A DNA stretch of 63,356 nt, counting the filler, from Neolecta irregularis DAH-3 (taxonomy: Eukaryota): NCBI GenBank assembly GCA_001929475.1. It is 15 parts of 15 records of this genome, joined end to end, with 100 filler letters (N's around TTAATTAATTAA, not from the genome) between each part and the next. Parts side by side here need not be neighbours in the genome. Positions count along the whole stretch, not along the records: positions 1 to 25,228 come from LXFE01002040.1; positions 25,329 to 29,233 come from LXFE01002074.1; positions 29,334 to 35,048 come from LXFE01002091.1; positions 35,149 to 36,217 come from LXFE01002100.1; positions 36,318 to 37,480 come from LXFE01002103.1; positions 37,581 to 39,578 come from LXFE01002109.1; positions 39,679 to 40,782 come from LXFE01002116.1; positions 40,883 to 44,877 come from LXFE01002117.1; 7 more parts are not named here. One strand, given 5' to 3'. The notes beneath the pieces are model-generated. The model worked only from the letters and a program-made list of their open reading frames with translations, made no database searches and was not told where the DNA came from. Every line of letters starts with the position of its first letter. Position 1 is the first letter of the stretch. Below, piece by piece: positions 1 through 63,356 of this stretch. The translations under genes were made by a program, and so were the position numbers.

Positions 1-316
1 GCGGGTAGATTCATTTTCACAGGCAACCTTTGACACATAGCGCTCTGTGCGACCGGAACCATTTGGACGAGGTGGAGCTTGATTATAAAACCAAAAAACC
101 CTCTGTATTTTCAATCTTGAACTTTACTGATTGTGAAGATTGGCAACCGTAAATGGGTTTTTGGCGGTTACTGGGGCTATGCAAGTGGGAAGGATATACT
201 TTTATCACCAAGAGCAGAAGAAAATAGCTACCGCTTAATTTCTAGACATGAATCAAACTGAGTCTGGTTATGTCGTCTGTTTCTTTCCGTCATGCTGTCA
301 TAAGCTAGCAACACAA

Positions 317-1830
317 CTACCTTGTATTCGGAGATCTGGAATTCAGAATTTCTAAGGCTCTTCTACCAAAGAGACTTGACGTTTCATATATATCCGAGTA
401 CATACAATGCAAATTGAGCGTGAAAGTAGTTCCATGACCATTACATAACCTTATCCTATTCCATACTCCATCAAATCTTATAGCCAGATTTAGTTTCATA
501 GAATGAAACATCTCACATGCCAGAATGCTGCTCTGATGTAGAACAGCAAAATATGCCTATTCTTCTTCGCTTGAATAATTGACAAGGCCTATATTGATTC
601 TAGGTCCCTTTTGACTATTATTAGAATAGACATAGGAAGAAAATAGATATACATCGTAAAGGTCTGGTTAGTTTTAGATTGTCTGTTTTCAACCTGTTTA
701 TTTGGAATAGGACACGTGTTCGTTTTGTTGGAGCCTTCTTGGTTGAGAAGAAACCCAGACCTCGGAGACTTGTCGGCGATATTGAGTTGTGTCGTATTTG
801 TGAATCCTAATCCTTGAAAATATTCAAGGTTCGAAGTTTGAGAGATGCTTGGGCAAGGCGAGTGAGATGAGTTTAAATCCAATAGGCAGTCAGTAAACCG
901 ACTTTTCTCTAAGACGGGAGGATCGATTGTAGGATTGAAACGTTTTGGAGAAAGAGTATCACCGTCCCTTTGTTGGGAGAGTGCTGGATCATTATTGCTG
1001 ATTGAATCGTACTCGAAGTACCTAAATGTGTCCGAATGTTGATACCCCGATGACCCCCTATAAATCATTAACTTTAAGATATTGGAAGAGAGACATACGA
1101 AGGTTCAGATGAATTCGAGAAATGTTTATCAGATAAACGTTGGCCCAGTTCCGATTCATCTCTTGAGCGTTTGTTAATAGACAATTGTTGCATCGGAGAA
1201 GTCAGAAGCTCACTGGCTCTCTCAATCTTTTTCGATCCATAATATTGTCTCATAGGCGTATACTTGTCTGCAATTCCGGCAGGAGAAGGTACTTCTGGGG
1301 GTTTCCCAACAGATGCCTCCTCAAAAATGGTGTTGGTCGTCAAATTGTCTGCGTGAAGAGAAGAGTGTTGTTCTTTAGTATGGTTGTTTTCCAACAGTAA
1401 TTTCGAAAGTAACATCATATCTGGGTTGTTGGTTGAGATATTCTCAGACCCTGAACTGGTCGTATCTAAATGCGTCTCAGATGGAGTTTGCATCATTTCA
1501 ATAGAAAAACCAACGTCAGCCTCCACAGGAATTTGGGAAGTCGACGTAGTAGAACCTAATGGACAATTCGTGGACAGGTTTGGGGGCAATTCATTGGGCT
1601 TAAAGGTATTCGGAGCGTCACTTTGGACTTGTACTCGCTCAAAATCAGAGTTTGTTTCCAAGTGGCTATCATCCGATGACGTGCATATTGGAGTCTGTGG
1701 TTTGGATGTTATAGTATTTATAACGACGTTTCTTCTGGTCTTAGTGAGAAATAATATCGGTGATGTGGCGACACTTTGTGGTGGCGTTATTGTATATAAC
1801 TCTCTCTTGGGTGAGGTATTGGAAATCTTC
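317..1830 (-). CDS. Low-complexity Ser/Thr/Asn-rich coding region: C-terminal extension of the Trf4-like gene or a separate hypothetical gene
   Basis: ORFs 1074-1661, 589-1068 and 317-511 lie on the same strand with short intron-like gaps between them. A GT-AG intron at about 1831-1874 would join the Trf4 tail in frame to the 1074-1661 ORF. No recognisable domain. Confidence 0.4.
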
Positions 1831-1864
1831 TATGAGGACAAAGTCAAATCGAGGAAGATAAATC

Positions 1865-2968
1865 TCAAAATACCGTTCGGGAAGCCATTTTTTCAGAACG
1901 TTGCCCATGATAAGGATATTCAGAGGTGATGGTGATGATGCTTCCGAGAATGGACTCAGAATTTAGGTTTGTGTTCAATGCCGTTTCAATGTCAACAAAA
2001 GCCAACTGGAAAGCTAAACGCAGAGTCGATATATTGAAGGAGGATCGCGTAACATCTCTCTTATGAACGACTGGATCCATAATACTGAGTAGCATGGGCT
2101 CCTTGACATATATCGCATCGACATCTTCCTGAATTGGTCACCAGATGCAGGCCTGAAGTTAGGTATACCTTGAAAACGATTGTTCCACTACCTGGTAACA
2201 GTGAATGCCTTTTATAATCCCAAATATTGCCGTAGAAGTTGAAATATTCTCGTAAAACCCGGCCTAGACCATCTACCTTGGGAAGTGTGGGATAGTTTGC
2301 TTTGTAAATCTTCACAAACCCAATAATGCTGAGCATCATTGCATAAGATCCCAATCCACCTTCCCGAACATTATCGAGACAGCGCTGCTGGAGCCTTTTT
2401 TTAAAAAAGTCTCGAGAGGATCTTCAGTACCAGTACTTGATGATCAAACCTAGGGGTTTGATCATGGGTTTTTTCGCGATTTCATCTTTAATAAATAGGG
2501 TTGTTCTAACTCCGTCAGAGTTCTTCAAATTAATGTCGACGTGGACATTGCCTCGCGAAACATCGAGATATTTGATGAGAGGAACCTAGATATTAAATAA
2601 TTCACTGGATTGAAACATGCCTTGGCATTTGTGACAAGATCAAGCTTATCTGTGACTCCATCGCTTTTTAAAGCCACGCTAAGCCTCGAAAGTAAGGTAT
2701 TACTGGATCCCATAGGATTGTAAACGTAACAATCGATATCACTCGTGCTCAAGGACAGCCCTGTCGCATAACTTCCAAAGAGGTGGCATTTAGCTTTTGG
2801 CCAAAGTCTATTGACAGTTTCCTGCAAACGGTGAAATGCTGCTTCGCGAGTATGGTATTCTTCCACAGTGAGAGAAATATAGTCGGTGAAATCAAAGATT
2901 TCTGTTTGGAGACGAGCGAGCGGATTTCCCATATTCGGAAGGAACCATGGAGTATCAGCGCCGTTCAT
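1865..2968 (-). CDS. TRF4: Non-canonical poly(A) polymerase, Trf4/Cid14-like (spliced; 3' end uncertain)
   Basis: Nucleotidyltransferase motif LFGSYATGLSLSTSDID, then spliced NAK|VPLIKY, GGLGSY and PAP-associated LSIMDP motifs. Several short introns, one of them GC-AG (2586-2620). Confidence 0.85.
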
Positions 2969-3149
2969 CAGGCCGACCGAGTCTGCTCGAGAAGGGTCTG
3001 AAGCAACAAAAGACCTAGGTTGACGAGGTGGAGTATCCTAGTCCTAGTTGAGAAAGAATAAGCGTCATTTTCAGACTTACTCCCTCAATATCGGTATTAG
3101 CTACTCAAATTACATGTATAGAAACATCGCGTTAGCACACATGCATTCT

Positions 3150-4194
3150 CTAATCAATATCCGGTGCCGCGTTTATCCGCTTAGGCAATGTGGAAAGCAA
3201 ATCTTGTTCTTGCCGCTTCCTTGACTGGTCTGCCTCTCTGTCTTCTGGGATAACAGCTTTTCTCTTTTCCCCACGACGGCGAACCACCTGTGGCACAAGT
3301 TTAGCGGCTTCTTTACGGAGATCTTTCATCTGGGGGGCAGCTGAAATCACAAGTGGTGCAGGCTTTTGCGCCGTGAGTGTGTCCTGGGCGGGGTCTGCGA
3401 GTTTAGCGTCAGGTGAATCAGGCGTAAAGCGAGCCAAGGGATCTTGTTGTCTGTTAGGAGGAGGAATATGCGGCCTGTATGGAGCGGGGCGGTCCTGCAC
3501 TTGTGGTGACTGCTGAACAGGAACATCGGTATACTCATCGTCGTTGCTTTCGTAATATTCAGAACCCGACAATGAAGGTGGTGTTCCTTGCGGCATAGGA
3601 ATGGCCCGAGTGGAACTTGTCGTCGAGTCGTCTAATTGTTAGTAAATTTAGATCAGCTGCCGGAAACTCACTATCACTGATTTCTTCGCTCTCCCCATCA
3701 CTCCGAACTTCCCGGTATGCCATACCAGGCGGCGGAACTCCATAGGGGTTATAGACAGGATCATAATAAATACTTTTTTTGGGATTCTTTGGAATTTCAA
3801 TAACCAGTCCCTCCTTCTCAGCAGCTTTTGTTTTCTCGCTAATAATTTCAGGTACATGATTTCGTCTATTGTTGCGCAGGTCGTCTTCTAGTTGGGCAAG
3901 GATGGCTCTATCTCCAGCAGAAATGCGTCCCTTGGCCTCAAGATCCTTGAGATCTGATATCTGCTGCTGAAATTTGGAGACAACGGGTCTGGAATTTCTA
4001 GCATCCCGAGCCTGTTTTCTTTCGAGAGTTCGCTATATCAATAAATAAGGATTGTGAAATAGGGAAAAAGTGCCTTGGCAAGTTCTTTTCTCTTCTCCTT
4101 TTTCCCTTTGGGTGGTAAGCAAATCTCAAACACCGTTATCGGGGATCTCACGCTGAGACTGAACTGGGTTGAGGTCTTTTTTGTCCTTGACCAT
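3150..4194 (-). CDS. WBP11: WW domain-binding protein 11 (Wbp11/Saf1-like splicing factor)
   Basis: Spliced N-terminus MVKDKKDLNPVQSQRKKEKRKELAK|RTLERKQAR, central SIYYDPVYNPYGVPPPG, C-terminal ISAAPQMKDLRKEAAKLVP. Three introns, one GC-AG. Confidence 0.8.
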
Positions 4195-4505
4195 AATATG
4201 TATTTAGATAAAAAGGAGATGAAGAGACAAGGATGGATAAACCAAAAGATGAACGACTTGCTACGGAATTGGATTTAGGTGATGTACTGATGAAAACAAT
4301 GACGGGTTGAAGAGGCTGCACCTGACAACATATTCTATCTCCCATTATCTCATTATCCAGTCTGCTTGTCATGCTGCTCAATAATATTGACTGATAGTAA
4401 AAATAATACCATAGTATACCTGGTACTAATGAACCATAAACTCTTTTACATCCAGTTGAATAGTGTAAGGGATGACATGTCATCTCTCTCATATGAAGGA
4501 CTTAA

Positions 4506-4567
4506 GCATATGTGTCTAATATGCATGTGTCTCATATGCATATGTGTCTAATATGCAAGCCTCATAT
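4506..4567. repeat. Short tandem repeat (about 15-17 nt GCATATGTGTCTAATAT, 3-4 copies)
   Basis: Directly visible. Confidence 0.8.
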
Positions 4568-4829
4568 AAAGTACTATTATATAGTCTTACATTGTATATA
4601 TAAAGGCTAGTTCCTGGATGATGGATCCTTACCTTTTGGTATAGGACTCATCATCCATATACTCTTTGCCGGTACTAAGCTAAGCTCCCTTGTTATAGCA
4701 TAAGGACAGAGCACCATCCTTACATTTCAAAGTCTGGTGACTCTGACTGTATTCCAAGCACAGGAAGAGCTGTTGTGATTTTGCTTTTTGTTAGCCAGCC
4801 TCCTGTTCTTTTCCATCTGTCATCTCTCA

Positions 4830-5575
4830 ATGAACTTCAGCATTCTTCTTGTTCTCCAAATTGCCTCGACCTGGGCTAAACGGACGCGTGAAGAAGCGGC
4901 TGTTGCTGCCCGCGAATTACTCTATCAAGAAAAGATCGCAACTTTGGGTTCGGTTTACGCTGAGGAAGTCGACAAAAGACTTGCTGGAAAACCATTCGGG
5001 TTTGTTCCTAAATCCCATGCGCAGGAGCTAATGGTTCTCAGTTTGATCTCTTATTATGCAGATTGCTCTGACAACGGTACTCCAACATTGCTTCTTGCAT
5101 CAATCGAGATGAGGTTTTTCTGGGTTAACACCTGTACTCATTATAGCATGCGAAATTTCTTAGAAGGCGATTCAGCACTTGCATTATCAATTAGTACGCC
5201 ACCTTCTGGTCCAGACTTTAGTGCTATGCAACATGGTCGTATGTCAATGACCGGAACAGTAACCAAAGTTACTGCCAAAGATGAGGTATGCCAGCCATAA
5301 GAGTTTGGATAGCTGATCATAATTAGATTGAAAGAGTTGAGAAATGTTTTCTAGAAAGACACCCTGATGCCATGATTTGGAAACCCTCAACCAGCGTTCA
5401 CGACTTTGCCTACTTCTCTTTCGATATTGACAGTATTTACTGGCTGGGTGGGTTTGGAAGTGTTGCTTTTATTGGCTACATTCCCGTGGACATTTACCAA
5501 GGAGTTAAACTTGATGATTCTGGCAAGGAAGCTCAGCATGAAGTTTTTCATACTCAAAAGGCCTTTGTCCATTAA
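4830..5575 (+). CDS. Secreted CREG-like / pyridoxamine 5'-phosphate oxidase-fold protein
   Basis: Signal peptide MNFSILLVLQIASTWA, then EEAAVAARELL, PFG..SYYADC, GRMSMTG and IYWLGGFGSVAFIGYIP. Three GT-AG introns. Confidence 0.75.
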
Positions 5576-5890
5576 CCAATACTCAAGTTGCTTTGGTCGG
5601 ATACTGATGAAAGGGAAATAAGATTTTATAGTGCAATGATAATACAACGCAATTTTTCAATATCCGTATACATAGACAACCCGCCGAGTACACGTTAACA
5701 CTGAGCGAGAACTCAATTCGTAGTCTGGCAGCTTGAATGAATGGACAATGCGCAGAAACTAGCCACTCTGGATTAATGCTGATAACCTGGAGGTTGTCAT
5801 GGTTACTTTTCAAGCAATCCTCGCATCTTTGGGGTATCGAGGACACTACCCTCACTCCAGGAAAGTTAAAGCCAAAGTCAAAATCCCACC

Positions 5891-6745
5891 ATGGTTTCGC
5901 GAACAGAAGCCAACGTAGCTCACTTCAACGAAGCCGCAGTGTCATACGAAACTTCGGAGAAAATTGAAATCGCGGAGAAAGCTGCAGATGCCTTTTTCGA
6001 TCTCCCTGGGATCAATTTCGAAGGCAAGAGGGTACTCGACTTTGCCTGCGGGACAGGTAATGTCGCTCGAGGGATTCCAAATTAAACATAGGATTGATTA
6101 GCAGCTTCCTTCTCCCCAAAGTAGGACCCAAAGGAGAAATAATCGGGATTGATACTTCCCAGGGAATGGTCAACGAGTAATCCCACATTGATGAATATTT
6201 GATGACAAGGAGGTTCAATCGTAAGTTCTCTGGGAACTCAAGTAAAGCAAGAGCTGTTTGCTGCAACATTCTTTCTTTTCAGCATGAAAACACTCCTGAG
6301 ACAGCCGATTTGAAAGACTTCGACATCATCGTAGTCTCCGCAGGTATCATGGAGAGGTATAGTCATTGGATATTTACATAATAAGCATATCACCACATTG
6401 ATGACTCGAATCACGCGACTAAATGTCTTGTACAACGTTTGCGTTCAGGTGGAAAATTGCTTGTGAGTTCACATGCCTCATGCATGGGGGTAAGCTAAGC
6501 GCTTGTAGGTGTTTGATTTGCTCAACGATGGATCATCGTCTCACTACTTCCACGACCACGTACCCAATGCCAAGGATATTGTTTCCTACCAGGGGGGGAT
6601 GACTAGAGAGCACATGAAGACAGCTTTTCAGGTTGCTGGGTTGACAAATATACATGTTGACAATGCATGCTCAAGGGAAAAACATATTGAAAGCATAGGC
6701 CAGAACATCTGCTTCAATTTCTTCGTAGCTAGCGGTACGAAATAA
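5891..6745 (+). CDS. Class I SAM-dependent methyltransferase
   Basis: Motif I VLDFACGTG, then IIGIDTSQGMV, AYHHIDD and LRSGGKLL. Four introns. Confidence 0.85.
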
Positions 6746-7243
6746 AGTAGTTTGTGTCGGAAAATTAGTGATAGTTCAAACTCCACGATCTCATTCCGGC
6801 GTGTATTGTCCCGGAGCTTCTTGCAAAACAACTGTACTGCTGACATAAGGTTTAATATTTTATATAAGCAGCAAGTCGCAATCAATTTTGAGGCGCATAA
6901 AACACTCAAGAAACTTGTTCGTCCAATGGCTTGGCGAGACCCAGCGGAAGTGTAAGCTTTTTTGGAAATGCGAAGTTGATTGTGATTTGTGTGGCAAGGG
7001 AGCAGGAACATTCAATCAAGGAAAAAAAGATAACGTGATTGTGAATTAAACTGATGGCCACTATTGACAAATAAAACCTTGCTTATCAAAGTAGAAAGCA
7101 ATCGAAAACGCCCAGTTCTCTCCCATATGGAACAAATAAAGAACCGTTTAAAAGCTAAAGCTGAGAGCATCGAAATAAAATCTGGTAAAAGAGGAAAAGA
7201 GGAAGATCCTATAGTAAGATATAGAAAGGCGTGATACTCGAGA

Positions 7244-9764
7244 TCAGACAATTTTAGAAAGCTCAACGAAGGACCTGGATTTTCTGGCAAGGTTAGAACA
7301 TTCAGCAGACATAAATGCCTTGTTAGGAGATTGTTTCGCTTTGATAACAGGGATTTCAACCGCTGTTCGACACTGAATGCCCAATTCCTCAGCGCGAACC
7401 TTCAAATGATCCAAGTTGACCTTCGAGAGATCGAGCAAGGGGAAGTAATGTTTCGCGGTGCTCGGATTTAACAACCGTGCTGTAAGTTCTTGGTTGTGTA
7501 AACAGTGAATAGTATTGGCTTGTTGTAGCACTATTTCCTGCCTTTGGATTTTGGGAGCTTCCCTCATGGATATTCGTTGTGGTTCTACAAACTCTTGTGA
7601 GACTTGATGAACATACCGTTCCAGGAGTGGCTGCGTGGGACGACATGTGGGTTGAATGTATTGATGAGCCTTTGCGGGAAGTTGAAGTTCGCTGAGGTGT
7701 TGCTGGCTGGTATTCAATGGAGTGGGTGATGTGCCGATTTGGCCTGGCGGAGCCGAAATGATTGGTTGAAGAGCAAAGCGAGTCTGCGGAGTTGCCGTTA
7801 AGGCTCTGAGCTGCGCAAGCGTAAGTTTGATTTAAAAATAAAAGAATCGAACGTACATGTAAACCACTGTCTTGAAAATTCTCTCGATCGGAAGGGTTTT
7901 CCGAAGAATTTTGCATGAGAGGCGGTGCAATCAAATGAAGCATGTCTTCCGGACATCTCATTCGAGCAACCTGCAATAAACCAAGCTTTTGTCTCTCAGT
8001 GAAAACAACATTCTGTAGACCAGAATAAACAAGGCGTTCTAGCAAAGGCCTATCTAGTTTAGGTAGATTTCCCTTAGAAATATGATTTCGAAGTGACTCC
8101 ACCCCAACTAATCGTCAGTAATTTCTAAAGAGTTGTTTTACTTTTCAGCGCTTCGAACAAATGGTCTCGTTGCATAGCCGTGTAGAACTCCGCTTGGTGC
8201 CATGGAAACTACAAGTCAGAGAGATTGGAAAAAGCCATGCCTTGACAATAATGCTAACAAGGCTTTCATATGGGCGCTCGGGACACTTTTTACTGTACGG
8301 AGACTGCGGGGCTTAAAATGGGAATAAGATAAGCAATACTCTGTAGATCTTGGCATGAACAAGAATGCTATTTAGTTCTTCTCGAGTAACGAAAGGAGCA
8401 TCTGGGATTGCGAAATGTCTTTCTGCCATTATTTCTGGCGTAACATATGGGTCAACTCCTCGCCAGTCTCCTCTCCACTTGGGGAAGATGATCTTCATCA
8501 ATTCCTCCTTGGTCGAAATGGAAAGAGATACGTTTCGAGAGCCTAGCAAACGGTTATGTTTCCGTTGAACAATGCGTTGGGCATCGCTAAGCGAAGTGAA
8601 TTCGACGTAGCAATCGGACGAGGTCTTGCCAGACATTCTAGCCTGTTAGATTGTCAATGGATATTCAAGACACCTGTCCATTGTAATGTGGATGCTCTGA
8701 GCATGCTCGGCTGCAGGTGGTAAGCGGCAGTTCTTACCAAGAAATTCTTGAACATTTGCAATTGTACTATCCCACGGAATCTACATGATAATGAGACAAA
8801 GGGCTTCTTACGGTCTCGTACGTTTGAGATTTTTACCACAATATAATCGTGGGGTTTTGCAAGTTGGCTTAATTCCTGAAACGAATTATGGTGCGATAAG
8901 TCTTCAGCATGCTCTATAAAACTGGAAGCATCAATTTGGAAATTCGCTGATTGACGATATTCCGGTAATTTGTCTTTGCCAGAAATGGCTACTGAGTTGA
9001 TAGCTGGAATGTATGCATTGTTGGGAGGAGTTAAATCTGAAGTATAAGCCTGAGGAGACGGAATGGCCTTGAGATCTTGCATTCCGGTGCTAACGAAGCA
9101 TGAAATGTGCTAACGTCAATCGTGAAGACAGCAAATCTGTACCTCTCCACACAAGGTACAAGAGCAGATAGAAGAGAGGTTCCGTGTAATAAGCACCCTC
9201 ATACAACTCTGACAAATGCGATGCCCACAAGGAGTTAGAAGCATAACAGATAATCCTGCAGCGCATTGATGGCACTGATTCGAAGGAGACCCACCCATGA
9301 GACTGGACTCGAAGCCTGGCGGAACTGAAAGCCGTGGCGTACTCGTTCGAGGCAGATAACCTTCTTGTAGGGCATCATAGCTTTCAGATGGAGGTCTAAT
9401 GGTGGACACAGCAGTGTACTTTGCAGGGTTGGTGTATAAAATTTCGTCATGAGCATTATTCAAAGCATTAACCGATTGTCCAAAGATAATTCCAGTATTT
9501 TGCTGGTTATGACGGCGTCCGAGTTGGGTATAACCAGGAGAACAGTTCTCCAGGTCTTCTGTAAGTAGCATTTCAGCAGGGGAAGACAATGAAAGGTGGT
9601 TCGGTACCTTGGTAAGGCTTTAGCTTGAGTTCAGGCGCCAGTGCATTTATAGCACGTTGTTGCTGACTTGTCAGTATTCGAGAGGGGCCATTGCTTTGGT
9701 CGTAGATGACGAAGTCTTGCTGGCGAGGATGACCATAACTGACTGAGAGAGTAGGACTAAGCAT
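7244..9764 (-). CDS. Fungal RNA-binding protein with RING-like zinc finger and RRM
   Basis: CHQC...LLTPCGHRICQSC...CTLC (RING-like); VVKISNIPW, SGKTSDCYVEF and LLGSRNV (RRM); CPERPYESLVSIIVK|FPWH. About 8 introns; 3' end uncertain. Confidence 0.7.
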
Positions 9765-11252
9765 GATATTTGCTTCCTAACAAGCTAGATGTGTCCCTAA
9801 TGTAATAGCTAGGGGAATACTGAGATAACTGAAATGATAAAGTATGAAGATAACGACGATAGATAGATGTAAGAAGCGAATGAGACTGGATGAACCAGTA
9901 CAGTTGACATGCATTTGAAGCTCGCATGCGCAGTCTGGCCAACGGAAATATTGCGTCTACAAACAAACTGAACGAGAGGAAGGCTGCTTTCCACCTCCTC
10001 GGTGCACTCGCCTGCCCCAACATCTGCAAACTGCGCGAGCACTACAACATCAAATATGCCCATATCCACTGCTATTTCTAACCTGCATGTCCTGCAGTGA
10101 AAACATTTCCTTAGGAATTTTTCAAAAGCTTGTATGGTGGTGCTACAGGTTCGGAAAATTCCACGGAGATGCGTCGCGCGGCTACTTGGCTGCCGTTTCC
10201 GAGGGAATACCGATTGAGCATATCGACGTGGAGTCATCCCCCCTTCATCCCATCCGTTGGCCATTCACGCAACAGAAATAATTTAACCTAATTTTCGCCA
10301 GAGCGATTACTGAAAGTAGTAGTTCGATTGGGTGCCAAATTATTATTCGGATTATTGATTGAGCGTGTAGCCTGTCGCAACCACGCAGCTAGTTGCCCAG
10401 ATTCTTCTCCAAACAAAAACTTGAGTAAGGAGGTGAAGGGTATGGGGAAAGTTGAATTTATCAATCATGGATGTATGTATGTATGTATGGAAATCTTTAG
10501 TCTTCGCGACGAACCTAGCATTTCAACGATGCATTCGGCGAGGAAGGGCTAATTAATCGTGATCTTAAACGTTCATTCCGCATCAATTCCTAGAATAAAT
10601 TAAAATATAAGAGCTTGACATGATTTAGTATATCTCTTTTGTCATTCAAGTTAATTGCGATGGATTTGAACTCTGCACTGTCATATAGATATGAGGGATC
10701 TTGTCATCAGTGTAAAAGTAACTCAAGCAAAACGAAGCTTATTATATATAAAGGAGGCCCCGAAGTCATTCATAGATCATCACGGCAACAGAAGAATGTG
10801 CGAATCAAATGATTTAACAACTCTTTGCCTCAAGGTTCCTTTCGCCCTTATATACAAAGCCGACATACATTTTAAGTATTTCCCGTCTAAGGAGTACCCT
10901 GTATTAGGACTCACCGGATATTTACAGCCAGAACGAAAAGGATCTACTAAAATTGCCAGAAATATGATCAAAGTAGAGATTTCTTTTTCGCCGGTCACCC
11001 AAGAATCAACGGATGAGATTACTTCAGTGCCAACAATCAATGTTGTGGTTTTTGAACGAACAAAAGTCGATTTTTCGTTCTCTTCACCGATCGACGCATA
11101 GGGTAACATCATGAAATAAGGAAGGTTAGCAAAAAGATATCTTTTGCATTAGCAAAGACGACAATCTCAATGGAAGATTACGAGATATGTCGATGATAGA
11201 GAATGCCAGACCATGAGGATTTAGTGTTAGTATAATATCTGTCCGATATATG

Positions 11253-11955
11253 TTATACAGATATTTCAAAGCTCTCCTTGCTACAAGGTAACGCTCTAAA
11301 GTTTGATTCAAAAACTGTGATCTTACGCTGGTTTTCTTCCATTTTCTCATTCGCCATGTCGATTAATACTCGGAGGTAAATCTCATCAACAAGAGGCATC
11401 AAAACATTGTTATTGTAACGCGCTATCGGTGCGGAAATACGCAAACTGGTGCGAATGCCGATCGTAAACTTTTCTCCCCTTATTATCATTCCTGATTCCC
11501 GAAGACCTGCAGCAATAGCTGCTTTTAAGATTTTGTTGGCTGAATCCAAGGTCCGCGCAGATACATGAAGGATCTAACGTCGTAAGATGTGAGCGTCCAC
11601 AAATTCATTGTGATCTCACAAATGGTTCAAAATTAAATGTTACGATCCGACCATCTTCGACTACTCCGAGTGTTTCTCCACTGAATAAGGTTTGAAACAG
11701 ATCAGAATAGTTGTCTATGGAGATCTTTTCATGTGTGACAAATAGCCATTTCCCGCCTCCTTTTTGCGTTTTAATTCCTTCCAGGTAGACTGCAATCCGG
11801 CCTGAACAGCTGGAAGTTGTCACATAATCTTGATGCGCGTTTATTGCACATAAAAGTGGAAGGATCGATATGTCTGGATGGCCCTTGGGAGACGAATCTG
11901 GCAAACAGGATTGCAAAGCCGAAAGAAATTTTTCTTTTCGTGCATCAAACGACAT
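11253..11955 (-). CDS. TYW3: tRNA wybutosine-synthesizing protein 3
   Basis: DSSPKG, DYVTTSSCSGRI, FEPF|ILHV and AGLRESG motifs. One intron. Confidence 0.92.
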
Positions 11956-12481
11956 GGTCCCCAGGGACAATCAATCGCAGAGTTAATAATGTCGACAAAA
12001 ATTTCAAATTTACATCGTAATCTAACCTTAGAAGAATGAAGTTCGCAAGAAAAATTCCCATTCATTTTCATACTTCGGAAATCCATATTTAAAAGCAGAA
12101 AATGGAATTATGCTTGAGCATTACAAGGAGAGCCTGTAAGCGATACACAGTCACCCAGAATTCCAAGCAAAAAGGTACCTCATATAATTAGGCAATCTTC
12201 TTAAAAAGGAAGATTGTGGTCTGCCTGTCCTGAGAGGAGGATGTAATGCAACCTTAGTCCCTTAGTCCCTTTGGACCTTGTTATAAGATATATTGAAGGG
12301 TATCTAATTTGAAGTTTAAATAGTCATCTGCAAGAGCTTGTTGGGTAACGAACTTTGATCACTCTTCAGCAAGATTTTCTCGAATGGGAAGCTTGAGGGG
12401 TGATTGAAGGATTATATGGCGATATATATATACTTGTCTGATTGACCTCGATCCACCTTGAACCTTCGATTTAACTACCAA

Positions 12482-14100
12482 ATGGCGTCTCCAGCTCTCC
12501 AAGATTGGGCGATGAATCAGATTCGGAATCTTTTCCCCTTAGATGATGTCTCGATGGGACAGCTTATCGCATATATAATGTCCTTGTCATCGGAAAGGGA
12601 GATATCGAACTATCTTGTGGTATAGTTGCTTTTTCATTCAATTTGTCACAATAAAGGATTTATTGGGTGATAGTCCAGACCTGAGAGCATTCATAGACGA
12701 GTTCTGTGGAAAAATACGAACAGAAGAAGACCAGAAGATTGCACCCATGGAAACCCGAACAGTAAGAGTTAGTGGTCGATCAGTCATGACATTGCTTCTT
12801 GCAGACATCAAATTCAACAACAATACCACCCTCAGATGCCAAATCAAGATCCCCTCGATTTTCTAACAAGAGCGTGCCAAAAAGGTTTGAAACAGGAACC
12901 GATGATGGGAATGATGGCGGAAAAAATAGGCGAAGGGATCGCCATCTTGTTCCATCCAAGTACTCTTCATTTGAAAAATGCAGACTTAACACAAAAGATC
13001 TTCAGATGTTCAAAACTCACCATCTACTTCACGAGAACCTGTCCCATCGCATCCTCAACGTTCGACTATTGGGTCAGCTGGAAAGTTAACTTCGGATCTG
13101 GGCCGCACTTCGAAAAGAAACCCTGACGCACGGAGTAAATCAACTAAAGGTCCAGTCATAACTAAAGTGAATGCTTTGTCAGAAATTGACGCTGCATTGA
13201 AAGAGATGGAACTAGAAAAGAGCACATCACAAAACAAAAAGGAGAAAAAATGTGACTGTCAAGGTGCATCGTAAACCCTGTTTTGACTAATGCTTCAGCA
13301 CGAAGACATCCTCTTAACCCTCTTACCCCCAATTGTTTACATTGTGGAAAGATATCTTGCTTAGCAGAAGGCTCCGGTCCCTGGTACAGTATAATAAGTT
13401 CCACATACTGAGACAAAAGTACATTCTGCGGAAAGCCAATGCTATCGAAACAAGAACGACAAGAAATTATCAAGGAGCTTAAGCTGGAGCGCTCTCAAAT
13501 CAAAATGCAGCAAGGCAATAAAAAGAAAACTCCAGCTAGTAACAAAACTTCTACGTGGGCGCAAAGTGCCGGTAACGTCAACAGTCCTATTCCAGCACAA
13601 GACGAAGAAAGACTGAGAGAAATGGAAGAACGGAAAGATCGACTTCTTGAGTATGATCGTACCAGTGCTGGTCGAAGCAAAATTATTGGTAATATATCAT
13701 GCTAGAGCTCAAGTTAATACCGTGAGATGAAGCAGCTGATTTCAATGATATTCCTACCACAGATAAATGGGCTAGCCCGGCAGAGCGTGCACTTCAATTG
13801 AAACGTCAACAGAGGGCTTTACGTGCTTTAGAAAAGAAGAAACGCAAGATCATGAATCTTGATCTTGCTACTCAAAAAGTCACGTACCTCTATCAAACAG
13901 ATGATTCTGAGAGTGAAGTTGAAGTTCTTGGTGTTGTGGAACTTTTACCTGAAAAGGCAAAGGATAGCCTTCAAGAAAGACCGGAAGTCATGCTTAGATT
14001 CATTCCATCCTCTGAAAACTCTTTATGTTTTGAGCCAAACGAAACTACCCAGCGTCTACGTGAAAGCAAATGGCAACGTGTGCTATATGACGACGATTAA
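12482..14100 (+). CDS. RQT4: C2HC5 zinc-finger protein (ASC-1/TRIP4/Rqt4 homolog)
   Basis: Spliced KCDCQARRHPLNPLTPNCLHCGKISCLAEGSGPCTFCG, then RKDRLLEYDRTSAGRSKIIDEAADF and KWASPAERA. Confidence 0.88.
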
Positions 14101-14278
14101 ATCGGTTTAGCAATCACACGCTAGATTGAGCAATTTTACTAGTTATAGCTTTTCAGTGCCTCTTGTATCCTATGACGGACAGAAACAGAGGAGATTGAAA
14201 TGTATATCCAAGTCTTGAACATTGCACACTTATTATCGTCCAACTAAGATGTCAAAGCTATAGACAAACCTTGACATC

Positions 14279-15135
14279 TTATTTTAGGAGGGCTGAAAGT
14301 TCATTTGCAGAGACTTGTTCCCCCTTCTTTAGGCGAGCTTTCACTCGCAACTTTGCCTGTTGCCACCGAATCCAAGTAATGCCTTGCAAAAATGAATCTG
14401 CAATATCATCTCGTTTCCCCTTTGGCCTACCCACGAAGACCTCAACCGTCTCTTGTGCGCATCCCTCGAAGAGTATATTGGAAGAACGTTTGCGGATCAT
14501 CTCAGTTACAATCCCAATCTTTTGAAGCTTCAGTTCGTGAGACGTTGATTTCTCCGCCCGATTGTGTATCCAGTAATCAGAAATCCTTTTGGGATGTACA
14601 CTTTCTATCCTTCCCGACCATTTCGATTCTTGGATAAGAGTGTGGAGAATGGCATGGATCATAGCTTCAAAAGTGTTTACTCGGATAGTCCATTCGAGAA
14701 TCGCGCTTGCGCCTCCAGTGCGATGTCGCTGGCGTTCAATTAGGACGTGATCTGGCCTCATTGATACTAATGTTTTGCAAATTTGGTAGGCAAGACTTGA
14801 TAATTCGATTGGTTCAAATGTAGCTGCAGGTGCATCTTTTTCAACTACCTCAATACGCTGCCATTCCTTGACCGAAATCCCTTTCTTTGTAGGCACAAGA
14901 AGACACATTGCAAAATTCCGAACTCCCATATCTATACTGAGAAGCGACTTTGGAAGAATTGGGGAGACTGTCTCAAGAGAAGAGACTATGCGATCGCATA
15001 ACAGAGATTTCCTCCCCGAACTTGCTTGAATACCTTAGCCGTAAATATATTGCAACATACTTACAAACTCCACATCTTGACGAGATCTCACGCAAATCAA
15101 CAGCTCGCAATGGTTGTAATCTGTGAATTTTAGCT
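14279..15135 (-). CDS. ydc2: Mitochondrial Holliday junction resolvase Ydc2/Cce1 with SAP-like N-terminus (start uncertain)
   Basis: LLSIDMGVRNFA, VLIERQRHRTGG, WTIRVNTFEAMIHA and KRDDIADSFLQG. Confidence 0.9.
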
Positions 15136-15582
15136 GGTACAATTGAAGCGGCTTATGTACGAAGAAAGAAGTGTTTTGGCCAAGTTCACCATAATAATAA
15201 CAATGCAACAACGTAAAGATTCGGAGAAATTTTGCTGCTGGAAAGAGCGGATGCAATACAAAATCGAGTTATTGCATGTGCTAAGTGAAGCTAGTGACTT
15301 GGTTTGCAAATTGAAAGCCACCATCTCTGACTTGCCGACATGAAATAAACAATCAGAGCTGTATATACTAGTTTTAATCGATAGCAACTCTCTAACTGCG
15401 TACAAATAAGAAGGTATATGTATATCTTGCCATCTGAGAAATCCTGGGGAACCAATTGACCGACCCCCTCATTTTGGTCGACACACGGATTCCCAAAATC
15501 TTCCTTCATTTACTAGAGACTTTCAAATTCCCTGCAATACACTTCAGAAAAAAATCTATTAGCAAGATCTAGACAAATTTAG

Positions 15583-16475
15583 ATGGAAGAAGCGGATTTT
15601 GGTGATGTCAGATTTCCGGGTTTCTTTTCGTTGAAGGCCTTGGCAATGCGCAAACTTCTCAAATGCAAAAACGGTGGAATCCTGTTTGGATAACAACACT
15701 AAGATATCTAGAAATTACAGACCTCGGAGATTGTGAGTTTCATCTGGTGAAACTGATTCTTGAAACTTTATCTGCTGAACGGCTTGTGTGACCCGGTTTG
15801 AAAGTCAGATTGGCTAATAGTACACAGGCTATATTGGAGAAACGCTCGCCTGTATGAGGACACTGTCATTCGATATGAAACTAACGGCTCAGCACCTCAA
15901 GCAAGAAACGGGCGATTTGTGGGAAAAGCACGTCCGAAACGATTTCAAAATCCATATAATTAAGGAAGAGACGCGTTTCAGTCGCAATCAGCCGTCTATT
16001 TTCGACGACGAGTCTCCACAATGGCGCTTGTTATACAAGGTACTTTTTTCGATTATATCTCATTCGATTGTAGAAATGGCATCGTGAACAATCGACAAAA
16101 CTTGAACGAGCTTCCCAAAAGTTACGAGAAGCACAGCAGTCAATTGATTCCAGGAAAGCTGAACGGTCAGCCAAGGTTCTCTCGAAACCCTTACTGCAAC
16201 CTAAGAGAAGTGGATGGGGAGCACCTTCTCCTCGTATGTCTATGATTGAAAAATTGAAAACAAATGGAAATAAACCGAAATTATTCCGTACCCCTATGTC
16301 ATCATCAGCATCTGTTAGTGTACAATCATCAAAAGTATTCTTTAGGGAGAAACATTGGCTGATAGAACAGAGAAGTGCTACAACGGCAGGATTTTCAAGC
16401 TCACTTGTAAAGAAAAGGACAACACTGCCACCTCTTGAAAGACCTTCAAAATTTATCATGTCCAAAAAGCAGTAG
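15583..16475 (+). CDS. ELA1: Elongin A homolog (RNA Pol II factor SIII subunit A)
   Basis: BC-box-like FSLKALAMRKL, spliced ITDLGDCEFHLVKLILE, LEKRSPHLKQETGDLWEKHVRNDF and WRLLY. Four introns. Confidence 0.75.
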
Positions 16476-16576
16476 CTAATTTATATCTGTTGGTGTTTTG
16501 GCAGGAAATGCGGAGTTTCTTTAGTGAATCATATGAGTGTTGATAGCATCTTGATTAAGGCGGTGATTATAGACAA

Positions 16577-17551
16577 CTAGCTTGGAACATTGGTGAAGCT
16601 TCCCTCTGCCGCTTTGGTTTCCCAAAGCAACTGGCCAATGTCATAGTTACCATGGAAACTCCAACCGTTTTCGTTAATATGGTAGACTATAGTGAGATTT
16701 AAACAGAAAAAAGAACATACGGTGGACACTACCACCAGAATACGCATCCCGGTGAGCTGCAGCGAGAATACTTCGCTTTCCCAATGCCAGAGCTTCCTCG
16801 ACAGTCAATTCCCAGCGATGTCCAGCATCAAGAACACCATATGCAAATGTTTGACCACTTCCTACGCAAAAGAGATCACCTTTGAGACGTGTTCCGTCGC
16901 TGTCCACATAGAAAACTGCAGGACCAGACTTGTCCCAACCGCATATCATCGTTCCCTGACCCGTCAACCGAAATTTCTAGAGTGACACACCATACTCAAC
17001 CCCATACCCTTGTATGAATAAACTATATTTGACAGGATTTTCGAAGCAGCAGCAACACTGATACGTTCTTTATTCCTCAGTTCGTGAAGCCGGCATTGCA
17101 TTCCCAGATACGTCTCCCAGTACTGACAGTCTGCAGCTCCACCAGCCATTGTTCCCAACAGGTACGGATTAATTTCAATAACCTTTTTCACAGTCTGCGA
17201 GGCAATCCAACTTCCCGCAGTTGCTCTGTCCTATGTCAACCATATCTCAAAATTGCAAAACCTCGAGTCAACAGCAATTACTACACCGCCCTGAAATCTG
17301 AATGCGAGAGTTGTGGTGCCGTGGGCAATCTTGATTGTACAGTCGGGATTCTTCGAGTCATCTGTATGTTCCCGTAAAAACGCGGTAGGCTATAAACCCA
17401 TAAACACAAACGGTTTAACACGGGTTCATACATTAGCAATTGGCGGTAACGAGAATGCCGGAACTGCAAATTTGGGTTCCTGGCTGAATGTGTCTTGATC
17501 TAAAGGCCGTTCTTTCTGTGGGAGTGAGTAGCGGGATATAAGAGCGTCCAT
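16577..17551 (-). CDS. PRE2: 20S proteasome subunit beta5 (chymotrypsin-like)
   Basis: Propeptide followed by [51 protein letters not shown] and HRDAYSGG. Four introns. Confidence 0.97.
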
Positions 17552-17749
17552 TTGATGGATGCTGGATTTGTGGTAACGGTGATTGCGTACGCCCAGATAA
17601 TTCCAAATTTCCAAACAGAAGAAAATACATGATTAATTATGGGGTAGTAGTCTCTATTTGTAGGAAAATATATAATAATAGAGATTCTGGTTTCGATGAT
17701 AAAGGTATGCTCTTGCCAGGGTATAGTGACCATCGACTCCTATTAGGCG

Positions 17750-19503
17750 ATGACCACAACCGATATACAACAGCAATGGTCTCTTCAGGATACTTCGCCA
17801 ACTTCAAAAAAGGCACGAATTCCTCTTCTCGCTGTTGAATTGACTAGATGCAGGAACTACTCGGCTGGTATTCATATGCTTTTGCAAGTGAAGTAGTCAG
17901 TGTCGTTACAATCTCGAATCTCGCTCCAGTGGCACTTGATAATTTTGCTCGGGAGAGCGGGTATGCGTCATCTGAACTTGGGAGGAAATGCGAGGAACAA
18001 GATGATCGATGTGTTGTTTATTTTGGAGATTTCGGCATCGACACTACTAGTTTTGCGCTTTATGTATTTTCAATAAGTGTGCTTTTGCAGGCGTTGGTTG
18101 TTATTAGTGTTGGCGGAGCTGCGGATCACGGAAAGTTTTATCGAGAAGAGTGAATTGACGACTTAGGTGACTTGAGAAAGAAACTGCTGGGAATATTCGC
18201 ATATGTCGGTAGTATCACCACGATGTTGTTTATTACTGTTCCTCGCACATGGTACATCCTTGCTGGTTTGCTAATCATTATTCTCAATGTACGTTTATGA
18301 TCCCTAGTTATATAACTAATTTCACCTGCAGATCTGTTTTGGTTCGTCAATGGTATGTCTCAACGCCTTTCTGCCCGTTTTGGTGCGAAACTATGCGTAC
18401 GACTCTGCGGGATTGTTTAATTCAAAAATATTTGGTTTATCTTCAGTACAATCAGAATCACCCGAATTAGATGCCGAGAATATGGAATCGGCAACATTGA
18501 TGAAACCAATACATTCAAACTTACCAGACTCGTACGCTGCTCAGTTGAATCTGTCCTCCCATATCTCATCCCAAGGTATCGCGATTGGGTTGGTAAGTGG
18601 TATTATCCTGCAGTTGATTTGTATCCCTCTTACCATATCCACCGGTTCTGGGACTTCCTCATTACAATACGCGGTTTTCGTCAGCGGGTTATGGTGGTTT
18701 ATATTCACCATTCCATCGATGCGATGGCTTAAAAGTCGACCAGGGCCCCCGCTGCCTACATTCTACAAGGACAAACTCCTATTATTACAATATATCCAAT
18801 ACGGATGGCAAAGTCTTTTTGACACGATCAAGGAAACTGCTCGTACGTTGCTACTTTATTGGTATGGTCTAACAAACTACCAGGTTTGAAAGACGTGATT
18901 ATATTTCTTGTGTCGTGGGCTTTACTAAGTGACGCTCACATTACAATCTCATCGTCTGCAATTCTCTTTGCAAAGACAGATTTACATATCAAGCCAGCAG
19001 GGCTCATCGTCATCGGAATGCTGTCTACACTTTCTGGAATTGTAGGTGCATTCACATGGAGTCGCTACATTTCACCCAAATTTCATCTTTCTCCCGATTC
19101 CGCGATTCGGCTGATTGTTGCATTGTCGTGTTTGATACCGGCTTACGGGTTACTCGGGTTCATCCCGCTGTGTAGACAGATCGGGTTTGGAGGTCTTATC
19201 AATCCAATTGAGATTTATTTCCTTGCTCTGGTTTATGGGTTTTTAAATGGGGCATTGCAGGGATACACTCGTGCTATGTTTGGTTCACTGATTCCCGCTG
19301 GCCGTGAAAGTGGATTTTTTGCGTTATATGCGATTACCGACAAGGGTAGTGCAATGTTTGGGCCGGTGATGGTTGGGATTATAATTGACAAGACACATGA
19401 AATTCGGTGGGCGTTTTTGTTGTTGTTGGTGATGTTGGGATTGTCATTGTTGGTTATGACGTTTGTCAATACCCAGCGAGGACGCCAGGCGGCGAGGCAG
19501 TAA
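17750..19503 (+). CDS. ATG22: Vacuolar amino-acid efflux MFS transporter Atg22
   Basis: TSKK|ELLGWYSYAFASEV, DTTSFALY, ADHG, LKSRPGPPLP and FFALYAITDKGS, with many transmembrane segments. Needs one GC-AG and probably one GA-AG intron. Confidence 0.92.
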
Positions 19504-19822
19504 GAGTGCTTTGGCTGGGGTTGGTAGACATAATTTATAGATCAGATAATATACATACTCTGGGATAACAAACGCCAATCTACCAGTTAATAATTTAAAC
19601 ATACGTATCGTTGGGCCAGTCAGGCTTGGCCCATAATATAGACATATGTCGTCAAGACTAGTCATGCTATGTAGACATACGGCTCAAGGCCGGTCAGACT
19701 TTGGAGAAACTTTGATTCTAGAAAAGACTTCTTGTAATAATTGCATGGTAAAATCGGGATCCTGAGTGCCGCCAGTCAAAGAGAGTAACCATTTCTCATT
19801 CAATTTGACAAGATCTAAAACG

Positions 19823-20920
19823 TCAGCTATGATTAATTATGGAGCAACCCCAATTTTCAACGACAAAATCGACGAGAAGAGATCTTACTTGGACGAAGTG
19901 GAAGCCGAGTCTAGAAGTATCGTGAAACAAGAGATGGACTGCAATTTCGGCCGTGAGACCGTTGCGGAGGACTGCAAAGGCTTTGAATTTTAAGGTTTCG
20001 AGTTGGTACATGTCGGCCAGGCGGTAGACCATGGAAGGACTGCAACGGGGTGGTGATTTATCCGGAAATGAATGTGAAGTGTGGTCATCGTGGAGGGGAG
20101 AGGTGAAAGCGATGATGTCGGTATAGAGCCAGTACAAGATTCCATGAAAAGCGTTGATGTCAGGAACAGAGAGGTTTATGACGTGATAGTGTCGGTCCTG
20201 TTCAATGGTGGTCTCTGTAGATCCTTCGGCAAAGTTTCCTGACAGGAGATGTCTAAAGTATTCGCAACGTTTGACTAAGATGGCCTTGTGGGCGTACATT
20301 TGGAGGCTGTCTGGGCCGTTTGACACGCGAAAGAGGACGTCTGAGAAGCTTGGATCGTTGAGAGTGTCGCCAAAGGAGTTGAGGAGCTGGAGAGGGACTT
20401 CTTTTGTGGATTTGTCTGGGGGCTGGTCAAAGAGACAGTTTTCCTCTGTGATGACTTTCAAGGCGAGGACGATGCGCATGCCGTAGAGGGGACCTCGAGG
20501 GGGAACAGTGGAGTCTGGCCAGAGCCACTGCGGGTTCTGATCTGCATCAAAGACAAAGCCATCTGGGCCTTTTATGGATCTGTAGGAAAGCTGCTGGTCA
20601 CCGCGGGGGTCGCGCTTGAGGAATCTGCAGACGATTTCGAAGGAGGCCTTGCGGGTCCAAAAATCACCAAGTTCGCGTTCGCGGGCAGTGGGAATTGGGC
20701 GAAGGGCAAAAGAGTAGCGGTCCCAGATGCAGTCTGAGGCCAGGGCGGTGAGTTCGAGGAGCCATTCTGGGGAGGCGACGAGAGGAAGAGTGCATGTGGG
20801 AGTCGAGGCAAAGGCAGCAGGGGCGAATAGCTCGTGTGGGTTTTCGAGGATGTGTTCTGCAGTGTAGGTGGTCTTTTTTTCTCTGTGGTGGAGTGAGATT
20901 TGTGGGGCAGGAGGGAGCAT
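19823..20920 (-). CDS. BTB/POZ domain protein (intronless, 365 aa)
   Basis: FSDVLFRV...MYAHKAILVKRCEYFRHLLSGNFAEG, FHGILYWLYTD and VYRLADMYQLETLK. Confidence 0.85.
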   Translation of the reverse strand: MLPPAPQISLHHREKKTTYTAEHILENPHELFAPAAFASTPTCTLPLVASPEWLLELTALASDCIWDRYSFALRPIPTARERELGDFWTRKASFEIVCRFLKRDPRGDQQLSYRSIKGPDGFVFDADQNPQWLWPDSTVPPRGPLYGMRIVLALKVITEENCLFDQPPDKSTKEVPLQLLNSFGDTLNDPSFSDVLFRVSNGPDSLQMYAHKAILVKRCEYFRHLLSGNFAEGSTETTIEQDRHYHVINLSVPDINAFHGILYWLYTDIIAFTSPLHDDHTSHSFPDKSPPRCSPSMVYRLADMYQLETLKFKAFAVLRNGLTAEIAVHLLFHDTSRLGFHFVQVRSLLVDFVVENWGCSIINHS

Positions 20921-20934
20921 GTGGCGGTGTTGGA

Positions 20935-21090
20935 GGTGATGGTATGGTGTGTAGATGATGGAGGTGTATGTTGTGGTGGTGGTGTATTGTGACGCTTATT
21001 AGCAGGTGGTGTAAGGTGGTGTATGATTTGGTGAATGTGGTGATTTGGTATAATGTGGTGATTTGGTGTAATGTGGTGATTTGGTGTATC
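20935..21090. repeat. G/T-rich minisatellite (AATGTGGTGATTTGGTGT, about 3-4 copies, plus GGT runs)
   Basis: Directly visible. Confidence 0.8.
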
Positions 21091-21167
21091 AAGATCAGAG
21101 GATTCCATCTCTCCCTCCCCTCAACTTCACTAATCACCGNNNNNNNNNNTAACAGGCCAACTGCAGG

Positions 21168-22370
21168 CAGTGGTGAGGTTGGTAGATTTTATAAAACTCG
21201 CGATTTTACAGGTGTATAAGAACACATTGTAAATATTTGTGTAATGTTTAGCAAGCCACATAAAAGGAGAAGCTAGATCTTCCACTGGAAAAGAGACCTT
21301 CAGGTCAATTAAAAGGCAAATAGTCCGGTCCCGGCCCAAATACAACCCCAGCCCCGGTCCCGGCCCAAGTTCAACCCCCAGCCCAAGCAATCCCCCGCAG
21401 CAGATTGTTGCCGCCAGCGCACCCTTCCCATCCTGCCCTTTCTCTGAGAGACTATAAGCCCTGCTCCACCCGCAGCTTGCCCTTCCCCGCCGCCACCCTG
21501 CCCGCCCCCCGAGCTGGGCCCGAGACTCCTCTTTCGGCGCCTCCGCCTGCCAGTCCAAGTCTATCAAGGTCCGCAACCTCAACATCGTCCAGGCCCACCC
21601 TGCGCTACAGCGAGCGCTCCAACCGGTTTCTTCTTTAATCGAGGTTTGTTTGCGAGCGATTACTTCCCTTGTTGCTTCATCCTTCCAGCATGTGCCCACA
21701 GCAGGTACTCTGTCTCCATATTACAACCCAATATACACACCTCAACATTTGTTGTTTGCCCGTCCTCGCAAAACACCATCACCTTACCTATGTACCAAAG
21801 AATACTGTATTATGGGATACAATTACATTTCAGGATTTGCAATGTGTATTCTTGCATTACTCACCAATGCTGATAGTGCCTTTGGATCAGGCACTACCTC
21901 AATGAAGAATCATAACTGCAGTGACGATGTAGGGCATGGCGAAGAGCGCAGCGGTATTGTAGGCTGAGCCTGGTCCACACATGAAGAGTGCACAGTGCAA
22001 TTGGTGAGAAGGGCAAGCAGCAATGAGAGGGGCAGGGTGAAGACCGTGAGAGGGAGGGAGGCTGGGAGAGTGGTGGCATCAGTGATTCATTAGGTGAGAT
22101 GATCATACTTGATGGGTGTAGATGTCAAGTTAATAATATTGAGTATTTCAACCTGTTTCAGCTTCAACAAAATGAATCAATGAGAGGCTGAGAGAAAGAG
22201 TCAATTGACACATCAGCAATTGATATAAAAATTCATGTTTGAGAACTATTTTGATGACACGATAAATCCCTACTATCTAATATCACATGATACGGCCCAT
22301 TAAGCCCATGGACCGGATGGGCCAGGCTTTTAATGGGCCGGACTAAATCCATGGTCCATCCTCAACACTG
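21168..22370 (+). mobile_element. Non-autonomous hAT-like DNA transposon (about 1.2 kb)
   Basis: Imperfect 15-bp TIRs CAGTGGTGAGGTTGG / CCATCCTCAACACTG and subterminal GGCCC repeats. Internal BED-finger-like remnant C...GSGTTSMKNH. A second copy starts at 24098. No target-site duplication visible. Confidence 0.65.
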
Positions 22371-23268
22371 GATTCCGCTGAGTTTCTACAAGAGTTCCTC
22401 CGACAAAAGAGATAGAATAGAATTATGAGAGGCTAAAACTGAAGAGAAGCAAAAATGGAGAAGTGGCTTATGGTGTAGCAGCAGAACCGTCTCAGAGAGT
22501 GAAACCTATATCAAAGACTTGAAACTAGAAAGTAAGGGAAACAGAAAACCTTGGCATCAGGATTCTGCAAGTTGTGAAGCGTAGTGTACAAATAAGATCG
22601 GTTTATATTTCCTTAACCTAAGCAGTGTGCCTTAGACGTTTGGTATACCTAAACTTAACCAGTGGTGTGGGGATTCCCGGAACCCCCACAGCCACGGCGG
22701 ACGGATAACCACCGCCACCGGCAAACGAANNNNNNNNNNTTAACCTCTCTAATCTGACCGGCCTAGGAGATACTGGCGTATCCCCTCCTTTCCTGATTCT
22801 CCTCTCCTGAATTACCCATTCCGACGGGGCTGGAATGCTGTTGGGCAGTTTGGCCGCTTCTAGAGTTTCTCCGCCTCTCCCTCTTCCAATTCCGTTTGTT
22901 TACTAAATTACTTCCTGTTCCAGGGAGGCTAGTACATTGCTGGGCAGTCTGGCCGCTCTGGGTGGTCTCCGTTGTCTTTTCTATTTCCGTTATCTCTCCT
23001 TCTGCTTTGTACTCTATCCGTTTGATTCCAAGCCGCCGCTGAATAAGGGCTGCTCTTTTCTGTTCGTATGTAGCCAATTGGATCAATCTATTTCCGTTTC
23101 CAAAGACGACCCAAGAGATTGAAGCCCATACAATTGCGATCACCGATTAATAAACTATAAATAATCTATAAACTCATACAGCATCCTGCGTGCAGCAGTG
23201 CAGGTGCAATGTGGTGTATGATTGCAGGTGGTTTCTTTTTTGTTGATGGAGGTTACCACTCTCCACCA

Positions 23269-24068
23269 ATGGACTCGCGTACTGCCGCATTGCAAGCACA
23301 AGGTTCCTGTCCTTGCTGCATTGGCTGATTTGCAGTTGCCGCTTTAAAACACCGCCGTATTCGCGCTGCCATTGCCGCTTCTCGGCGCCCGCTGGTCTGT
23401 GCAACCATCGACGGGATGGGTATCAATCTGGAGAATATACACCCGGAGAATATAGGGGCCCTAGATATACACGCACAGAAGAAACATGTGGAATCCAGCA
23501 TCCGCCGCATGGCCGGCCTCACTCTCTTCCAGCCTCACGACCCTAACCCTAACCCCCGATCCCTCAAACCCTCTACCGGGCAATGCCTCATGGGCCTGCG
23601 CATCGATCTCTGCCTCGAGTCGCGCTTCCAGTCGCCGTATTATCTCATCCTCGCCGTCGACAAACGCGCTTTCCGCATCTACAAACACACAATTCCCTCT
23701 TTCATCCCGCTGTCGTCCCTCGCCCGTTCTCTCCTCAACTCTGACTTTTCCGCCTTTGCCCGCGCCCTCAGATCAGCACTCCTCCTCTGGACCCGCCGCA
23801 ATTGTGACCTCTCTCTTCTCTCGCGCCTCCCTGCAGTCTCCGACCTCAAGTTCGACCACAGCCTAAGTCTCGTTGATCTCACTTTCAGGTATCCCCAATT
23901 CCATTCTCTGCTCACTCAAGAAACTCTCAAATCCATCTCGTCTACTCTTCCTCTGGAACCCCTGATAAATGTATCGTCTTGACCGACCACAAGCGCGACC
24001 CCCTTTTAGAACATCAAATCTTTTCACACAAAGGCTCTCTATCCGATTTCTTCAATTCTATCCCTTGA
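23269..24068 (+). CDS. mal2: Kinetochore protein CENP-O (Mal2/Mcm21 family)
   Basis: RRMAGLTLFQPHDPNP, LMGLRIDL, F.SPYYLIL and RIYKHTIPSFIPL. Short introns at both ends. Confidence 0.85.
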
Positions 24069-24097
24069 CTTTCTGATTGGCAACATGTTCAATATGG

Positions 24098-25081
24098 CAG
24101 GGGTGAGGTTGGTAGATTTTATTAAACTCGCGATTTTACAGGTGTATAAGAACACATAGTAAATATTTGTGTAATGTTTAGCAAGCCACATAAAAGGAGA
24201 AGCTAGATCTCCACTGGAAATGACTTTTGGGTCATTAAAAGGCCAATAATTCGTAGTCCAGTGCAGGCCTGTCCTCCCGCTGCCTGTCCTCCCTCTACCC
24301 TGCCTCCATCCTCCTCCCCTCCACTACCGCCGCTCGTTATCCCGGCATGGAACGCGGCCGCAGCACCCGTTCCCTGTTGATCAAGGACAGGCCACATCCC
24401 TCTGCACCGCCAGCCCCGGTCCCTGCCCAAGTACAACCCCAGCCCGGTCCCTGCCCAAGTACAACCCCCAGCTCGGTCCCGGCCCAAGTACAACCTTAAC
24501 CATCCACCAATCCCCCGCAGCAGATCGTTGCCGCCAACGCACCCTTCCCACGCACCACCGCAAGTTCCTGCCCTTTCTCTGAGAGACTATAAAGCACTCC
24601 CAGTCCTGCTCCGCCCGCAGCCTGCCCTTCCCCGCCGCCACCCTGCCTGCCCTCCCGCTCATGGACATCGTCACCCTCCCGCGCCACAGCCTCTCCCACG
24701 GTTTCTTTTTTAATCGAGGTTTATTTGCGAGCGATTACTTCCCTTGTTGCTTCATCCTTCCAGAAAGTGCCCACAGCAGGTACTCCTTTGTCTCCATATT
24801 ACAACCCAATATACACTCCTCAACATTTGGTGTTTCCCCGTCCTCGCAAAACACCATCACCTTACCTATGCACCAAAAAATACTGTATTATGGGATACAA
24901 TTACATTTCAGGATTTGCCATGTGTATTCATGCATTACTCACCAATGCTGATAGTGCCGTTGGATCAGGCACTACCTCAAAGAAGAATCATAACTGCAGT
25001 GACGATGTAGGGCATGGCGAAGAGCGCAGCCGTATTTGTAGAGAAAATTATGTCGAGTCAATTGACACATCAGCAATTGAT
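24098..25081 (+). mobile_element. Second, 3'-truncated copy of the 21168 hAT-like element
   Basis: Near-identical start CAGGGGTGAGGTTGGTAGATTTT. 24705-25030 closely matches 21630-21955, and both copies share GAGTCAATTGACACATCAGCAATTGAT. Confidence 0.75.
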
Positions 25082-25228
25082 CAAACTTGTCGTAAAGAAA
25101 TACTAAACTGAAGATTTTCGCCTAACACGTCACTATCGGGACTCCTCATTCAAGCTCCCTCATCCCCTCTTCCTCCACGATATTTACTATCACCTATCTA
25201 ATTCGCGATTCCTTATCCTATCTGCTTG

Positions 25229-25328
25229 NNNNNNNNNNNNNNNNNNNNNNNNNNNNNNNNNNNNNNNNNNNNTTAATTAATTAANNNNNNNNNNNNNNNN
25301 NNNNNNNNNNNNNNNNNNNNNNNNNNNN
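25229..25328. other. Artificial contig linker N44-TTAATTAATTAA-N44 (13 more start at 29234, 35049, 36218, 37481, 39579, 40783, 44878, 47312, 48435, 50253, 57838, 59323 and 62204)
   Basis: Identical 100-nt spacer with stop codons in all six frames; an assembly artefact. Confidence 0.97.
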
Positions 25329-25785
25329 AGCAGCGATATCCTCACGGCGCGATCGATCGAATACCCCGCAAGAAGAGCTAGGGAGCTCAATGGGGAGATG
25401 TGCGGAACGGATGAGGCTCTGTAGAGAAGGAGCGAATAGGCACAGCGAAGCGCGCCTCAAGGAATTATTATATAAGTAGGTCCACATCTGGCTAGCAGAG
25501 GGACTTTAATCGTGTAAATTGATTATAAACGTAGTTGCCTTCACTCAAAGTAGCTGCCGCACTATCAACAAACCAACCTAAGCCCACGAGCGACAAAATG
25601 AACGCTCACAAGTAGACATGAATTTCACCTGTTATTTTCAATCACAAATGGCATCCTCTTTCCAGAAATCCTGTATCTCTTGATACCATAGTGAATCCAA
25701 GGCTTGAAATTTCTCAGGAGGTGATTGAAGCATTTCCCGCAAACTTTGGAATTCTTCTTCAATTATAAACCCGACTAAAACATTA

Positions 25786-26400
25786 ATTAAAAAAGCAAGC
25801 AATCACCATTGTCCGGAAAGTTTGCTCCGTGTGACATTAACAACAAAACCCATCTCGAGCTAAATGTAAAATCCTTCCGATTTTAGTAATGTACCCCGAC
25901 CTGCTGTATTTACCAGTGGATTCGGACATATCAAGCCCAGTATTGATTCCAGTACATCTCTTCGTTCTTGGTAACCTAATATAATGATTTCTTCGAGGTA
26001 CTCCATCCGATATCTGCATCGACAAGCTTCAGCAGAACAATAAACCATACCTCAGCTGCATCTCCTCCATTTGCTCAAACCCCACAATGATCACCGGCTT
26101 TCTGTTTTTCAGCAGCACATGTTTCACACGCTCTTCAGACAATTCGCAAAGTAGAATGGAGTAGGTAGATCCCGGGAAGGTCATATCGCCAGGCGTCGAC
26201 ACAGTTTCGTCGATATCTGCGAAGAGTTACACACAGAGAGCTAGTCAGGCATGATACCCCTGAACAAGACGTGCGTGGACAGTAAATTTATCAATTCGGA
26301 CCATTCAGATCCTCGTACATTACGATTGAGAAGACAGACGGGGCTTGGCATAGTAAGGGTTTCCCGAGAAGAAACTATTTCAGCCTTCGCATACTTTCTC
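25786..26400 (-). CDS. Hypothetical spliced protein
   Basis: Exons TPGDMTFPGSTYSILLCEL...QLR|YRMEYLEEIIILG...PNPL|LEMGF join through short GT-AG introns. No known motif. Confidence 0.35.
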
Positions 26401-26825
26401 GTACATATGTCAAGGAAAGCAATTTCGTATCAACAGCTAATGTCAACATGATAATCATCTGCCAGATTGGCATCAATCCCAACAGCAAAAGAATGTGTGT
26501 TATTATGTGTATCACAATTATGGGCCAAAGTTTGTAATCTAGATTCGAGTCATATCGAGACCGTAGGCCGGGCCTGTCTAGAGTTCAATAGCCTACTCTC
26601 GGTCCTATATTTCGTTCGGTTGGCATGCTTCTCGGCTTCACTTCTGACCCTAGACCCCGGGCCGGTCGCTCCAATCAGAACTCGTTTATACGTTTCACTC
26701 CATAGTATCCAATGATAGATTTAGTGCCTAAGTTTAAAATATGGCATACGCCTGCAAAGTATCACCGTTTTATTTTCACGCCCATCAAGTCGGCACCAAC
26801 AATTCGTCCCCATTGATCTCTATCT

Positions 26826-28221
26826 ATGCCGAAAATTCTAGTCATTGGAGGACTTAGTTTCGCGGGAAGACATCTTTGTCTCATGCTACGAGACGAAAGA
26901 CTCATCGATAAGTTGTGTGTGGTTGACAAAAGACTTCCACAATTTGCTTATCTCGATGAAGAAATGGAGGAAATAATTTTTCCGCACTTCATACAAGGTG
27001 ATATGGGATGTGATGGTGCCTGATTCCACATTCATATGCCGAGCTGAATCATTAGATACCGTCAAGCAAGTCTTTTCTATGGAAGACTGGGACTGGGTTT
27101 TTAATTTTCAATCAGACGTACCATACAACCAAGAAGATGAGGTATACTACCTATAAATTTAATCTTTTCCTTTTGCTTGCAGATCTATAAACACGTTATT
27201 TATGATTCGGCTGTCAAATGTGGCAAAAAAGCAGCAGAACGAGGAGTTAAGTGTTACATCGCGTTGAGTAGTTTCGAAGTATACAAGATATGAAATCCGT
27301 ATGACAACTTTCAGGTATACAAATGCTCCCACGAGCAGCAAAAAGAAGAAGCACAGTTGAAACCTTCAACCAAAAGGGGGAAGTGGAAGATGAAGGCTGA
27401 AGAAGCATTACAAGCAATTCCAAAGTGTATTCCAGGGCCTTACAAATCATTAACCTCAAGTCTAAACTTGGTGATTGTTCGACCAGCAATGAAATATGGA
27501 CCTCACTGTTCTTCTGGTATTGGTATCGTGATTTTATTTGAGATCCATATAAAACTGATGCTTAAGCTACCACTTTTGCCCTCGGATCGGTATACCAATA
27601 TCTTGACGAGACATTTATCATACCCGGTAAAGCAAACACAAAGCATGTCATCCCTGTCCACCATATTCTGATAGTCCAGAAGGAATCTTGTACATGTACA
27701 AGATGTAGCTCGTGCATTCCTCCATCTCGCTAAATGGTATACACCAAGCACCAAGCCAACTCCAATATTCAATGTTGGCGGTAAATCAGACTGTAGTAAG
27801 TTCACAAACCCCTCATATACTAAAGAATTTAGCTCAAGAGACTCAAATTCCAATTTACAAAGCACTCTTCAATATTGAGATCAAGTTCCTCGACTCTCTT
27901 TTTTCATCATTATTTTTTAAATCCAAAATGGACGAACTTTGCAGCGAAATCAATGATTCCACCCTCTCGGTCTGGAACGAAATGCTTCGAAAGGCAGAAA
28001 TCCTTGTCACTCCAATAAGTCCATATCTTGATTCGGAATTCTTGGAGCTGAAGGAGATTGCAATAGACGGAACCAAGATTGAAAGGGATACTGGATTTGC
28101 CTACTCAAAACCACATCCCAAAATTGAATACTTCCAAGAGATGCTTCAAGATTATATTAAAAGGGGACTTTGGCCGGATGTAGTTGCAAAGGGGAAGATT
28201 CAAAAAGTTCAAAGGGTTTGA
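26826..28221 (+). CDS. NAD(P)-dependent epimerase/dehydratase (extended SDR)
   Basis: KILVIGGLSFAGRHL, GKWKMKAEE, IVRPAMKYGP, NLVHVQDVARA and IDGTKIERDTGF. About 7 introns, one GC-AG. Confidence 0.85.
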
Positions 28222-28654
28222 AATATCATATTCAAATTGGTCTGTGTTCTCAAGTCGGAATATTAGGAGGATGCGATGAAGTAGATTCTGTGTTCTCTTT
28301 TAGGCAGTCATACAATCAAGCACGGAGAGCGATTATTATTGAAAGAAGATGAATTCTTTCCTGTCAGCAGACACTACACAAATAGCTCGAAATAATATTC
28401 ATAAAAGTTCCCTGAAAACAGTAGCATTGCCACCGTGGAGCTTAGATATGAGATTGGTCATCGAACAAATGAGATTATTCAAGCTACAAAGGCCATTGAA
28501 CCTTCGAACGTCATTGATGAGAATGTTGAGTTTCAGTGAAAGCTCTTTAAGTGATTACATGAATTGATTCTGAACAAAAAGTCAATGCCTATTACACCTA
28601 CACATAGTTCATAGAGGTTGTAGCAAAGTGTCGTGATACAGTGATCAGGATGAT

Positions 28655-29027
28655 ACGACATGAATTTTGCATGTGCAGCATACTTCACCAATGAAAGAAA
28701 TGGCCAGATAGAAATCTTCTATGTTAGCAATTTTGGTTATTTTGTGAATATTGTATTGCACCTATCCTAATTGTTGAAAAAAAAGGTTGACCTGCCGCAC
28801 GCCGGAGGGTCTCCGGCGGCGTCGGGCGGGCGGTGGACACACTGTTAGCACTTTTCTTCTTTAGTGATTGCAGGATTGTAAACACCAAGTCTGAACCACA
28901 AAATGTTATCAGACTGTATATTAGCAATTCCTACCGGTTGGTTTTAGCCGCCCGCCCGCCAGCCAGCCGGAAAACTATTTATCCGCCCGTCCGCCGAAGG
29001 CTCGAGGTCGGGCGGTTAGACACACTG
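28655..29027. mobile_element. hAT-like transposon end(s) with GC-rich CCGCC subterminal repeats
   Basis: 28665-28795 is homologous to 38495-38625 and partly to 36755-36800. Termini GGTGGACACACTG (28844) and GTTAGACACACTG (29027). Confidence 0.65.
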
Positions 29028-29774
29028 TCTAAAACCAAACAAAAAACGAAATGAGATAGAATCCTGTACATTCCAACGCATTGTACTCTCTGCAACCCCC
29101 CTCCTCGAATCTTTACTCGATATTATCTTTAATGATAGTTCGAGAAAAAGCCGGACTTTTTGAAACAAGCTTGCCTCATGTTGCACACACTGTAGTTTGT
29201 TTGCGGATAATCTCCGATCGGTCTCCTTTTTTTNNNNNNNNNNNNNNNNNNNNNNNNNNNNNNNNNNNNNNNNNNNNTTAATTAATTAANNNNNNNNNNN
29301 NNNNNNNNNNNNNNNNNNNNNNNNNNNNNNNNNAGAAGGGCGACCAGCGGCGGCAGCGCAATCCGCGGCAGCGACGCGGCGTCGGGCGGCGGCAGGCGCA
29401 GCGCGGAGGGTTCCGCGGGCATGGGGATGGTGGTGAGCGTGGTGGTGAGCTTGGTGGAGTGTCGCTGGACTGGCTGCGGTGCTGTTCTCGTTCTTCTGCG
29501 TCCTGTTCTGTCTCTGTCCTGCTCTTCCTCTGAGTCCTGTTCTGTCTGTGGAGTCCTGTTCTTCCTGTCCCACTCTGTCACCTGTTCGTCCTGTTCTCTG
29601 TCCTACTCTTCCTCTGTCCTACTCTTCCTCGTAGAGCCCTACTCTCCACACGCTTACTCTCCACGCGCCTACTCTCCACACTCCGACTCTCCACGCGTCC
29701 TACTCCTCCTACTGTCACTGCAAACACACCCACCCCGTCTGTCTCACGCCCTCCAGCCTGTGTCCGTCTGCCCG

Positions 29775-29802
29775 CCTAACCCTAACCCTAAGCCCTAACC
29801 CT
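29775..29802. repeat. Interstitial telomere-like (CCCTAA)n tract, about 4 units
   Basis: CCTAACCCTAACCCTAAGCCCTAACCCT, downstream of low-complexity TCTG/TACTCTCCAC repeats. Confidence 0.7.
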
Positions 29803-29858
29803 TATATGTCCTCCTTCCCCTCCCTATATAACTGGGCCCTTCCCCTCTCTGCCGTCAT

Positions 29859-30472
29859 ATGCTCCCCTCCCCTGCGGCCGTCTATTCCCCCTTTGACCCT
29901 GCCGCTATCACTCTCCCTGTAAAAGAGAACTGGTGCATCACACATGTCTCCTCCTGCACCTTGATCTGCAAGGACGAGTACGGCGACTCGACAGAAACCC
30001 TCCAGAATGGTCCCCTCTCCCTTTTCGTTCGCCCGCTGACCCCAGACTGCGATCCGGCCTCGCTCAGCTGGGCTTGTGTTTGCCAGGGCGACAGAACGCC
30101 AGACCTTGCAGTCTACTCCCTCACTGTCCCCTACTTTGAGTGTGTCCAAGTCGTCCAAGTATCCCTCCTTCTTGCTCTCGCTCACCCCAGGATTGCATCC
30201 TCGCCTGTCCCCCCGGAGGCAACAGCTGTGCCGCCGCCTGCAATGCACAAAAGTCGTGTGGCGCCGCCAGTCCCAAAACCACATCCAATTCCACTTTAAA
30301 TGCCACTCTCCCCTCACCCTCAGCCACCTCCTCAGCTCCAGACGCTGCTTACACGGGCTTTGGAACAACTTCAAAATCATCAACCCACTCCGCCAGTGCT
30401 GCTCGCCCCACTCCTCGGCTTGCACTCCTCGCCCTTCTCATGGCATATATTGCCGCCAATCTTTTGGTCTAG
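29859..30472 (+). CDS. Cysteine-rich, probably GPI-anchored cell-surface protein (start uncertain)
   Basis: WC...SCTLIC...N|DCDPASLSWACVC...PD...YSLTVPYFEC|DCILAC...C...C...CG, then a Ser/Thr stalk and hydrophobic tail LALLALLMAYIAANLLV. Confidence 0.7.
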
Positions 30473-30738
30473 ATCGTATTCGGTTTAGTAATTAACTGCA
30501 ATCCCCCACCTGAATAATCCATCCGCGTCCTGCCTACTTTTCCCCTTACAGCTTGCCCTGATGCAACCCTGGGCAAACCCCAGTCCGAGTAAGCAAACAC
30601 CTAGTACTACAGACCTTGGCACTATCAACGAGGCCTCTTGTAGCAAAACACCCCTTTTCCCTGCTCGGCGGTCGGACGGTATGTAGTACACGTGGCCATA
30701 AAAGTCATAACCTGTAAGACGCCGTACACACAGCCTTC

Positions 30739-31866
30739 ATGAACGAGGTTGCAACATCGTTTGGAAAACCCACAAAGCGCAAACGCCGATGGGTCAAATC
30801 CTTACTTTTGATCAATAAACTCAGAGGCCAAGGCTATTCATCCGCAGAAAGCGACGATTTTGACAACGATGACGTAGTCCAAGCAGAAGACCATCGTCGG
30901 AGCCTGTCTCGACGAGCCCAGTATTCAAAGGAAGTGGATTCACAGTACTGGTTAGAAATGATTGATTCTAAACATCGCTATGGCGGTAATTTGAAATGCT
31001 ACCACGACTTTTGGCTTAAGAAATCCAGAACAAAGCAGAGTTTTTTCTACTGGTTAGACCACGGCGAAGGAAAACATCTCGATTTACCGTATTCGCCAAG
31101 AATCCAGCTAGACAGCGAACAGATCCGGTACTTGACAAAAGAAGAGCGATTGAGTTATCTCGTTTGCATTCAAAATGGATTACTACTCTGGGCCAAAAAC
31201 GATGAAAAGATTACAACCTCGACGTGCTATAAAGACTCCAAACAGGGGATCGTCCATCAAGATGTTCCCGACCTTGAAAACGACGATTCGCATCTTTTAA
31301 GTTTGTCTTTGAGCAGCACGACGAGCAGCGGCAGCGACATACGGGAAGATCGATACGTGGATTCCAGGTCACCATGGCACATTAGTCCAAGTGCACTCAT
31401 GAACCGGTTACTCCGGAAAACAACAGGACCCAACACGTATGTCTATGGAGAAATGACTCTAAACCCACAGATGGATATTTGTTACCGATCCACAATGGAG
31501 AATATACATTGGCCTCAAACAAGCCGGTTCCTTTCAACACTCGTAATTCCCGTGAAAATCCCCCATATACCCCTAACTTTTTCCAGATCATTCCTTCGCG
31601 GCGCCCGAGTTTCTTCCGCCGGTCTAATTGAACTCCAAGACGGCAAAATCACGTCCTTGTCTCCTCTCTCCGGACACTACAGATGCTCCACAAAACAATT
31701 TCGCCGGCTAATACGTGTATTAAAAGAAAAACACGTAGATCTATCGCAAACGAAAATCAGCAAATCATATTTTATCTTGTATGCGCTCGAAATGTTACAC
31801 ATTAATTCCCTTGCAAACTCGAAAAAGAGAGCAGACAGTATGAAAGACTCGCTTGAGTGGGACTAA
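30739..31866 (+). CDS. IQM-family (IQ calmodulin-binding motif protein-like) protein
   Basis: YWLEMIDSKHRYGGNL, SFFYWLDHGEGK, spliced WIFV...YIGLKQAGSFQHSSFLRG and LSPLSGHYR. Confidence 0.85.
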   Translation: MNEVATSFGKPTKRKRRWVKSLLLINKLRGQGYSSAESDDFDNDDVVQAEDHRRSLSRRAQYSKEVDSQYWLEMIDSKHRYGGNLKCYHDFWLKKSRTKQSFFYWLDHGEGKHLDLPYSPRIQLDSEQIRYLTKEERLSYLVCIQNGLLLWAKNDEKITTSTCYKDSKQGIVHQDVPDLENDDSHLLSLSLSSTTSSGSDIREDRYVDSRSPWHISPSALMNRLLRKTTGPNTYVYGEMTLNPQMDICYRSTMENIHWPQTSRFLSTLVIPVKIPHIPLTFSRSFLRGARVSSAGLIELQDGKITSLSPLSGHYRCSTKQFRRLIRVLKEKHVDLSQTKISKSYFILYALEMLHINSLANSKKRADSMKDSLEWD

Positions 31867-32136
31867 TAGCATAGAGGACAACAATGACGAGAAAAGCAAT
31901 GCGGAGAAAACATCTGCACAACAAATCTTGATAAAGTAAATTTCTGTCTGAAAAAGTACTCACTCGTTTACCGTATTCCGTGCAATCTTGCCATCACTTT
32001 AATTTATTTTTTCCAGGAATATTATGATATTAATGACATAGAATCTAGTGATAATGTATATTTTTCACGGATATTAATTCGATAAATGGATCTTGCGGGG
32101 GGCATATTTACTCAAACAACCACCGTTTTACACCAA

Positions 32137-34210
32137 TTATCCCTTCCACCGACGTTCGCCGTCTTCGTCATCCATATGGTTTTCTTCATGTTCCTTTCGA
32201 TCTCCTTCGTCGTCGTCTGCGGGGAACATGGATTCGTGACAAGGAGACGTTGACGTCCATGATAATTTTACTTGTCCGACACCAGGGATATTACCATTGC
32301 TAGCCATAAACTAAATTAATAAGAACCCCATTTTTCATGGAGCTGTACATTTTCAGCTATCCAGCGTTCTTTAAAGTGAACTGTTTGTTGATCTGACTCT
32401 TTTGTAATACTTTCGTAATCACCGATTTGCTATAGTTGTAAGTAAACAGAGTATCTCATGGCGTACAAATAGAAATTGACACAATTGTTCATCTGTACCG
32501 CTGGGGATTTGAGTAATAGTAATTGACTTTGGCCTGTTATCCAACTTTTTCGAACCAAGCGGAGCTCGACCGCGGGACGCCAGGCCACCACGACCCCCTC
32601 TATACCCCCGGCCGCGGGAAAAGGGATACGCACGAGTAGCCTGAGCAGCGTCAATTCCAAGTTCAGCAGCCTATTATTTTTGTCAGTATGAAATCCAAGA
32701 GGAACCCAACTTCGGCTTGTAGAGCTTGCAACTGCGCACGGAGGACGTCTCCAGTACTCTTAGTCGTACCACTTTTCTGCACAGTGATTTCAGTTTCCCC
32801 TTGGTGCGACAACGGCGGTTCAGCAATTTTGGAATCAACCTTGTGATTCTTTTGTTTAGCGAGTAATTCGTCAAGTTCTCTTTGTTGGCGAGCCTGTTTT
32901 TCCAATAATTCCCTTTTTTGCCGTTCAATTTCGGCAAGCTTCAATTCACGTTCTTTTTTCTTGGCTTGTCTGGCTTCAAATTCAGTTTGCTTGAGTTGGA
33001 TGAGTTTGGCTAGGTCTTGCGGTGATTGAGTGGGTGTGCTTGGCGGGATGATTGGTTTTTTGGAAAAAGAAGGTCTGCGAGATCGTATATCGGATTTTCG
33101 TTCCCAAAAGACTTTGACGAAACGGTTGTTGAAGATGGGTTCAGGGGAATCGTAAGCACGTTTTGCGTCGTGGTATTTAGCGAATTTGATGACGGCTTGA
33201 TTGAATTCAGGTTGCATCGTCAGTGATTCAAGAGTTCCAAAATTGCTGAAAAATTGTTCAACGAGGGATTGGTCTAATTTTTCCGCGGGAATATTTTGCA
33301 CGATGAGAGATGTGATTGACTCGTCATAGTTTGGTCCACGGGGAGGAAGTGGCGGTCTCGACTGCTGCGATATATGTGATCCGTTCATTCCTCCACGAGG
33401 TCCTCGAATTGTACCCCTCCCACGCCCTCGGATGCCTTGTGTGCTTCGACGGCCCGGTAAAAGCCCGTTGGCTGGATCATAAGCACCTAGAGATTGAGCG
33501 GCAGTTGAAAAGAATTCAGGTACCAGCCGAGTCTAGGGGGACCTGTGGATTCTCGCTTCCGTTGACAATAATCCTGTCTGTACCATGGTCAAATGGACAC
33601 TACTTTCAGCAAGACAAGGCAAAAATAGCCTTACCGTATCTCCCCGCATGCAAAATCCCTTCTCTAGCAAGTCAATATACCAGAAGAAAATATTAAGCTT
33701 AATACCTTCATAATCTCTACATTTTCCTGTTCTCTGGGGTTGCTGCATCCCGTTTCCCCAGACAGGAAACGGCACCAATGACGGCCACGGGTTTGAAAAA
33801 TCGGCAGGGCCATCGGGAAATTGGAATGACGATGTTCCGTTTCTGCCTTGCTGGTCGCTGCTATACCGTGCGACCTTTTTTGAACAGGGCCCGCTGGGTT
33901 GGTCATTTGGTCGTTTCTTTGCCACCGGCTGCGTTTGGTGCGCCGGGAACGAGAGAAAACTCTTACATCTCAGGGCTTCAAAAAGATCCTGCACGAAAGC
34001 GGAGGTATCGACACGCAGAAAGTCTTCGAGTTGCCGAAGACAAAGTTCGCGGATTTCCGTCGGAGAGGCATTGTCGTGAGTGAGCAGGGCGAGAATATAG
34101 TCGCCAAGAAGATTGACGTCGGCATCGCAGATGGGTGCAAGCAGTTTGGCAAGATAATCCTTGAGGGCCTCGCGTTCGGAAGGGTTGAAGAGTGGGGAGG
34201 GCAGGTCCAT
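32137..34210 (-). CDS. RBM26: RBM26/27-like PWI-CCCH-RRM RNA-binding protein (Rmn1-like)
   Basis: PWI LAPICDADVNLLGDYILALL; spliced CCCH CRDYEEKGFCMRGDTCPFDHG; RRM LIVQNIP...IFNNRFVKVFW; coiled coil; second RRM. Confidence 0.88.
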
Positions 34211-34487
34211 CGGAGGGTTGGTGGTTGGCAAATGCACCTGAATAATAAATTTTTCCACGACGGCTGGGAGGCTATGCTCTTCAATTGCGTATCTAGGTCT
34301 GTCACTTTTTATCAAGCTGTATACATTTGCTTCAATAAACCCTTATGGCTGTTGGTACAAGGAAATCAGGATATAAAATGATACTGCAGAGGGGGGATGC
34401 CATCGACATAAAATGAAACCGTGCCACTGCAGAATAGGCGCGGGCGCCGGGAGCAGCACGGCCCTGTTGAGGAGGAAGACACGGTTC

Positions 34488-34927
34488 TCAAGGCTGGTGG
34501 GCGGCGGGCTGCGGGCTGCTGTGGCTGTGGCTGGGCGAGATCAGGCCGAGCAGCAGGTTTGCAGCCTCTTCGTCGATGGATGCGGGCGGAGTCTTTGGCG
34601 GGAACGCTGCGAGCGGCTGGGCAGGCGCGCACAAGGAGCGGAGAAGCCCCGGCGCCTGCTGCTGCGCAAACGCGCCGTATGTCTTTGCGCTGCAGGCGTT
34701 GCGCGATGCCAGTTGCTGCTGCAGCTGGGCGGCGGTCGCGCGCGGCTGCTTCTTCGGATACAGCTCGACCAGCGTCTGCAGCGGCGGCTGCTTGATCTTG
34801 TTCTTGCCCACGCGGAACCCGGCGATCTGCAGCCGCGCGCACAGCTGGCGGCAGCGCTACGCCTCAGCACCGGCACGGACGGCAGACCCACCTTGGCGAC
34901 ATCATCGTTGTCTGTGCGGGCAGGCAT
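34488..34927 (-). CDS. Small GC-rich protein with possible Whi5-like (G1/S repressor) motif
   Basis: Spliced MPARTDNDDVAK|RCRQLCARLQIAGFRVGKNKIKQPPLQTL resembles the LxxRLxxAxxKV Whi5/Nrm1 motif. Also DEEAANLLL. Confidence 0.4.
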
Positions 34928-35361
34928 GCGAGCAGAGGACAGCGCAGGCGAGCAGAGTAGCGCTGAGGGTGCGCTCAACCACAGCGGCCGCTCCTTCACG
35001 CGCGTGCCGCCTGGTCACGTGCGCGCTGACCCGGAAGCGGCAGCCACANNNNNNNNNNNNNNNNNNNNNNNNNNNNNNNNNNNNNNNNNNNNTTAATTAA
35101 TTAANNNNNNNNNNNNNNNNNNNNNNNNNNNNNNNNNNNNNNNNNNNNTAGCTGTGAGTGTGACACCTTGTCTTTGTACAGGTGTTCACACCACAGGTGC
35201 TGCCATCCCTTACATAGGGTCTGTGGTATGATTACTACAATAGTACCACTGAGAAGCAATTTTGTCAGGCCTTTGTGGCATTGACCAAAAATTGGCTATT
35301 TCTAGACCTGTCAATATCACCACCAATCATTCTCATTCTCTTCTCATCATTCCGATTCGAA

Positions 35362-36217
35362 ATGATATCTCCGCTCCTGGGCCGGTCGACTAAAAAAAAG
35401 AATCATTTCCATATTTCGCCTAATCGATTTCAACCCCCGCACAAGACGCCCCTTTATAAATCGGTGATAGTGCGAGTTGTTTCTGCAGCGATTATAGTAA
35501 TCTATATGATGTCTGTGATGTCTAGTAAGACCTACGAAGTGGAGAATCCGTTTAATCTGCCTAATGTGGAATATTACGATTTGGGGGAGAGCAAGGGAAC
35601 TAATCGTGGATGGGAGAGGGGTGAACAGGTGCTGATGTGTGTGCCTTTGCGAGATGCGGAACCTCACATATCGATGTTTTTTAATCACTTGAAGAAAATG
35701 ACGTATCCTCACGGGCTGATTGACATTGCATTTCTTGTATCTGATTCCAAAGACAACACGCTGAGCAGGCTGCTAGAGGCGCTTGACGATTTGCAGGGGA
35801 CTGAGCTTGCGTTTGGGGAGATCAGCGTTATCGAGAAGGATTTTGGGCAGGCTATCGGACAGAGTTTTTCGGACCGGCATGCGATTGAAGCCCAAGCGTC
35901 GCAGAGGAAGCTGATGGCGAAAGCACGCAACTGGCTGCTGACAAATGCGATCAAGGCGGAGTACTCGTGGGTGTACTGGAGGGATGCGGACGTGGAGAGC
36001 ATTCCGGCGACGATACTGGAGGTGAATTGCGGGAGCGGCGGGGGCTAAGCGGCAGGATCTGATGCACCACGACGAGGACGTGATTGTGCCGAATGTGTGG
36101 CGGCCGCTGCCGGAGTGGCTAGGCGGGGAGCAGCTGTGTACGTGGGAGTGCGGGCGGGCGGCTGACGGACAGACGACCTGAACTCGTGGCAGGAGTCTGA
36201 GACGGCGCTGCAGCTGG
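35362..36217 (+). CDS. ANP1: Golgi mannan polymerase subunit, Anp1/Van1 family (3'-truncated by gap)
   Basis: Type II TM anchor, VLMCVPLRDA, MTYPHGLIDIAFLVSDSKD, RKLMAKARNWLL, WVYWRDADVE and VPNVWRPLPEWLG. Confidence 0.9.
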
Positions 36218-36814
36218 NNNNNNNNNNNNNNNNNNNNNNNNNNNNNNNNNNNNNNNNNNNNTTAATTAATTAANNNNNNNNNNNNNNNNNNNNNNNNNNN
36301 NNNNNNNNNNNNNNNNNACAATGTATACCCAGCAATTGGAGCGATTGCTCTTTCAGTCAATATGGGCAAAGCTGCTTGTCTATCTCGAGACTAACTTGTT
36401 CTTACTGGACAGAGATTGCTACATAGATTATGTGACAATACCGTAAACGTGGACAATTAGTTAAAGCTTGATCTTGACCATGGATCATATTTTGATCACC
36501 TTCATTTAGTGCTAGATAGCTAGAAAATGAGCAACATTTATTACCACCTGTAACCCTTGTTTTCAACTACTCCACGATCCCGCACAACAATAGATTATTC
36601 AGCACCCACTTTGACCAAACAGTCTTTTGATAACCAAACGTTTGAAGAACTTCCTTTAAATCTTCATCTGGGAGAATATCTCATGGATAAGATTTGATTT
36701 AAACAACAAGACATACTGGAGCAGTCATTATGCGTTCTTTGCAAACAAAATTAAGTGAATTTGGTATTGCACCTATATAAATTGTCAAAAAGGCCACCCG
36801 TCATTAGGGCACGT

Positions 36815-37020
36815 TACTGAAGCTTGTTGATTAATTACTCTATGGATGCACCTGCTTGATACTGATTGATGTGTGAACTATTTACGTGACTTATCCTCAA
36901 ATATCCAGAGATTAGAGGTTATTAGCAGGTACGTTGAAGGTTGTTGATAAATTACTCTATGGATGAACTGCATATGATTGTTGTGAACTATTACATGAAT
37001 ATCCAGATTAGAGATCATTC
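36815..37020. repeat. Degenerate tandem duplication (unit about 115-120 nt)
   Basis: TTGTTGATxAATTACTCTATGGATG...GTGAACTATT...ATATCCAGA occurs twice. Confidence 0.7.
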
Positions 37021-37859
37021 AACAACAATCATCCGCATATTAGAGGCACTCTGCACAGACCAAAGCCCCCTTTCACAAAAAAGAATTTCAAGCCAAATCA
37101 TTGAACCTACAAACCCTGTCTCGTTTCCATTCTCGCGAGGCCATCGGTTGGTTATATCTAGCAATGATGGAACCTCGATTCGGTAACTGGTCATGCGTTT
37201 TGATATTCCCACATAACTTGCTTTGAAATCTTCCCTTGTAGGAAAGATGAATGGTGTCCGGAACCGGCCACCTTTCCAAAAAAAACATAAATTTCAAAAT
37301 ACCAACTTTCTCCAACACCAGCTATTAAAAATGGAAATTAATAAGCAGATGGTACAATTAGATATCACAGATTTAGAAAATAGAAGATTTAATTCAAAAA
37401 AAGTAGCTGCAGCTTGTTGCAGAGCCGGTGAAATTCTCACAAGTTCTGAACACTTATCCGATCCGTGTCTCACTTCCAACNNNNNNNNNNNNNNNNNNNN
37501 NNNNNNNNNNNNNNNNNNNNNNNNTTAATTAATTAANNNNNNNNNNNNNNNNNNNNNNNNNNNNNNNNNNNNNNNNNNNNGTTAGATACTATTTTCCATT
37601 TACTCATATCCGTAACTTAGGCTAAGTATGACCCTTTGAAGTTCCCGTAATTTAGCCTGGGAAATAAATCCTAGTCTTCTTTGTACTCGAGTGTTTTTTG
37701 ACTTTCAGTATCTCTATTAATTCTGCTTAGCGCATCTACTCTCTTTTTACATTGCCTATCGTTCCCCATGCATTTCCAAGCACCATCCTCTAGCTTGCTC
37801 AATCCTTTGAACATATCTGTAAGCTTAACGCCAAAAGTTACAAATATTTCAACTTTTCA

Positions 37860-38068
37860 AGACCAGACACCTTCAATATCACCCAGCGAGATTGATATTG
37901 ATATGCCAACCTCCAGTTGGTCCTGAACTTAATAATGATGATTGCAACTATGATGGCATTGATTGGAACCGACTACCAGATTACCAAAGGCCCTATCAGG
38001 AGCTCCAACGAACTCCAAGCTTTATTTGGAAGTATGGCTCTCGTATTCAGACCAAGCTGTTAGCGTAA
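37860..38068 (+). pseudogene. Fungal hAT transposase N-terminal remnant
   Basis: Reads YDGIDWNRLPDYQRPYQELQRTPSFIWKYGSRIQ, resembling the IDWxRLP...SWIxxHG segment of fungal hAT transposases as recalled. Interrupted by a stop and a probable frameshift. Confidence 0.45.
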
Positions 38069-38489
38069 GCTTTGATACTCCAGAGTACAAATAAGACCAG
38101 GTTTATAGTACTAGCCTAAGTGTTGTATCTCAGGCCAGATATTCTAATTACATCAAGTTTATATTCGGTCATAAAGGCCGCAATATAATTCCACGCCTCT
38201 TGCCATATCCGTAAGGTGTACCTGAAGGGTACATTCTTACAGTTAGGTTGTATGGCGGTTTGGCAGTTTCCTCTATGTGATACTTCTTCAAGGGTCCCCC
38301 TTTGGCTTTCCTGTATTGAATTTGTTGACAGACCATAAGTTTTGCCTTTAAATTCTGATCCCCATAGTGTTTGTTTCGTTTGAATACATTATTTTGTTGT
38401 TCAACTGTGAATTGATGGCAATTTGCTCAATGTTATACTCGCAAGATGTATCACAGATCACGTGGCACATGATCAAGATGATTCGATGT

Positions 38490-38748
38490 GAACTTTTTAT
38501 GTGCAGCATGCTTAAACAATGAAAGAAATGGCCAGATAGAAATCTTTTTATATTAGAAATTTGGTTATTTAGTGAATATTGTATTGCACCTATCCTAATT
38601 GTTAATTGTCAAAAAGGACGACCCGCCCACCAGCCCGCCCGACCACCGGAAAGGGTTTGACCCGCCCGTCCGACCGCCAGAGATTGATTGACCCGCCCGT
38701 CTGCCGGAGTATCTCTAGCGGGGTCGGGTGGGGCAGGTGGACACTCTG
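38490..38748. mobile_element. hAT-like transposon terminus (same family as 28655-28844)
   Basis: About 130 nt of homology to 28665-28795, GACCCGCCC repeats and terminal GGTGGACACTCTG. Followed by a CAAG/CAAGT microsatellite (38757-38858). Confidence 0.65.
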
Positions 38749-38976
38749 TAAAAATCTATCAAGCAAGTCCATCCAAGCAAGTCCAAGTATGCAAGTAAAT
38801 TACCAAGTAAGTCCAAGCAAGCAAGTCCAAAGGGCTGAAATATGCAAGCAAGCAAGTCTGGGCACAGCCCTATTAATTCCACATCAACAATCAAATGATA
38901 ATCTGTGCTATGATTCATATAACAAATAAACTTGCTACATGATAACCTACTCACTATAGCCCTCAACATCCAACTA

Positions 38977-39414
38977 TTAAAATTCCAACCAAAACTGAAC
39001 CAATGTGCAATTGTATCCGGTCGGTTCCGTGTAGTGGATCCCCTTCAACCCCCCACAATCGAAAAACGGATCCTGATCCCGCAACTCCAATTGATACAAG
39101 CCAGGTTGTTCGTATTCCTGCAGGATGAATTCAGTTACAGGATTGCCGTTCTTAGGTGTTGTCGCGACAAGCTCCCCAATATCATCAGTGAAGTACACCA
39201 CAAGATCGCTCGTTTTGAGAACAAACTGGTCCATCATAAACACAAGTGAATTATTATACGAAGTGCTAAGCACATAGCTGTTGTTTGCCGCAGAACCGAG
39301 GCGATTTCCCAATGTATTAGTGCCTGGATAATACGAACGGAGGTAGAAAGGGACGTCCAACTCGATGGAGAATGCAGCGACGACAAAAGTAAGGAGAATA
39401 TAAAAGAGAGACAT
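38977..39414 (-). CDS. Small secreted protein (145 aa), candidate effector
   Basis: Intronless ORF with signal peptide MSLFYILLTFVVAAFS and two C-terminal Cys. No recognisable domain. Confidence 0.7.
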   Translation of the reverse strand: MSLFYILLTFVVAAFSIELDVPFYLRSYYPGTNTLGNRLGSAANNSYVLSTSYNNSLVFMMDQFVLKTSDLVVYFTDDIGELVATTPKNGNPVTEFILQEYEQPGLYQLELRDQDPFFDCGGLKGIHYTEPTGYNCTLVQFWLEF

Positions 39415-40336
39415 TGTGAATGAGGCGGGATATTGTGCGACCATGCATTTTATAGACAAAGACCCATCCAGTCTCGAACCGTATAGGCTGTCAAACAAAA
39501 GATTTGTTTTATACTTGGTTGTTCAATCATTGGTATCTGATTAGTTAGATACTATTTTCCATTTACTCATATCCGTAANNNNNNNNNNNNNNNNNNNNNN
39601 NNNNNNNNNNNNNNNNNNNNNNTTAATTAATTAANNNNNNNNNNNNNNNNNNNNNNNNNNNNNNNNNNNNNNNNNNNNATATTATATAATACAATTTTAA
39701 TTGCCGCAATATTATTGCAAGCCTTCTTCCCGTATTGGTAAGCGCGTGCCATAGGTATACGCTTACAATATCCGCTTCCCTTATATACTATACATAACTC
39801 CTTAAAAATATCCGATCACGTTGTAATGGAAATCATGATGTTGGCAAGTTCTCAGTCGTGGTAGGCAGCTTCAAAAACAACATATGAATCATATACATCA
39901 TCATCAAGATATAGATGACCGAATCAAATTATCTTTCTCTCTGATTCATTTGGATTGAATTCGCTTGGATCCTGTGTTTCTTTTATTTTGCTATCACGAA
40001 GTAGCGAATGCGCCTTTTAGCGAATGCGCCTTTTAGCGAACTGAACACCGTGCCAAGCCACATTCGTTGTAACCAGGTTCTACAGTACTCTAATTCTAAT
40101 GCCGCAAATATCCCTTCAAACCACTTGCCGTAATGGCAATAATATTACCTCTTATTCTTGCAATCTGTCTATGCAGTCAGAGGCTGTGTTTCCATATAAT
40201 TGGATTTACCACAAAAACTATTTTCGGGCATATGTCGCAAAATTATTTTTCTTTAACTAATTAGCGCCTTGTATTCGAGTAGCAACAAAAGTCTCCACAA
40301 ATGATACACAACACGCAACGTACAATAACTCACATA

Positions 40337-40672
40337 ATGTTACCAAACTTCTTCTTCATAATCGGACTTTATTCTTTTCTCTGTTCAGCAATAGAGCTCG
40401 AAGGTTTCAAAGACATTACAGGTGAGTTGAAACACTCTCAAGTTTTCTACCAAGGCATGTCAGCGAACTTTTACCTTCCAGAAAACATAGACGAGCTCGA
40501 AGGAATAAGCAAGTGTGCTGAAGCATGCCTTGACGCCAGATATTTGTGCAAAATGTTTATAGTAACCTCTTTGCCTCAAAATCACCTGGTTTGCATGATG
40601 TTTAAGATTCCAGCATCGCAATTAATCCCTGTATCTATAGGCACTTTTGGATCGTCTGTAATATTCGAGTAA
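40337..40672 (+). CDS. Small secreted Cys-containing protein (111 aa), PAN/apple-like Cys spacing
   Basis: Signal peptide MLPNFFFIIGLYSFLCSA; KCAEACL....LCKMF........VCMMF. Confidence 0.65.
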   Translation: MLPNFFFIIGLYSFLCSAIELEGFKDITGELKHSQVFYQGMSANFYLPENIDELEGISKCAEACLDARYLCKMFIVTSLPQNHLVCMMFKIPASQLIPVSIGTFGSSVIFE

Positions 40673-42464
40673 GTGCTTGCGACAAATGGTAAATATTCTT
40701 ATGTTCTAGGACTGTGGAACCAGAGCCAGTTGAACCTGTTATTGAGAGATTCTTTTACGATTATAAAATGTCGGAAAACGATNNNNNNNNNNNNNNNNNN
40801 NNNNNNNNNNNNNNNNNNNNNNNNNNTTAATTAATTAANNNNNNNNNNNNNNNNNNNNNNNNNNNNNNNNNNNNNNNNNNNNTCTTCTACAATGCCGTAC
40901 CCAGTTGGAATAGTGCACTTGTTCGATATGGTGCTCGGCTTGAGGAACCGCATCATTGCGAGGTCATACTGGAGGCCTTCTTTGTCAAAGAAACGTGCGA
41001 TCTTGACTGCGAAGTCTGTATCCTGCCCATCTTTGTCTTGAAGTACGAGAAAGTTGGCTTTGTCGCGTGAGGGGTTTTGGAGGTGGAGTCGACATTACTT
41101 CGAGATCTCACTTGGAGTAAATGGGACGTCTTCCATGATCAGTAGGTCAGCGATGGATGTTGAATATATCGGGAAAGTGAGTTAGAGAGGAAGTGGATGC
41201 GAACTTTGTTGAGGTCGAGCGACAAGAGGGTTGCATGTTTCGGCATGTGACTGGTATCGCATGTACACCTATGGACTTATATATCCACGTATTCAAGACG
41301 AGATTTGTCACACTTTGAAGCACGAGCCATAGCATCCATGTAGCATCCACAAGTACCGCAAAAAGGATCTTTCCTTGGGCAGTTCTCACTCGCCCGAAGC
41401 CAGATCGGGAAACACCCTTTTATAGAAACGTTAGCTGAGGCGACGAAATCAAGATGAAGCTCGATCGTATATACCCAGTGAAGCCTCCTGAGCGGCAAGT
41501 CCGGACACCCAACGCTCACACATTTTTTTTCTTTTCAACGCGTAACTACCCTAATAAATTAGCAAAATCGTCGAAGAAAGGTTCTGGAAGGATAGCGCTA
41601 CCATCTAGGACTGAGCGACATCAAAAACAAGACCACACCGGGGGTTCTACTCCCACCCGATGTATCCAGTCCCAGCAGCCCTCTCCACCCGCGGCACTGT
41701 CCCTCCCCTGGTGCCCTGTGCTGTTCCGCCAGCATCCTTACACACATATGCCGCACGCGTAGCGGTCTTAACAGACGGGTCGGGCTGAACGGGCGGGACG
41801 GGGGAGACTGGCGAGCGATTGCCATTACGGTACCAAAACATTCGTTTTCAATATTACTGAAGTTGTTTTCACCAAGTCCCGCTAGAGATATATAGCTGCG
41901 ATTAAAACATCAAGCTATTTTGTATATAACTATTGATTGATTCTATTCACTTTTATATGATCTAGCTGGCCCGTGGGCTGGGCTAAGCCCATGACCCATC
42001 CCCAAGTCTGATTTCAATAGCATATTGGGTTAAGATTCTCACTTTCCAAGATATCATAGCTTGCCAGAACTTGTAGGGCTATTTAATGTAAGTATGTTGC
42101 ACGCAATCACAATTTTGACAATCGCTCTACTGTGTCACGTGACCAACGCCGAATCTTGCGAGCAGAATATCAAGCAAATGGAAATCATTCTATAGTTATA
42201 CAACCAACCAACGTATTCAAACGAAAAAACAAATATCAGGATCAGAGTTTAAAGGTGAAACTAATGTCTTCCAAAAAACGTGATTCAAGAAAGTCAAAGG
42301 GTCACCTTTGGGGAAGCACACAAGAACACTTAGTATTCAAACCACATCATAGGAAAATATAATTTCTACAAGCAGATGCGCCTTGATGAGGGCTTTCCAG
42401 TGGTACTAAAATCCTTGAGATTGGAGTGCTGGAAGATGCAAAAACCGTATTTAAAGTAAAAATT

Positions 42465-42540
42465 CAATAGGATTGATGAAACCTTCAATCAATCAATCCA
42501 TGGGCCTTGGATTGGGATTGATTGATTGATGGAGACACTG
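42465..42540. mobile_element. ATCAATC-repeat transposon/MITE terminus
   Basis: Ends GATTGATGGAGACACTG, nearly the reverse complement of CAGTGTGTCCATCAATC at 44671. Confidence 0.55.
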
Positions 42541-42870
42541 GTATCATACTCATAGCATGTGAGCTTAGACTAAGATATGTGAGCACAGCCTTTATATGCA
42601 TTTCTATCTAATGTCCCTTATATCTTTATCCACCACCTACTGCATTGGTATGGGTATATCCTGGGTAATATCTGGGTATACCCTTACATTCAGGATGTGA
42701 CAAAAGGTTCATTTCCGAAGATTCATCATGCAGATGAGAAAATCAAGAAATGAAACATTGTTTACATTAACAGTAACTTGTAGAAGCTACACTAATATTG
42801 CTACAAAACTCTATTGTCTATTCTAAATCTCTTCTTGATAAATGGATATGTTTCTCACACCATATTCGGA

Positions 42871-44164
42871 TTACATCTGGATTGTCATATCGCTGAAATT
42901 AGAACAGCTTGCACATGAACATACCGTGTTCCGTGCAATCTTTTGAAGCTCCCTTTTGACCTTCTCCAATGCACGGGAATCATTTCCTGTAGGAGTTTCA
43001 GGGGTGAGTTTCAACTTGGAGGTCAGATTCATATCAAAGGATAGCTTAGATACAAAAGCTGTCAAGGAACATTCTGCAATGCTTCGTCTATTAGAAACGG
43101 CAGGTACGCTTTGAGCAGGCACATCCGGGCCCTGTCTGTTCACCCATTTCCCGGTATTTATAAGACTAATGATTCCCTTAAAATTGGGGCCATGGGCGAA
43201 TTGATTATTGTCGGGAACTTTTTCATAAACCCAATCTGAAATGAGAGACAAATCGATATTTGGTTGTTGATTGCGAGATTCCTTGCTGTCAAATTTCATT
43301 AAAAATGGCTCTGTATACCTGAAAATGAAGTAAATCTGCCCTTGTAAGCTTGGCAAGGGACTGAAAATCGAGCTCCACTTCATTGGGTCGGACATTCGTT
43401 ACTTGCAAGACGGGTTGTAACTACAATTCGTCAAAGAGAATTTTGAAGTATCGCACCAAATATCTGACAGCATTTATGAGGTTTACTCTTCGTTCGCGAA
43501 TTCCGCAGGTTAACACTGGCTTTGAGGTCCTTTTTGAGACACCCAACTGTTTACCAGCGAGGATATCTCGAAGGTTTTGAATATGAGCGCGTGTCGGTTT
43601 CCGAATAGGGCGCTTTGCCGCACTTGTAGTGGAACTCCTTGTCGCATGGGCTGGTCGTACACGTTCAACTGACAGGTTTTGCATTGAACGCAAGCGATTG
43701 GCCCGTCTCAATGGAATCCGGGGTGTCTTTGATTCATCAGAACTCGATTCTTCTTCGGACTGAATATTGTAATCGTCACTTTCAGATTCTTCCTCGGCAG
43801 ACGTAATGGTGTTTCGGACCTCGGGGAAAAGACTCGGCCGATATTGATGAGGTTTACGTAATCCCCCAGTCTTGTCACCACCAGTCGTTGAATGAATCCG
43901 GCGTGTCTTCGACTCATCAGAACTCGAGAACTCAATGTTGCAATCGTCACTTTCGGAATCGCTGCTGCAAAACTTCGGCTTATAGCTATGAGGTGCACGT
44001 ATTTTCCCAGTGTTATCAAAGTTTGGTTTATATTCCCTAGGAATACGTAATCCCCCGCCACCACTCGTTGAACGTCCCTGGGTTTTCTCATTCACTGACA
44101 CTGCAAGCAGCACATGTGATAGAATCACAGTGTGAAACAGCACGGCACTTTTGTCAGCCGGCAA
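42871..44164 (-). CDS. Hypothetical protein(s) with internal tandem duplication
   Basis: Two adjacent long ORFs (247 and 174 aa). GGLR.P..Y.P and ESDD.NI...SSSDESKT.RI each occur twice. Confidence 0.45.
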
Positions 44165-44670
44165 AAATTGAAATAAGCGTACAAATTTCTAAGATTCATC
44201 TCAAGAGTAAAAAGATTGCTAAGAGCAAATTCAAATTTTAAAAGCGCAGACAAAATCAAGAGATTATTTTGCGGTTGTCAATAGAACAAGTGAATTTATG
44301 TCAAATGTTCTCGGCAGATATAGTCTCACGGGACCGTTGACCGGATAGCGATGGTTATTGGTATTCCTACAAAGGCGATCTAGCCCTCCTTTTAAAGACA
44401 TTTCTAGCAAAGCGCACATGTGAAACAGTCGGAGCAAATAAAAAAGTCAGTTGAGACAAAAGAATGGACATACGTCCGCTGCGACAAGAGGTGAGTCATG
44501 ACCTTGTAAAAATATCGGATGAGACAAAAGGAGAGACAGGCATAAGTAAATCCGTTGAGAAAAGAGGACAGCTGTGGGCACTATCAAGTCCCACCGCCGC
44601 TTAACACTGTATAATATACGAACTGTTATCACCAGACTTGCTAATAAGTAAAACTTTCAAGTAGAGTAAG

Positions 44671-44776
44671 CAGTGTGTCCATCAATCAATCGGATTATCA
44701 ATCCAAAAAATATCTTCAATCAATCAATCCATCCTCATGGATTGATTGGACCGATTGGACCGATTGATCACATGTA
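44671..44776. mobile_element. CAGTG-ended MITE-like palindromic element
   Basis: CAGTGTGTCC followed by ATCAATC repeats and inverted GATTGG/GATTGA repeats. Confidence 0.55.
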
Positions 44777-46192
44777 CTCTTTTTTTTAATATATTTACAT
44801 CAACCAAAATAGAAGTTAGACATGTAGATGAGATTTTAAGATTATTAGGGCAGAGATGGACAGGGCAGGAATAGTATNNNNNNNNNNNNNNNNNNNNNNN
44901 NNNNNNNNNNNNNNNNNNNNNTTAATTAATTAANNNNNNNNNNNNNNNNNNNNNNNNNNNNNNNNNNNNNNNNNNNNAGGTTGGTGGAGGACGGTCACAG
45001 ATTTGGTGGTGAAGTTGGGCGATTCCACAGGTGGGACAGAACAACTGTATAATACTACGAACGGTTATTACTATTAACGACCCTCGCCTATTATACGAAC
45101 TTAAGACTCAGCGGAGTATAGACCACAGAGGTCAAGTAGTTACAGAGCATGTCACCTGCCGTATCAGATCCAACACTAAGTTACTCGTGTAATGCAGATA
45201 CTGAATGTCACTTTTTGAGTCTATCTTTTCTTCGTCATAGCTTAGATGATGTTAATTGCACTCAGGGACATTCTGGTTGATGACAGTTTAGCGTAGAAGC
45301 ATCAAATGAGAAATTTTTACATCATCTGATGCATTGCCTTGAAACGATAATAGTTGAGTAAGAATTGAGTGAATAGGCTTGATATGTATTGATCAATCAT
45401 ATGCATGTGCTGTAATAGTTAGCAATGTAAGATTTTTCGCATTTCACTTGTCTCTGATTCAGATATTTCTCTATTGCACCTCGCCTAATGTAGCTGGTTC
45501 CAAAATATCGCTGCTCTTCTTTGCTCTGCCTTTCCAAACACTTGTATAAGTAACTGTCTGGATCGATGGCTTAATTAGCCATTGTCGGGATGCACATGCA
45601 TTTATTACTAGATACATTGATAACGTTTGCTTGCTCGATCGCTCTCCATCTCCGGTGCTTATCTCATTACTAATCTGCGGTGCCATTTGCTCCGCGTTTA
45701 GGGTCGACTAATTTCCGGTGAAATAAAATTAAGCGAGATAAGGAGTTTGATGAGCTCAGGGCCCTATCGCCGCGGGACCACAGCGGGCAATTAAACCGTC
45801 CAATCTTGCATAAACAAAAGTAAAGGAGAGCATATTGTGGACAAAAATATAACATAGACCCAATGAGCCCTAATCCTTGTATCCGCATCACATGAACAAT
45901 CAAGGGCCCAATGCACAATATCAGACGATCTGTTTCTCGCAAACCTACAGTTTAGATTATGGCTCTTAGGCACCTGTAAAGAGCAAATCACTCATTCCAA
46001 TGACCATGCTGAGACCACAATGAAACACGTAAACCTGTAAGTGGGCTCGTGAACCCCTTACTCAATAATATCGCGGAAGGGAGAACGGTTTCATTGTTGT
46101 ATCCTCAGTAGCTCAATAATCCATTTCGGCTGAATTCATACAAGGTATAAAATCTGAGCCTGTCAAGGCATTCCGACTAACTTTCTTTTCAA

Positions 46193-47091
46193 ATGCTAAT
46201 CCATTCAACTTTCCTTTATATCACTACTTCCTTTACCTTGGCAGCTTGCATTCCTAGTCAAAAATGCGGTCAATATGATGAAATTCATATCGGGGATTAT
46301 TTAATTGGTATTCGGCATCCCGACCTGACTGATGAGAGATAACAACCTCTGGGGCGAAAATGGCTTCAGCGGTACCCAGTGCATCACAGCTGATAACTCT
46401 CAAACAAGTCCAATTTCCTGGGCTAGTAACTGGAATTGGACTGGCGGTCCAAGGTTTGTAGCTTTCCTCGTCAATGCTGATCTGAAGCCAGGTGAAATCG
46501 TATGCGAATTCTAAGGTTACTACGAATCTTCCCATACTAGTCTCCAATATCCACTCAATAAAATCCTCATGGAGTTGGAGGTATCACTCCTTCTATTCAT
46601 TAATATCTTGATGACTGTCAGTTACTCTGAAACAGATATAGTGGCAGATGTAGCCTATGATCTCTTTCTCGGACCCAAGTCGGATAGTAAATACGATTTT
46701 GAAATCATGATCTGGTATTTATCGCCTTAAGTTGAATATCCTGAAAATTTTCCAGGCTTGCAGGTTTTGGGGAAATGGGTCCATTGGGGTCTTCTATCGA
46801 CAAAAATATCACACTTGCCGGGCACAGTTGGACACTTTTCTACGGAAAGAGTGATCATACAGTTTATTCTTTCGTAAGAGAAGGCAACGATATTCCAGTT
46901 TTCGAGGAGGACATATATGGGTTCGTGAAGCACTTGGTAACGAACGGAGCTCTACCGAGTAATTATTACTTGGTCTATCTAGGAGGTATTCCCTTTATTT
47001 TACAACGCGAGCTAATGCAATAGCCGGAACGGAGGCAATCTCAGGAAATGCATATTTCCAAACAACCTCTTACACAGCCAGCATATTGTAG
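46193..47091 (+). CDS. Secreted glycoside hydrolase family 12 endoglucanase/xyloglucanase
   Basis: Signal peptide, CGQYD, NNLWG..SGTQC, VKSYAN, ADVAYDLF, EIMIW|LA (nucleophile Glu) and AGTE (acid/base Glu). Five introns. Confidence 0.93.
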
Positions 47092-47249
47092 ATCAATTGC
47101 AGGGTTATTTCTATTTAGACAATTCACATTCTTTGCAATAATTGATTGGCTAAATATTACACCCTCATATTGTAGATCAATTGCAGGGTTATGTGTATTT
47201 AGACAATTCACATTCTTTGCAATAATTGATTGGCTAAATATTACACCTG
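47082..47249. repeat. 84-nt near-perfect tandem duplication spanning the GH12 stop codon
   Basis: CATATTGTAGATCAATTGCAGGG...TATTACACC at 47082 and 47166. Confidence 0.9.
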
Positions 47250-47474
47250 TGGCACCGCTGACGGGATATTGACTGCCACATCAAAATTCAACTCAAAGTC
47301 GTCAACCCACTNNNNNNNNNNNNNNNNNNNNNNNNNNNNNNNNNNNNNNNNNNNNTTAATTAATTAANNNNNNNNNNNNNNNNNNNNNNNNNNNNNNNNN
47401 NNNNNNNNNNNAAGTTGAAATCAGTTTAAAATGCATCCATGTCAAATGTATCAAGTCGAAATCAAGTTTCTAAA

Positions 47475-48262
47475 TCACAAACTCGATGACAAAATCATCG
47501 GTGCGGAAATCTCTTGTCGTTTCTCTCTCCCAGCCAAAACCTCTACAATCATTAGAGAAAAAAGCATCGCGGTTCCAGGCCTAGTAATCAAAAGAAATCA
47601 CTGTCAAATCCCTACCCTTGCGAAGTAACTAAATTCCTATCAACCACAACCCTCTCATCCACATAGTCGAAATCTAGAGTATTAAACCTAATTCAAGGAT
47701 ATCCTACCTGTTGTCAATTCTTCCAAAACACTGGGATGACCAGTAATTTTTCCCCCTTTATGAACTCTGCTCATCTTCGCAACCAACGAACCTAAAACCG
47801 TCAACCCCATTTCCTTATCAATCTCACCTGCACAAATCATTCCAATAATCTTGTTATCATTATACATATGCCGAACCGTAAACAAAACACTCTCTGATGA
47901 ACAAAACTGTCGGGCGCCCTTGATTCCACCAGGTACCACCAACGCATCAAACTAATCCCAGATCGATATCCAGTTACCACAGGCAGTTACCATATCGATA
48001 TTCAATTTAGAAAAATCAGGTACATCAGGAATAATCTTCATCCCTCGAGAACATCTATCTCGTTACACCATAAAGAAAAAGGATGGTTCGTTGCGTATTG
48101 GTTTAGGAGGTTTACCCCGGCACAAGTTACTTTGAATCCAGCCCGTACAAAAACATCAAACGCAGTCGAAAATTCAATCTCCTCGGATCCATCTAGCCGT
48201 TATTCATATCAGCAGCAGCAGTATGGCTATATACCCGCGATAAGAAGTAAAATCAAAGTCAT
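47475..48262 (-). CDS. DJ-1/PfpI family glyoxalase/deglycase
   Basis: LIA|DGSEEIEF, CSRGMKIIPD, FDALVVPGG, MICAG, ITGHPSV and RVVVDRNLVTSQG|PGTA. Six introns. Confidence 0.9.
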
Positions 48263-48534
48263 GAGAAAATGTCGAGAAACGCAGAAGAGTGGGGTAACGT
48301 CGGAAATTACGTCGCCCCTCATATTATGAGCTTGTTAATATCACACCCACGCGAAATTATTTATGAATGAATACTAGTTTACGTGCTAACCATTCGTCCA
48401 TTCTACAAAATTCCTGCTTTTTGCGAGTTGGTTANNNNNNNNNNNNNNNNNNNNNNNNNNNNNNNNNNNNNNNNNNNNTTAATTAATTAANNNNNNNNNN
48501 NNNNNNNNNNNNNNNNNNNNNNNNNNNNNNNNNN

Positions 48535-49260
48535 GACGGAATGAAAAAATGGAACCATTCTCGAAAATCTTTGTTCTACGTTATAAACAAGAAAGGCGGT
48601 TTAGACATGAAACTCAAAATTTCACCATTCTACTGTTTTCACACAATCAATGCTTACGAGGAGGACGATAACATTTTTCTTGATTGCGTGGTCTACGAAG
48701 ACCATTCTATTATCAAAAGTCTTTACGTAAAAAGACTTTGTTCAACTTCTGCCACCGACCACGAGCAAGGATTGGAGGGAAGTATACGGCGGTATGTAAT
48801 CAACCGCAAGGAGAAGTCAATACGAGAAGAGTTCACCTTGCCTGCACAGGGAATGAATCTTGAATTGCCAGTTATCAATCCCGCATACAAGTGCAAAAAA
48901 CATCGGTACCTTACCCATTCTCTATCCACCGACCTAGCTAAATATTTCAGGTTTGTCTACGGAATCCATACCACCAGAGCATCGTCCTTCTTTGACGCAA
49001 TTATCAAGGTCGATATCGAATCCAGAATCTCACAGACATGGTCAATTCCAAAGGGTACGCCATCAGAGCCGATTTTTATTGCTCGGCCTGATGGAACTTC
49101 TGAAGATGATGGTGTATTGCTCACCGTCGTTCTCGATGGGCAAAAGCGGAGAAGTATGATGATTGTGCTTGATGCAAAGGATTTGAAAGAAATTGCCAGG
49201 GCTGAAATGGAGTTAGTTGTTCCCTTTGGATTTCATGGTGCGTTTGTTGGGAGATCTTGA
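48535..49260 (+). CDS. Carotenoid cleavage oxygenase (RPE65 family), 3' part
   Basis: FYCFHTINAYEE, LELPVINP, PSEPIFIARPDGTSEDDGVLL and VPFGFHG. 5' end lost in gap. Confidence 0.92.
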   Translation, partial: DGMKKWNHSRKSLFYVINKKGGLDMKLKISPFYCFHTINAYEEDDNIFLDCVVYEDHSIIKSLYVKRLCSTSATDHEQGLEGSIRRYVINRKEKSIREEFTLPAQGMNLELPVINPAYKCKKHRYLTHSLSTDLAKYFRFVYGIHTTRASSFFDAIIKVDIESRISQTWSIPKGTPSEPIFIARPDGTSEDDGVLLTVVLDGQKRRSMMIVLDAKDLKEIARAEMELVVPFGFHGAFVGRS

Positions 49261-49263
49261 ATT

Positions 49264-50065
49264 TTATTTTTGGTGTACGTTAGGGTGTAGTCTAGTAAGT
49301 ATCCTGTAAGCTTTATGTACAATCAAATATCGTCGGGGAGGTGATTCTCTTTTTCCATCCAATAATAATATTTGAATTACATGACCATGGTCAATATCTG
49401 TTTCAGACAGAGCGAACTGTGTTAGCACTGGCACTTTCACCAAAATAGGATCCCTAGGTGGGAAGTTTTCAGAGTAACTTATGATAGAACTGGACGTCGA
49501 ATATAGTTTGAAAAGTAAAAGCTTCCAAGTGACTTCGGCAATCTTCTGGATGGAATATGAAACGCTGACCATAACACGGCCGTTCTGGAAATTTGGAGCG
49601 AAGAAAAGAGGTTGCGGCAGCTTTGAGATTATTATCTCCCCTCTGGCGAACGATCGGAAAATTAACTCTGATTTGTTATTCCAAGCGACTCTCTAGACGA
49701 GAGGAACTACCTTGTTTTGATGTCCCATCCGGGGAATAAGAAAAGGAAAGGCGAATGAGAAAAGAAACGCCGAAACTAAATGCCACAAGCCAATTGGTCG
49801 CATTCTCAACGGAGAATGTTATAGACGGCCGAACACTGCCCAAAGGGTCCTAATGCTGGGGTGGGATGAGCGCATGATGTTGGGGGTCGGTGCTGAGGTA
49901 GAGAGAGGCTGGTACAGATGGAGGTGAAAGAGGTAGAGGATGGTGAAAGTGGTAGAAGATGGTGATAGATGCAATGAGAAAGGAGAGAGCGAGGACGGCG
50001 GTATACGGAAGAAAGTGAGAGTGAGACTTCTTTGCGATGCGTTTTTCAGGGAGGAAGACCAGCAA
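49264..50065 (-). CDS. Hypothetical membrane-anchored protein
   Basis: N-terminal TM-like YTAVLALSFLIASITIFY, with same-strand downstream ORFs probably joined by introns. Confidence 0.3.
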
Positions 50066-51407
50066 TTTATTTAGCTATATTGCGCGGCAATCTTCTCAGT
50101 GGAATTTGAAGACGTTTAGAGGAAGGAATCCAGCAGTTTATTTAGGTATGGGACGCGGCGGTCTTCTAGTGGGATTTGATACACTTTTAAGCTCAACACC
50201 GATTTAAGCGACACCCCCCTTTACGCGACACCTCGCCAAAAAAAAACGTAAANNNNNNNNNNNNNNNNNNNNNNNNNNNNNNNNNNNNNNNNNNNNTTAA
50301 TTAATTAANNNNNNNNNNNNNNNNNNNNNNNNNNNNNNNNNNNNNNNNNNNNTTGGAAATGTGTGGGAAATCGGGTTAGCTTGTCATACATATGTTGACC
50401 AGAATAAGTTGAAATATGATTTGTAGGAGCTCTAGTAGTTCCAGACTTTATTGTATCACTGCTTAATTACTCACTTTTCATCTTGCATCTACAGAAATTG
50501 GGTCCACAACCTTTTGACTTGACCGGTTCATGCGACTGTTCTGCTCTGGCACACTATTCATTTTTGGAGAACTCCATTCACCCTTCTCCAAGCTTGGACA
50601 GCAGCTACATCTTATGCAAATTTCATTCACTCGGTGTTCAACAATATCTACCAAAACTTTTTAAGCTAACGGATCGTATCACGTGAAAACGAAATCGTGA
50701 GTAAGGATCACTTGATGAACTATCGTAAATCATCTCGAACAACGCGAGGTTATTGATATTCTAAGACCCACCTTTCTTCCAAGCCAACCATCAATAGAAT
50801 TTTCATAGCACATGTCTTCAGCCCGTTGCCCAAACAATGATATTTACTAAACGCAGAAGGAATACGCGATGAGATGAGTAAGACTGACGGGATGAAGTGG
50901 TTTTTTTTCCTGAGCGAAGGAATTAGCGTAGCTGTTCAAGAGACATTTAACTATTGGCCATTGCCCTGCATATTGAAATCCCGAAAATCTGTGATGCCAT
51001 TATCACTGTCAATAATTAGATGGAAAATGTTGAAACATCATGAAGAGTATCAACCAATGCCCACTCAATCCCGCTTAACTATGTTCTATTTTATGTTGCC
51101 CTTCGATAATGTCCCAATAAAACTTAGCTGAGCAGCCAGTATACATCCTAATACAATCATAGGAATATTCACCGGTGAAAAATATCGCCCTCGACGCCAT
51201 CCTATTTCTTGAGCTTGAAGGAAATACTTTGTTGGAGAGTAATTACTATGCAAGTAAGCATCGTGATATATAGAGCCAATTATTATAAACAACCATTTAA
51301 ATATGCCAGAAATATCAAAAGAAACACAATGAACTCTTAAATTTCAATAAGAAACGACACCATCAACTCCACAGCCCACCTCTACGTGAAGAAAAAAGAG
51401 ATACAGA

Positions 51408-54400
51408 TTAATGGCGGGACTTCGAGCCTGAGCTCATGCGCTTTTGGAGTTTAGGCATGGCGGAGGCAGCGGCACTGCTTAGTGTGCTGGTCGAGTGACT
51501 TGTTATAATCGTGTTGCGTTTTGATGAGGAAGAGGATGCCGCTGGGACAAAGGCGGGAGCCGCGGTAGTGGGAGGAGAAGACAGCGGGGCTTCTTGGGAT
51601 GCACGTTTTGCTAGGCGGGTAGCGAGATATGTGCATGCCGATGCATTAAGACCAGAGTACTCGCCGGTGGGAAGATCAGCATTATGTTGGAGGAGAAGTT
51701 CGGCGATGGGAAATGTTTCATCGTCATGGCGCAGGGCGTAGATTAGCAGGGGCACGCTATTGTATTCGATATTCGCGTCTGCGTGGCTGGCAAGAGCGGC
51801 ATAAGTCCGGTTAAGGTCGTTTGCTTGGATTGCATCAATCATGGTTGTGTTTGGGTTTGCGAGTTGGCGTATGTATAGCCTGTCGACGTACTTGTTTCGT
51901 ATAAACCTGTCTCGACCCTCCTTACTTGTCGTCGCGGAATGCCGCAAACTTGGTTCAAGAGTATGTTCCCACACCTGGCGGGAGACGGTGTTTCCTAGAC
52001 GCCGCAAAAGTTCAATGAGATCAGCGTTAAAGGATGTTGTGTCTAGTGTAAGACTCCGTGTTTTTGAAACATGTGTGCCGAGAGATCGATGCACACCGCT
52101 ACAATCTTTTTGTGAGATAGGGCTACTGCAGTACAAACTCTTACCAATGCACAAGACGATTCCAAGATTGATAGAACACCATTCAGTCCTGTTTGCGGAT
52201 CCGCAGTCGGCACAAATTGCGTTCAACTCATCCGCCTCCTTGATAATCGCCAATAGTCTTTGTCCGCCTTCAACATCAACAGAAACTCCCCGTGCATGGC
52301 CTTTGCTAGCCGTCACCCGGCGCTTAACCTGCGTACCCAGTACGATATTCGGCACTGCATCGTCATCTTCAGCAAGCGTTGATAAATCGAAATCAGTAAC
52401 ACTCGCAGTTCCATCGAGAACACCTTCAATTGCGTTCCGTATCGACTGAATCCACAAGGCCATATCTTCGGCACTCGTTGCTTGATACACCCGTTTCGAC
52501 TGCGGCGTAATTACTTCAAAGCAAAATCGGCGATCTGCATCTCGACATTCTCGCACAGATGCCATTTGTAAAGAAATCCGGTGGTGTAACTCTGGGGTGT
52601 GTTTCCAGTTACTATGCTCGCAAAGTTGACCTCCGGCTAAAGTGACCCAGTATCTAAACATGAGTATATGCAGAAAATCAAGGCGATATACTTGTGCCAA
52701 TTGAGTTTCTGGACAACTTTGGGATCAGTTTGGCCACCTTTGCTCAATGCCCATAATAGCCCTTCTTTTCGACGCGCCGTATTTGCCTTTTCGCCTGCAT
52801 TATCCTCTAAATCTCGAAACCCCTTGAATCTGTCCAGTCGATCAGACTGATCCGTGGGAGAAATCAAACTGTCGTCGAGATGATTTGGTTCATAAGACAT
52901 GGGACTAAACATTCCGCTAACATTCTCATCGTTAAATCCTCCAGCTTCAATCGCGCGTCTTCGTTCCTCGCGTTCCGTTCGTTGAAGACTAACTTCTTTA
53001 TCCGCCTCATATACAGCCTTCTTTAAAGCCTCCAGATTAGGACCGAGATCCTTCAAGTCTCGCGCATTGTTTAGAAAGTTCTCACTCTCGACAATTGCAT
53101 ATTGAAGGAGCGCATGTAATACCTCCTGCTCCTTTTTCCCTCCGTGTAAGTCTTGCATGTAACTGCAATAATCGAACCGTTTCAATTCAAAAGTACGGCG
53201 CTTTGAAATGTATTTTGTGTCTGATTTGACTTTGGCCTTGGCAGAATGAACGGAGAGATAGCGAGATAGAAATTGATAGTATTCCTTTGACTCTTCCTCG
53301 AATTCTTTCTTTTTCCCTTCAGCAGCTTTGATATCATTTTCATAGACTTTCCGAAGCGGTTCGATGATAACATTTTGTAATGTTGCTGCGTGGAGTTCCT
53401 GGATTTCATTAATTTTCTCAAAGGCAGTAGATAGATAGTGGTCTAAGACTGGCTGAATAGATCCCGTGCTTGAAGCAACGCCTCTAAGTGCCTGCATGAA
53501 TGCTATATTTGCTTCATTGGCAAGGAGTTGAGATTCAAAAGCTTGTGTAGCGCGTTTAATAAGTTTCTTGAGTTTCTGCTTCTGTTGACCTGTTTTCTTT
53601 TCCATGGCAGACATTGTTGATCTAAACACCGGACCATCTTCATGCTTAAGGATCTGGTTATCACCGTGGTTCGAAGATAGGGTTATTGTTCCGACCTGCG
53701 GCGGAGAACCGAGAAACGAAGGTGCTGGTACGTTTTCATAGACTGGCGTTTGGAGTTCAGGAGAATCAGGCCTTGTGGGATCAGATATTCGCGAATCATA
53801 CGATCGAGAGAGAATAGTGAGTTTTGGTGGGTGTGGTAACATTGGTGGATTAGACCAGCTCTCTCGAGGAATTTCATCTGAGATTAGAATGAGACATGCC
53901 ATTTACAATATCATACCATGAACCCAGTATGAAAACGAGAACAGCATAGGGAACTTATTTCCTTGTTTATCAAATTCAACAAACTAATAGCATTAGAATT
54001 CATCCCACCAATATCTTACGCAGCAAGTGTTTCTCCATCCATGATATTTCTCCTCCATCTCTCGAGGAGCCCTCCATTTCCACACATATTCAACATCCTT
54101 TTGGTCATGATAGTCTCCAATCAAAGTGACGTTGCGATGATTTTGCAGCTAGGCCGATCAGCAAAAAATATCGCCTAAAAGATTTACATTCTGATCCCAT
54201 CCAAAATCCACGCTTAGCATTCGATCAATATCTTTCCGGCTACTCGAGTTGATATGCGTCAGCCCATTCACGTTTCCAGGGATCTGCAAAGTGAACGTAA
54301 AATAAAGTTCCTCGTCGTATGGTATCCTCAAGATAAAATGACCGGCACTATCGGGATCCTGCCGCCATAAGCTCATCTCTCTCGCTCCGTCTCATACAGA

Positions 54401-54615
54401 AACAAACGGGACGAGTTCGTTTCCGCGTTCAGCGACGACCTTGGTGCCGTTTGATGTGATGTACGTGTGTGTAGCGTTGTCGGCTGTTGCGATACGAAGT
54501 TGCGATACCCAGACTGGACTGTTAGAATGTCAAATGGAGTGAAAAAAGTGCATCTTGACTTGTCCTTTTGAAAAATCAGCGCCGACTCATCTACCCGTGA
54601 TGATAAATTTCCCAT
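51408..54615 (-). CDS. csx2: BAR-PH-ArfGAP-ankyrin protein (Csx2/ACAP-like)
   Basis: MGNLSSR start; EDGPVFRS BAR; RKEGLLW...WHK|YWV and RRFCFEVITP PH; CADCG...EWCSINLGIVLCI|DCSGVHRSLG ArfGAP; ankyrin-like tail. Confidence 0.9.
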
Positions 54616-54731
54616 GGTGGTTGGGTGGTTGGTAGTGTTGATGCTGTGGAGCCCAAAGTAGCTTGTTTGAATTCCGGAGACCAACGTTTGCCTATTCAAC
54701 CCCTGTTTTTTTGTTGTGCACTAAAGAGAAT

Positions 54732-55628
54732 ATGTCGATTTATAGCGGCGACGATCGGCTGAGTGATCTGATTTATATAGATGAATCCACCAGACTGCCT
54801 TACGAATATGATAGTGATGCGGATCAGTCAATGAAGGTTTCATATATCGATTATACCAGGGATCCGGCTGAGCATTGCCAAAATATTTACCTTCGGGATA
54901 AATCAGGGAGCTCGGCCGGTTTAAACAATGAAAGGAGACCGAATAACATGGACTTAACAGCAAGAAACGATCAAAGGAGACTAATGCTACCTCCTGCTTT
55001 GTCGAATAAAGCAAATAGTAATTTCCAGCAATTAAATCAAGGCACTATGGATGAATATTCTGCTAATTCAGAAATAAATTCGGGAACGAAAGCGGAAGGC
55101 GTTTATTATCCCGGCCCAATACCTCGAGAACTGAATTTACCGCCTATTCTATCTACTAGGGACTCGGAAAGCATCACAAATCTCAATAGAACATCCATTT
55201 CTGCTCAAGATACACTCGATGATTTCTTGACTACAAACGTAGTCCCAGCTGCCGTTCAGACTCAAAAGATCCAAGAAGGTTCACTCTTGTCAATATCCCT
55301 TGCTCAAGCTTCTGCAAAGAAGTCTCTTATCTACGATGGGCAGAAACGACAGACGACTTTACTTCAAGAATACCATCAGCTACGTCCAACATCGCCCGAC
55401 AGGGGTTTGCCCTTTGATCAGCAGGCTCGACGTATGTCGCCTCAACGATCGCCCTGTAAAGAAGATGATGTCCCACTCGCGCTGCGATTTAAAAACGAAG
55501 ACAATGAAGTGCTCGCGCAGAGAAAGGAACGGCTGATGAGGCAAAAGGAAGATGTCCCTCTAGCATTTGTCAAATTGAGGTTAAACAAAGAAGAAATGGT
55601 TAACCAATGGAGAACCGGAGTTGATTGA
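54732..55628 (+). CDS. Hypothetical intronless protein (about 298 aa)
   Basis: Long ORF with repeated (D/E)DVPLA motifs and C-terminal VNQWRTGV. Confidence 0.65.
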   Translation: MSIYSGDDRLSDLIYIDESTRLPYEYDSDADQSMKVSYIDYTRDPAEHCQNIYLRDKSGSSAGLNNERRPNNMDLTARNDQRRLMLPPALSNKANSNFQQLNQGTMDEYSANSEINSGTKAEGVYYPGPIPRELNLPPILSTRDSESITNLNRTSISAQDTLDDFLTTNVVPAAVQTQKIQEGSLLSISLAQASAKKSLIYDGQKRQTTLLQEYHQLRPTSPDRGLPFDQQARRMSPQRSPCKEDDVPLALRFKNEDNEVLAQRKERLMRQKEDVPLAFVKLRLNKEEMVNQWRTGVD

Positions 55629-56083
55629 GTCTTGTTGCTTCGTTTGGGAAGGAGTTCTTTGTTCATTTGATTCTTGTAATGTATAATGTCGACTACTGCT
55701 TCTAAGCGAATAGTTTTTTATTAATTAATGGGTTGTCGCAATTGATGATGTCTTGCTAAAGAGACTTCTGTTCGGACGAGTACCAGAAAATGATACTCTA
55801 GTACCCATAAATTGTCTGAATATCATGATGAACCTTTTGACATAAAGTAACCATTAAGAGCATGTTTCATATACTTTTTTCCCATTGTATTTCATGGATT
55901 CCAAGAAGGAGAAGCAATGCAAAAAAAAGATGTTATCCTTGTAGGTATTTGTGCTCCGGTGTCCCCTACGGGTATTGAGCTAATTATGCCATGATGAATT
56001 AAGGGTCATTCGTGACTTCGTTTATCGGTCCACCAAAACTGGGCAGTCGCGGTCTCACCTCCAGATTATAATCGGCCAGCAAA

Positions 56084-56782
<699 letters not shown>

Positions 56783-56970
56783 ATATATCTCAATGCATTG
56801 TCTTGCTTCAACATTTCGAGGTCTTGATTGATGATTGAAAAAAAGTATATATTTCAACCTCCATAAATCTATGGATCACCATCTCGTGTCATCTCTTGCC
56901 ATTTTGACAAAGATAAGCGAACTTGTTGAACGAGGAAGCCTGGATAGAGGTAAAGGGGGGTTAGTCTAGC

Positions 56971-57133
56971 CATTGTGTCCAACCGCCGTCCGTCCGTCGG
57001 AGAGTTGTCCGGCAGCGGCCCGCCGGCGGGCCGTCGGGCAGATTACTAAGCCAACACCCGTCGAAGAGATACGAACCGCCCGCCCGGAGAGTGCTCTGTC
57101 GGCTGTTGAGCTGTTGGACGGGTTGCATACAAG
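56971..57133. mobile_element. GC-rich MITE-like relic (CATTGTGTCC start)
   Basis: Start resembles the CAGTGTGTCC ends of other elements in the window. CCGCC/CCGTC repeats and an imperfect inverted end. Confidence 0.45.
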
Positions 57134-57773
57134 GAACAAATATCCAAAAATGTCAGCCGAATGTGAAAAACTGAAAATTCTGCCAACTTCTATCTCAATG
57201 AAGAATTCTGAGAATAGATCGAAGATGGCATTCGAAACTGAAACAGCTCAGTATTCACTCCTACATCATTATATTGTTTTCCTCCACTATTCATTATCTC
57301 TGTTTCAGAAACTACTTGCTAATTCATTAGACTATATGTTCGTGGATGGGGGCTTGGTCGGTCTGGTCCAGTCGGTTAGGAACCCTGTTGCCAACACTGG
57401 AGGCGAGCAAGATTGGAGTGCGAGGCGGGCGACTCGCCAGGTGCGTGAGACGGGCGGGCGAGATGGGAGAGACGGGCGCGAGGTGGGAGACGGGCGTGCG
57501 GCGCGAGACGAGCGGCGCATTGCTCGTCGCTGGAGTTCTTTGTGTATGCGCTGCCGAGGCTTGCATGGCCGCACCTGCTGCAGGCGGTGGCGTTGGGAGC
57601 AGCGGTAGGCGGCGGCAGCGATTGCGGGCGCGGAGCTGGGCGTGGTGCTGCTGCTCACCGCCCGCTGCCCGCGAACCCGTGGCTGTACTCTTCGGCGGCA
57701 GCCAGGCGCAGCGTCGCCTTTGCGGTTGCAGATGCGCTACTCGCGCTGGCCATTCACTGCTGCTCGAGACGGG

Positions 57774-57837
57774 CGGGAGAGGCGGGAGAGGCGGGAGAGG
57801 CGGGAGAGGCGGGAGAGGCGGGAGAGGCGGGAGAGGC
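57774..57837. repeat. (GGGAGAGGC)n microsatellite running into a gap
   Basis: About 7 perfect 9-nt units. Confidence 0.9.
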
Positions 57838-57937
57838 NNNNNNNNNNNNNNNNNNNNNNNNNNNNNNNNNNNNNNNNNNNNTTAATTAATTAANNNNNNN
57901 NNNNNNNNNNNNNNNNNNNNNNNNNNNNNNNNNNNNN

Positions 57938-59322
57938 ACGACTTTGAAGTCTGGAACGCCCAGTATCCCTGCCGCGTCGCCCAGATCGCAGATCCCCTTC
58001 CCTACCCGCCCTTTGACACAACATCCGCCATCTGGGTCGGCGATCCTCCCGCCCTCAGTGCAATGCTCGCCCAACTCAAAACCTGCTCCGAAATCGCGGT
58101 CGATCTCGAACACCACGACTACAGATCCTTTGCCGGCTTCGTGTGTCTCATGCAAATAAGCTCCCGCGACCAGGATTGGATAGTAGACACTCTCCTGCTG
58201 CGCCAGGAACTGCAATCCCTCAACGCAGTCTTTGCCGACCCCGCCATCCTCAAAGTCTTCCATGGCGCCCGAATGGACATCCTCTGGCTTCAGCGCGATT
58301 TCAGCCTCTACATCGTCAGCCTGTTTGACACCTTTCACGCAGCAAAGTCCCTCCACTTATCAAGCCGCTCCTTGGCCTTTTTGCTAAAACGCTACGCCGA
58401 CTTTGACGCCGATAAAAAATATCAGCTCGCAGACTGGAGAATCCGTCCCCTCCCTCAAGAAATGCTCGCGTATGCGCGGTCCGATACCCATTTTCTGCTC
58501 TTCGTCTACGATAACCTGCGCAACCAACTCGTGCAGAATGACCGCCTGCAACACGTCCTCACCGCCTCCCGTGCCGTCGCCGCACAATCCTACCAGCGCC
58601 CCGCCTACGACCCAGACGGCTGGAAATCCCTCTACGCCAAATACGGTTCTGCAAAACTCCTCTCAAACACCCAAATAGCTGCCTTCACCGCCCTGCATCA
58701 ATGGAGAGACCGCATCGCCCGGCACCTCGACGAAAGCCTGCGTTACGTTCTTCCAACCCATTTGATGGTATCAATTGCTGCCGCATTGCCAAAAGACCTG
58801 CCCCAGCTTTACGCTTGTACCCTACCCCCTGTTGCCAAGGACTATGCAAACGATATCCTTCAATTGGTATCCGCTCATCACTCGGACTCTTACCACTCGG
58901 ACTCTCTTCACTCGGACTCTCTTCACTCGGACTCTCATCACTCGGACTCTCATCACTCGGACTCTCACTCAAGACCGGACTCTCATCACTCGGACTCTCA
59001 CTCAAGACCGGAATTACTTGCAAGCATATCAAGCTTTTGGACATCTTTACACCAGAATGAACCCAACCATAATCTTTTGAAACAACTCGGCTCACAGTTA
59101 CGAGTCGCCGTGCCTCTTCCTTGCTCTCCAAAAGTCGAGGCTGCAGCCCTCGCTGTACACCCTTTCAAGCCAACTCCCGACGACATTATCATTCCTCGTA
59201 CTGGAAAGAAGCGATCTCTTCAAATATTGCCCTATGAAAATCTACAACCCGTTCACACAAGAAAGAAAAAGAAACACCGCCTCGAAGAAACATCATCCCT
59301 TGACCCGCATAAAAAACTGCCT
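57938..59322 (+). CDS. RRP6: Nuclear exosome exonuclease Rrp6 (partial at both ends)
   Basis: IAVDLEHHDYRSF, CLMQISSR, KVFHGA, QLADWRIRPLP, YARSDTH and HRDC WRDRIARHLDES. Confidence 0.96.
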
Positions 59323-59422
59323 NNNNNNNNNNNNNNNNNNNNNNNNNNNNNNNNNNNNNNNNNNNNTTAATTAATTAANNNNNNNNNNNNNNNNNNNNNN
59401 NNNNNNNNNNNNNNNNNNNNNN

Positions 59423-61462
59423 CCAGCCACTCGGCCCGCGGCATGCACTGGCTGCGCGCCCACCTCGCTGCTGCGGGCAAAACCCCCGACGGCCTCGCTG
59501 CCGCCCTGCGCGCCATGGACGCTACTGCTGTTGCTGAGGTGCGTCCCTGTGCCTGCGCCGGTTAGTTGGCCCTGCCTGGGTTCCCGCCCCCGGGTTAACC
59601 CTAGGGTTGGCCCTAGTTGACCCAGGTGGGTTGACTAACCCAACGGCCAGGAGCGTTCCGGCCACGCTAACCCGCCCAGCTCTGCGACGACCAGTTCGAG
59701 GAACACATCCTCGCATACCCGCCGCACCGCAGCGGCCTCTATCTGCACGGCATCAACAGAAACACCCCCCAGTTCGTCACCTACCCCTTTGCCCGCGTCT
59801 GCGCCTTCGCCCGCGAGTGGGGCTTCCGCCAGACGCCCTGCCTCGAGAAGCACGACGTCCCCGCCCTCCGGTCCCTGCTCGCCGACGCCGCAACGACAGG
59901 CTCCTGGGCCGGCACGCCCACTGAGGGCTTCGTCGTCCGCTGCCAGGCCAGAGACGATCTGACCGCCGACGACCAGTGGTACGACTACTTCTTCAAGTAC
60001 AAGTTTGACGAGCCCTATCTCATGTATCGCCAGTGGCGCGAGCTCACCAAAGACATCATCGCAAACCGCGTCCTCAGAAATATGCACAAAAAGAACGCAA
60101 TCACTCGCTCCTATGTCCGCTGGGCCAGAAAAACACTCGCCGCCAGCCCCCCCGACGTCGCCAGCCAGTACCTGCGCAACCACGGCATCATTGCCCTGCG
60201 CGAAGAGTTTCTCAAACAATATGCTCCCAAGCCAACAGACTCGGACAGTTCCGTGGCCACGGAAATTACCACAGACACCCCCCTCGTACTCGTACCCGTT
60301 GCGACTGTAGGGTGCGGAAAAACATCAGTCGCCCTGGCCCTGGCAAGACTCTTTGGCTGGGCACATGTTCAGAATGACGACAACACCCGCAGAAAGGGAG
60401 CCGCTAAACATTTTGCCTCGTTAATTTCCGAGCAACTAGACACAACAAACATTTGTATCGCAGATCGGCACGTTGCTCCTAGAGTTTGCTAATTCTAGAA
60501 ATAACCACCTCGCCTCACTTCGACAAACATTGATAGACGATATCAGCCGCCACAAGCCCGATGCACGTTTTATTGCCCTGCACTGGGTCCACGACAACTC
60601 TGCAATCAAGAAAATTTACAAAACTACCCTGCATCGCGTACTCGCTAGAGGCGACAATCACCAATCAATCCAAGCAAGTGACGGAATTAAGCAAGTCTTG
60701 GGAATCATGGATGGTTTTCTTCATTCATTTCAACCCTGCAACGACGACCAATCGCCAGACGACAATTTCGATTTTGTAATAGATCTCCATCCACTCAAAT
60801 CATCCCGCGAGAACCTCGAGACGGTAATCACCACATTACGTCAACATTTCCCCGCAATCGTCCCCGAGATCCCTCCTCCTCAAGATCTAGATGATGCAAT
60901 CAAATTTGCCTTGGAAGAATATCACCCACAAATCAGAAAGAACGTACGTGATAAACTATTGTATTTCGCAGGTGTACTGGATCATAATATGGTTGATATC
61001 CTCGAATCAATCTATGCCAAACACCCCGAATCAAATCGAGAGTTTTTCGATTTCCTCCGCGCTAATCAAGGCTTCAAGGCCGAATTTCACGTTACCCTCG
61101 CTCACTTATGCGACAAGGCAACTCACCCACAGATATGGCAACACTATAAAAAACTCTTGTCATCAGAAATAACCACAGAAATAGAATTACAACTGCAAGA
61201 AATAGTCTGGAATGACCGGATAATGTGCGTACCCGTAACCCTTGTGCAGAAAGACGACGATAGAGTAGAATGTACCCATGAATACCCTCATATAACAATT
61301 GGCCTCGCTAATGATACGGTAAAACCAGTTGAAGCGTTGCAAATGCTACAAAAGAGGGCCACAGGCGAATTAGACGACATACACTCGATCACTATCCACC
61401 AAGATATAAAATTAAATGCACATGTCCGTGGAATTACTTACAAAAAAGGGCCGCAGGCTTAG
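59423..61462 (+). CDS. TRL1: Fungal tRNA ligase Trl1 (5'-truncated)
   Basis: AE|LCDDQFEEHIL, EGFVVRC and FFKYKFDEPYLMYRQWRE (ligase); VATVGCGKT and ADR|NNH (kinase); FHVTL and PHITIG (CPD). Confidence 0.96.
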
Positions 61463-61861
61463 ATCAGATACACTCCTATCCACGAAGCAAAAATTAGATG
61501 TATATGTACATGGAATTACTTACAAGAGGGCCGCAGGCGAATAGATCGGATATACCCCTATCCACCAAGCAAAACAAGATATACAAGGAATTTATAGAAT
61601 CTATGATTCTCGATACGATAACCCCGACTTGCCATGTGATTATTTTTGATGTTTCTGCAATTATCGATCATGAAAAGTTCCGAAACTTCCATGGATTGTT
61701 TCAATTGATCGTATGTTTCTCAAGAGGTACTCCGCTTCCGTGGATTGTTTTCTCAATTGATCGTATGTCGCTTGCATGGATTGTTTTCTCAATTGATTGT
61801 ATGTTTCTCAAGAGTGACTCCGCTTTCATTGTTTGTCTCAATTGATCGTGCTTCTCAAGAG

Positions 61862-62203
61862 TTACTCCGAAACTTGCCATGTGATTATTTTCTTGTCTGT
61901 AATTCTTAATATCGTACAATGATTCTCACCACCACGAGTAGACACTTTAACTAAATTTTCGTCAAATGAATGAACGACCAAAGATGACCAAGATTCAACC
62001 GTACTATATCATCACAAATGAATTTTGAAGAATCACGATACCATAATACATTCCAAATCTTTTCGACAAAATGGCTAGACATCAAACCCTTGCAAGTAAT
62101 TCTCGTCAAGTAAGATGGATGCTCTGATTTTGAATGCAGTGAATAAGTCGAAATATACGGATCCACACAATCATCACTCTTAATCCTTTTTGTTAATTAT
62201 CCA
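61862..62203 (-). CDS. RPP40: RNase P/MRP subunit p40, 3' part
   Basis: KGLMSSHFVEKIW, then after a GT-AG intron WSSLVVHSFDEN...GGENHCTILR...ITWQV*, resembling the Rpp40 C-terminus. Confidence 0.65.
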
Positions 62204-62303
62204 NNNNNNNNNNNNNNNNNNNNNNNNNNNNNNNNNNNNNNNNNNNNTTAATTAATTAANNNNNNNNNNNNNNNNNNNNNNNNNNNNNNNNNNNNNNNNN
62301 NNN

Positions 62304-63356
62304 TCGGATCATGAAGCTATACGCTGGCTCAAGCCCATTTGCTTTTCGTTCTTCTCGGAGATCTCGGTCATCTTGTTGGTAAATTCCATGAAACTTCGTA
62401 AGCTGCGTGTCGGATTCCGCAATTGCACCGGTACTGTCATCTTCTAGACCCTGTGCGATCGTTCCTCGAAGAAAATTGCTTCGATCCTTAATATCTTCAT
62501 TCGTGACTTGTGCCGGTTCCTCGACTTCTAAAACAGCAACATTATGGACATCGAGAGCTTTCCATAACTCCTGCTCCCATGTTTGATACCGAGTTTCATA
62601 TCCGTCTGCGTCCTGATCATCTCCAAGTCCAACTCCAATAAGTCTCTTCGCCCCGAGTTTCCCCAGACGAGAATCTAGATCAAGAGCAGGTTTATTATAA
62701 TACATTTTATCTTCCTTCCGTGGCCAGTAGTGACTATCGCCCAGACCAAAGACAGAAAACGAAACATTTGTTACATCAATAACGGTGTTCTTCAAAGTCG
62801 ACCATAGCATCCTCGCATTTTGAGGAAACTCGCCTTGTCCAGCAACCGCAGAGATGAAAATGACAATACTGGCAGCAGTAAGTTCTTCAATTGGATAGTC
62901 ATCCATCGCCATAACAATAGGCTTTAACCCTCGTGCCTTTGCACGTCGAGATAATCGCTTAGACAAAGCTTCCGCATTACCACCATCAGATCCATACAAA
63001 ATAGTCACGCTAGGGCCGGAAAGTCTTTCAACTAACCTTTCATACGCCTCTTTCGCTCTTTTACTTTGAAGTTTCTGTGTTTCAGATTCAAGACTAGATC
63101 CAAGAACAGGCTCATAAGCCGGTTTCCGATTAACCAATCCGGTCAAAATGTTCTCGCGATCCAAGAATTCAGAGAGTTCTCGTTTAATCCGCTCTGAGAA
63201 GAGTTCGAAGTGGCCATTTTTCCAAGTATACAATGGCCAATAGCCCTCATCGATAGCCCGTTTAGTTTCTTGAAGAACAGTGATAGGGCTATCGTTTTCT
63301 TCGAGATAAGGCAGATACGCAAGGACGACAGCTGGTCCTGGATATTCGTCTGCTTC
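62304..63356 (-). CDS. MET5: Sulfite reductase beta (hemoprotein) subunit, internal fragment
   Basis: Flavodoxin [45 protein letters not shown] and [13 protein letters not shown]. Confidence 0.95.

Follow-up and report, generated by a model that had tools for sequence, protein, structure and literature searches.

Seven genes of Neolecta irregularis are each interrupted by a short stretch that begins with GC and ends with AG, and these stretches are quite probably ordinary U2-type spliceosomal introns in which C replaces T at donor position +2. They make up about 8-9% of the introns inferred in the window, i.e. the whole 63,356-nt stretch of DNA that was analysed, which is roughly eight times the usual share, in a window that was chosen for looking unusual. 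From this we infer their excision in RNA, a raised genome-wide rate and a cause of the enrichment.

Results

The first-pass annotation had proposed GC-AG introns of 31-41 nt in seven genes, and coordinates, lengths and termini (GC and AG in 7/7) all proved exact in the sequence. With positions counted along the window they are:

2586..2620, minus strand: intron of TRF4 (PAP-like nucleotidyltransferase), 35 nt, phase 0, donor aag/GCATGT, branch TTAAT
4033..4073, minus strand: intron of a WBP11 homolog, 41 nt, phase 0, donor aag/GCACTT, branch TTGAT
8209..8240, minus strand: intron of a RING/RRM protein gene, 32 nt, phase 0, donor aag/GCATGG, branch CTGAC
17813..17853, plus strand: 5'-proximal intron of ATG22, 41 nt, phase 0, donor aag/GCACGA, branch TTGAC
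27643..27679, plus strand: intron of an epimerase-like SDR gene, 37 nt, phase 2, donor aaa/GCATGT, branch CTGAT
54514..54551, minus strand: intron in the N-terminal region of a BAR-PH-ArfGAP gene (csx2), 38 nt, phase 1, donor gat/GCACTT, branch CTAAC
60468..60498, plus strand: intron in the kinase domain of the tRNA ligase gene TRL1, 31 nt, phase 2, donor tcg/GCACGT, branch CTAAT

The further claim, that a GC donor is needed to restore the frame, was borne out at all seven sites: two open frames flank each stretch, which either breaks the reading frame between them or shifts it, and with the stretch removed the frame is restored. Protein homology backs six of the seven junctions, being exact in two, favoured by a homolog HMM in three and a weak Pfam match in one (the epimerase), and none was obtained for WBP11. 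The GC models reach signal scores of 12.7-15.8 bits before any dinucleotide penalty, and at every site the best in-frame GT alternative lies 7.1-14.1 bits below. Termini, frame and colinearity, donor consensus and branch motif in the seven candidates are those of U2-type GC-AG introns, and to the extent that sequence and homology can tell, the introns are real. They are spread over four separate contigs within the 63-kb window, and we therefore see no local effect. Sequencing error was considered and rejected, seven T-to-C errors precisely at +2 of well-formed introns not being credible.

The two exact junctions are those of TRF4, where the exons end at residue 119 and start at residue 120 of PDB 3nyb_A and where no in-frame GT-AG alternative was found within 12 nt, and of TRL1, where ADR/NN is residue-exact from both sides (residues 479-483 of PDB 9r3w_A), the Pfam tRNA_lig_kinase positions across the junction are 62/61, and the best in-frame GT alternative is 14 bits lower. 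The junction of the RRM gene, SIIVK/FPWH, runs colinear with eight homologs, P0007 and P0008 among them, and an HMM of seven homologs gave 91.4 bits to the GC form against 78.4 to the form with the GT donor GTCAAG, 6 nt upstream (difference 13.0). In ATG22 the upstream exon lines up with [QE]D...[TS]S[KR][KR]E, a motif of the homologs; here an HMM of five homologs scored the spliced form at 60.9 bits and a start at the in-frame ATG at 17848 (MQELLGW) at 45.8, a difference of 15.1. For csx2, an HMM of 15 homolog N-termini gave 32.2 bits with the GC donor and 21.5 with the GT donor (difference 10.7), and the GC form aligned without gaps.

In the epimerase gene the downstream frame opens just 5 nt ahead of the acceptor, and the exon that follows gives a weak match (E = 0.0086) to Pfam Epimerase positions 209-240, starting at the exon's first residue; the best GT alternative is 8 bits lower and abolishes this match. 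A homolog search with the last exon gave nothing, and a PDB search with the downstream exon nothing useful. An in-frame stop pins the WBP11 acceptor, and a GT donor that keeps the frame could be paired with it only in introns as long as 101 or 119 nt; in the downstream exon the Pfam Wbp11 match begins at profile position 25. A PDB search for WBP11 returned nothing useful, nor did Pfam match the short WBP11 pieces, and the junction is predicted from frame logic, the start of the Wbp11 match and the splice signals. Metagenome contigs were scanned with P0007 and the BAR exon of csx2 as queries, and neither transcript nor relative turned up.

The only public gene model that was compared is that of csx2. 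The window encodes a protein identical to one that NCBI assigns to Neolecta irregularis; this public model, P0157, uses a weak GT donor at the site of the GC intron (GTCAAG..AACAG, 54519-54559), which alters a conserved N-terminal motif, and the homologs favour the GC donor. At least one public gene model, csx2, thus appears to be mis-drawn owing to a GC donor. When our gene finder was run with GT donors only, it made the same choice as P0157 at csx2, and at the other six sites conserved sequence was deleted or truncated.

Introns were counted, in the window only, with a home-made Viterbi gene finder in which GC introns carry a penalty of 3.3 bits. The finder is crude; its first settings over-called (1041 introns at penalty 5), and in csx2, with the public model as reference, it matches 4 of the 7 annotated introns exactly, misplaces one donor, leaves out one in-frame intron and disagrees at the GC/GT site. 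It counted 69 GT and 7 GC introns, 76 altogether, in 31 gene models. The denominator of 80-90 introns that had been estimated by eye is reasonable, as the finder's 76 leaves out in-frame introns, which it misses. The excess over the usual frequency also holds in the window, with 7 GC-AG introns in about 76-90 compared with about 1% in fungi, according to the available part of PMC7072748. The 95% confidence interval for this share is roughly 3-18% (lower bound 2.6-3.8%), and the probability of at least 7 among 76-110 introns is 1e-5 to 6e-4 at a rate of 1-1.3%, uncorrected for the choice of a window that was picked because it looked unusual.

Permitting GC donors raised the model score by 75.9 bits and displaced no GT intron (70 vs 69), and the other 14 non-GT dinucleotides, opened one class at a time, gained 0.8-34.2 bits each. 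With all 15 non-GT classes open together and the weights retrained, GC received 6-7 calls and the other classes up to 6; the gain from opening one class at a time is the cleaner control. Three simple enumerations of joined ORFs in the window could not separate GT from other dinucleotides; each true intron casts many shifted shadow candidates. Extra GC candidates with lower scores were seen at 24345-24390, 34963-35007, 35877-35923 and 13266-13298.

Some of the GC donors, e.g. GCACTT, had been taken for weak, a claim that the flanks contradict: GC donors have a mean flank score of 4.44 and GT donors one of 2.30 (Mann-Whitney p = 0.003, with n = 7 and a comparison biased by the GC penalty). In all seven GC donors A occupies +3 and a pyrimidine (C or T) +4; G at +5 and T at +6 are each present in five of seven. 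The donor is preceded by AG in 4/7 GC introns vs 14/56 confident GT introns, and a perfect YTRAY branch motif is present in 7/7 vs 35/56, in the GC introns always 6-11 nt from the AG. The pattern is that of classical compensation, with flanks and branch sites that are stronger for the GC than for the GT donors. The consensus of the GT donors is itself weak, about 2.9 bits outside the GT; the 56 confident GT introns span 32-54 nt, and none of their donors has C at +3. A U12-type intron, for which the donor [AG]TATCCTT and the branch TCCTTAAC are needed, was rejected, as the donors here are GCAYNN and the branch motifs YTRAY. The WBP11 intron contains TCCTTAT, yet its donor is GCACTT.

Discussion

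We hypothesize that C at +2 would cost one base pair with U1 and with U6 snRNA, and that this loss may be offset by the donor bases that the genome prefers, namely A and a pyrimidine at +3 and +4, in most cases G and T at +5 and +6, and frequently AAG ahead of the cut. The perfect YTRAY motif at short distance from the AG in each GC intron could add to the compensation. As the introns of this intron-dense genome are very short, about 32-54 nt, a donor is probably recognised jointly with its branch site and acceptor, across the intron, and a change from T to C at +2 would then be nearly neutral where the other signals are good, and could accumulate to several percent. Extrapolating to the genome from a single window, we lean slightly towards an early-diverging ascomycete lineage in which GC-AG introns have a genome-wide share of roughly 5-10%, higher than any described for a fungus. 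This would come about either because C at +2 is near-neutral in ultra-short, intron-defined introns with strong branch sites, or through tolerant U1/U6 recognition.

The first-pass annotation had gone further and suggested that 5' splice-site recognition is relaxed in this lineage, perhaps guided by intron length. Such relaxation could have come about by changes in U1, U6, Prp8, U1-C or Luc7, with the donor chosen mainly by its distance from the branch site and acceptor, and the tightly clustered intron lengths and the weak GT consensus are in agreement with that part of the proposal, as are the two GCACTT donors, which have no G at +5. A general relaxation does not stand up as well, since GC alone is enriched among the 15 non-GT dinucleotides, and the above-average flanks and the perfect branch motifs in all seven GC introns form a compensation pattern. 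The U1 5' end is unchanged in GC-AG-rich algae, as far as the available part of PMC3033335 goes, and an Rfam scan of the window gave no RNA family, hence no snRNA gene that could back changed machinery. We consider generally relaxed recognition unlikely; no other non-GT class is enriched, and we therefore think of a tolerance for C at +2.

Somewhat less likely still is that the seven introns are real in a genome with an ordinary share of about 1-2%, and that the window is an outlier that was noticed as such. The number of introns is small (only about 76-90), which brings the lower confidence bound down towards such a share, and the probabilities are uncorrected for the number of windows that were scanned. 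However, even at a rate of 1-1.3% seven or more GC introns would be rare, the sites lie on four independent contigs, and further GC candidates of lower score exist at four places in the window.

That several of the seven stretches are something other than GC-AG introns, and instead reflect nearby GT donors, other starts, assembly errors or pseudogenisation, is very improbable, for although the public csx2 model also preserves the frame, the RRM gene and ATG22 offer a GTCAAG and an in-frame ATG close by, and the draft assembly consists of small contigs, the homolog HMMs score the alternatives in these three genes 10.7-15.1 bits worse, GTCAAG has the C at +3 that confident GT donors lack, the TRF4 and TRL1 junctions are exact to the residue, and frameshift errors would not be accompanied, in seven cases, by a donor-like motif together with a branch motif and an AG spaced in the usual way.

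Should the rate hold throughout the genome, the consequences would extend beyond these seven genes. Raised GC-AG use would then not need a GC-rich genome, and the species would be a fungal system in which to study what determines how well C at +2 is tolerated. Gene models restricted to GT donors would be wrong at many loci, in the window in 7 of 31 models, proteome comparisons that use the species would inherit these errors, and splice-site surveys made from deposited annotations would be blind to the effect.

In the available portions of the literature on Taphrinomycotina, Pneumocystis, Neolecta and Archaeorhizomyces we found no report of GC-AG frequency. The words intron, splice and GC-AG do not occur in the accessible main text of the species' genome paper (PMC5309816), which has its annotation methods in supplements, and GC-AG is not mentioned in PMC8476143. 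U12-type introns are alike in that termini other than GT-AG are possible, and differ in that none of the seven donors here resembles [AG]TATCC and all branch motifs are YTRAY. The likeness is much closer to ordinary U2-type GC-AG introns, which share the GC and AG ends, a host-like donor that is stronger than average and a U2-type branch motif. These account for about 1% of all fungal, animal and plant introns; 98.7% of fungal introns are GT-AG and roughly 1% GC-AG (PMC7072748, part available), and across 61 species the share of GC-AG is 1.3% (PMC3033335, part available). The difference is thus one of frequency, about 8-9% of the inferred introns in the window.

Higher shares are known in algae, with 39.6% in Aureococcus anophagefferens, 22.2% in Micromonas pusilla and 7.7% in Chlorella sp., and in the available part of that report (PMC3033335) the authors tie the rise to G+C. 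As would be so here, the rise is specific to lineages, has no known change at the U1 5' end and is unexplained as to cause, but these algal genomes have 64-70% G+C whereas the present window is fungal and has 39-50%. The cyst nematodes Globodera rostochiensis and G. pallida are closer in this respect, with raised GC/AG use at a moderate G+C of 37-38%. According to the accessible part of PMC4901422, about 3.5% of their introns are non-canonical, mainly GC/AG, and this was first spotted in manual correction of gene models, default annotation settings having hidden it. Unlike the case described here, which comes from sequence in one window, theirs is an animal case with longer introns and a genome-wide rate established by RNA-seq and conserved between species. 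Lineages with raised GC-AG use are thus already known among algae and cyst nematodes, and Neolecta irregularis would, if the rate holds, be a new case, in a fungus and at moderate G+C.

Make-up and gene content of the window

The 63,356-nt window is made of about 16 small contigs glued together at 14 places (e.g. 25229-25328) by an artificial spacer, N44-TTAATTAATTAA-N44, closed by stops in each of the six frames; two gaps of 10 N each lie at 21140 and 22730. No feature should be traced across these joins. G+C is about 0.50 in the 5-kb bins 20001-25000, 30001-35000 and 55001-60000, and 0.39-0.43 in the other bins. A (GGCGGGAGA)n-like microsatellite at 57790-57837 (+) runs into a contig end and is probably the cause of the assembly break at 57837. 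The contig at 57938-59322 has a single open frame of 461 aa with a GLTT repeat as its only Pfam match.

A Pfam search of 230 stop-to-stop ORFs (119 + 111) of at least 75 aa indicated a set of fungal genes, with hits to tRNA ligase Trl1 domains, Atg22, Ydc2 resolvase, Anp1, TYW3, a proteasome subunit, CENP-O, GH12, Wbp11/NpwBP and a BAR-PH-ArfGAP protein. Many of the domains are split across adjacent ORFs some 30-45 nt apart, which points to dense and very short introns in these genes. The search with the BAR exon gave a 100% identical protein, named csx2 of Neolecta irregularis DAH-3 at NCBI (window part 50353-57837), and Pneumocystis carinii is the source of one relative of the RRM gene. The source organism is an early-diverging ascomycete (Taphrinomycotina). 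No Rfam families were found in the window.

Seven introns with a GC donor

The first-pass annotation had proposed seven introns with a GC donor, and all seven stretches occur in the sequence exactly as written there.

Proposed GC-AG introns (slash, exon-intron boundary)
2586-2620 (-), TRF4, donor aag/GCATGT, 35 nt
4033-4073 (-), WBP11, donor aag/GCACTT, 41 nt
8209-8240 (-), RRM gene, donor aag/GCATGG, 32 nt
17813-17853 (+), ATG22, donor aag/GCACGA, 41 nt
27643-27679 (+), epimerase, donor aaa/GCATGT, 37 nt
54514-54551 (-), ArfGAP/csx2, donor gat/GCACTT, 38 nt
60468-60498 (+), TRL1, donor tcg/GCACGT, 31 nt

Every stretch ends in AG, preceded at 6-11 nt by a YTRAY motif. At all seven sites the coding frame changes from one side to the other or runs into a stop, so that a piece of similar length must be removed. 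None looks like a U12-type intron. Judged by sequence and homology, all seven are almost certain to be real introns.

At TRF4, the match of the upstream frame to yeast Trf4 (PDB chain 3nyb_A) runs through residue 119 and ends at base 2621, and the downstream exon alone, a 51-aa query with a weak E value, aligns from residue 120, exactly contiguous. Both TRL1 exons align to a tRNA ligase chain (PDB 9r3w_A), with ADR on one side of the junction and NN on the other (residues 479-483), and sliding the bounds by one base leaves no GY-AG pair. For the RRM gene, an exhaustive HMMER search returned P0007, a sister-species protein 98% identical in the query exon (about 70-80% across the tblastn pieces), together with a Pneumocystis ortholog and more distant homologs. 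The motif S-[IV]-[IL]-x-K-[FYH]-P-[WF]-H is found in 8/8 fetched homologs, and the GC-spliced product is colinear with it. Splicing at the closest GT donor instead (GTCAAG, 6 nt upstream) would lose two residues and scores 78.4 bits against 91.4 for GC in an HMM of seven homologs. An in-frame ATG just within the ATG22 intron would permit an intron-free start, which an HMM scores at 45.8 bits against 60.9 for the spliced form; a motif conserved at the N-terminus of five homologs matches the upstream exon.

The public csx2 protein model, P0157, uses another intron (GTCAAG..AACAG, 54519-54559 (-), 41 nt) that also keeps the frame, but it alters the conserved N-terminal motif. The GC version aligns without gaps and restores a conserved basic-hydrophobic pair, and it scores 32.2 bits against 21.5 in an HMM built from the N-termini of 15 homologs, a difference of 10.7 bits in its favour. 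The first epimerase exon covers positions 1-50 of Pfam Epimerase (E 0.021) and the downstream exon (38 aa), from its first residue on, covers positions 209-240 (E 0.0086). The acceptor is fixed, since the frame downstream is open for no more than 5 nt ahead of the AG.

In WBP11 an in-frame stop fixes the acceptor, the downstream exon begins at Wbp11 profile position 25, and with the only in-frame GT donors the intron would be 101 or 119 nt long, compared with 32-54 nt in 56 confident GT introns. The short pieces had no match in PDB or Pfam. The small exon kept by the GC model resembles the lysine/arginine-rich stretch found in WBP11 N-termini. The first intron of this gene, 4106-4151 (-), has two in-frame GT donors, GTGAGA (46 nt, a more typical length) and GTGTTT (28 nt), the latter chosen by our gene finder at a poor score.

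Intron census and the GC-AG share

Simple enumeration of intron candidates was not successful, and we instead wrote a Viterbi gene finder that combines codon log-odds with scores for donor, branch, acceptor and length that were learned from GT introns alone. Restricted to GT donors it found 69 introns and had to resort at the seven sites to odd, long introns or to a start further downstream, with a choice at csx2 identical to the public annotation. As a control, one extra donor dinucleotide was allowed per run at a penalty of 3.3 bits. Allowing GC gained 75.9 bits and gave seven introns, the very seven proposed, with no GT intron displaced, whereas the other 14 non-GT classes gained 0.8-34.2 bits, largely from true GT introns being shifted. 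In the final census, 31 gene models contain 69 GT introns and 7 GC introns, the latter making up 9.2%.

Against the public csx2 model the finder had 4/7 introns exact, misplaced one donor, missed one in-frame 39-nt intron and departed at the GC/GT site. The missed intron, 52106-52144 (-), is a stop-free GT-AG intron (GTAAGA) inside the ArfGAP zinc-finger motif and is publicly annotated; introns of this kind make ORF-based counts too low. The finder being imperfect, the true denominator is somewhat larger than 76, and the earlier estimate of 80-90 introns was fair.

Further candidates, outside the seven, scored lower:
24345-24390 (+), GC-AG, GCATGG, laxer settings, G+C-richer stretch
34963-35007 (-), GC-AG, GCACGC, laxer settings, G+C-richer stretch
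35877-35923 (+), GC-AG, GCATGC, laxer settings, G+C-richer stretch
13266-13298 (+), GC donor, acceptor TTCAG, 33 nt, branch motif CTAAT at typical distance

The donor of the last is ambiguous (aagGTGCATCG at 13264-13305 (+)): it can be read as GT at 13264, paired with GAAG at 13305 as acceptor (42 nt), or as GC at 13266. The gene there had no Pfam match.

Uncorrected for the choice of this window as an odd-looking one, 7 of 76-110 introns has P <= 6e-4 at a rate of 1-1.3%, and the exact 95% interval for 7/76 is 3.8-18.1%. The seven sites are spread over four different contigs. The raised share is real within the window, about eight times the fungal norm, and it probably extends genome-wide.

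Donor and branch signals

The GT donors (n=56) are weakly defined, with about 2.9 bits outside GT: A at +3 in 47, C or T at +4 in 48, G at +5 in 26 and T at +6 in 24. All seven GC donors have A at +3 and a pyrimidine at +4, and five each have G at +5 and T at +6; AG precedes the cut in 4/7 against 14/56 (Fisher p = 0.095). Some GC donors had been described as weak, but the seven together lie above the GT average, with a flank score of 4.44 for GC and 2.30 for GT (Mann-Whitney p = 0.003, or p = 0.01 when only the 53 better GT introns are compared) and a perfect YTRAY in 7/7 against 35/56, in a comparison of only seven GC introns where the penalty on GC calls biases toward strong signals. Lengths are alike (GC 31-41 nt, GT median 39 nt).

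Discussion

By their sequence signals, the seven belong to the U2-type GC-AG introns, and their remaining signals compensate in the classical way; their share is about eight times what is normal in fungi. The most parsimonious account is that T-to-C changes at +2 are nearly neutral in ultra-short introns, where donor, branch site and acceptor are probably read as one unit, and we propose that flanks and a branch site of good quality would then suffice. It is also possible, though nothing found here supports it, that the recognition machinery has changed in the lineage, much as the first-pass annotation had suggested with its relaxed 5' splice-site recognition, perhaps guided by intron length. 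Relaxed recognition is only partly supported: the weak definition of the GT donors agrees with it, but the tolerance is limited to C at +2 and the GC donors are compensated; moreover, algae with very high GC-AG shares have a canonical U1 5' end, according to the available sections of PMC3033335.

We found no report of GC-AG frequency in the literature on Neolecta's group, and introns and splicing are absent from the main text of the N. irregularis genome paper (PMC5309816). Fungal introns are 98.7% GT-AG (excerpts of PMC7072748). The available sections of PMC3033335 give 1.3% GC-AG across 61 species and 39.6% in Aureococcus, 22.2% in Micromonas pusilla and 7.7% in Chlorella, the three algal values being linked by the authors to a genomic G+C of 64-70%, whereas the fungal window studied here has 39-50%. 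The closest likeness would be to Globodera, where excerpts of PMC4901422 describe about 3.5% non-canonical introns, mainly GC/AG, as uniquely high, and where GC-AG introns were likewise hidden by default annotation. A fungal case at 39-50% G+C would add to the known GC-AG-rich lineages.

What the first reader, a model, noticed from the sequence alone, without database searches (positions are those of the whole stretch)
18131..18166. Candidate GA-AG intron in ATG22
Seen: the unspliced frame stops at TGA 18151-18153. Removing 36 nt GAAAGT...TTGAC..TTAG gives ADHG-DLRKKLL, which fits the Atg22 motif. The donor is GTAAGT with +2 changed to A. The only nearby in-frame GT alternative is a 27-nt intron ending in GAG, shorter than any other intron inferred here. 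Inference: functional GA-AG splicing, which is very rare.
Basis: partly seen in the sequence, partly recalled or inferred. Interest (0 to 1): 0.72.

Follow-up and report, generated by a model that had tools for sequence, protein, structure and literature searches.

The report
Short ATG22 intron starting with GA
A 36-base intron in the autophagy gene ATG22 of the fungus Neolecta irregularis sits exactly where related fungi have an ordinary intron, but it begins with GA instead of the near-universal GT; this probably explains why the public gene model lacks its first exon, and whether the cell splices it is untested.

Summary
The sequence facts hold. ATG22 (Pfam PF11700 on four exons) is broken by one in-frame TGA (18151-18153). 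That stop lies in a 36-nt stretch, GAAAGT..TTGAC..TTAG (18131-18166).

Removing exactly this stretch restores the spacing ADHG-x-x-[RK]K, which is seen in 78 of 78 resolvable metagenome orthologues. The start of the stretch falls on the same nucleotide and phase as an intron found in 32 of 80 related loci. All 27 distinct introns there start with GT.

Ten other homology-backed introns in the window are 31-46 nt, so 36 nt is normal.

It and the 27-nt option score about 10 bits worse against an orthologue profile. Both end in GAG, which none of the 37 compared introns does.

So this is a position-conserved intron whose donor reads GA in this assembly. Functional GA-AG splicing is the best reading (about 0.55) but is not shown. 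No RNA runs or raw reads could be reached. A donor-killing allele or a base error remain possible.

The public protein model starts at 18223 and lacks exon 1. GA-AG introns are already known at low frequency in fungi, so interest is modest.

The parts
17848..18130 (+). ATG22 exon 1. It starts at the first ATG after in-frame stops and ends with the first base of the Gly codon of the ADHG motif.
   Evidence: Pfam PF11700 E=8.7e-30, profile 4-100; upstream stops. It is absent from the public protein model P0001, which starts at 18223.
18131..18166 (+). Candidate 36-nt phase-1 intron with GA-AG termini
   Evidence: Same site and phase as the GT-AG intron in 32 of 80 related loci. Its removal gives the best orthologue-profile score, 133.1 bits.
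18131..18136 (+). Donor hexamer GAAAGT, which is GTAAGT with A at +2. The preceding exon base is G.
   Evidence: 6 of 8 positions (-2..+6) match AG|GTAAGT despite the +2 mismatch. This equals the best of the local GT introns.
18151..18153 (+). In-frame TGA, the only stop in the unspliced frame
18155..18159 (+). Branch-like TTGAC, with its A 8 nt from the 3' end
   Evidence: The 35-nt proteasome beta5 intron (16956-16990) has the same motif at the same distance.
18163..18166 (+). Acceptor TTAG, the first AG after the branch-like motif
18167..18288 (+). ATG22 exon 2
   Evidence: Pfam PF11700 profile 96-139. P0001 starts inside it at 18223.
18289..18331 (+). ATG22 intron 2, 43 nt, GTACGT..CTAAT..CAG
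   Evidence: P0001 reads across it
18332..18842 (+). ATG22 exon 3
18843..18883 (+). ATG22 intron 3, 41 nt, GTACGT..CTAAC..CAG
   Evidence: P0001 reads across it
18884..19503 (+). ATG22 exon 4, including the stop codon
   Evidence: Pfam profile 284-481; 100% identical to P0001
18135..18176 (+). Rival in-frame 42-nt GT-AG (GTTTTA..GAG)
   Evidence: Its product is 2 residues short, 122.2 bits against 133.1. It has a GAG acceptor.
18150..18176 (+). Rival in-frame 27-nt GT-AG (GTGAAT..GAG)
   Evidence: Its product is 3 residues long, 123.4 bits. It is shorter than all 10 homology-backed introns of the window (31-46 nt).

Best explanation
18131-18166 is the Neolecta irregularis copy of an old, position-conserved spliceosomal intron of ATG22. 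It lies in phase 1, inside the Gly codon of the ADHG motif in the loop after the second membrane helix. In this assembly its donor reads GA instead of GT. The most likely reading is that the major spliceosome still removes it as a GA-AG intron. Three features would help this: the otherwise optimal donor context (G|GAAAGT), a TTGAC branch site 8 nt from a TTAG acceptor, and the tight length definition of this organism's 31-46-nt introns. Splicing would then yield a full-length Atg22 with the normal ADHG-x-x-RK spacing.

Shown: the sequence, the intron homology, the product fit and the local intron norms. Inferred: that the GA base is real and that splicing occurs. A practical consequence is that the public protein model (398 aa, starting at 18223) misses exon 1, probably because gene callers do not allow GA donors.
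For: Organism and gene:
- Exon 4 is 100% identical to the protein named 'Autophagy-related protein 22-2 [Neolecta irregularis DAH-3]'.
- PF11700 is found on all four exons.

Spacing:
- Of 80 metagenome loci, 78 could be resolved, and all 78 read ADHG(or P)-x-x-[RK][KRQ].
- 39 of the 40 usable library orthologues have the same offset.
- Against a profile of those 40, the 36-nt removal scores 133.1 bits. The 42-nt option scores 122.2, the 27-nt option 123.4 and the unspliced form 122.1.

Intron homology:
- 32 of 80 loci carry an intron starting right after the first G of that Gly codon. They make 27 distinct sequences, 28-90 nt with a median of 35, and all 27 start with GT.
- Their acceptors are TAG 17, CAG 8, AAG 2 and GAG 0.
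- 46 of the 80 loci have no intron there. 2 run off the contig right after G|GT.

Local norms:
- 10 other homology-backed introns in the window are 31-46 nt, and all 10 end in YAG.
- Two proteasome beta5 introns of 35 and 36 nt use TTGAC 8-10 nt from the 3' end.
- One of the 10 is a GC-AG intron, so non-GT donors occur here.

Donor context: 6 of 8 matches to AG|GTAAGT, which would be 7 of 8 with T at +2. This equals or beats every local GT donor.

Base quality: the assembly is reported at 199-fold coverage (PMC5309816, section read). The site lies about 3 kb from the nearest N gap.

Prior: RNA-backed annotation of Ganoderma lingzhi lists 35 GA-AG sites, 0.038% (PMC11590231, table passage). GA-AG is among the non-canonical types seen in Fusarium graminearum (PMC3577648, passage).
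Against: - There is no RNA evidence and there are no raw reads for position 18132.
- All 27 distinct orthologous introns in relatives have GT. GA is therefore a derived single-base change, of the kind that commonly abolishes a donor.
- ATG22 is dispensable in laboratory yeast (recalled knowledge), so a null allele could persist.
- The authors' gene model, built with RNA data, does not include exon 1. This is weak evidence, because standard aligners and gene callers reject GA donors and very short introns (recalled).
- The strong rest of the donor is only weak evidence of compensation. 4 of the 9 local GT donors also have R at +3, G at +5 and T at +6.
- The splice-like pattern alone occurs 14 times with GA in the window.
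Confidence: 0.55

Rival explanations
1. Donor-killing allele (a young pseudogene or hypomorph). A T-to-A change at +2 of the ancestral GT donor abolished normal splicing in the sequenced specimen or lineage. Transcripts either keep the intron and stop at TGA 18151, or use the next GT (18135) with the native acceptor (18166). That second route removes 32 nt, shifts the frame and stops at once.
For: All 27 distinct orthologous introns start with GT. The GT at 18135 lies 4 nt downstream. GTTTTG-type donors do work in this genome, as in the beta5 intron 17226-17261, validated against yeast Pre2. The first AG after the branch-like motif is 18166. The public model lacks exon 1.
Against: The rest of the gene shows no other lesion. 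All four exons keep strong PF11700 scores and both other introns are canonical, so any inactivation must be very recent. From the rates cited, functional GA-AG introns are expected to outnumber single-lesion +2 splice pseudogenes in a genome. That comparison is my inference, not a measurement.
Confidence: 0.2
2. Base-call or assembly error, or a minority allele captured by the assembler. The true donor is an ordinary GTAAGT and nothing is unusual.
For: A single substitution would restore the consensus donor. The specimen was a field-collected fruiting body (PMC5309816, section read). Raw reads could not be inspected.
Against: Coverage is reported as 199-fold. The site is far from gaps and contig ends. 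The change is a substitution, not a homopolymer-length error. At usual consensus error rates, the expected number of errors falling on a +2 donor base in a 14.5-Mb genome is well below one (inference).
Confidence: 0.1
3. A canonical GT-AG intron is used instead. It would be the 42-nt 18135-18176 (GTTTTA..GAG, product ADHGKKKLL) or the 27-nt 18150-18176 (GTGAAT..GAG, product ADHGKFYREEKKLL).
For: Both are in frame and bypass the stop. A GTTTTG donor is validated next door. 42 nt is within the local size range.
Against: The products are 2 residues short or 3 long in a loop whose spacing is invariant in 78 of 78 loci, with 39 of 40 library orthologues at the same offset. They score 10.9 and 9.7 bits lower. 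Both need a GAG acceptor and must skip the TTAG at 18166, whereas 0 of 27 orthologous and 0 of 10 local introns end in GAG. Neither coincides with the conserved intron site. 27 nt is below the local minimum of 31.
Confidence: 0.07
4. No splicing takes place. The TGA is read through, recoded or edited, and a 12-residue insertion is tolerated in the loop.
For: The 36 nt are a multiple of three, and TGA is the only stop in the unspliced frame.
Against: No orthologue has an insertion here. The unspliced form scores 11 bits lower even with the stop masked. The stretch has full intron anatomy at a conserved intron site. The A of the TGA is preceded by G, whereas known fungal A-to-I mRNA editing prefers U before the edited A (recalled).
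Confidence: 0.02

Closest known systems
The orthologous GT-AG intron of ATG22 in related, unnamed fungal metagenome contigs (for example L001, L004, L038, L047)
   Same: Same nucleotide position and phase, after the first G of the Gly codon of ADHG. Similar ultra-short length (median 35 nt), a branch-like motif close to a YAG acceptor, and the same spliced spacing G-x-x-RK.
   Different: All 27 distinct sequences start with GT, whereas the Neolecta copy reads GA. The best relatives are only about 50% identical in exon 1, so none is a close species.
Rare GA-AG introns reported in fungi: Ganoderma lingzhi (35 sites, 0.038%; PMC11590231, table passage) and Fusarium graminearum (listed among non-canonical types; PMC3577648, passage)
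   Same: A GA donor with a normal AG acceptor in an otherwise ordinary protein-coding gene of a fungus. Failure to recognise such sites breaks gene models.
   Different: Those cases rest on transcript evidence, and this one has none. This intron is far shorter (36 nt) and sits in an early-diverging ascomycete.
GA-AG introns of the human FGFR genes, and the abundant GA-AG introns of Eurytemora affinis and Oikopleura dioica (as described in PMC7072748, passages and section 3.1 read; the primary papers were not seen)
   Same: GA at the donor with A at +3 and a strong remaining donor context. They are spliced by the major spliceosome.
   Different: FGFR use is said to depend on a canonical site six nucleotides upstream. 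No GT lies upstream of 18131 here. In the two animals GA-AG is a genome-wide habit. Here only one case is seen among 11 homology-backed introns.
GC-AG introns, the main non-canonical class; one is in this window at 60468-60498
   Same: A single change at +2 of the donor, with the rest of the hexamer matching the favoured local donor (GCACGT against GTACGT; GAAAGT against GTAAGT).
   Different: C at +2 is widely tolerated (about 1-2% of fungal introns). A at +2 is roughly fifty times rarer in the Ganoderma table.

Membership tests
Spliceosomal (U2-type) intron | Interrupts a conserved ORF, and its removal restores the frame and collinearity with orthologues | tested here: met
   Removal gives ADHG-x-x-RK spacing, as in 78 of 78 resolvable loci. 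It gives the best profile score, 133.1 bits against 122-127 for the alternatives.
Spliceosomal (U2-type) intron | Positional homology with introns of orthologous genes | tested here: met
   32 of 80 related loci have an intron at the same nucleotide and phase.
Spliceosomal (U2-type) intron | GT (or GC) at the 5' end | tested here: not met
   The sequence reads GA at 18131-18132. All 27 distinct orthologous introns and 9 of 10 local introns read GT, and 1 local intron reads GC.
Spliceosomal (U2-type) intron | Branch-site motif near the 3' end and a YAG acceptor | tested here: met
   TTGAC with its A 8 nt before TTAG. The validated 35-nt beta5 intron has the same layout.
Spliceosomal (U2-type) intron | Length within the organism's range | tested here: met
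   36 nt, against 31-46 nt for 10 homology-backed introns of the window.
Spliceosomal (U2-type) intron | Actually excised from RNA | not testable with these tools
   No RNA run was listed, so read laying could not be used.
Functional GA-AG intron | GA...AG termini in the genomic DNA, confirmed in reads | tested here: inconclusive
   Present in the assembly. Coverage is reported as 199-fold.
Functional GA-AG intron | Transcript junction at the GA donor | not testable with these tools
   The RNA data of the genome paper are not listed among the deposited data.
Functional GA-AG intron (FGFR type) | Canonical GT six nucleotides upstream of the GA site | tested here: not met
   There is no GT in 18113-18130. 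This feature is named in PMC7072748.
U12-type (minor) intron | Long conserved donor (ATATCC or GTATCC) and a TCCTTAAC-like branch site (motifs recalled) | tested here: not met
   The donor is GAAAGT and the only branch-like motif is TTGAC.
Atg22 / PF11700 (the host gene) | Match to the family profile over its whole length | tested here: met
   The four exons cover profile 4-100, 96-139, 140-281 and 284-481 of 482, each above the 24.1-bit cut-off.

The most novel reading that the evidence does not exclude
Neolecta's spliceosome works on introns of only about 31-46 nt, whose donors are very degenerate beyond the first two bases. It may tolerate A or C at +2 fairly generally. If so, a hidden class of GA-AG (and GC-AG) introns lies behind truncated or split gene models across the genome. 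In this window, 2 of 11 homology-backed introns lack GT. One is the GA case, which was selected beforehand. The other is a GC-AG intron found independently at 60468-60498.
Probability: 0.12. Interest if true: 0.55.

Novelty: new member of a known kind. Interest (0 to 1): 0.3.

Why it matters
There are three reasons.
- It corrects a gene model. The public Atg22 protein of N. irregularis lacks about 117 N-terminal residues, including the first two predicted membrane helices (my reading, not computed) and the ADHG..RK loop. The likely cause is that callers refuse a GA donor.
- If RNA confirms the junction, it would be a clean natural example of a GA donor at a site where all 27 distinct orthologous introns in relatives have GT. 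It would sit in an organism with some of the shortest introns among fungi. That makes it useful for asking how much the +2 base matters when intron length and the branch-to-acceptor spacing define the intron.
- If RNA shows no such junction, it is simply a young splice-site null allele of a non-essential autophagy gene.

In every case it is one intron, and GA-AG splicing is already documented in fungi at about 0.04% of sites.

Tried and rejected
- **RNA and reads:** None was listed, which is not the same as none existing. No whole genome is held for this window, so U1 and U6 snRNA genes, paralogues and a genome-wide GA-AG count could not be examined.
- **Earlier scan notes:** nothing was on record for this genome, these words or this sequence. 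The one note shown concerned an alga and had no bearing.
- **Unsupervised intron scans:** scans that used open flanking frames plus branch and acceptor motifs did not discriminate. One search gave GT 1194 against 1071-1892 for six other dinucleotides. One search gave GT 135 against 99-179 for the other 15. One search gave mostly false long candidates. I dropped these scans and used only introns backed by profile or structure-sequence contiguity.
- **Pattern count:** GA 14, GT 16, GC 16 and GG 5, so the motif alone means nothing. One of the other GA hits (56186-56228) was checked. It is an artefact lying 4 nt upstream of the real GT donor of RPL11 intron 1. The other 12 were not examined.
- **Protein-level search for a second copy of exon 1:** the representative search gave no hit above 81% identity over a short stretch, and the best full-stretch hit was 61% identical. 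It could not reveal the +2 base anyway, because GGA and GGT both encode Gly.
- **RNA genes:** Rfam and tRNA scans of the window found nothing.
- **Genome paper (PMC5309816):** a term search for intron, RNA-seq, splice and related words gave 0 hits in the main text. Only sections 6 and 19 and the outline were read. Its supplements (Supplementary Table 1) were not opened and may hold intron statistics.
- **Other readings considered and rejected:** an AT-AC or U12 reading (no motif); stop-codon readthrough or A-to-I editing (see rivals); and a second 36-nt GA-AG window at 18145-18180 (donor GAAGAG, 127.0 bits, not at the conserved site).

Full report
**What the window is.** Exon 4 of the gene is 100% identical to a 398-aa protein that a source names 'Autophagy-related protein 22-2 [Neolecta irregularis DAH-3]'. 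The window is a chain of contigs joined by artificial spacers (44 N, TTAATTAATTAA, 44 N). The first spacer starts at 25229, and the longest contig recorded for that protein is 25228 nt. ATG22 therefore lies on the first contig, about 3 kb from the nearest N gap (21140).

**Gene model.** The gene is on the + strand. Pfam PF11700 (Atg22) matches four pieces, at profile positions 4-100, 96-139, 140-281 and 284-481 of 482.
- Exon 1: 17848-18130
- Candidate intron: 18131-18166
- Exon 2: 18167-18288
- Intron 2: 18289-18331 (43 nt, GTACGT)
- Exon 3: 18332-18842
- Intron 3: 18843-18883 (41 nt, GTACGT)
- Exon 4: 18884-19503

The public protein reads across introns 2 and 3 exactly as above. However, it begins at the ATG at 18223 inside exon 2, so it lacks exon 1.

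**The observation.**
- The frame from ATG 17848 runs into TGA at 18151-18153.
- The 36 nt at 18131-18166 read GAAAGT...TTGAC...TTAG.
- Cutting them out joins G|GT into a Gly codon and gives ADHG followed by DLRKKLL.
- One statement is wrong. Besides the 27-nt GT..GAG option (18150-18176), there is an in-frame 42-nt GT..GAG option (18135-18176). There are also longer ones that would delete the ADHG motif.
- The splice-like pattern by itself is not significant. The same loose pattern matches 14 times with GA, 16 with GT, 16 with GC and 5 with GG in the window.

**Is it an intron? Product fit.** Full-length orthologues read ADHG-x-x-RK(K/T)LL. I searched 1.84 billion representatives with exon 1 and took the 150 best. 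Of these, 40 span the junction: they have the AD[HRYK] motif, at least 60 residues beyond it, and a basic pair within 14 residues. The other 110 were dropped as truncated or lacking the motif. In 39 of the 40 the basic pair lies at offset 3, and in 1 at offset 4. Against a profile of these 40, the scores are as follows:

| Form | Bits |
|---|---|
| 36-nt removal (18131-18166) | 133.1 |
| Second 36-nt window (18145-18180) | 127.0 |
| 27-nt option | 123.4 |
| 42-nt option | 122.2 |
| Unspliced form with the stop masked | 122.1 |

**Is it an intron? Position.** Many short proteins in that search were ORFs that follow the orthologues up to ADHG and then diverge or stop. This hinted at an intron there in other fungi. 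A scan of metagenome contigs with an exon-1 alignment returned 80 loci, at most 50% identical.
- In 46 of them the frame runs straight on as G-x-x-[RK]K.
- In 32 an intron starts immediately after the first G of the Gly codon and restores the same spacing.
- The other 2 run off the contig just after G|GT.

The 5' boundary was fixed by the alignment, not by a GT requirement. Even so, all 27 distinct intron sequences begin with GT. They are 28-90 nt long with a median of 35. They end in TAG (17), CAG (8) or AAG (2), and never in GAG. The Neolecta stretch therefore lies at the same nucleotide and phase as an old, widespread intron.

**Local calibration.** Ten other introns in the window are backed by contiguous profile or solved-structure coordinates.

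| Gene | Coordinates | Length | Donor |
|---|---|---|---|
| CREG | 5286-5326 | 41 | GTATGC |
| TYW3 | 11574-11619 | 46 | GTGAGA |
| Proteasome beta5 | 16956-16990 | 35 | GTGTGT |
| Proteasome beta5 | 17226-17261 | 36 | GTTTTG |
| ATG22 intron 2 | 18289-18331 | 43 | GTACGT |
| ATG22 intron 3 | 18843-18883 | 41 | GTACGT |
| GH12 | 46715-46755 | 41 | GTATTT |
| RPL11 | 56341-56381 | 41 | GTACGT |
| RPL11 | 56583-56618 | 36 | GTATGC |
| tRNA ligase | 60468-60498 | 31 | GCACGT (GC-AG) |

The two beta5 introns were checked by residue-contiguous alignment to yeast Pre2 chains. All ten end in YAG. So 36 nt is ordinary here and 27 nt is below the observed minimum. TTGAC 8 nt before the acceptor is exactly the layout of the 35-nt beta5 intron. 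Donors are loose beyond GT. Because GTTTTG works, the GTTTTA at 18135 cannot be dismissed on donor grounds alone.

**The GT rivals.** The 42-nt and 27-nt options fail on three independent counts.
- Their products break a loop spacing that is invariant in 78 of 78 loci (39 of 40 in the library set) and cost about 10 bits.
- They need a GAG acceptor and must skip the well-placed TTAG at 18166. No GAG occurs among the 27 orthologous or 10 local introns.
- They are not at the conserved site.

If the GT at 18135 were used with the native branch site and acceptor, 32 nt would be removed, and the frame would shift into an immediate stop. That is the expected outcome if GA is dead.

**Is GA real, and is it used?** I could not test either point.
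- No RNA run was listed.
- No genome or reads are held.
- The genome paper states that RNA was sequenced, but its data-availability section names only the assembly.
- Protein-level comparison cannot see the base, since GGA and GGT both encode Gly.

In favour of a real, used GA donor:
- Coverage is reported as 199-fold, and the change is a substitution well away from gaps.
- The rest of the gene is intact.
- The donor is otherwise the best in the local set, with 6 of 8 matches to AG|GTAAGT, or 7 of 8 if +2 were T.
- A GC-AG intron in the same small sample shows that +2 is not inviolable here.
- GA-AG sites are documented in fungi with transcript support: 35 sites, 0.038%, in Ganoderma lingzhi, and GA-AG is listed for Fusarium graminearum.

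Against:
- All 27 distinct orthologous introns in relatives have GT.
- A +2 change is a classic donor-killing mutation.
- ATG22 is non-essential in yeast (recalled).
- The 'compensation' signal is weak, because 4 of the 9 local GT donors share R3, G5 and T6.

Weighing rough expected numbers per genome, I expect a handful of functional GA-AG introns. I expect fewer than one +2 splice null allele with no second lesion, and far fewer than one consensus error on a +2 base. This is inference. On that basis I put functional GA-AG at about 0.55, a null or hypomorphic allele at 0.20, a base error or minority allele at 0.10, the GT rivals at 0.07 and readthrough or editing at 0.02.

**Comparison with what is known.**
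- GA-AG splicing is known in the human FGFR genes, where it is said to depend on a GT six bases upstream. No such GT is present here.
- In fungi GT-AG makes up 98.7% of annotated sites, and GA-AG is a rare minor class.
- This case would be a new member of that known kind. It is notable for its 36-nt length, its perfectly conserved position, and the truncated public gene model it explains.
- The boldest reading the data allow is that Neolecta tolerates non-U at +2 more widely. 2 of 11 homology-backed introns here lack GT, one of them selected beforehand. I give this about 0.12.

**Verdict.** The intron is real in the evolutionary sense. Its GA donor is unproven at read level, and its splicing is unproven at RNA level. 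Interest is modest unless RNA confirms it or more cases turn up.

Noticed in passing
60468-60498 (+): The tRNA ligase (Trl1-like) gene needs a 31-nt GC-AG intron (GCACGT..CTAAT..TAG, phase 2). Pfam tRNA_lig_kinase runs to position 61 before it and resumes at 63 after it, with the split Arg codon as 62. No GT-AG solution exists at this junction. It is the shortest homology-backed intron in the window.
   Followed up: yes
25229-25328 and 13 further places (for example 29234-29333, 35049-35148): The window is not one contiguous piece. Contigs are joined by artificial spacers of 44 N, TTAATTAATTAA and 44 N. Only 1-25228 is contiguous with ATG22, and it has two 10-N gaps at 21140 and 22730. Features must not be read across these joints.
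   Followed up: partly
17226-17261 (-): The proteasome beta5 gene has a 36-nt intron with the weak donor GTTTTG. It skips an ATAG lying 4 nt after the branch-like A and uses the ACAG 6 nt further on. This was validated by residue-contiguous alignment to yeast Pre2.
   Followed up: yes
L001-L080, for example L001:1787-1822, L038, L049, L072: Unnamed fungal contigs from metagenomes carry ultra-short introns (28-37 nt in 20 of 27 distinct sequences) at the ATG22 site. Their donors are very degenerate: 18 different hexamers, including GTTTTC, GTCGTT and GTCTTA, and only 12 of 27 have G at +5. Several are in frame without a stop, so prokaryote-style gene calls read straight through them.
   Followed up: partly
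56124-56782 (+): The ribosomal protein uL5 (RPL11) gene has three introns of 39, 41 and 36 nt (GTAGAC, GTACGT, GTATGC). The last two are backed by contiguous profile coordinates and the first only by reading. A GAAAGT lying 4 nt upstream of the first donor mimics a GA donor but is exonic.
   Followed up: partly
20575-21188 (-): Overlapping long open frames are rich in His, Pro and Thr, with repeated HHITPNHH-like units. They lie next to a BTB-domain gene (19826-20995) and a 10-N gap. There is no family match.
   Followed up: no
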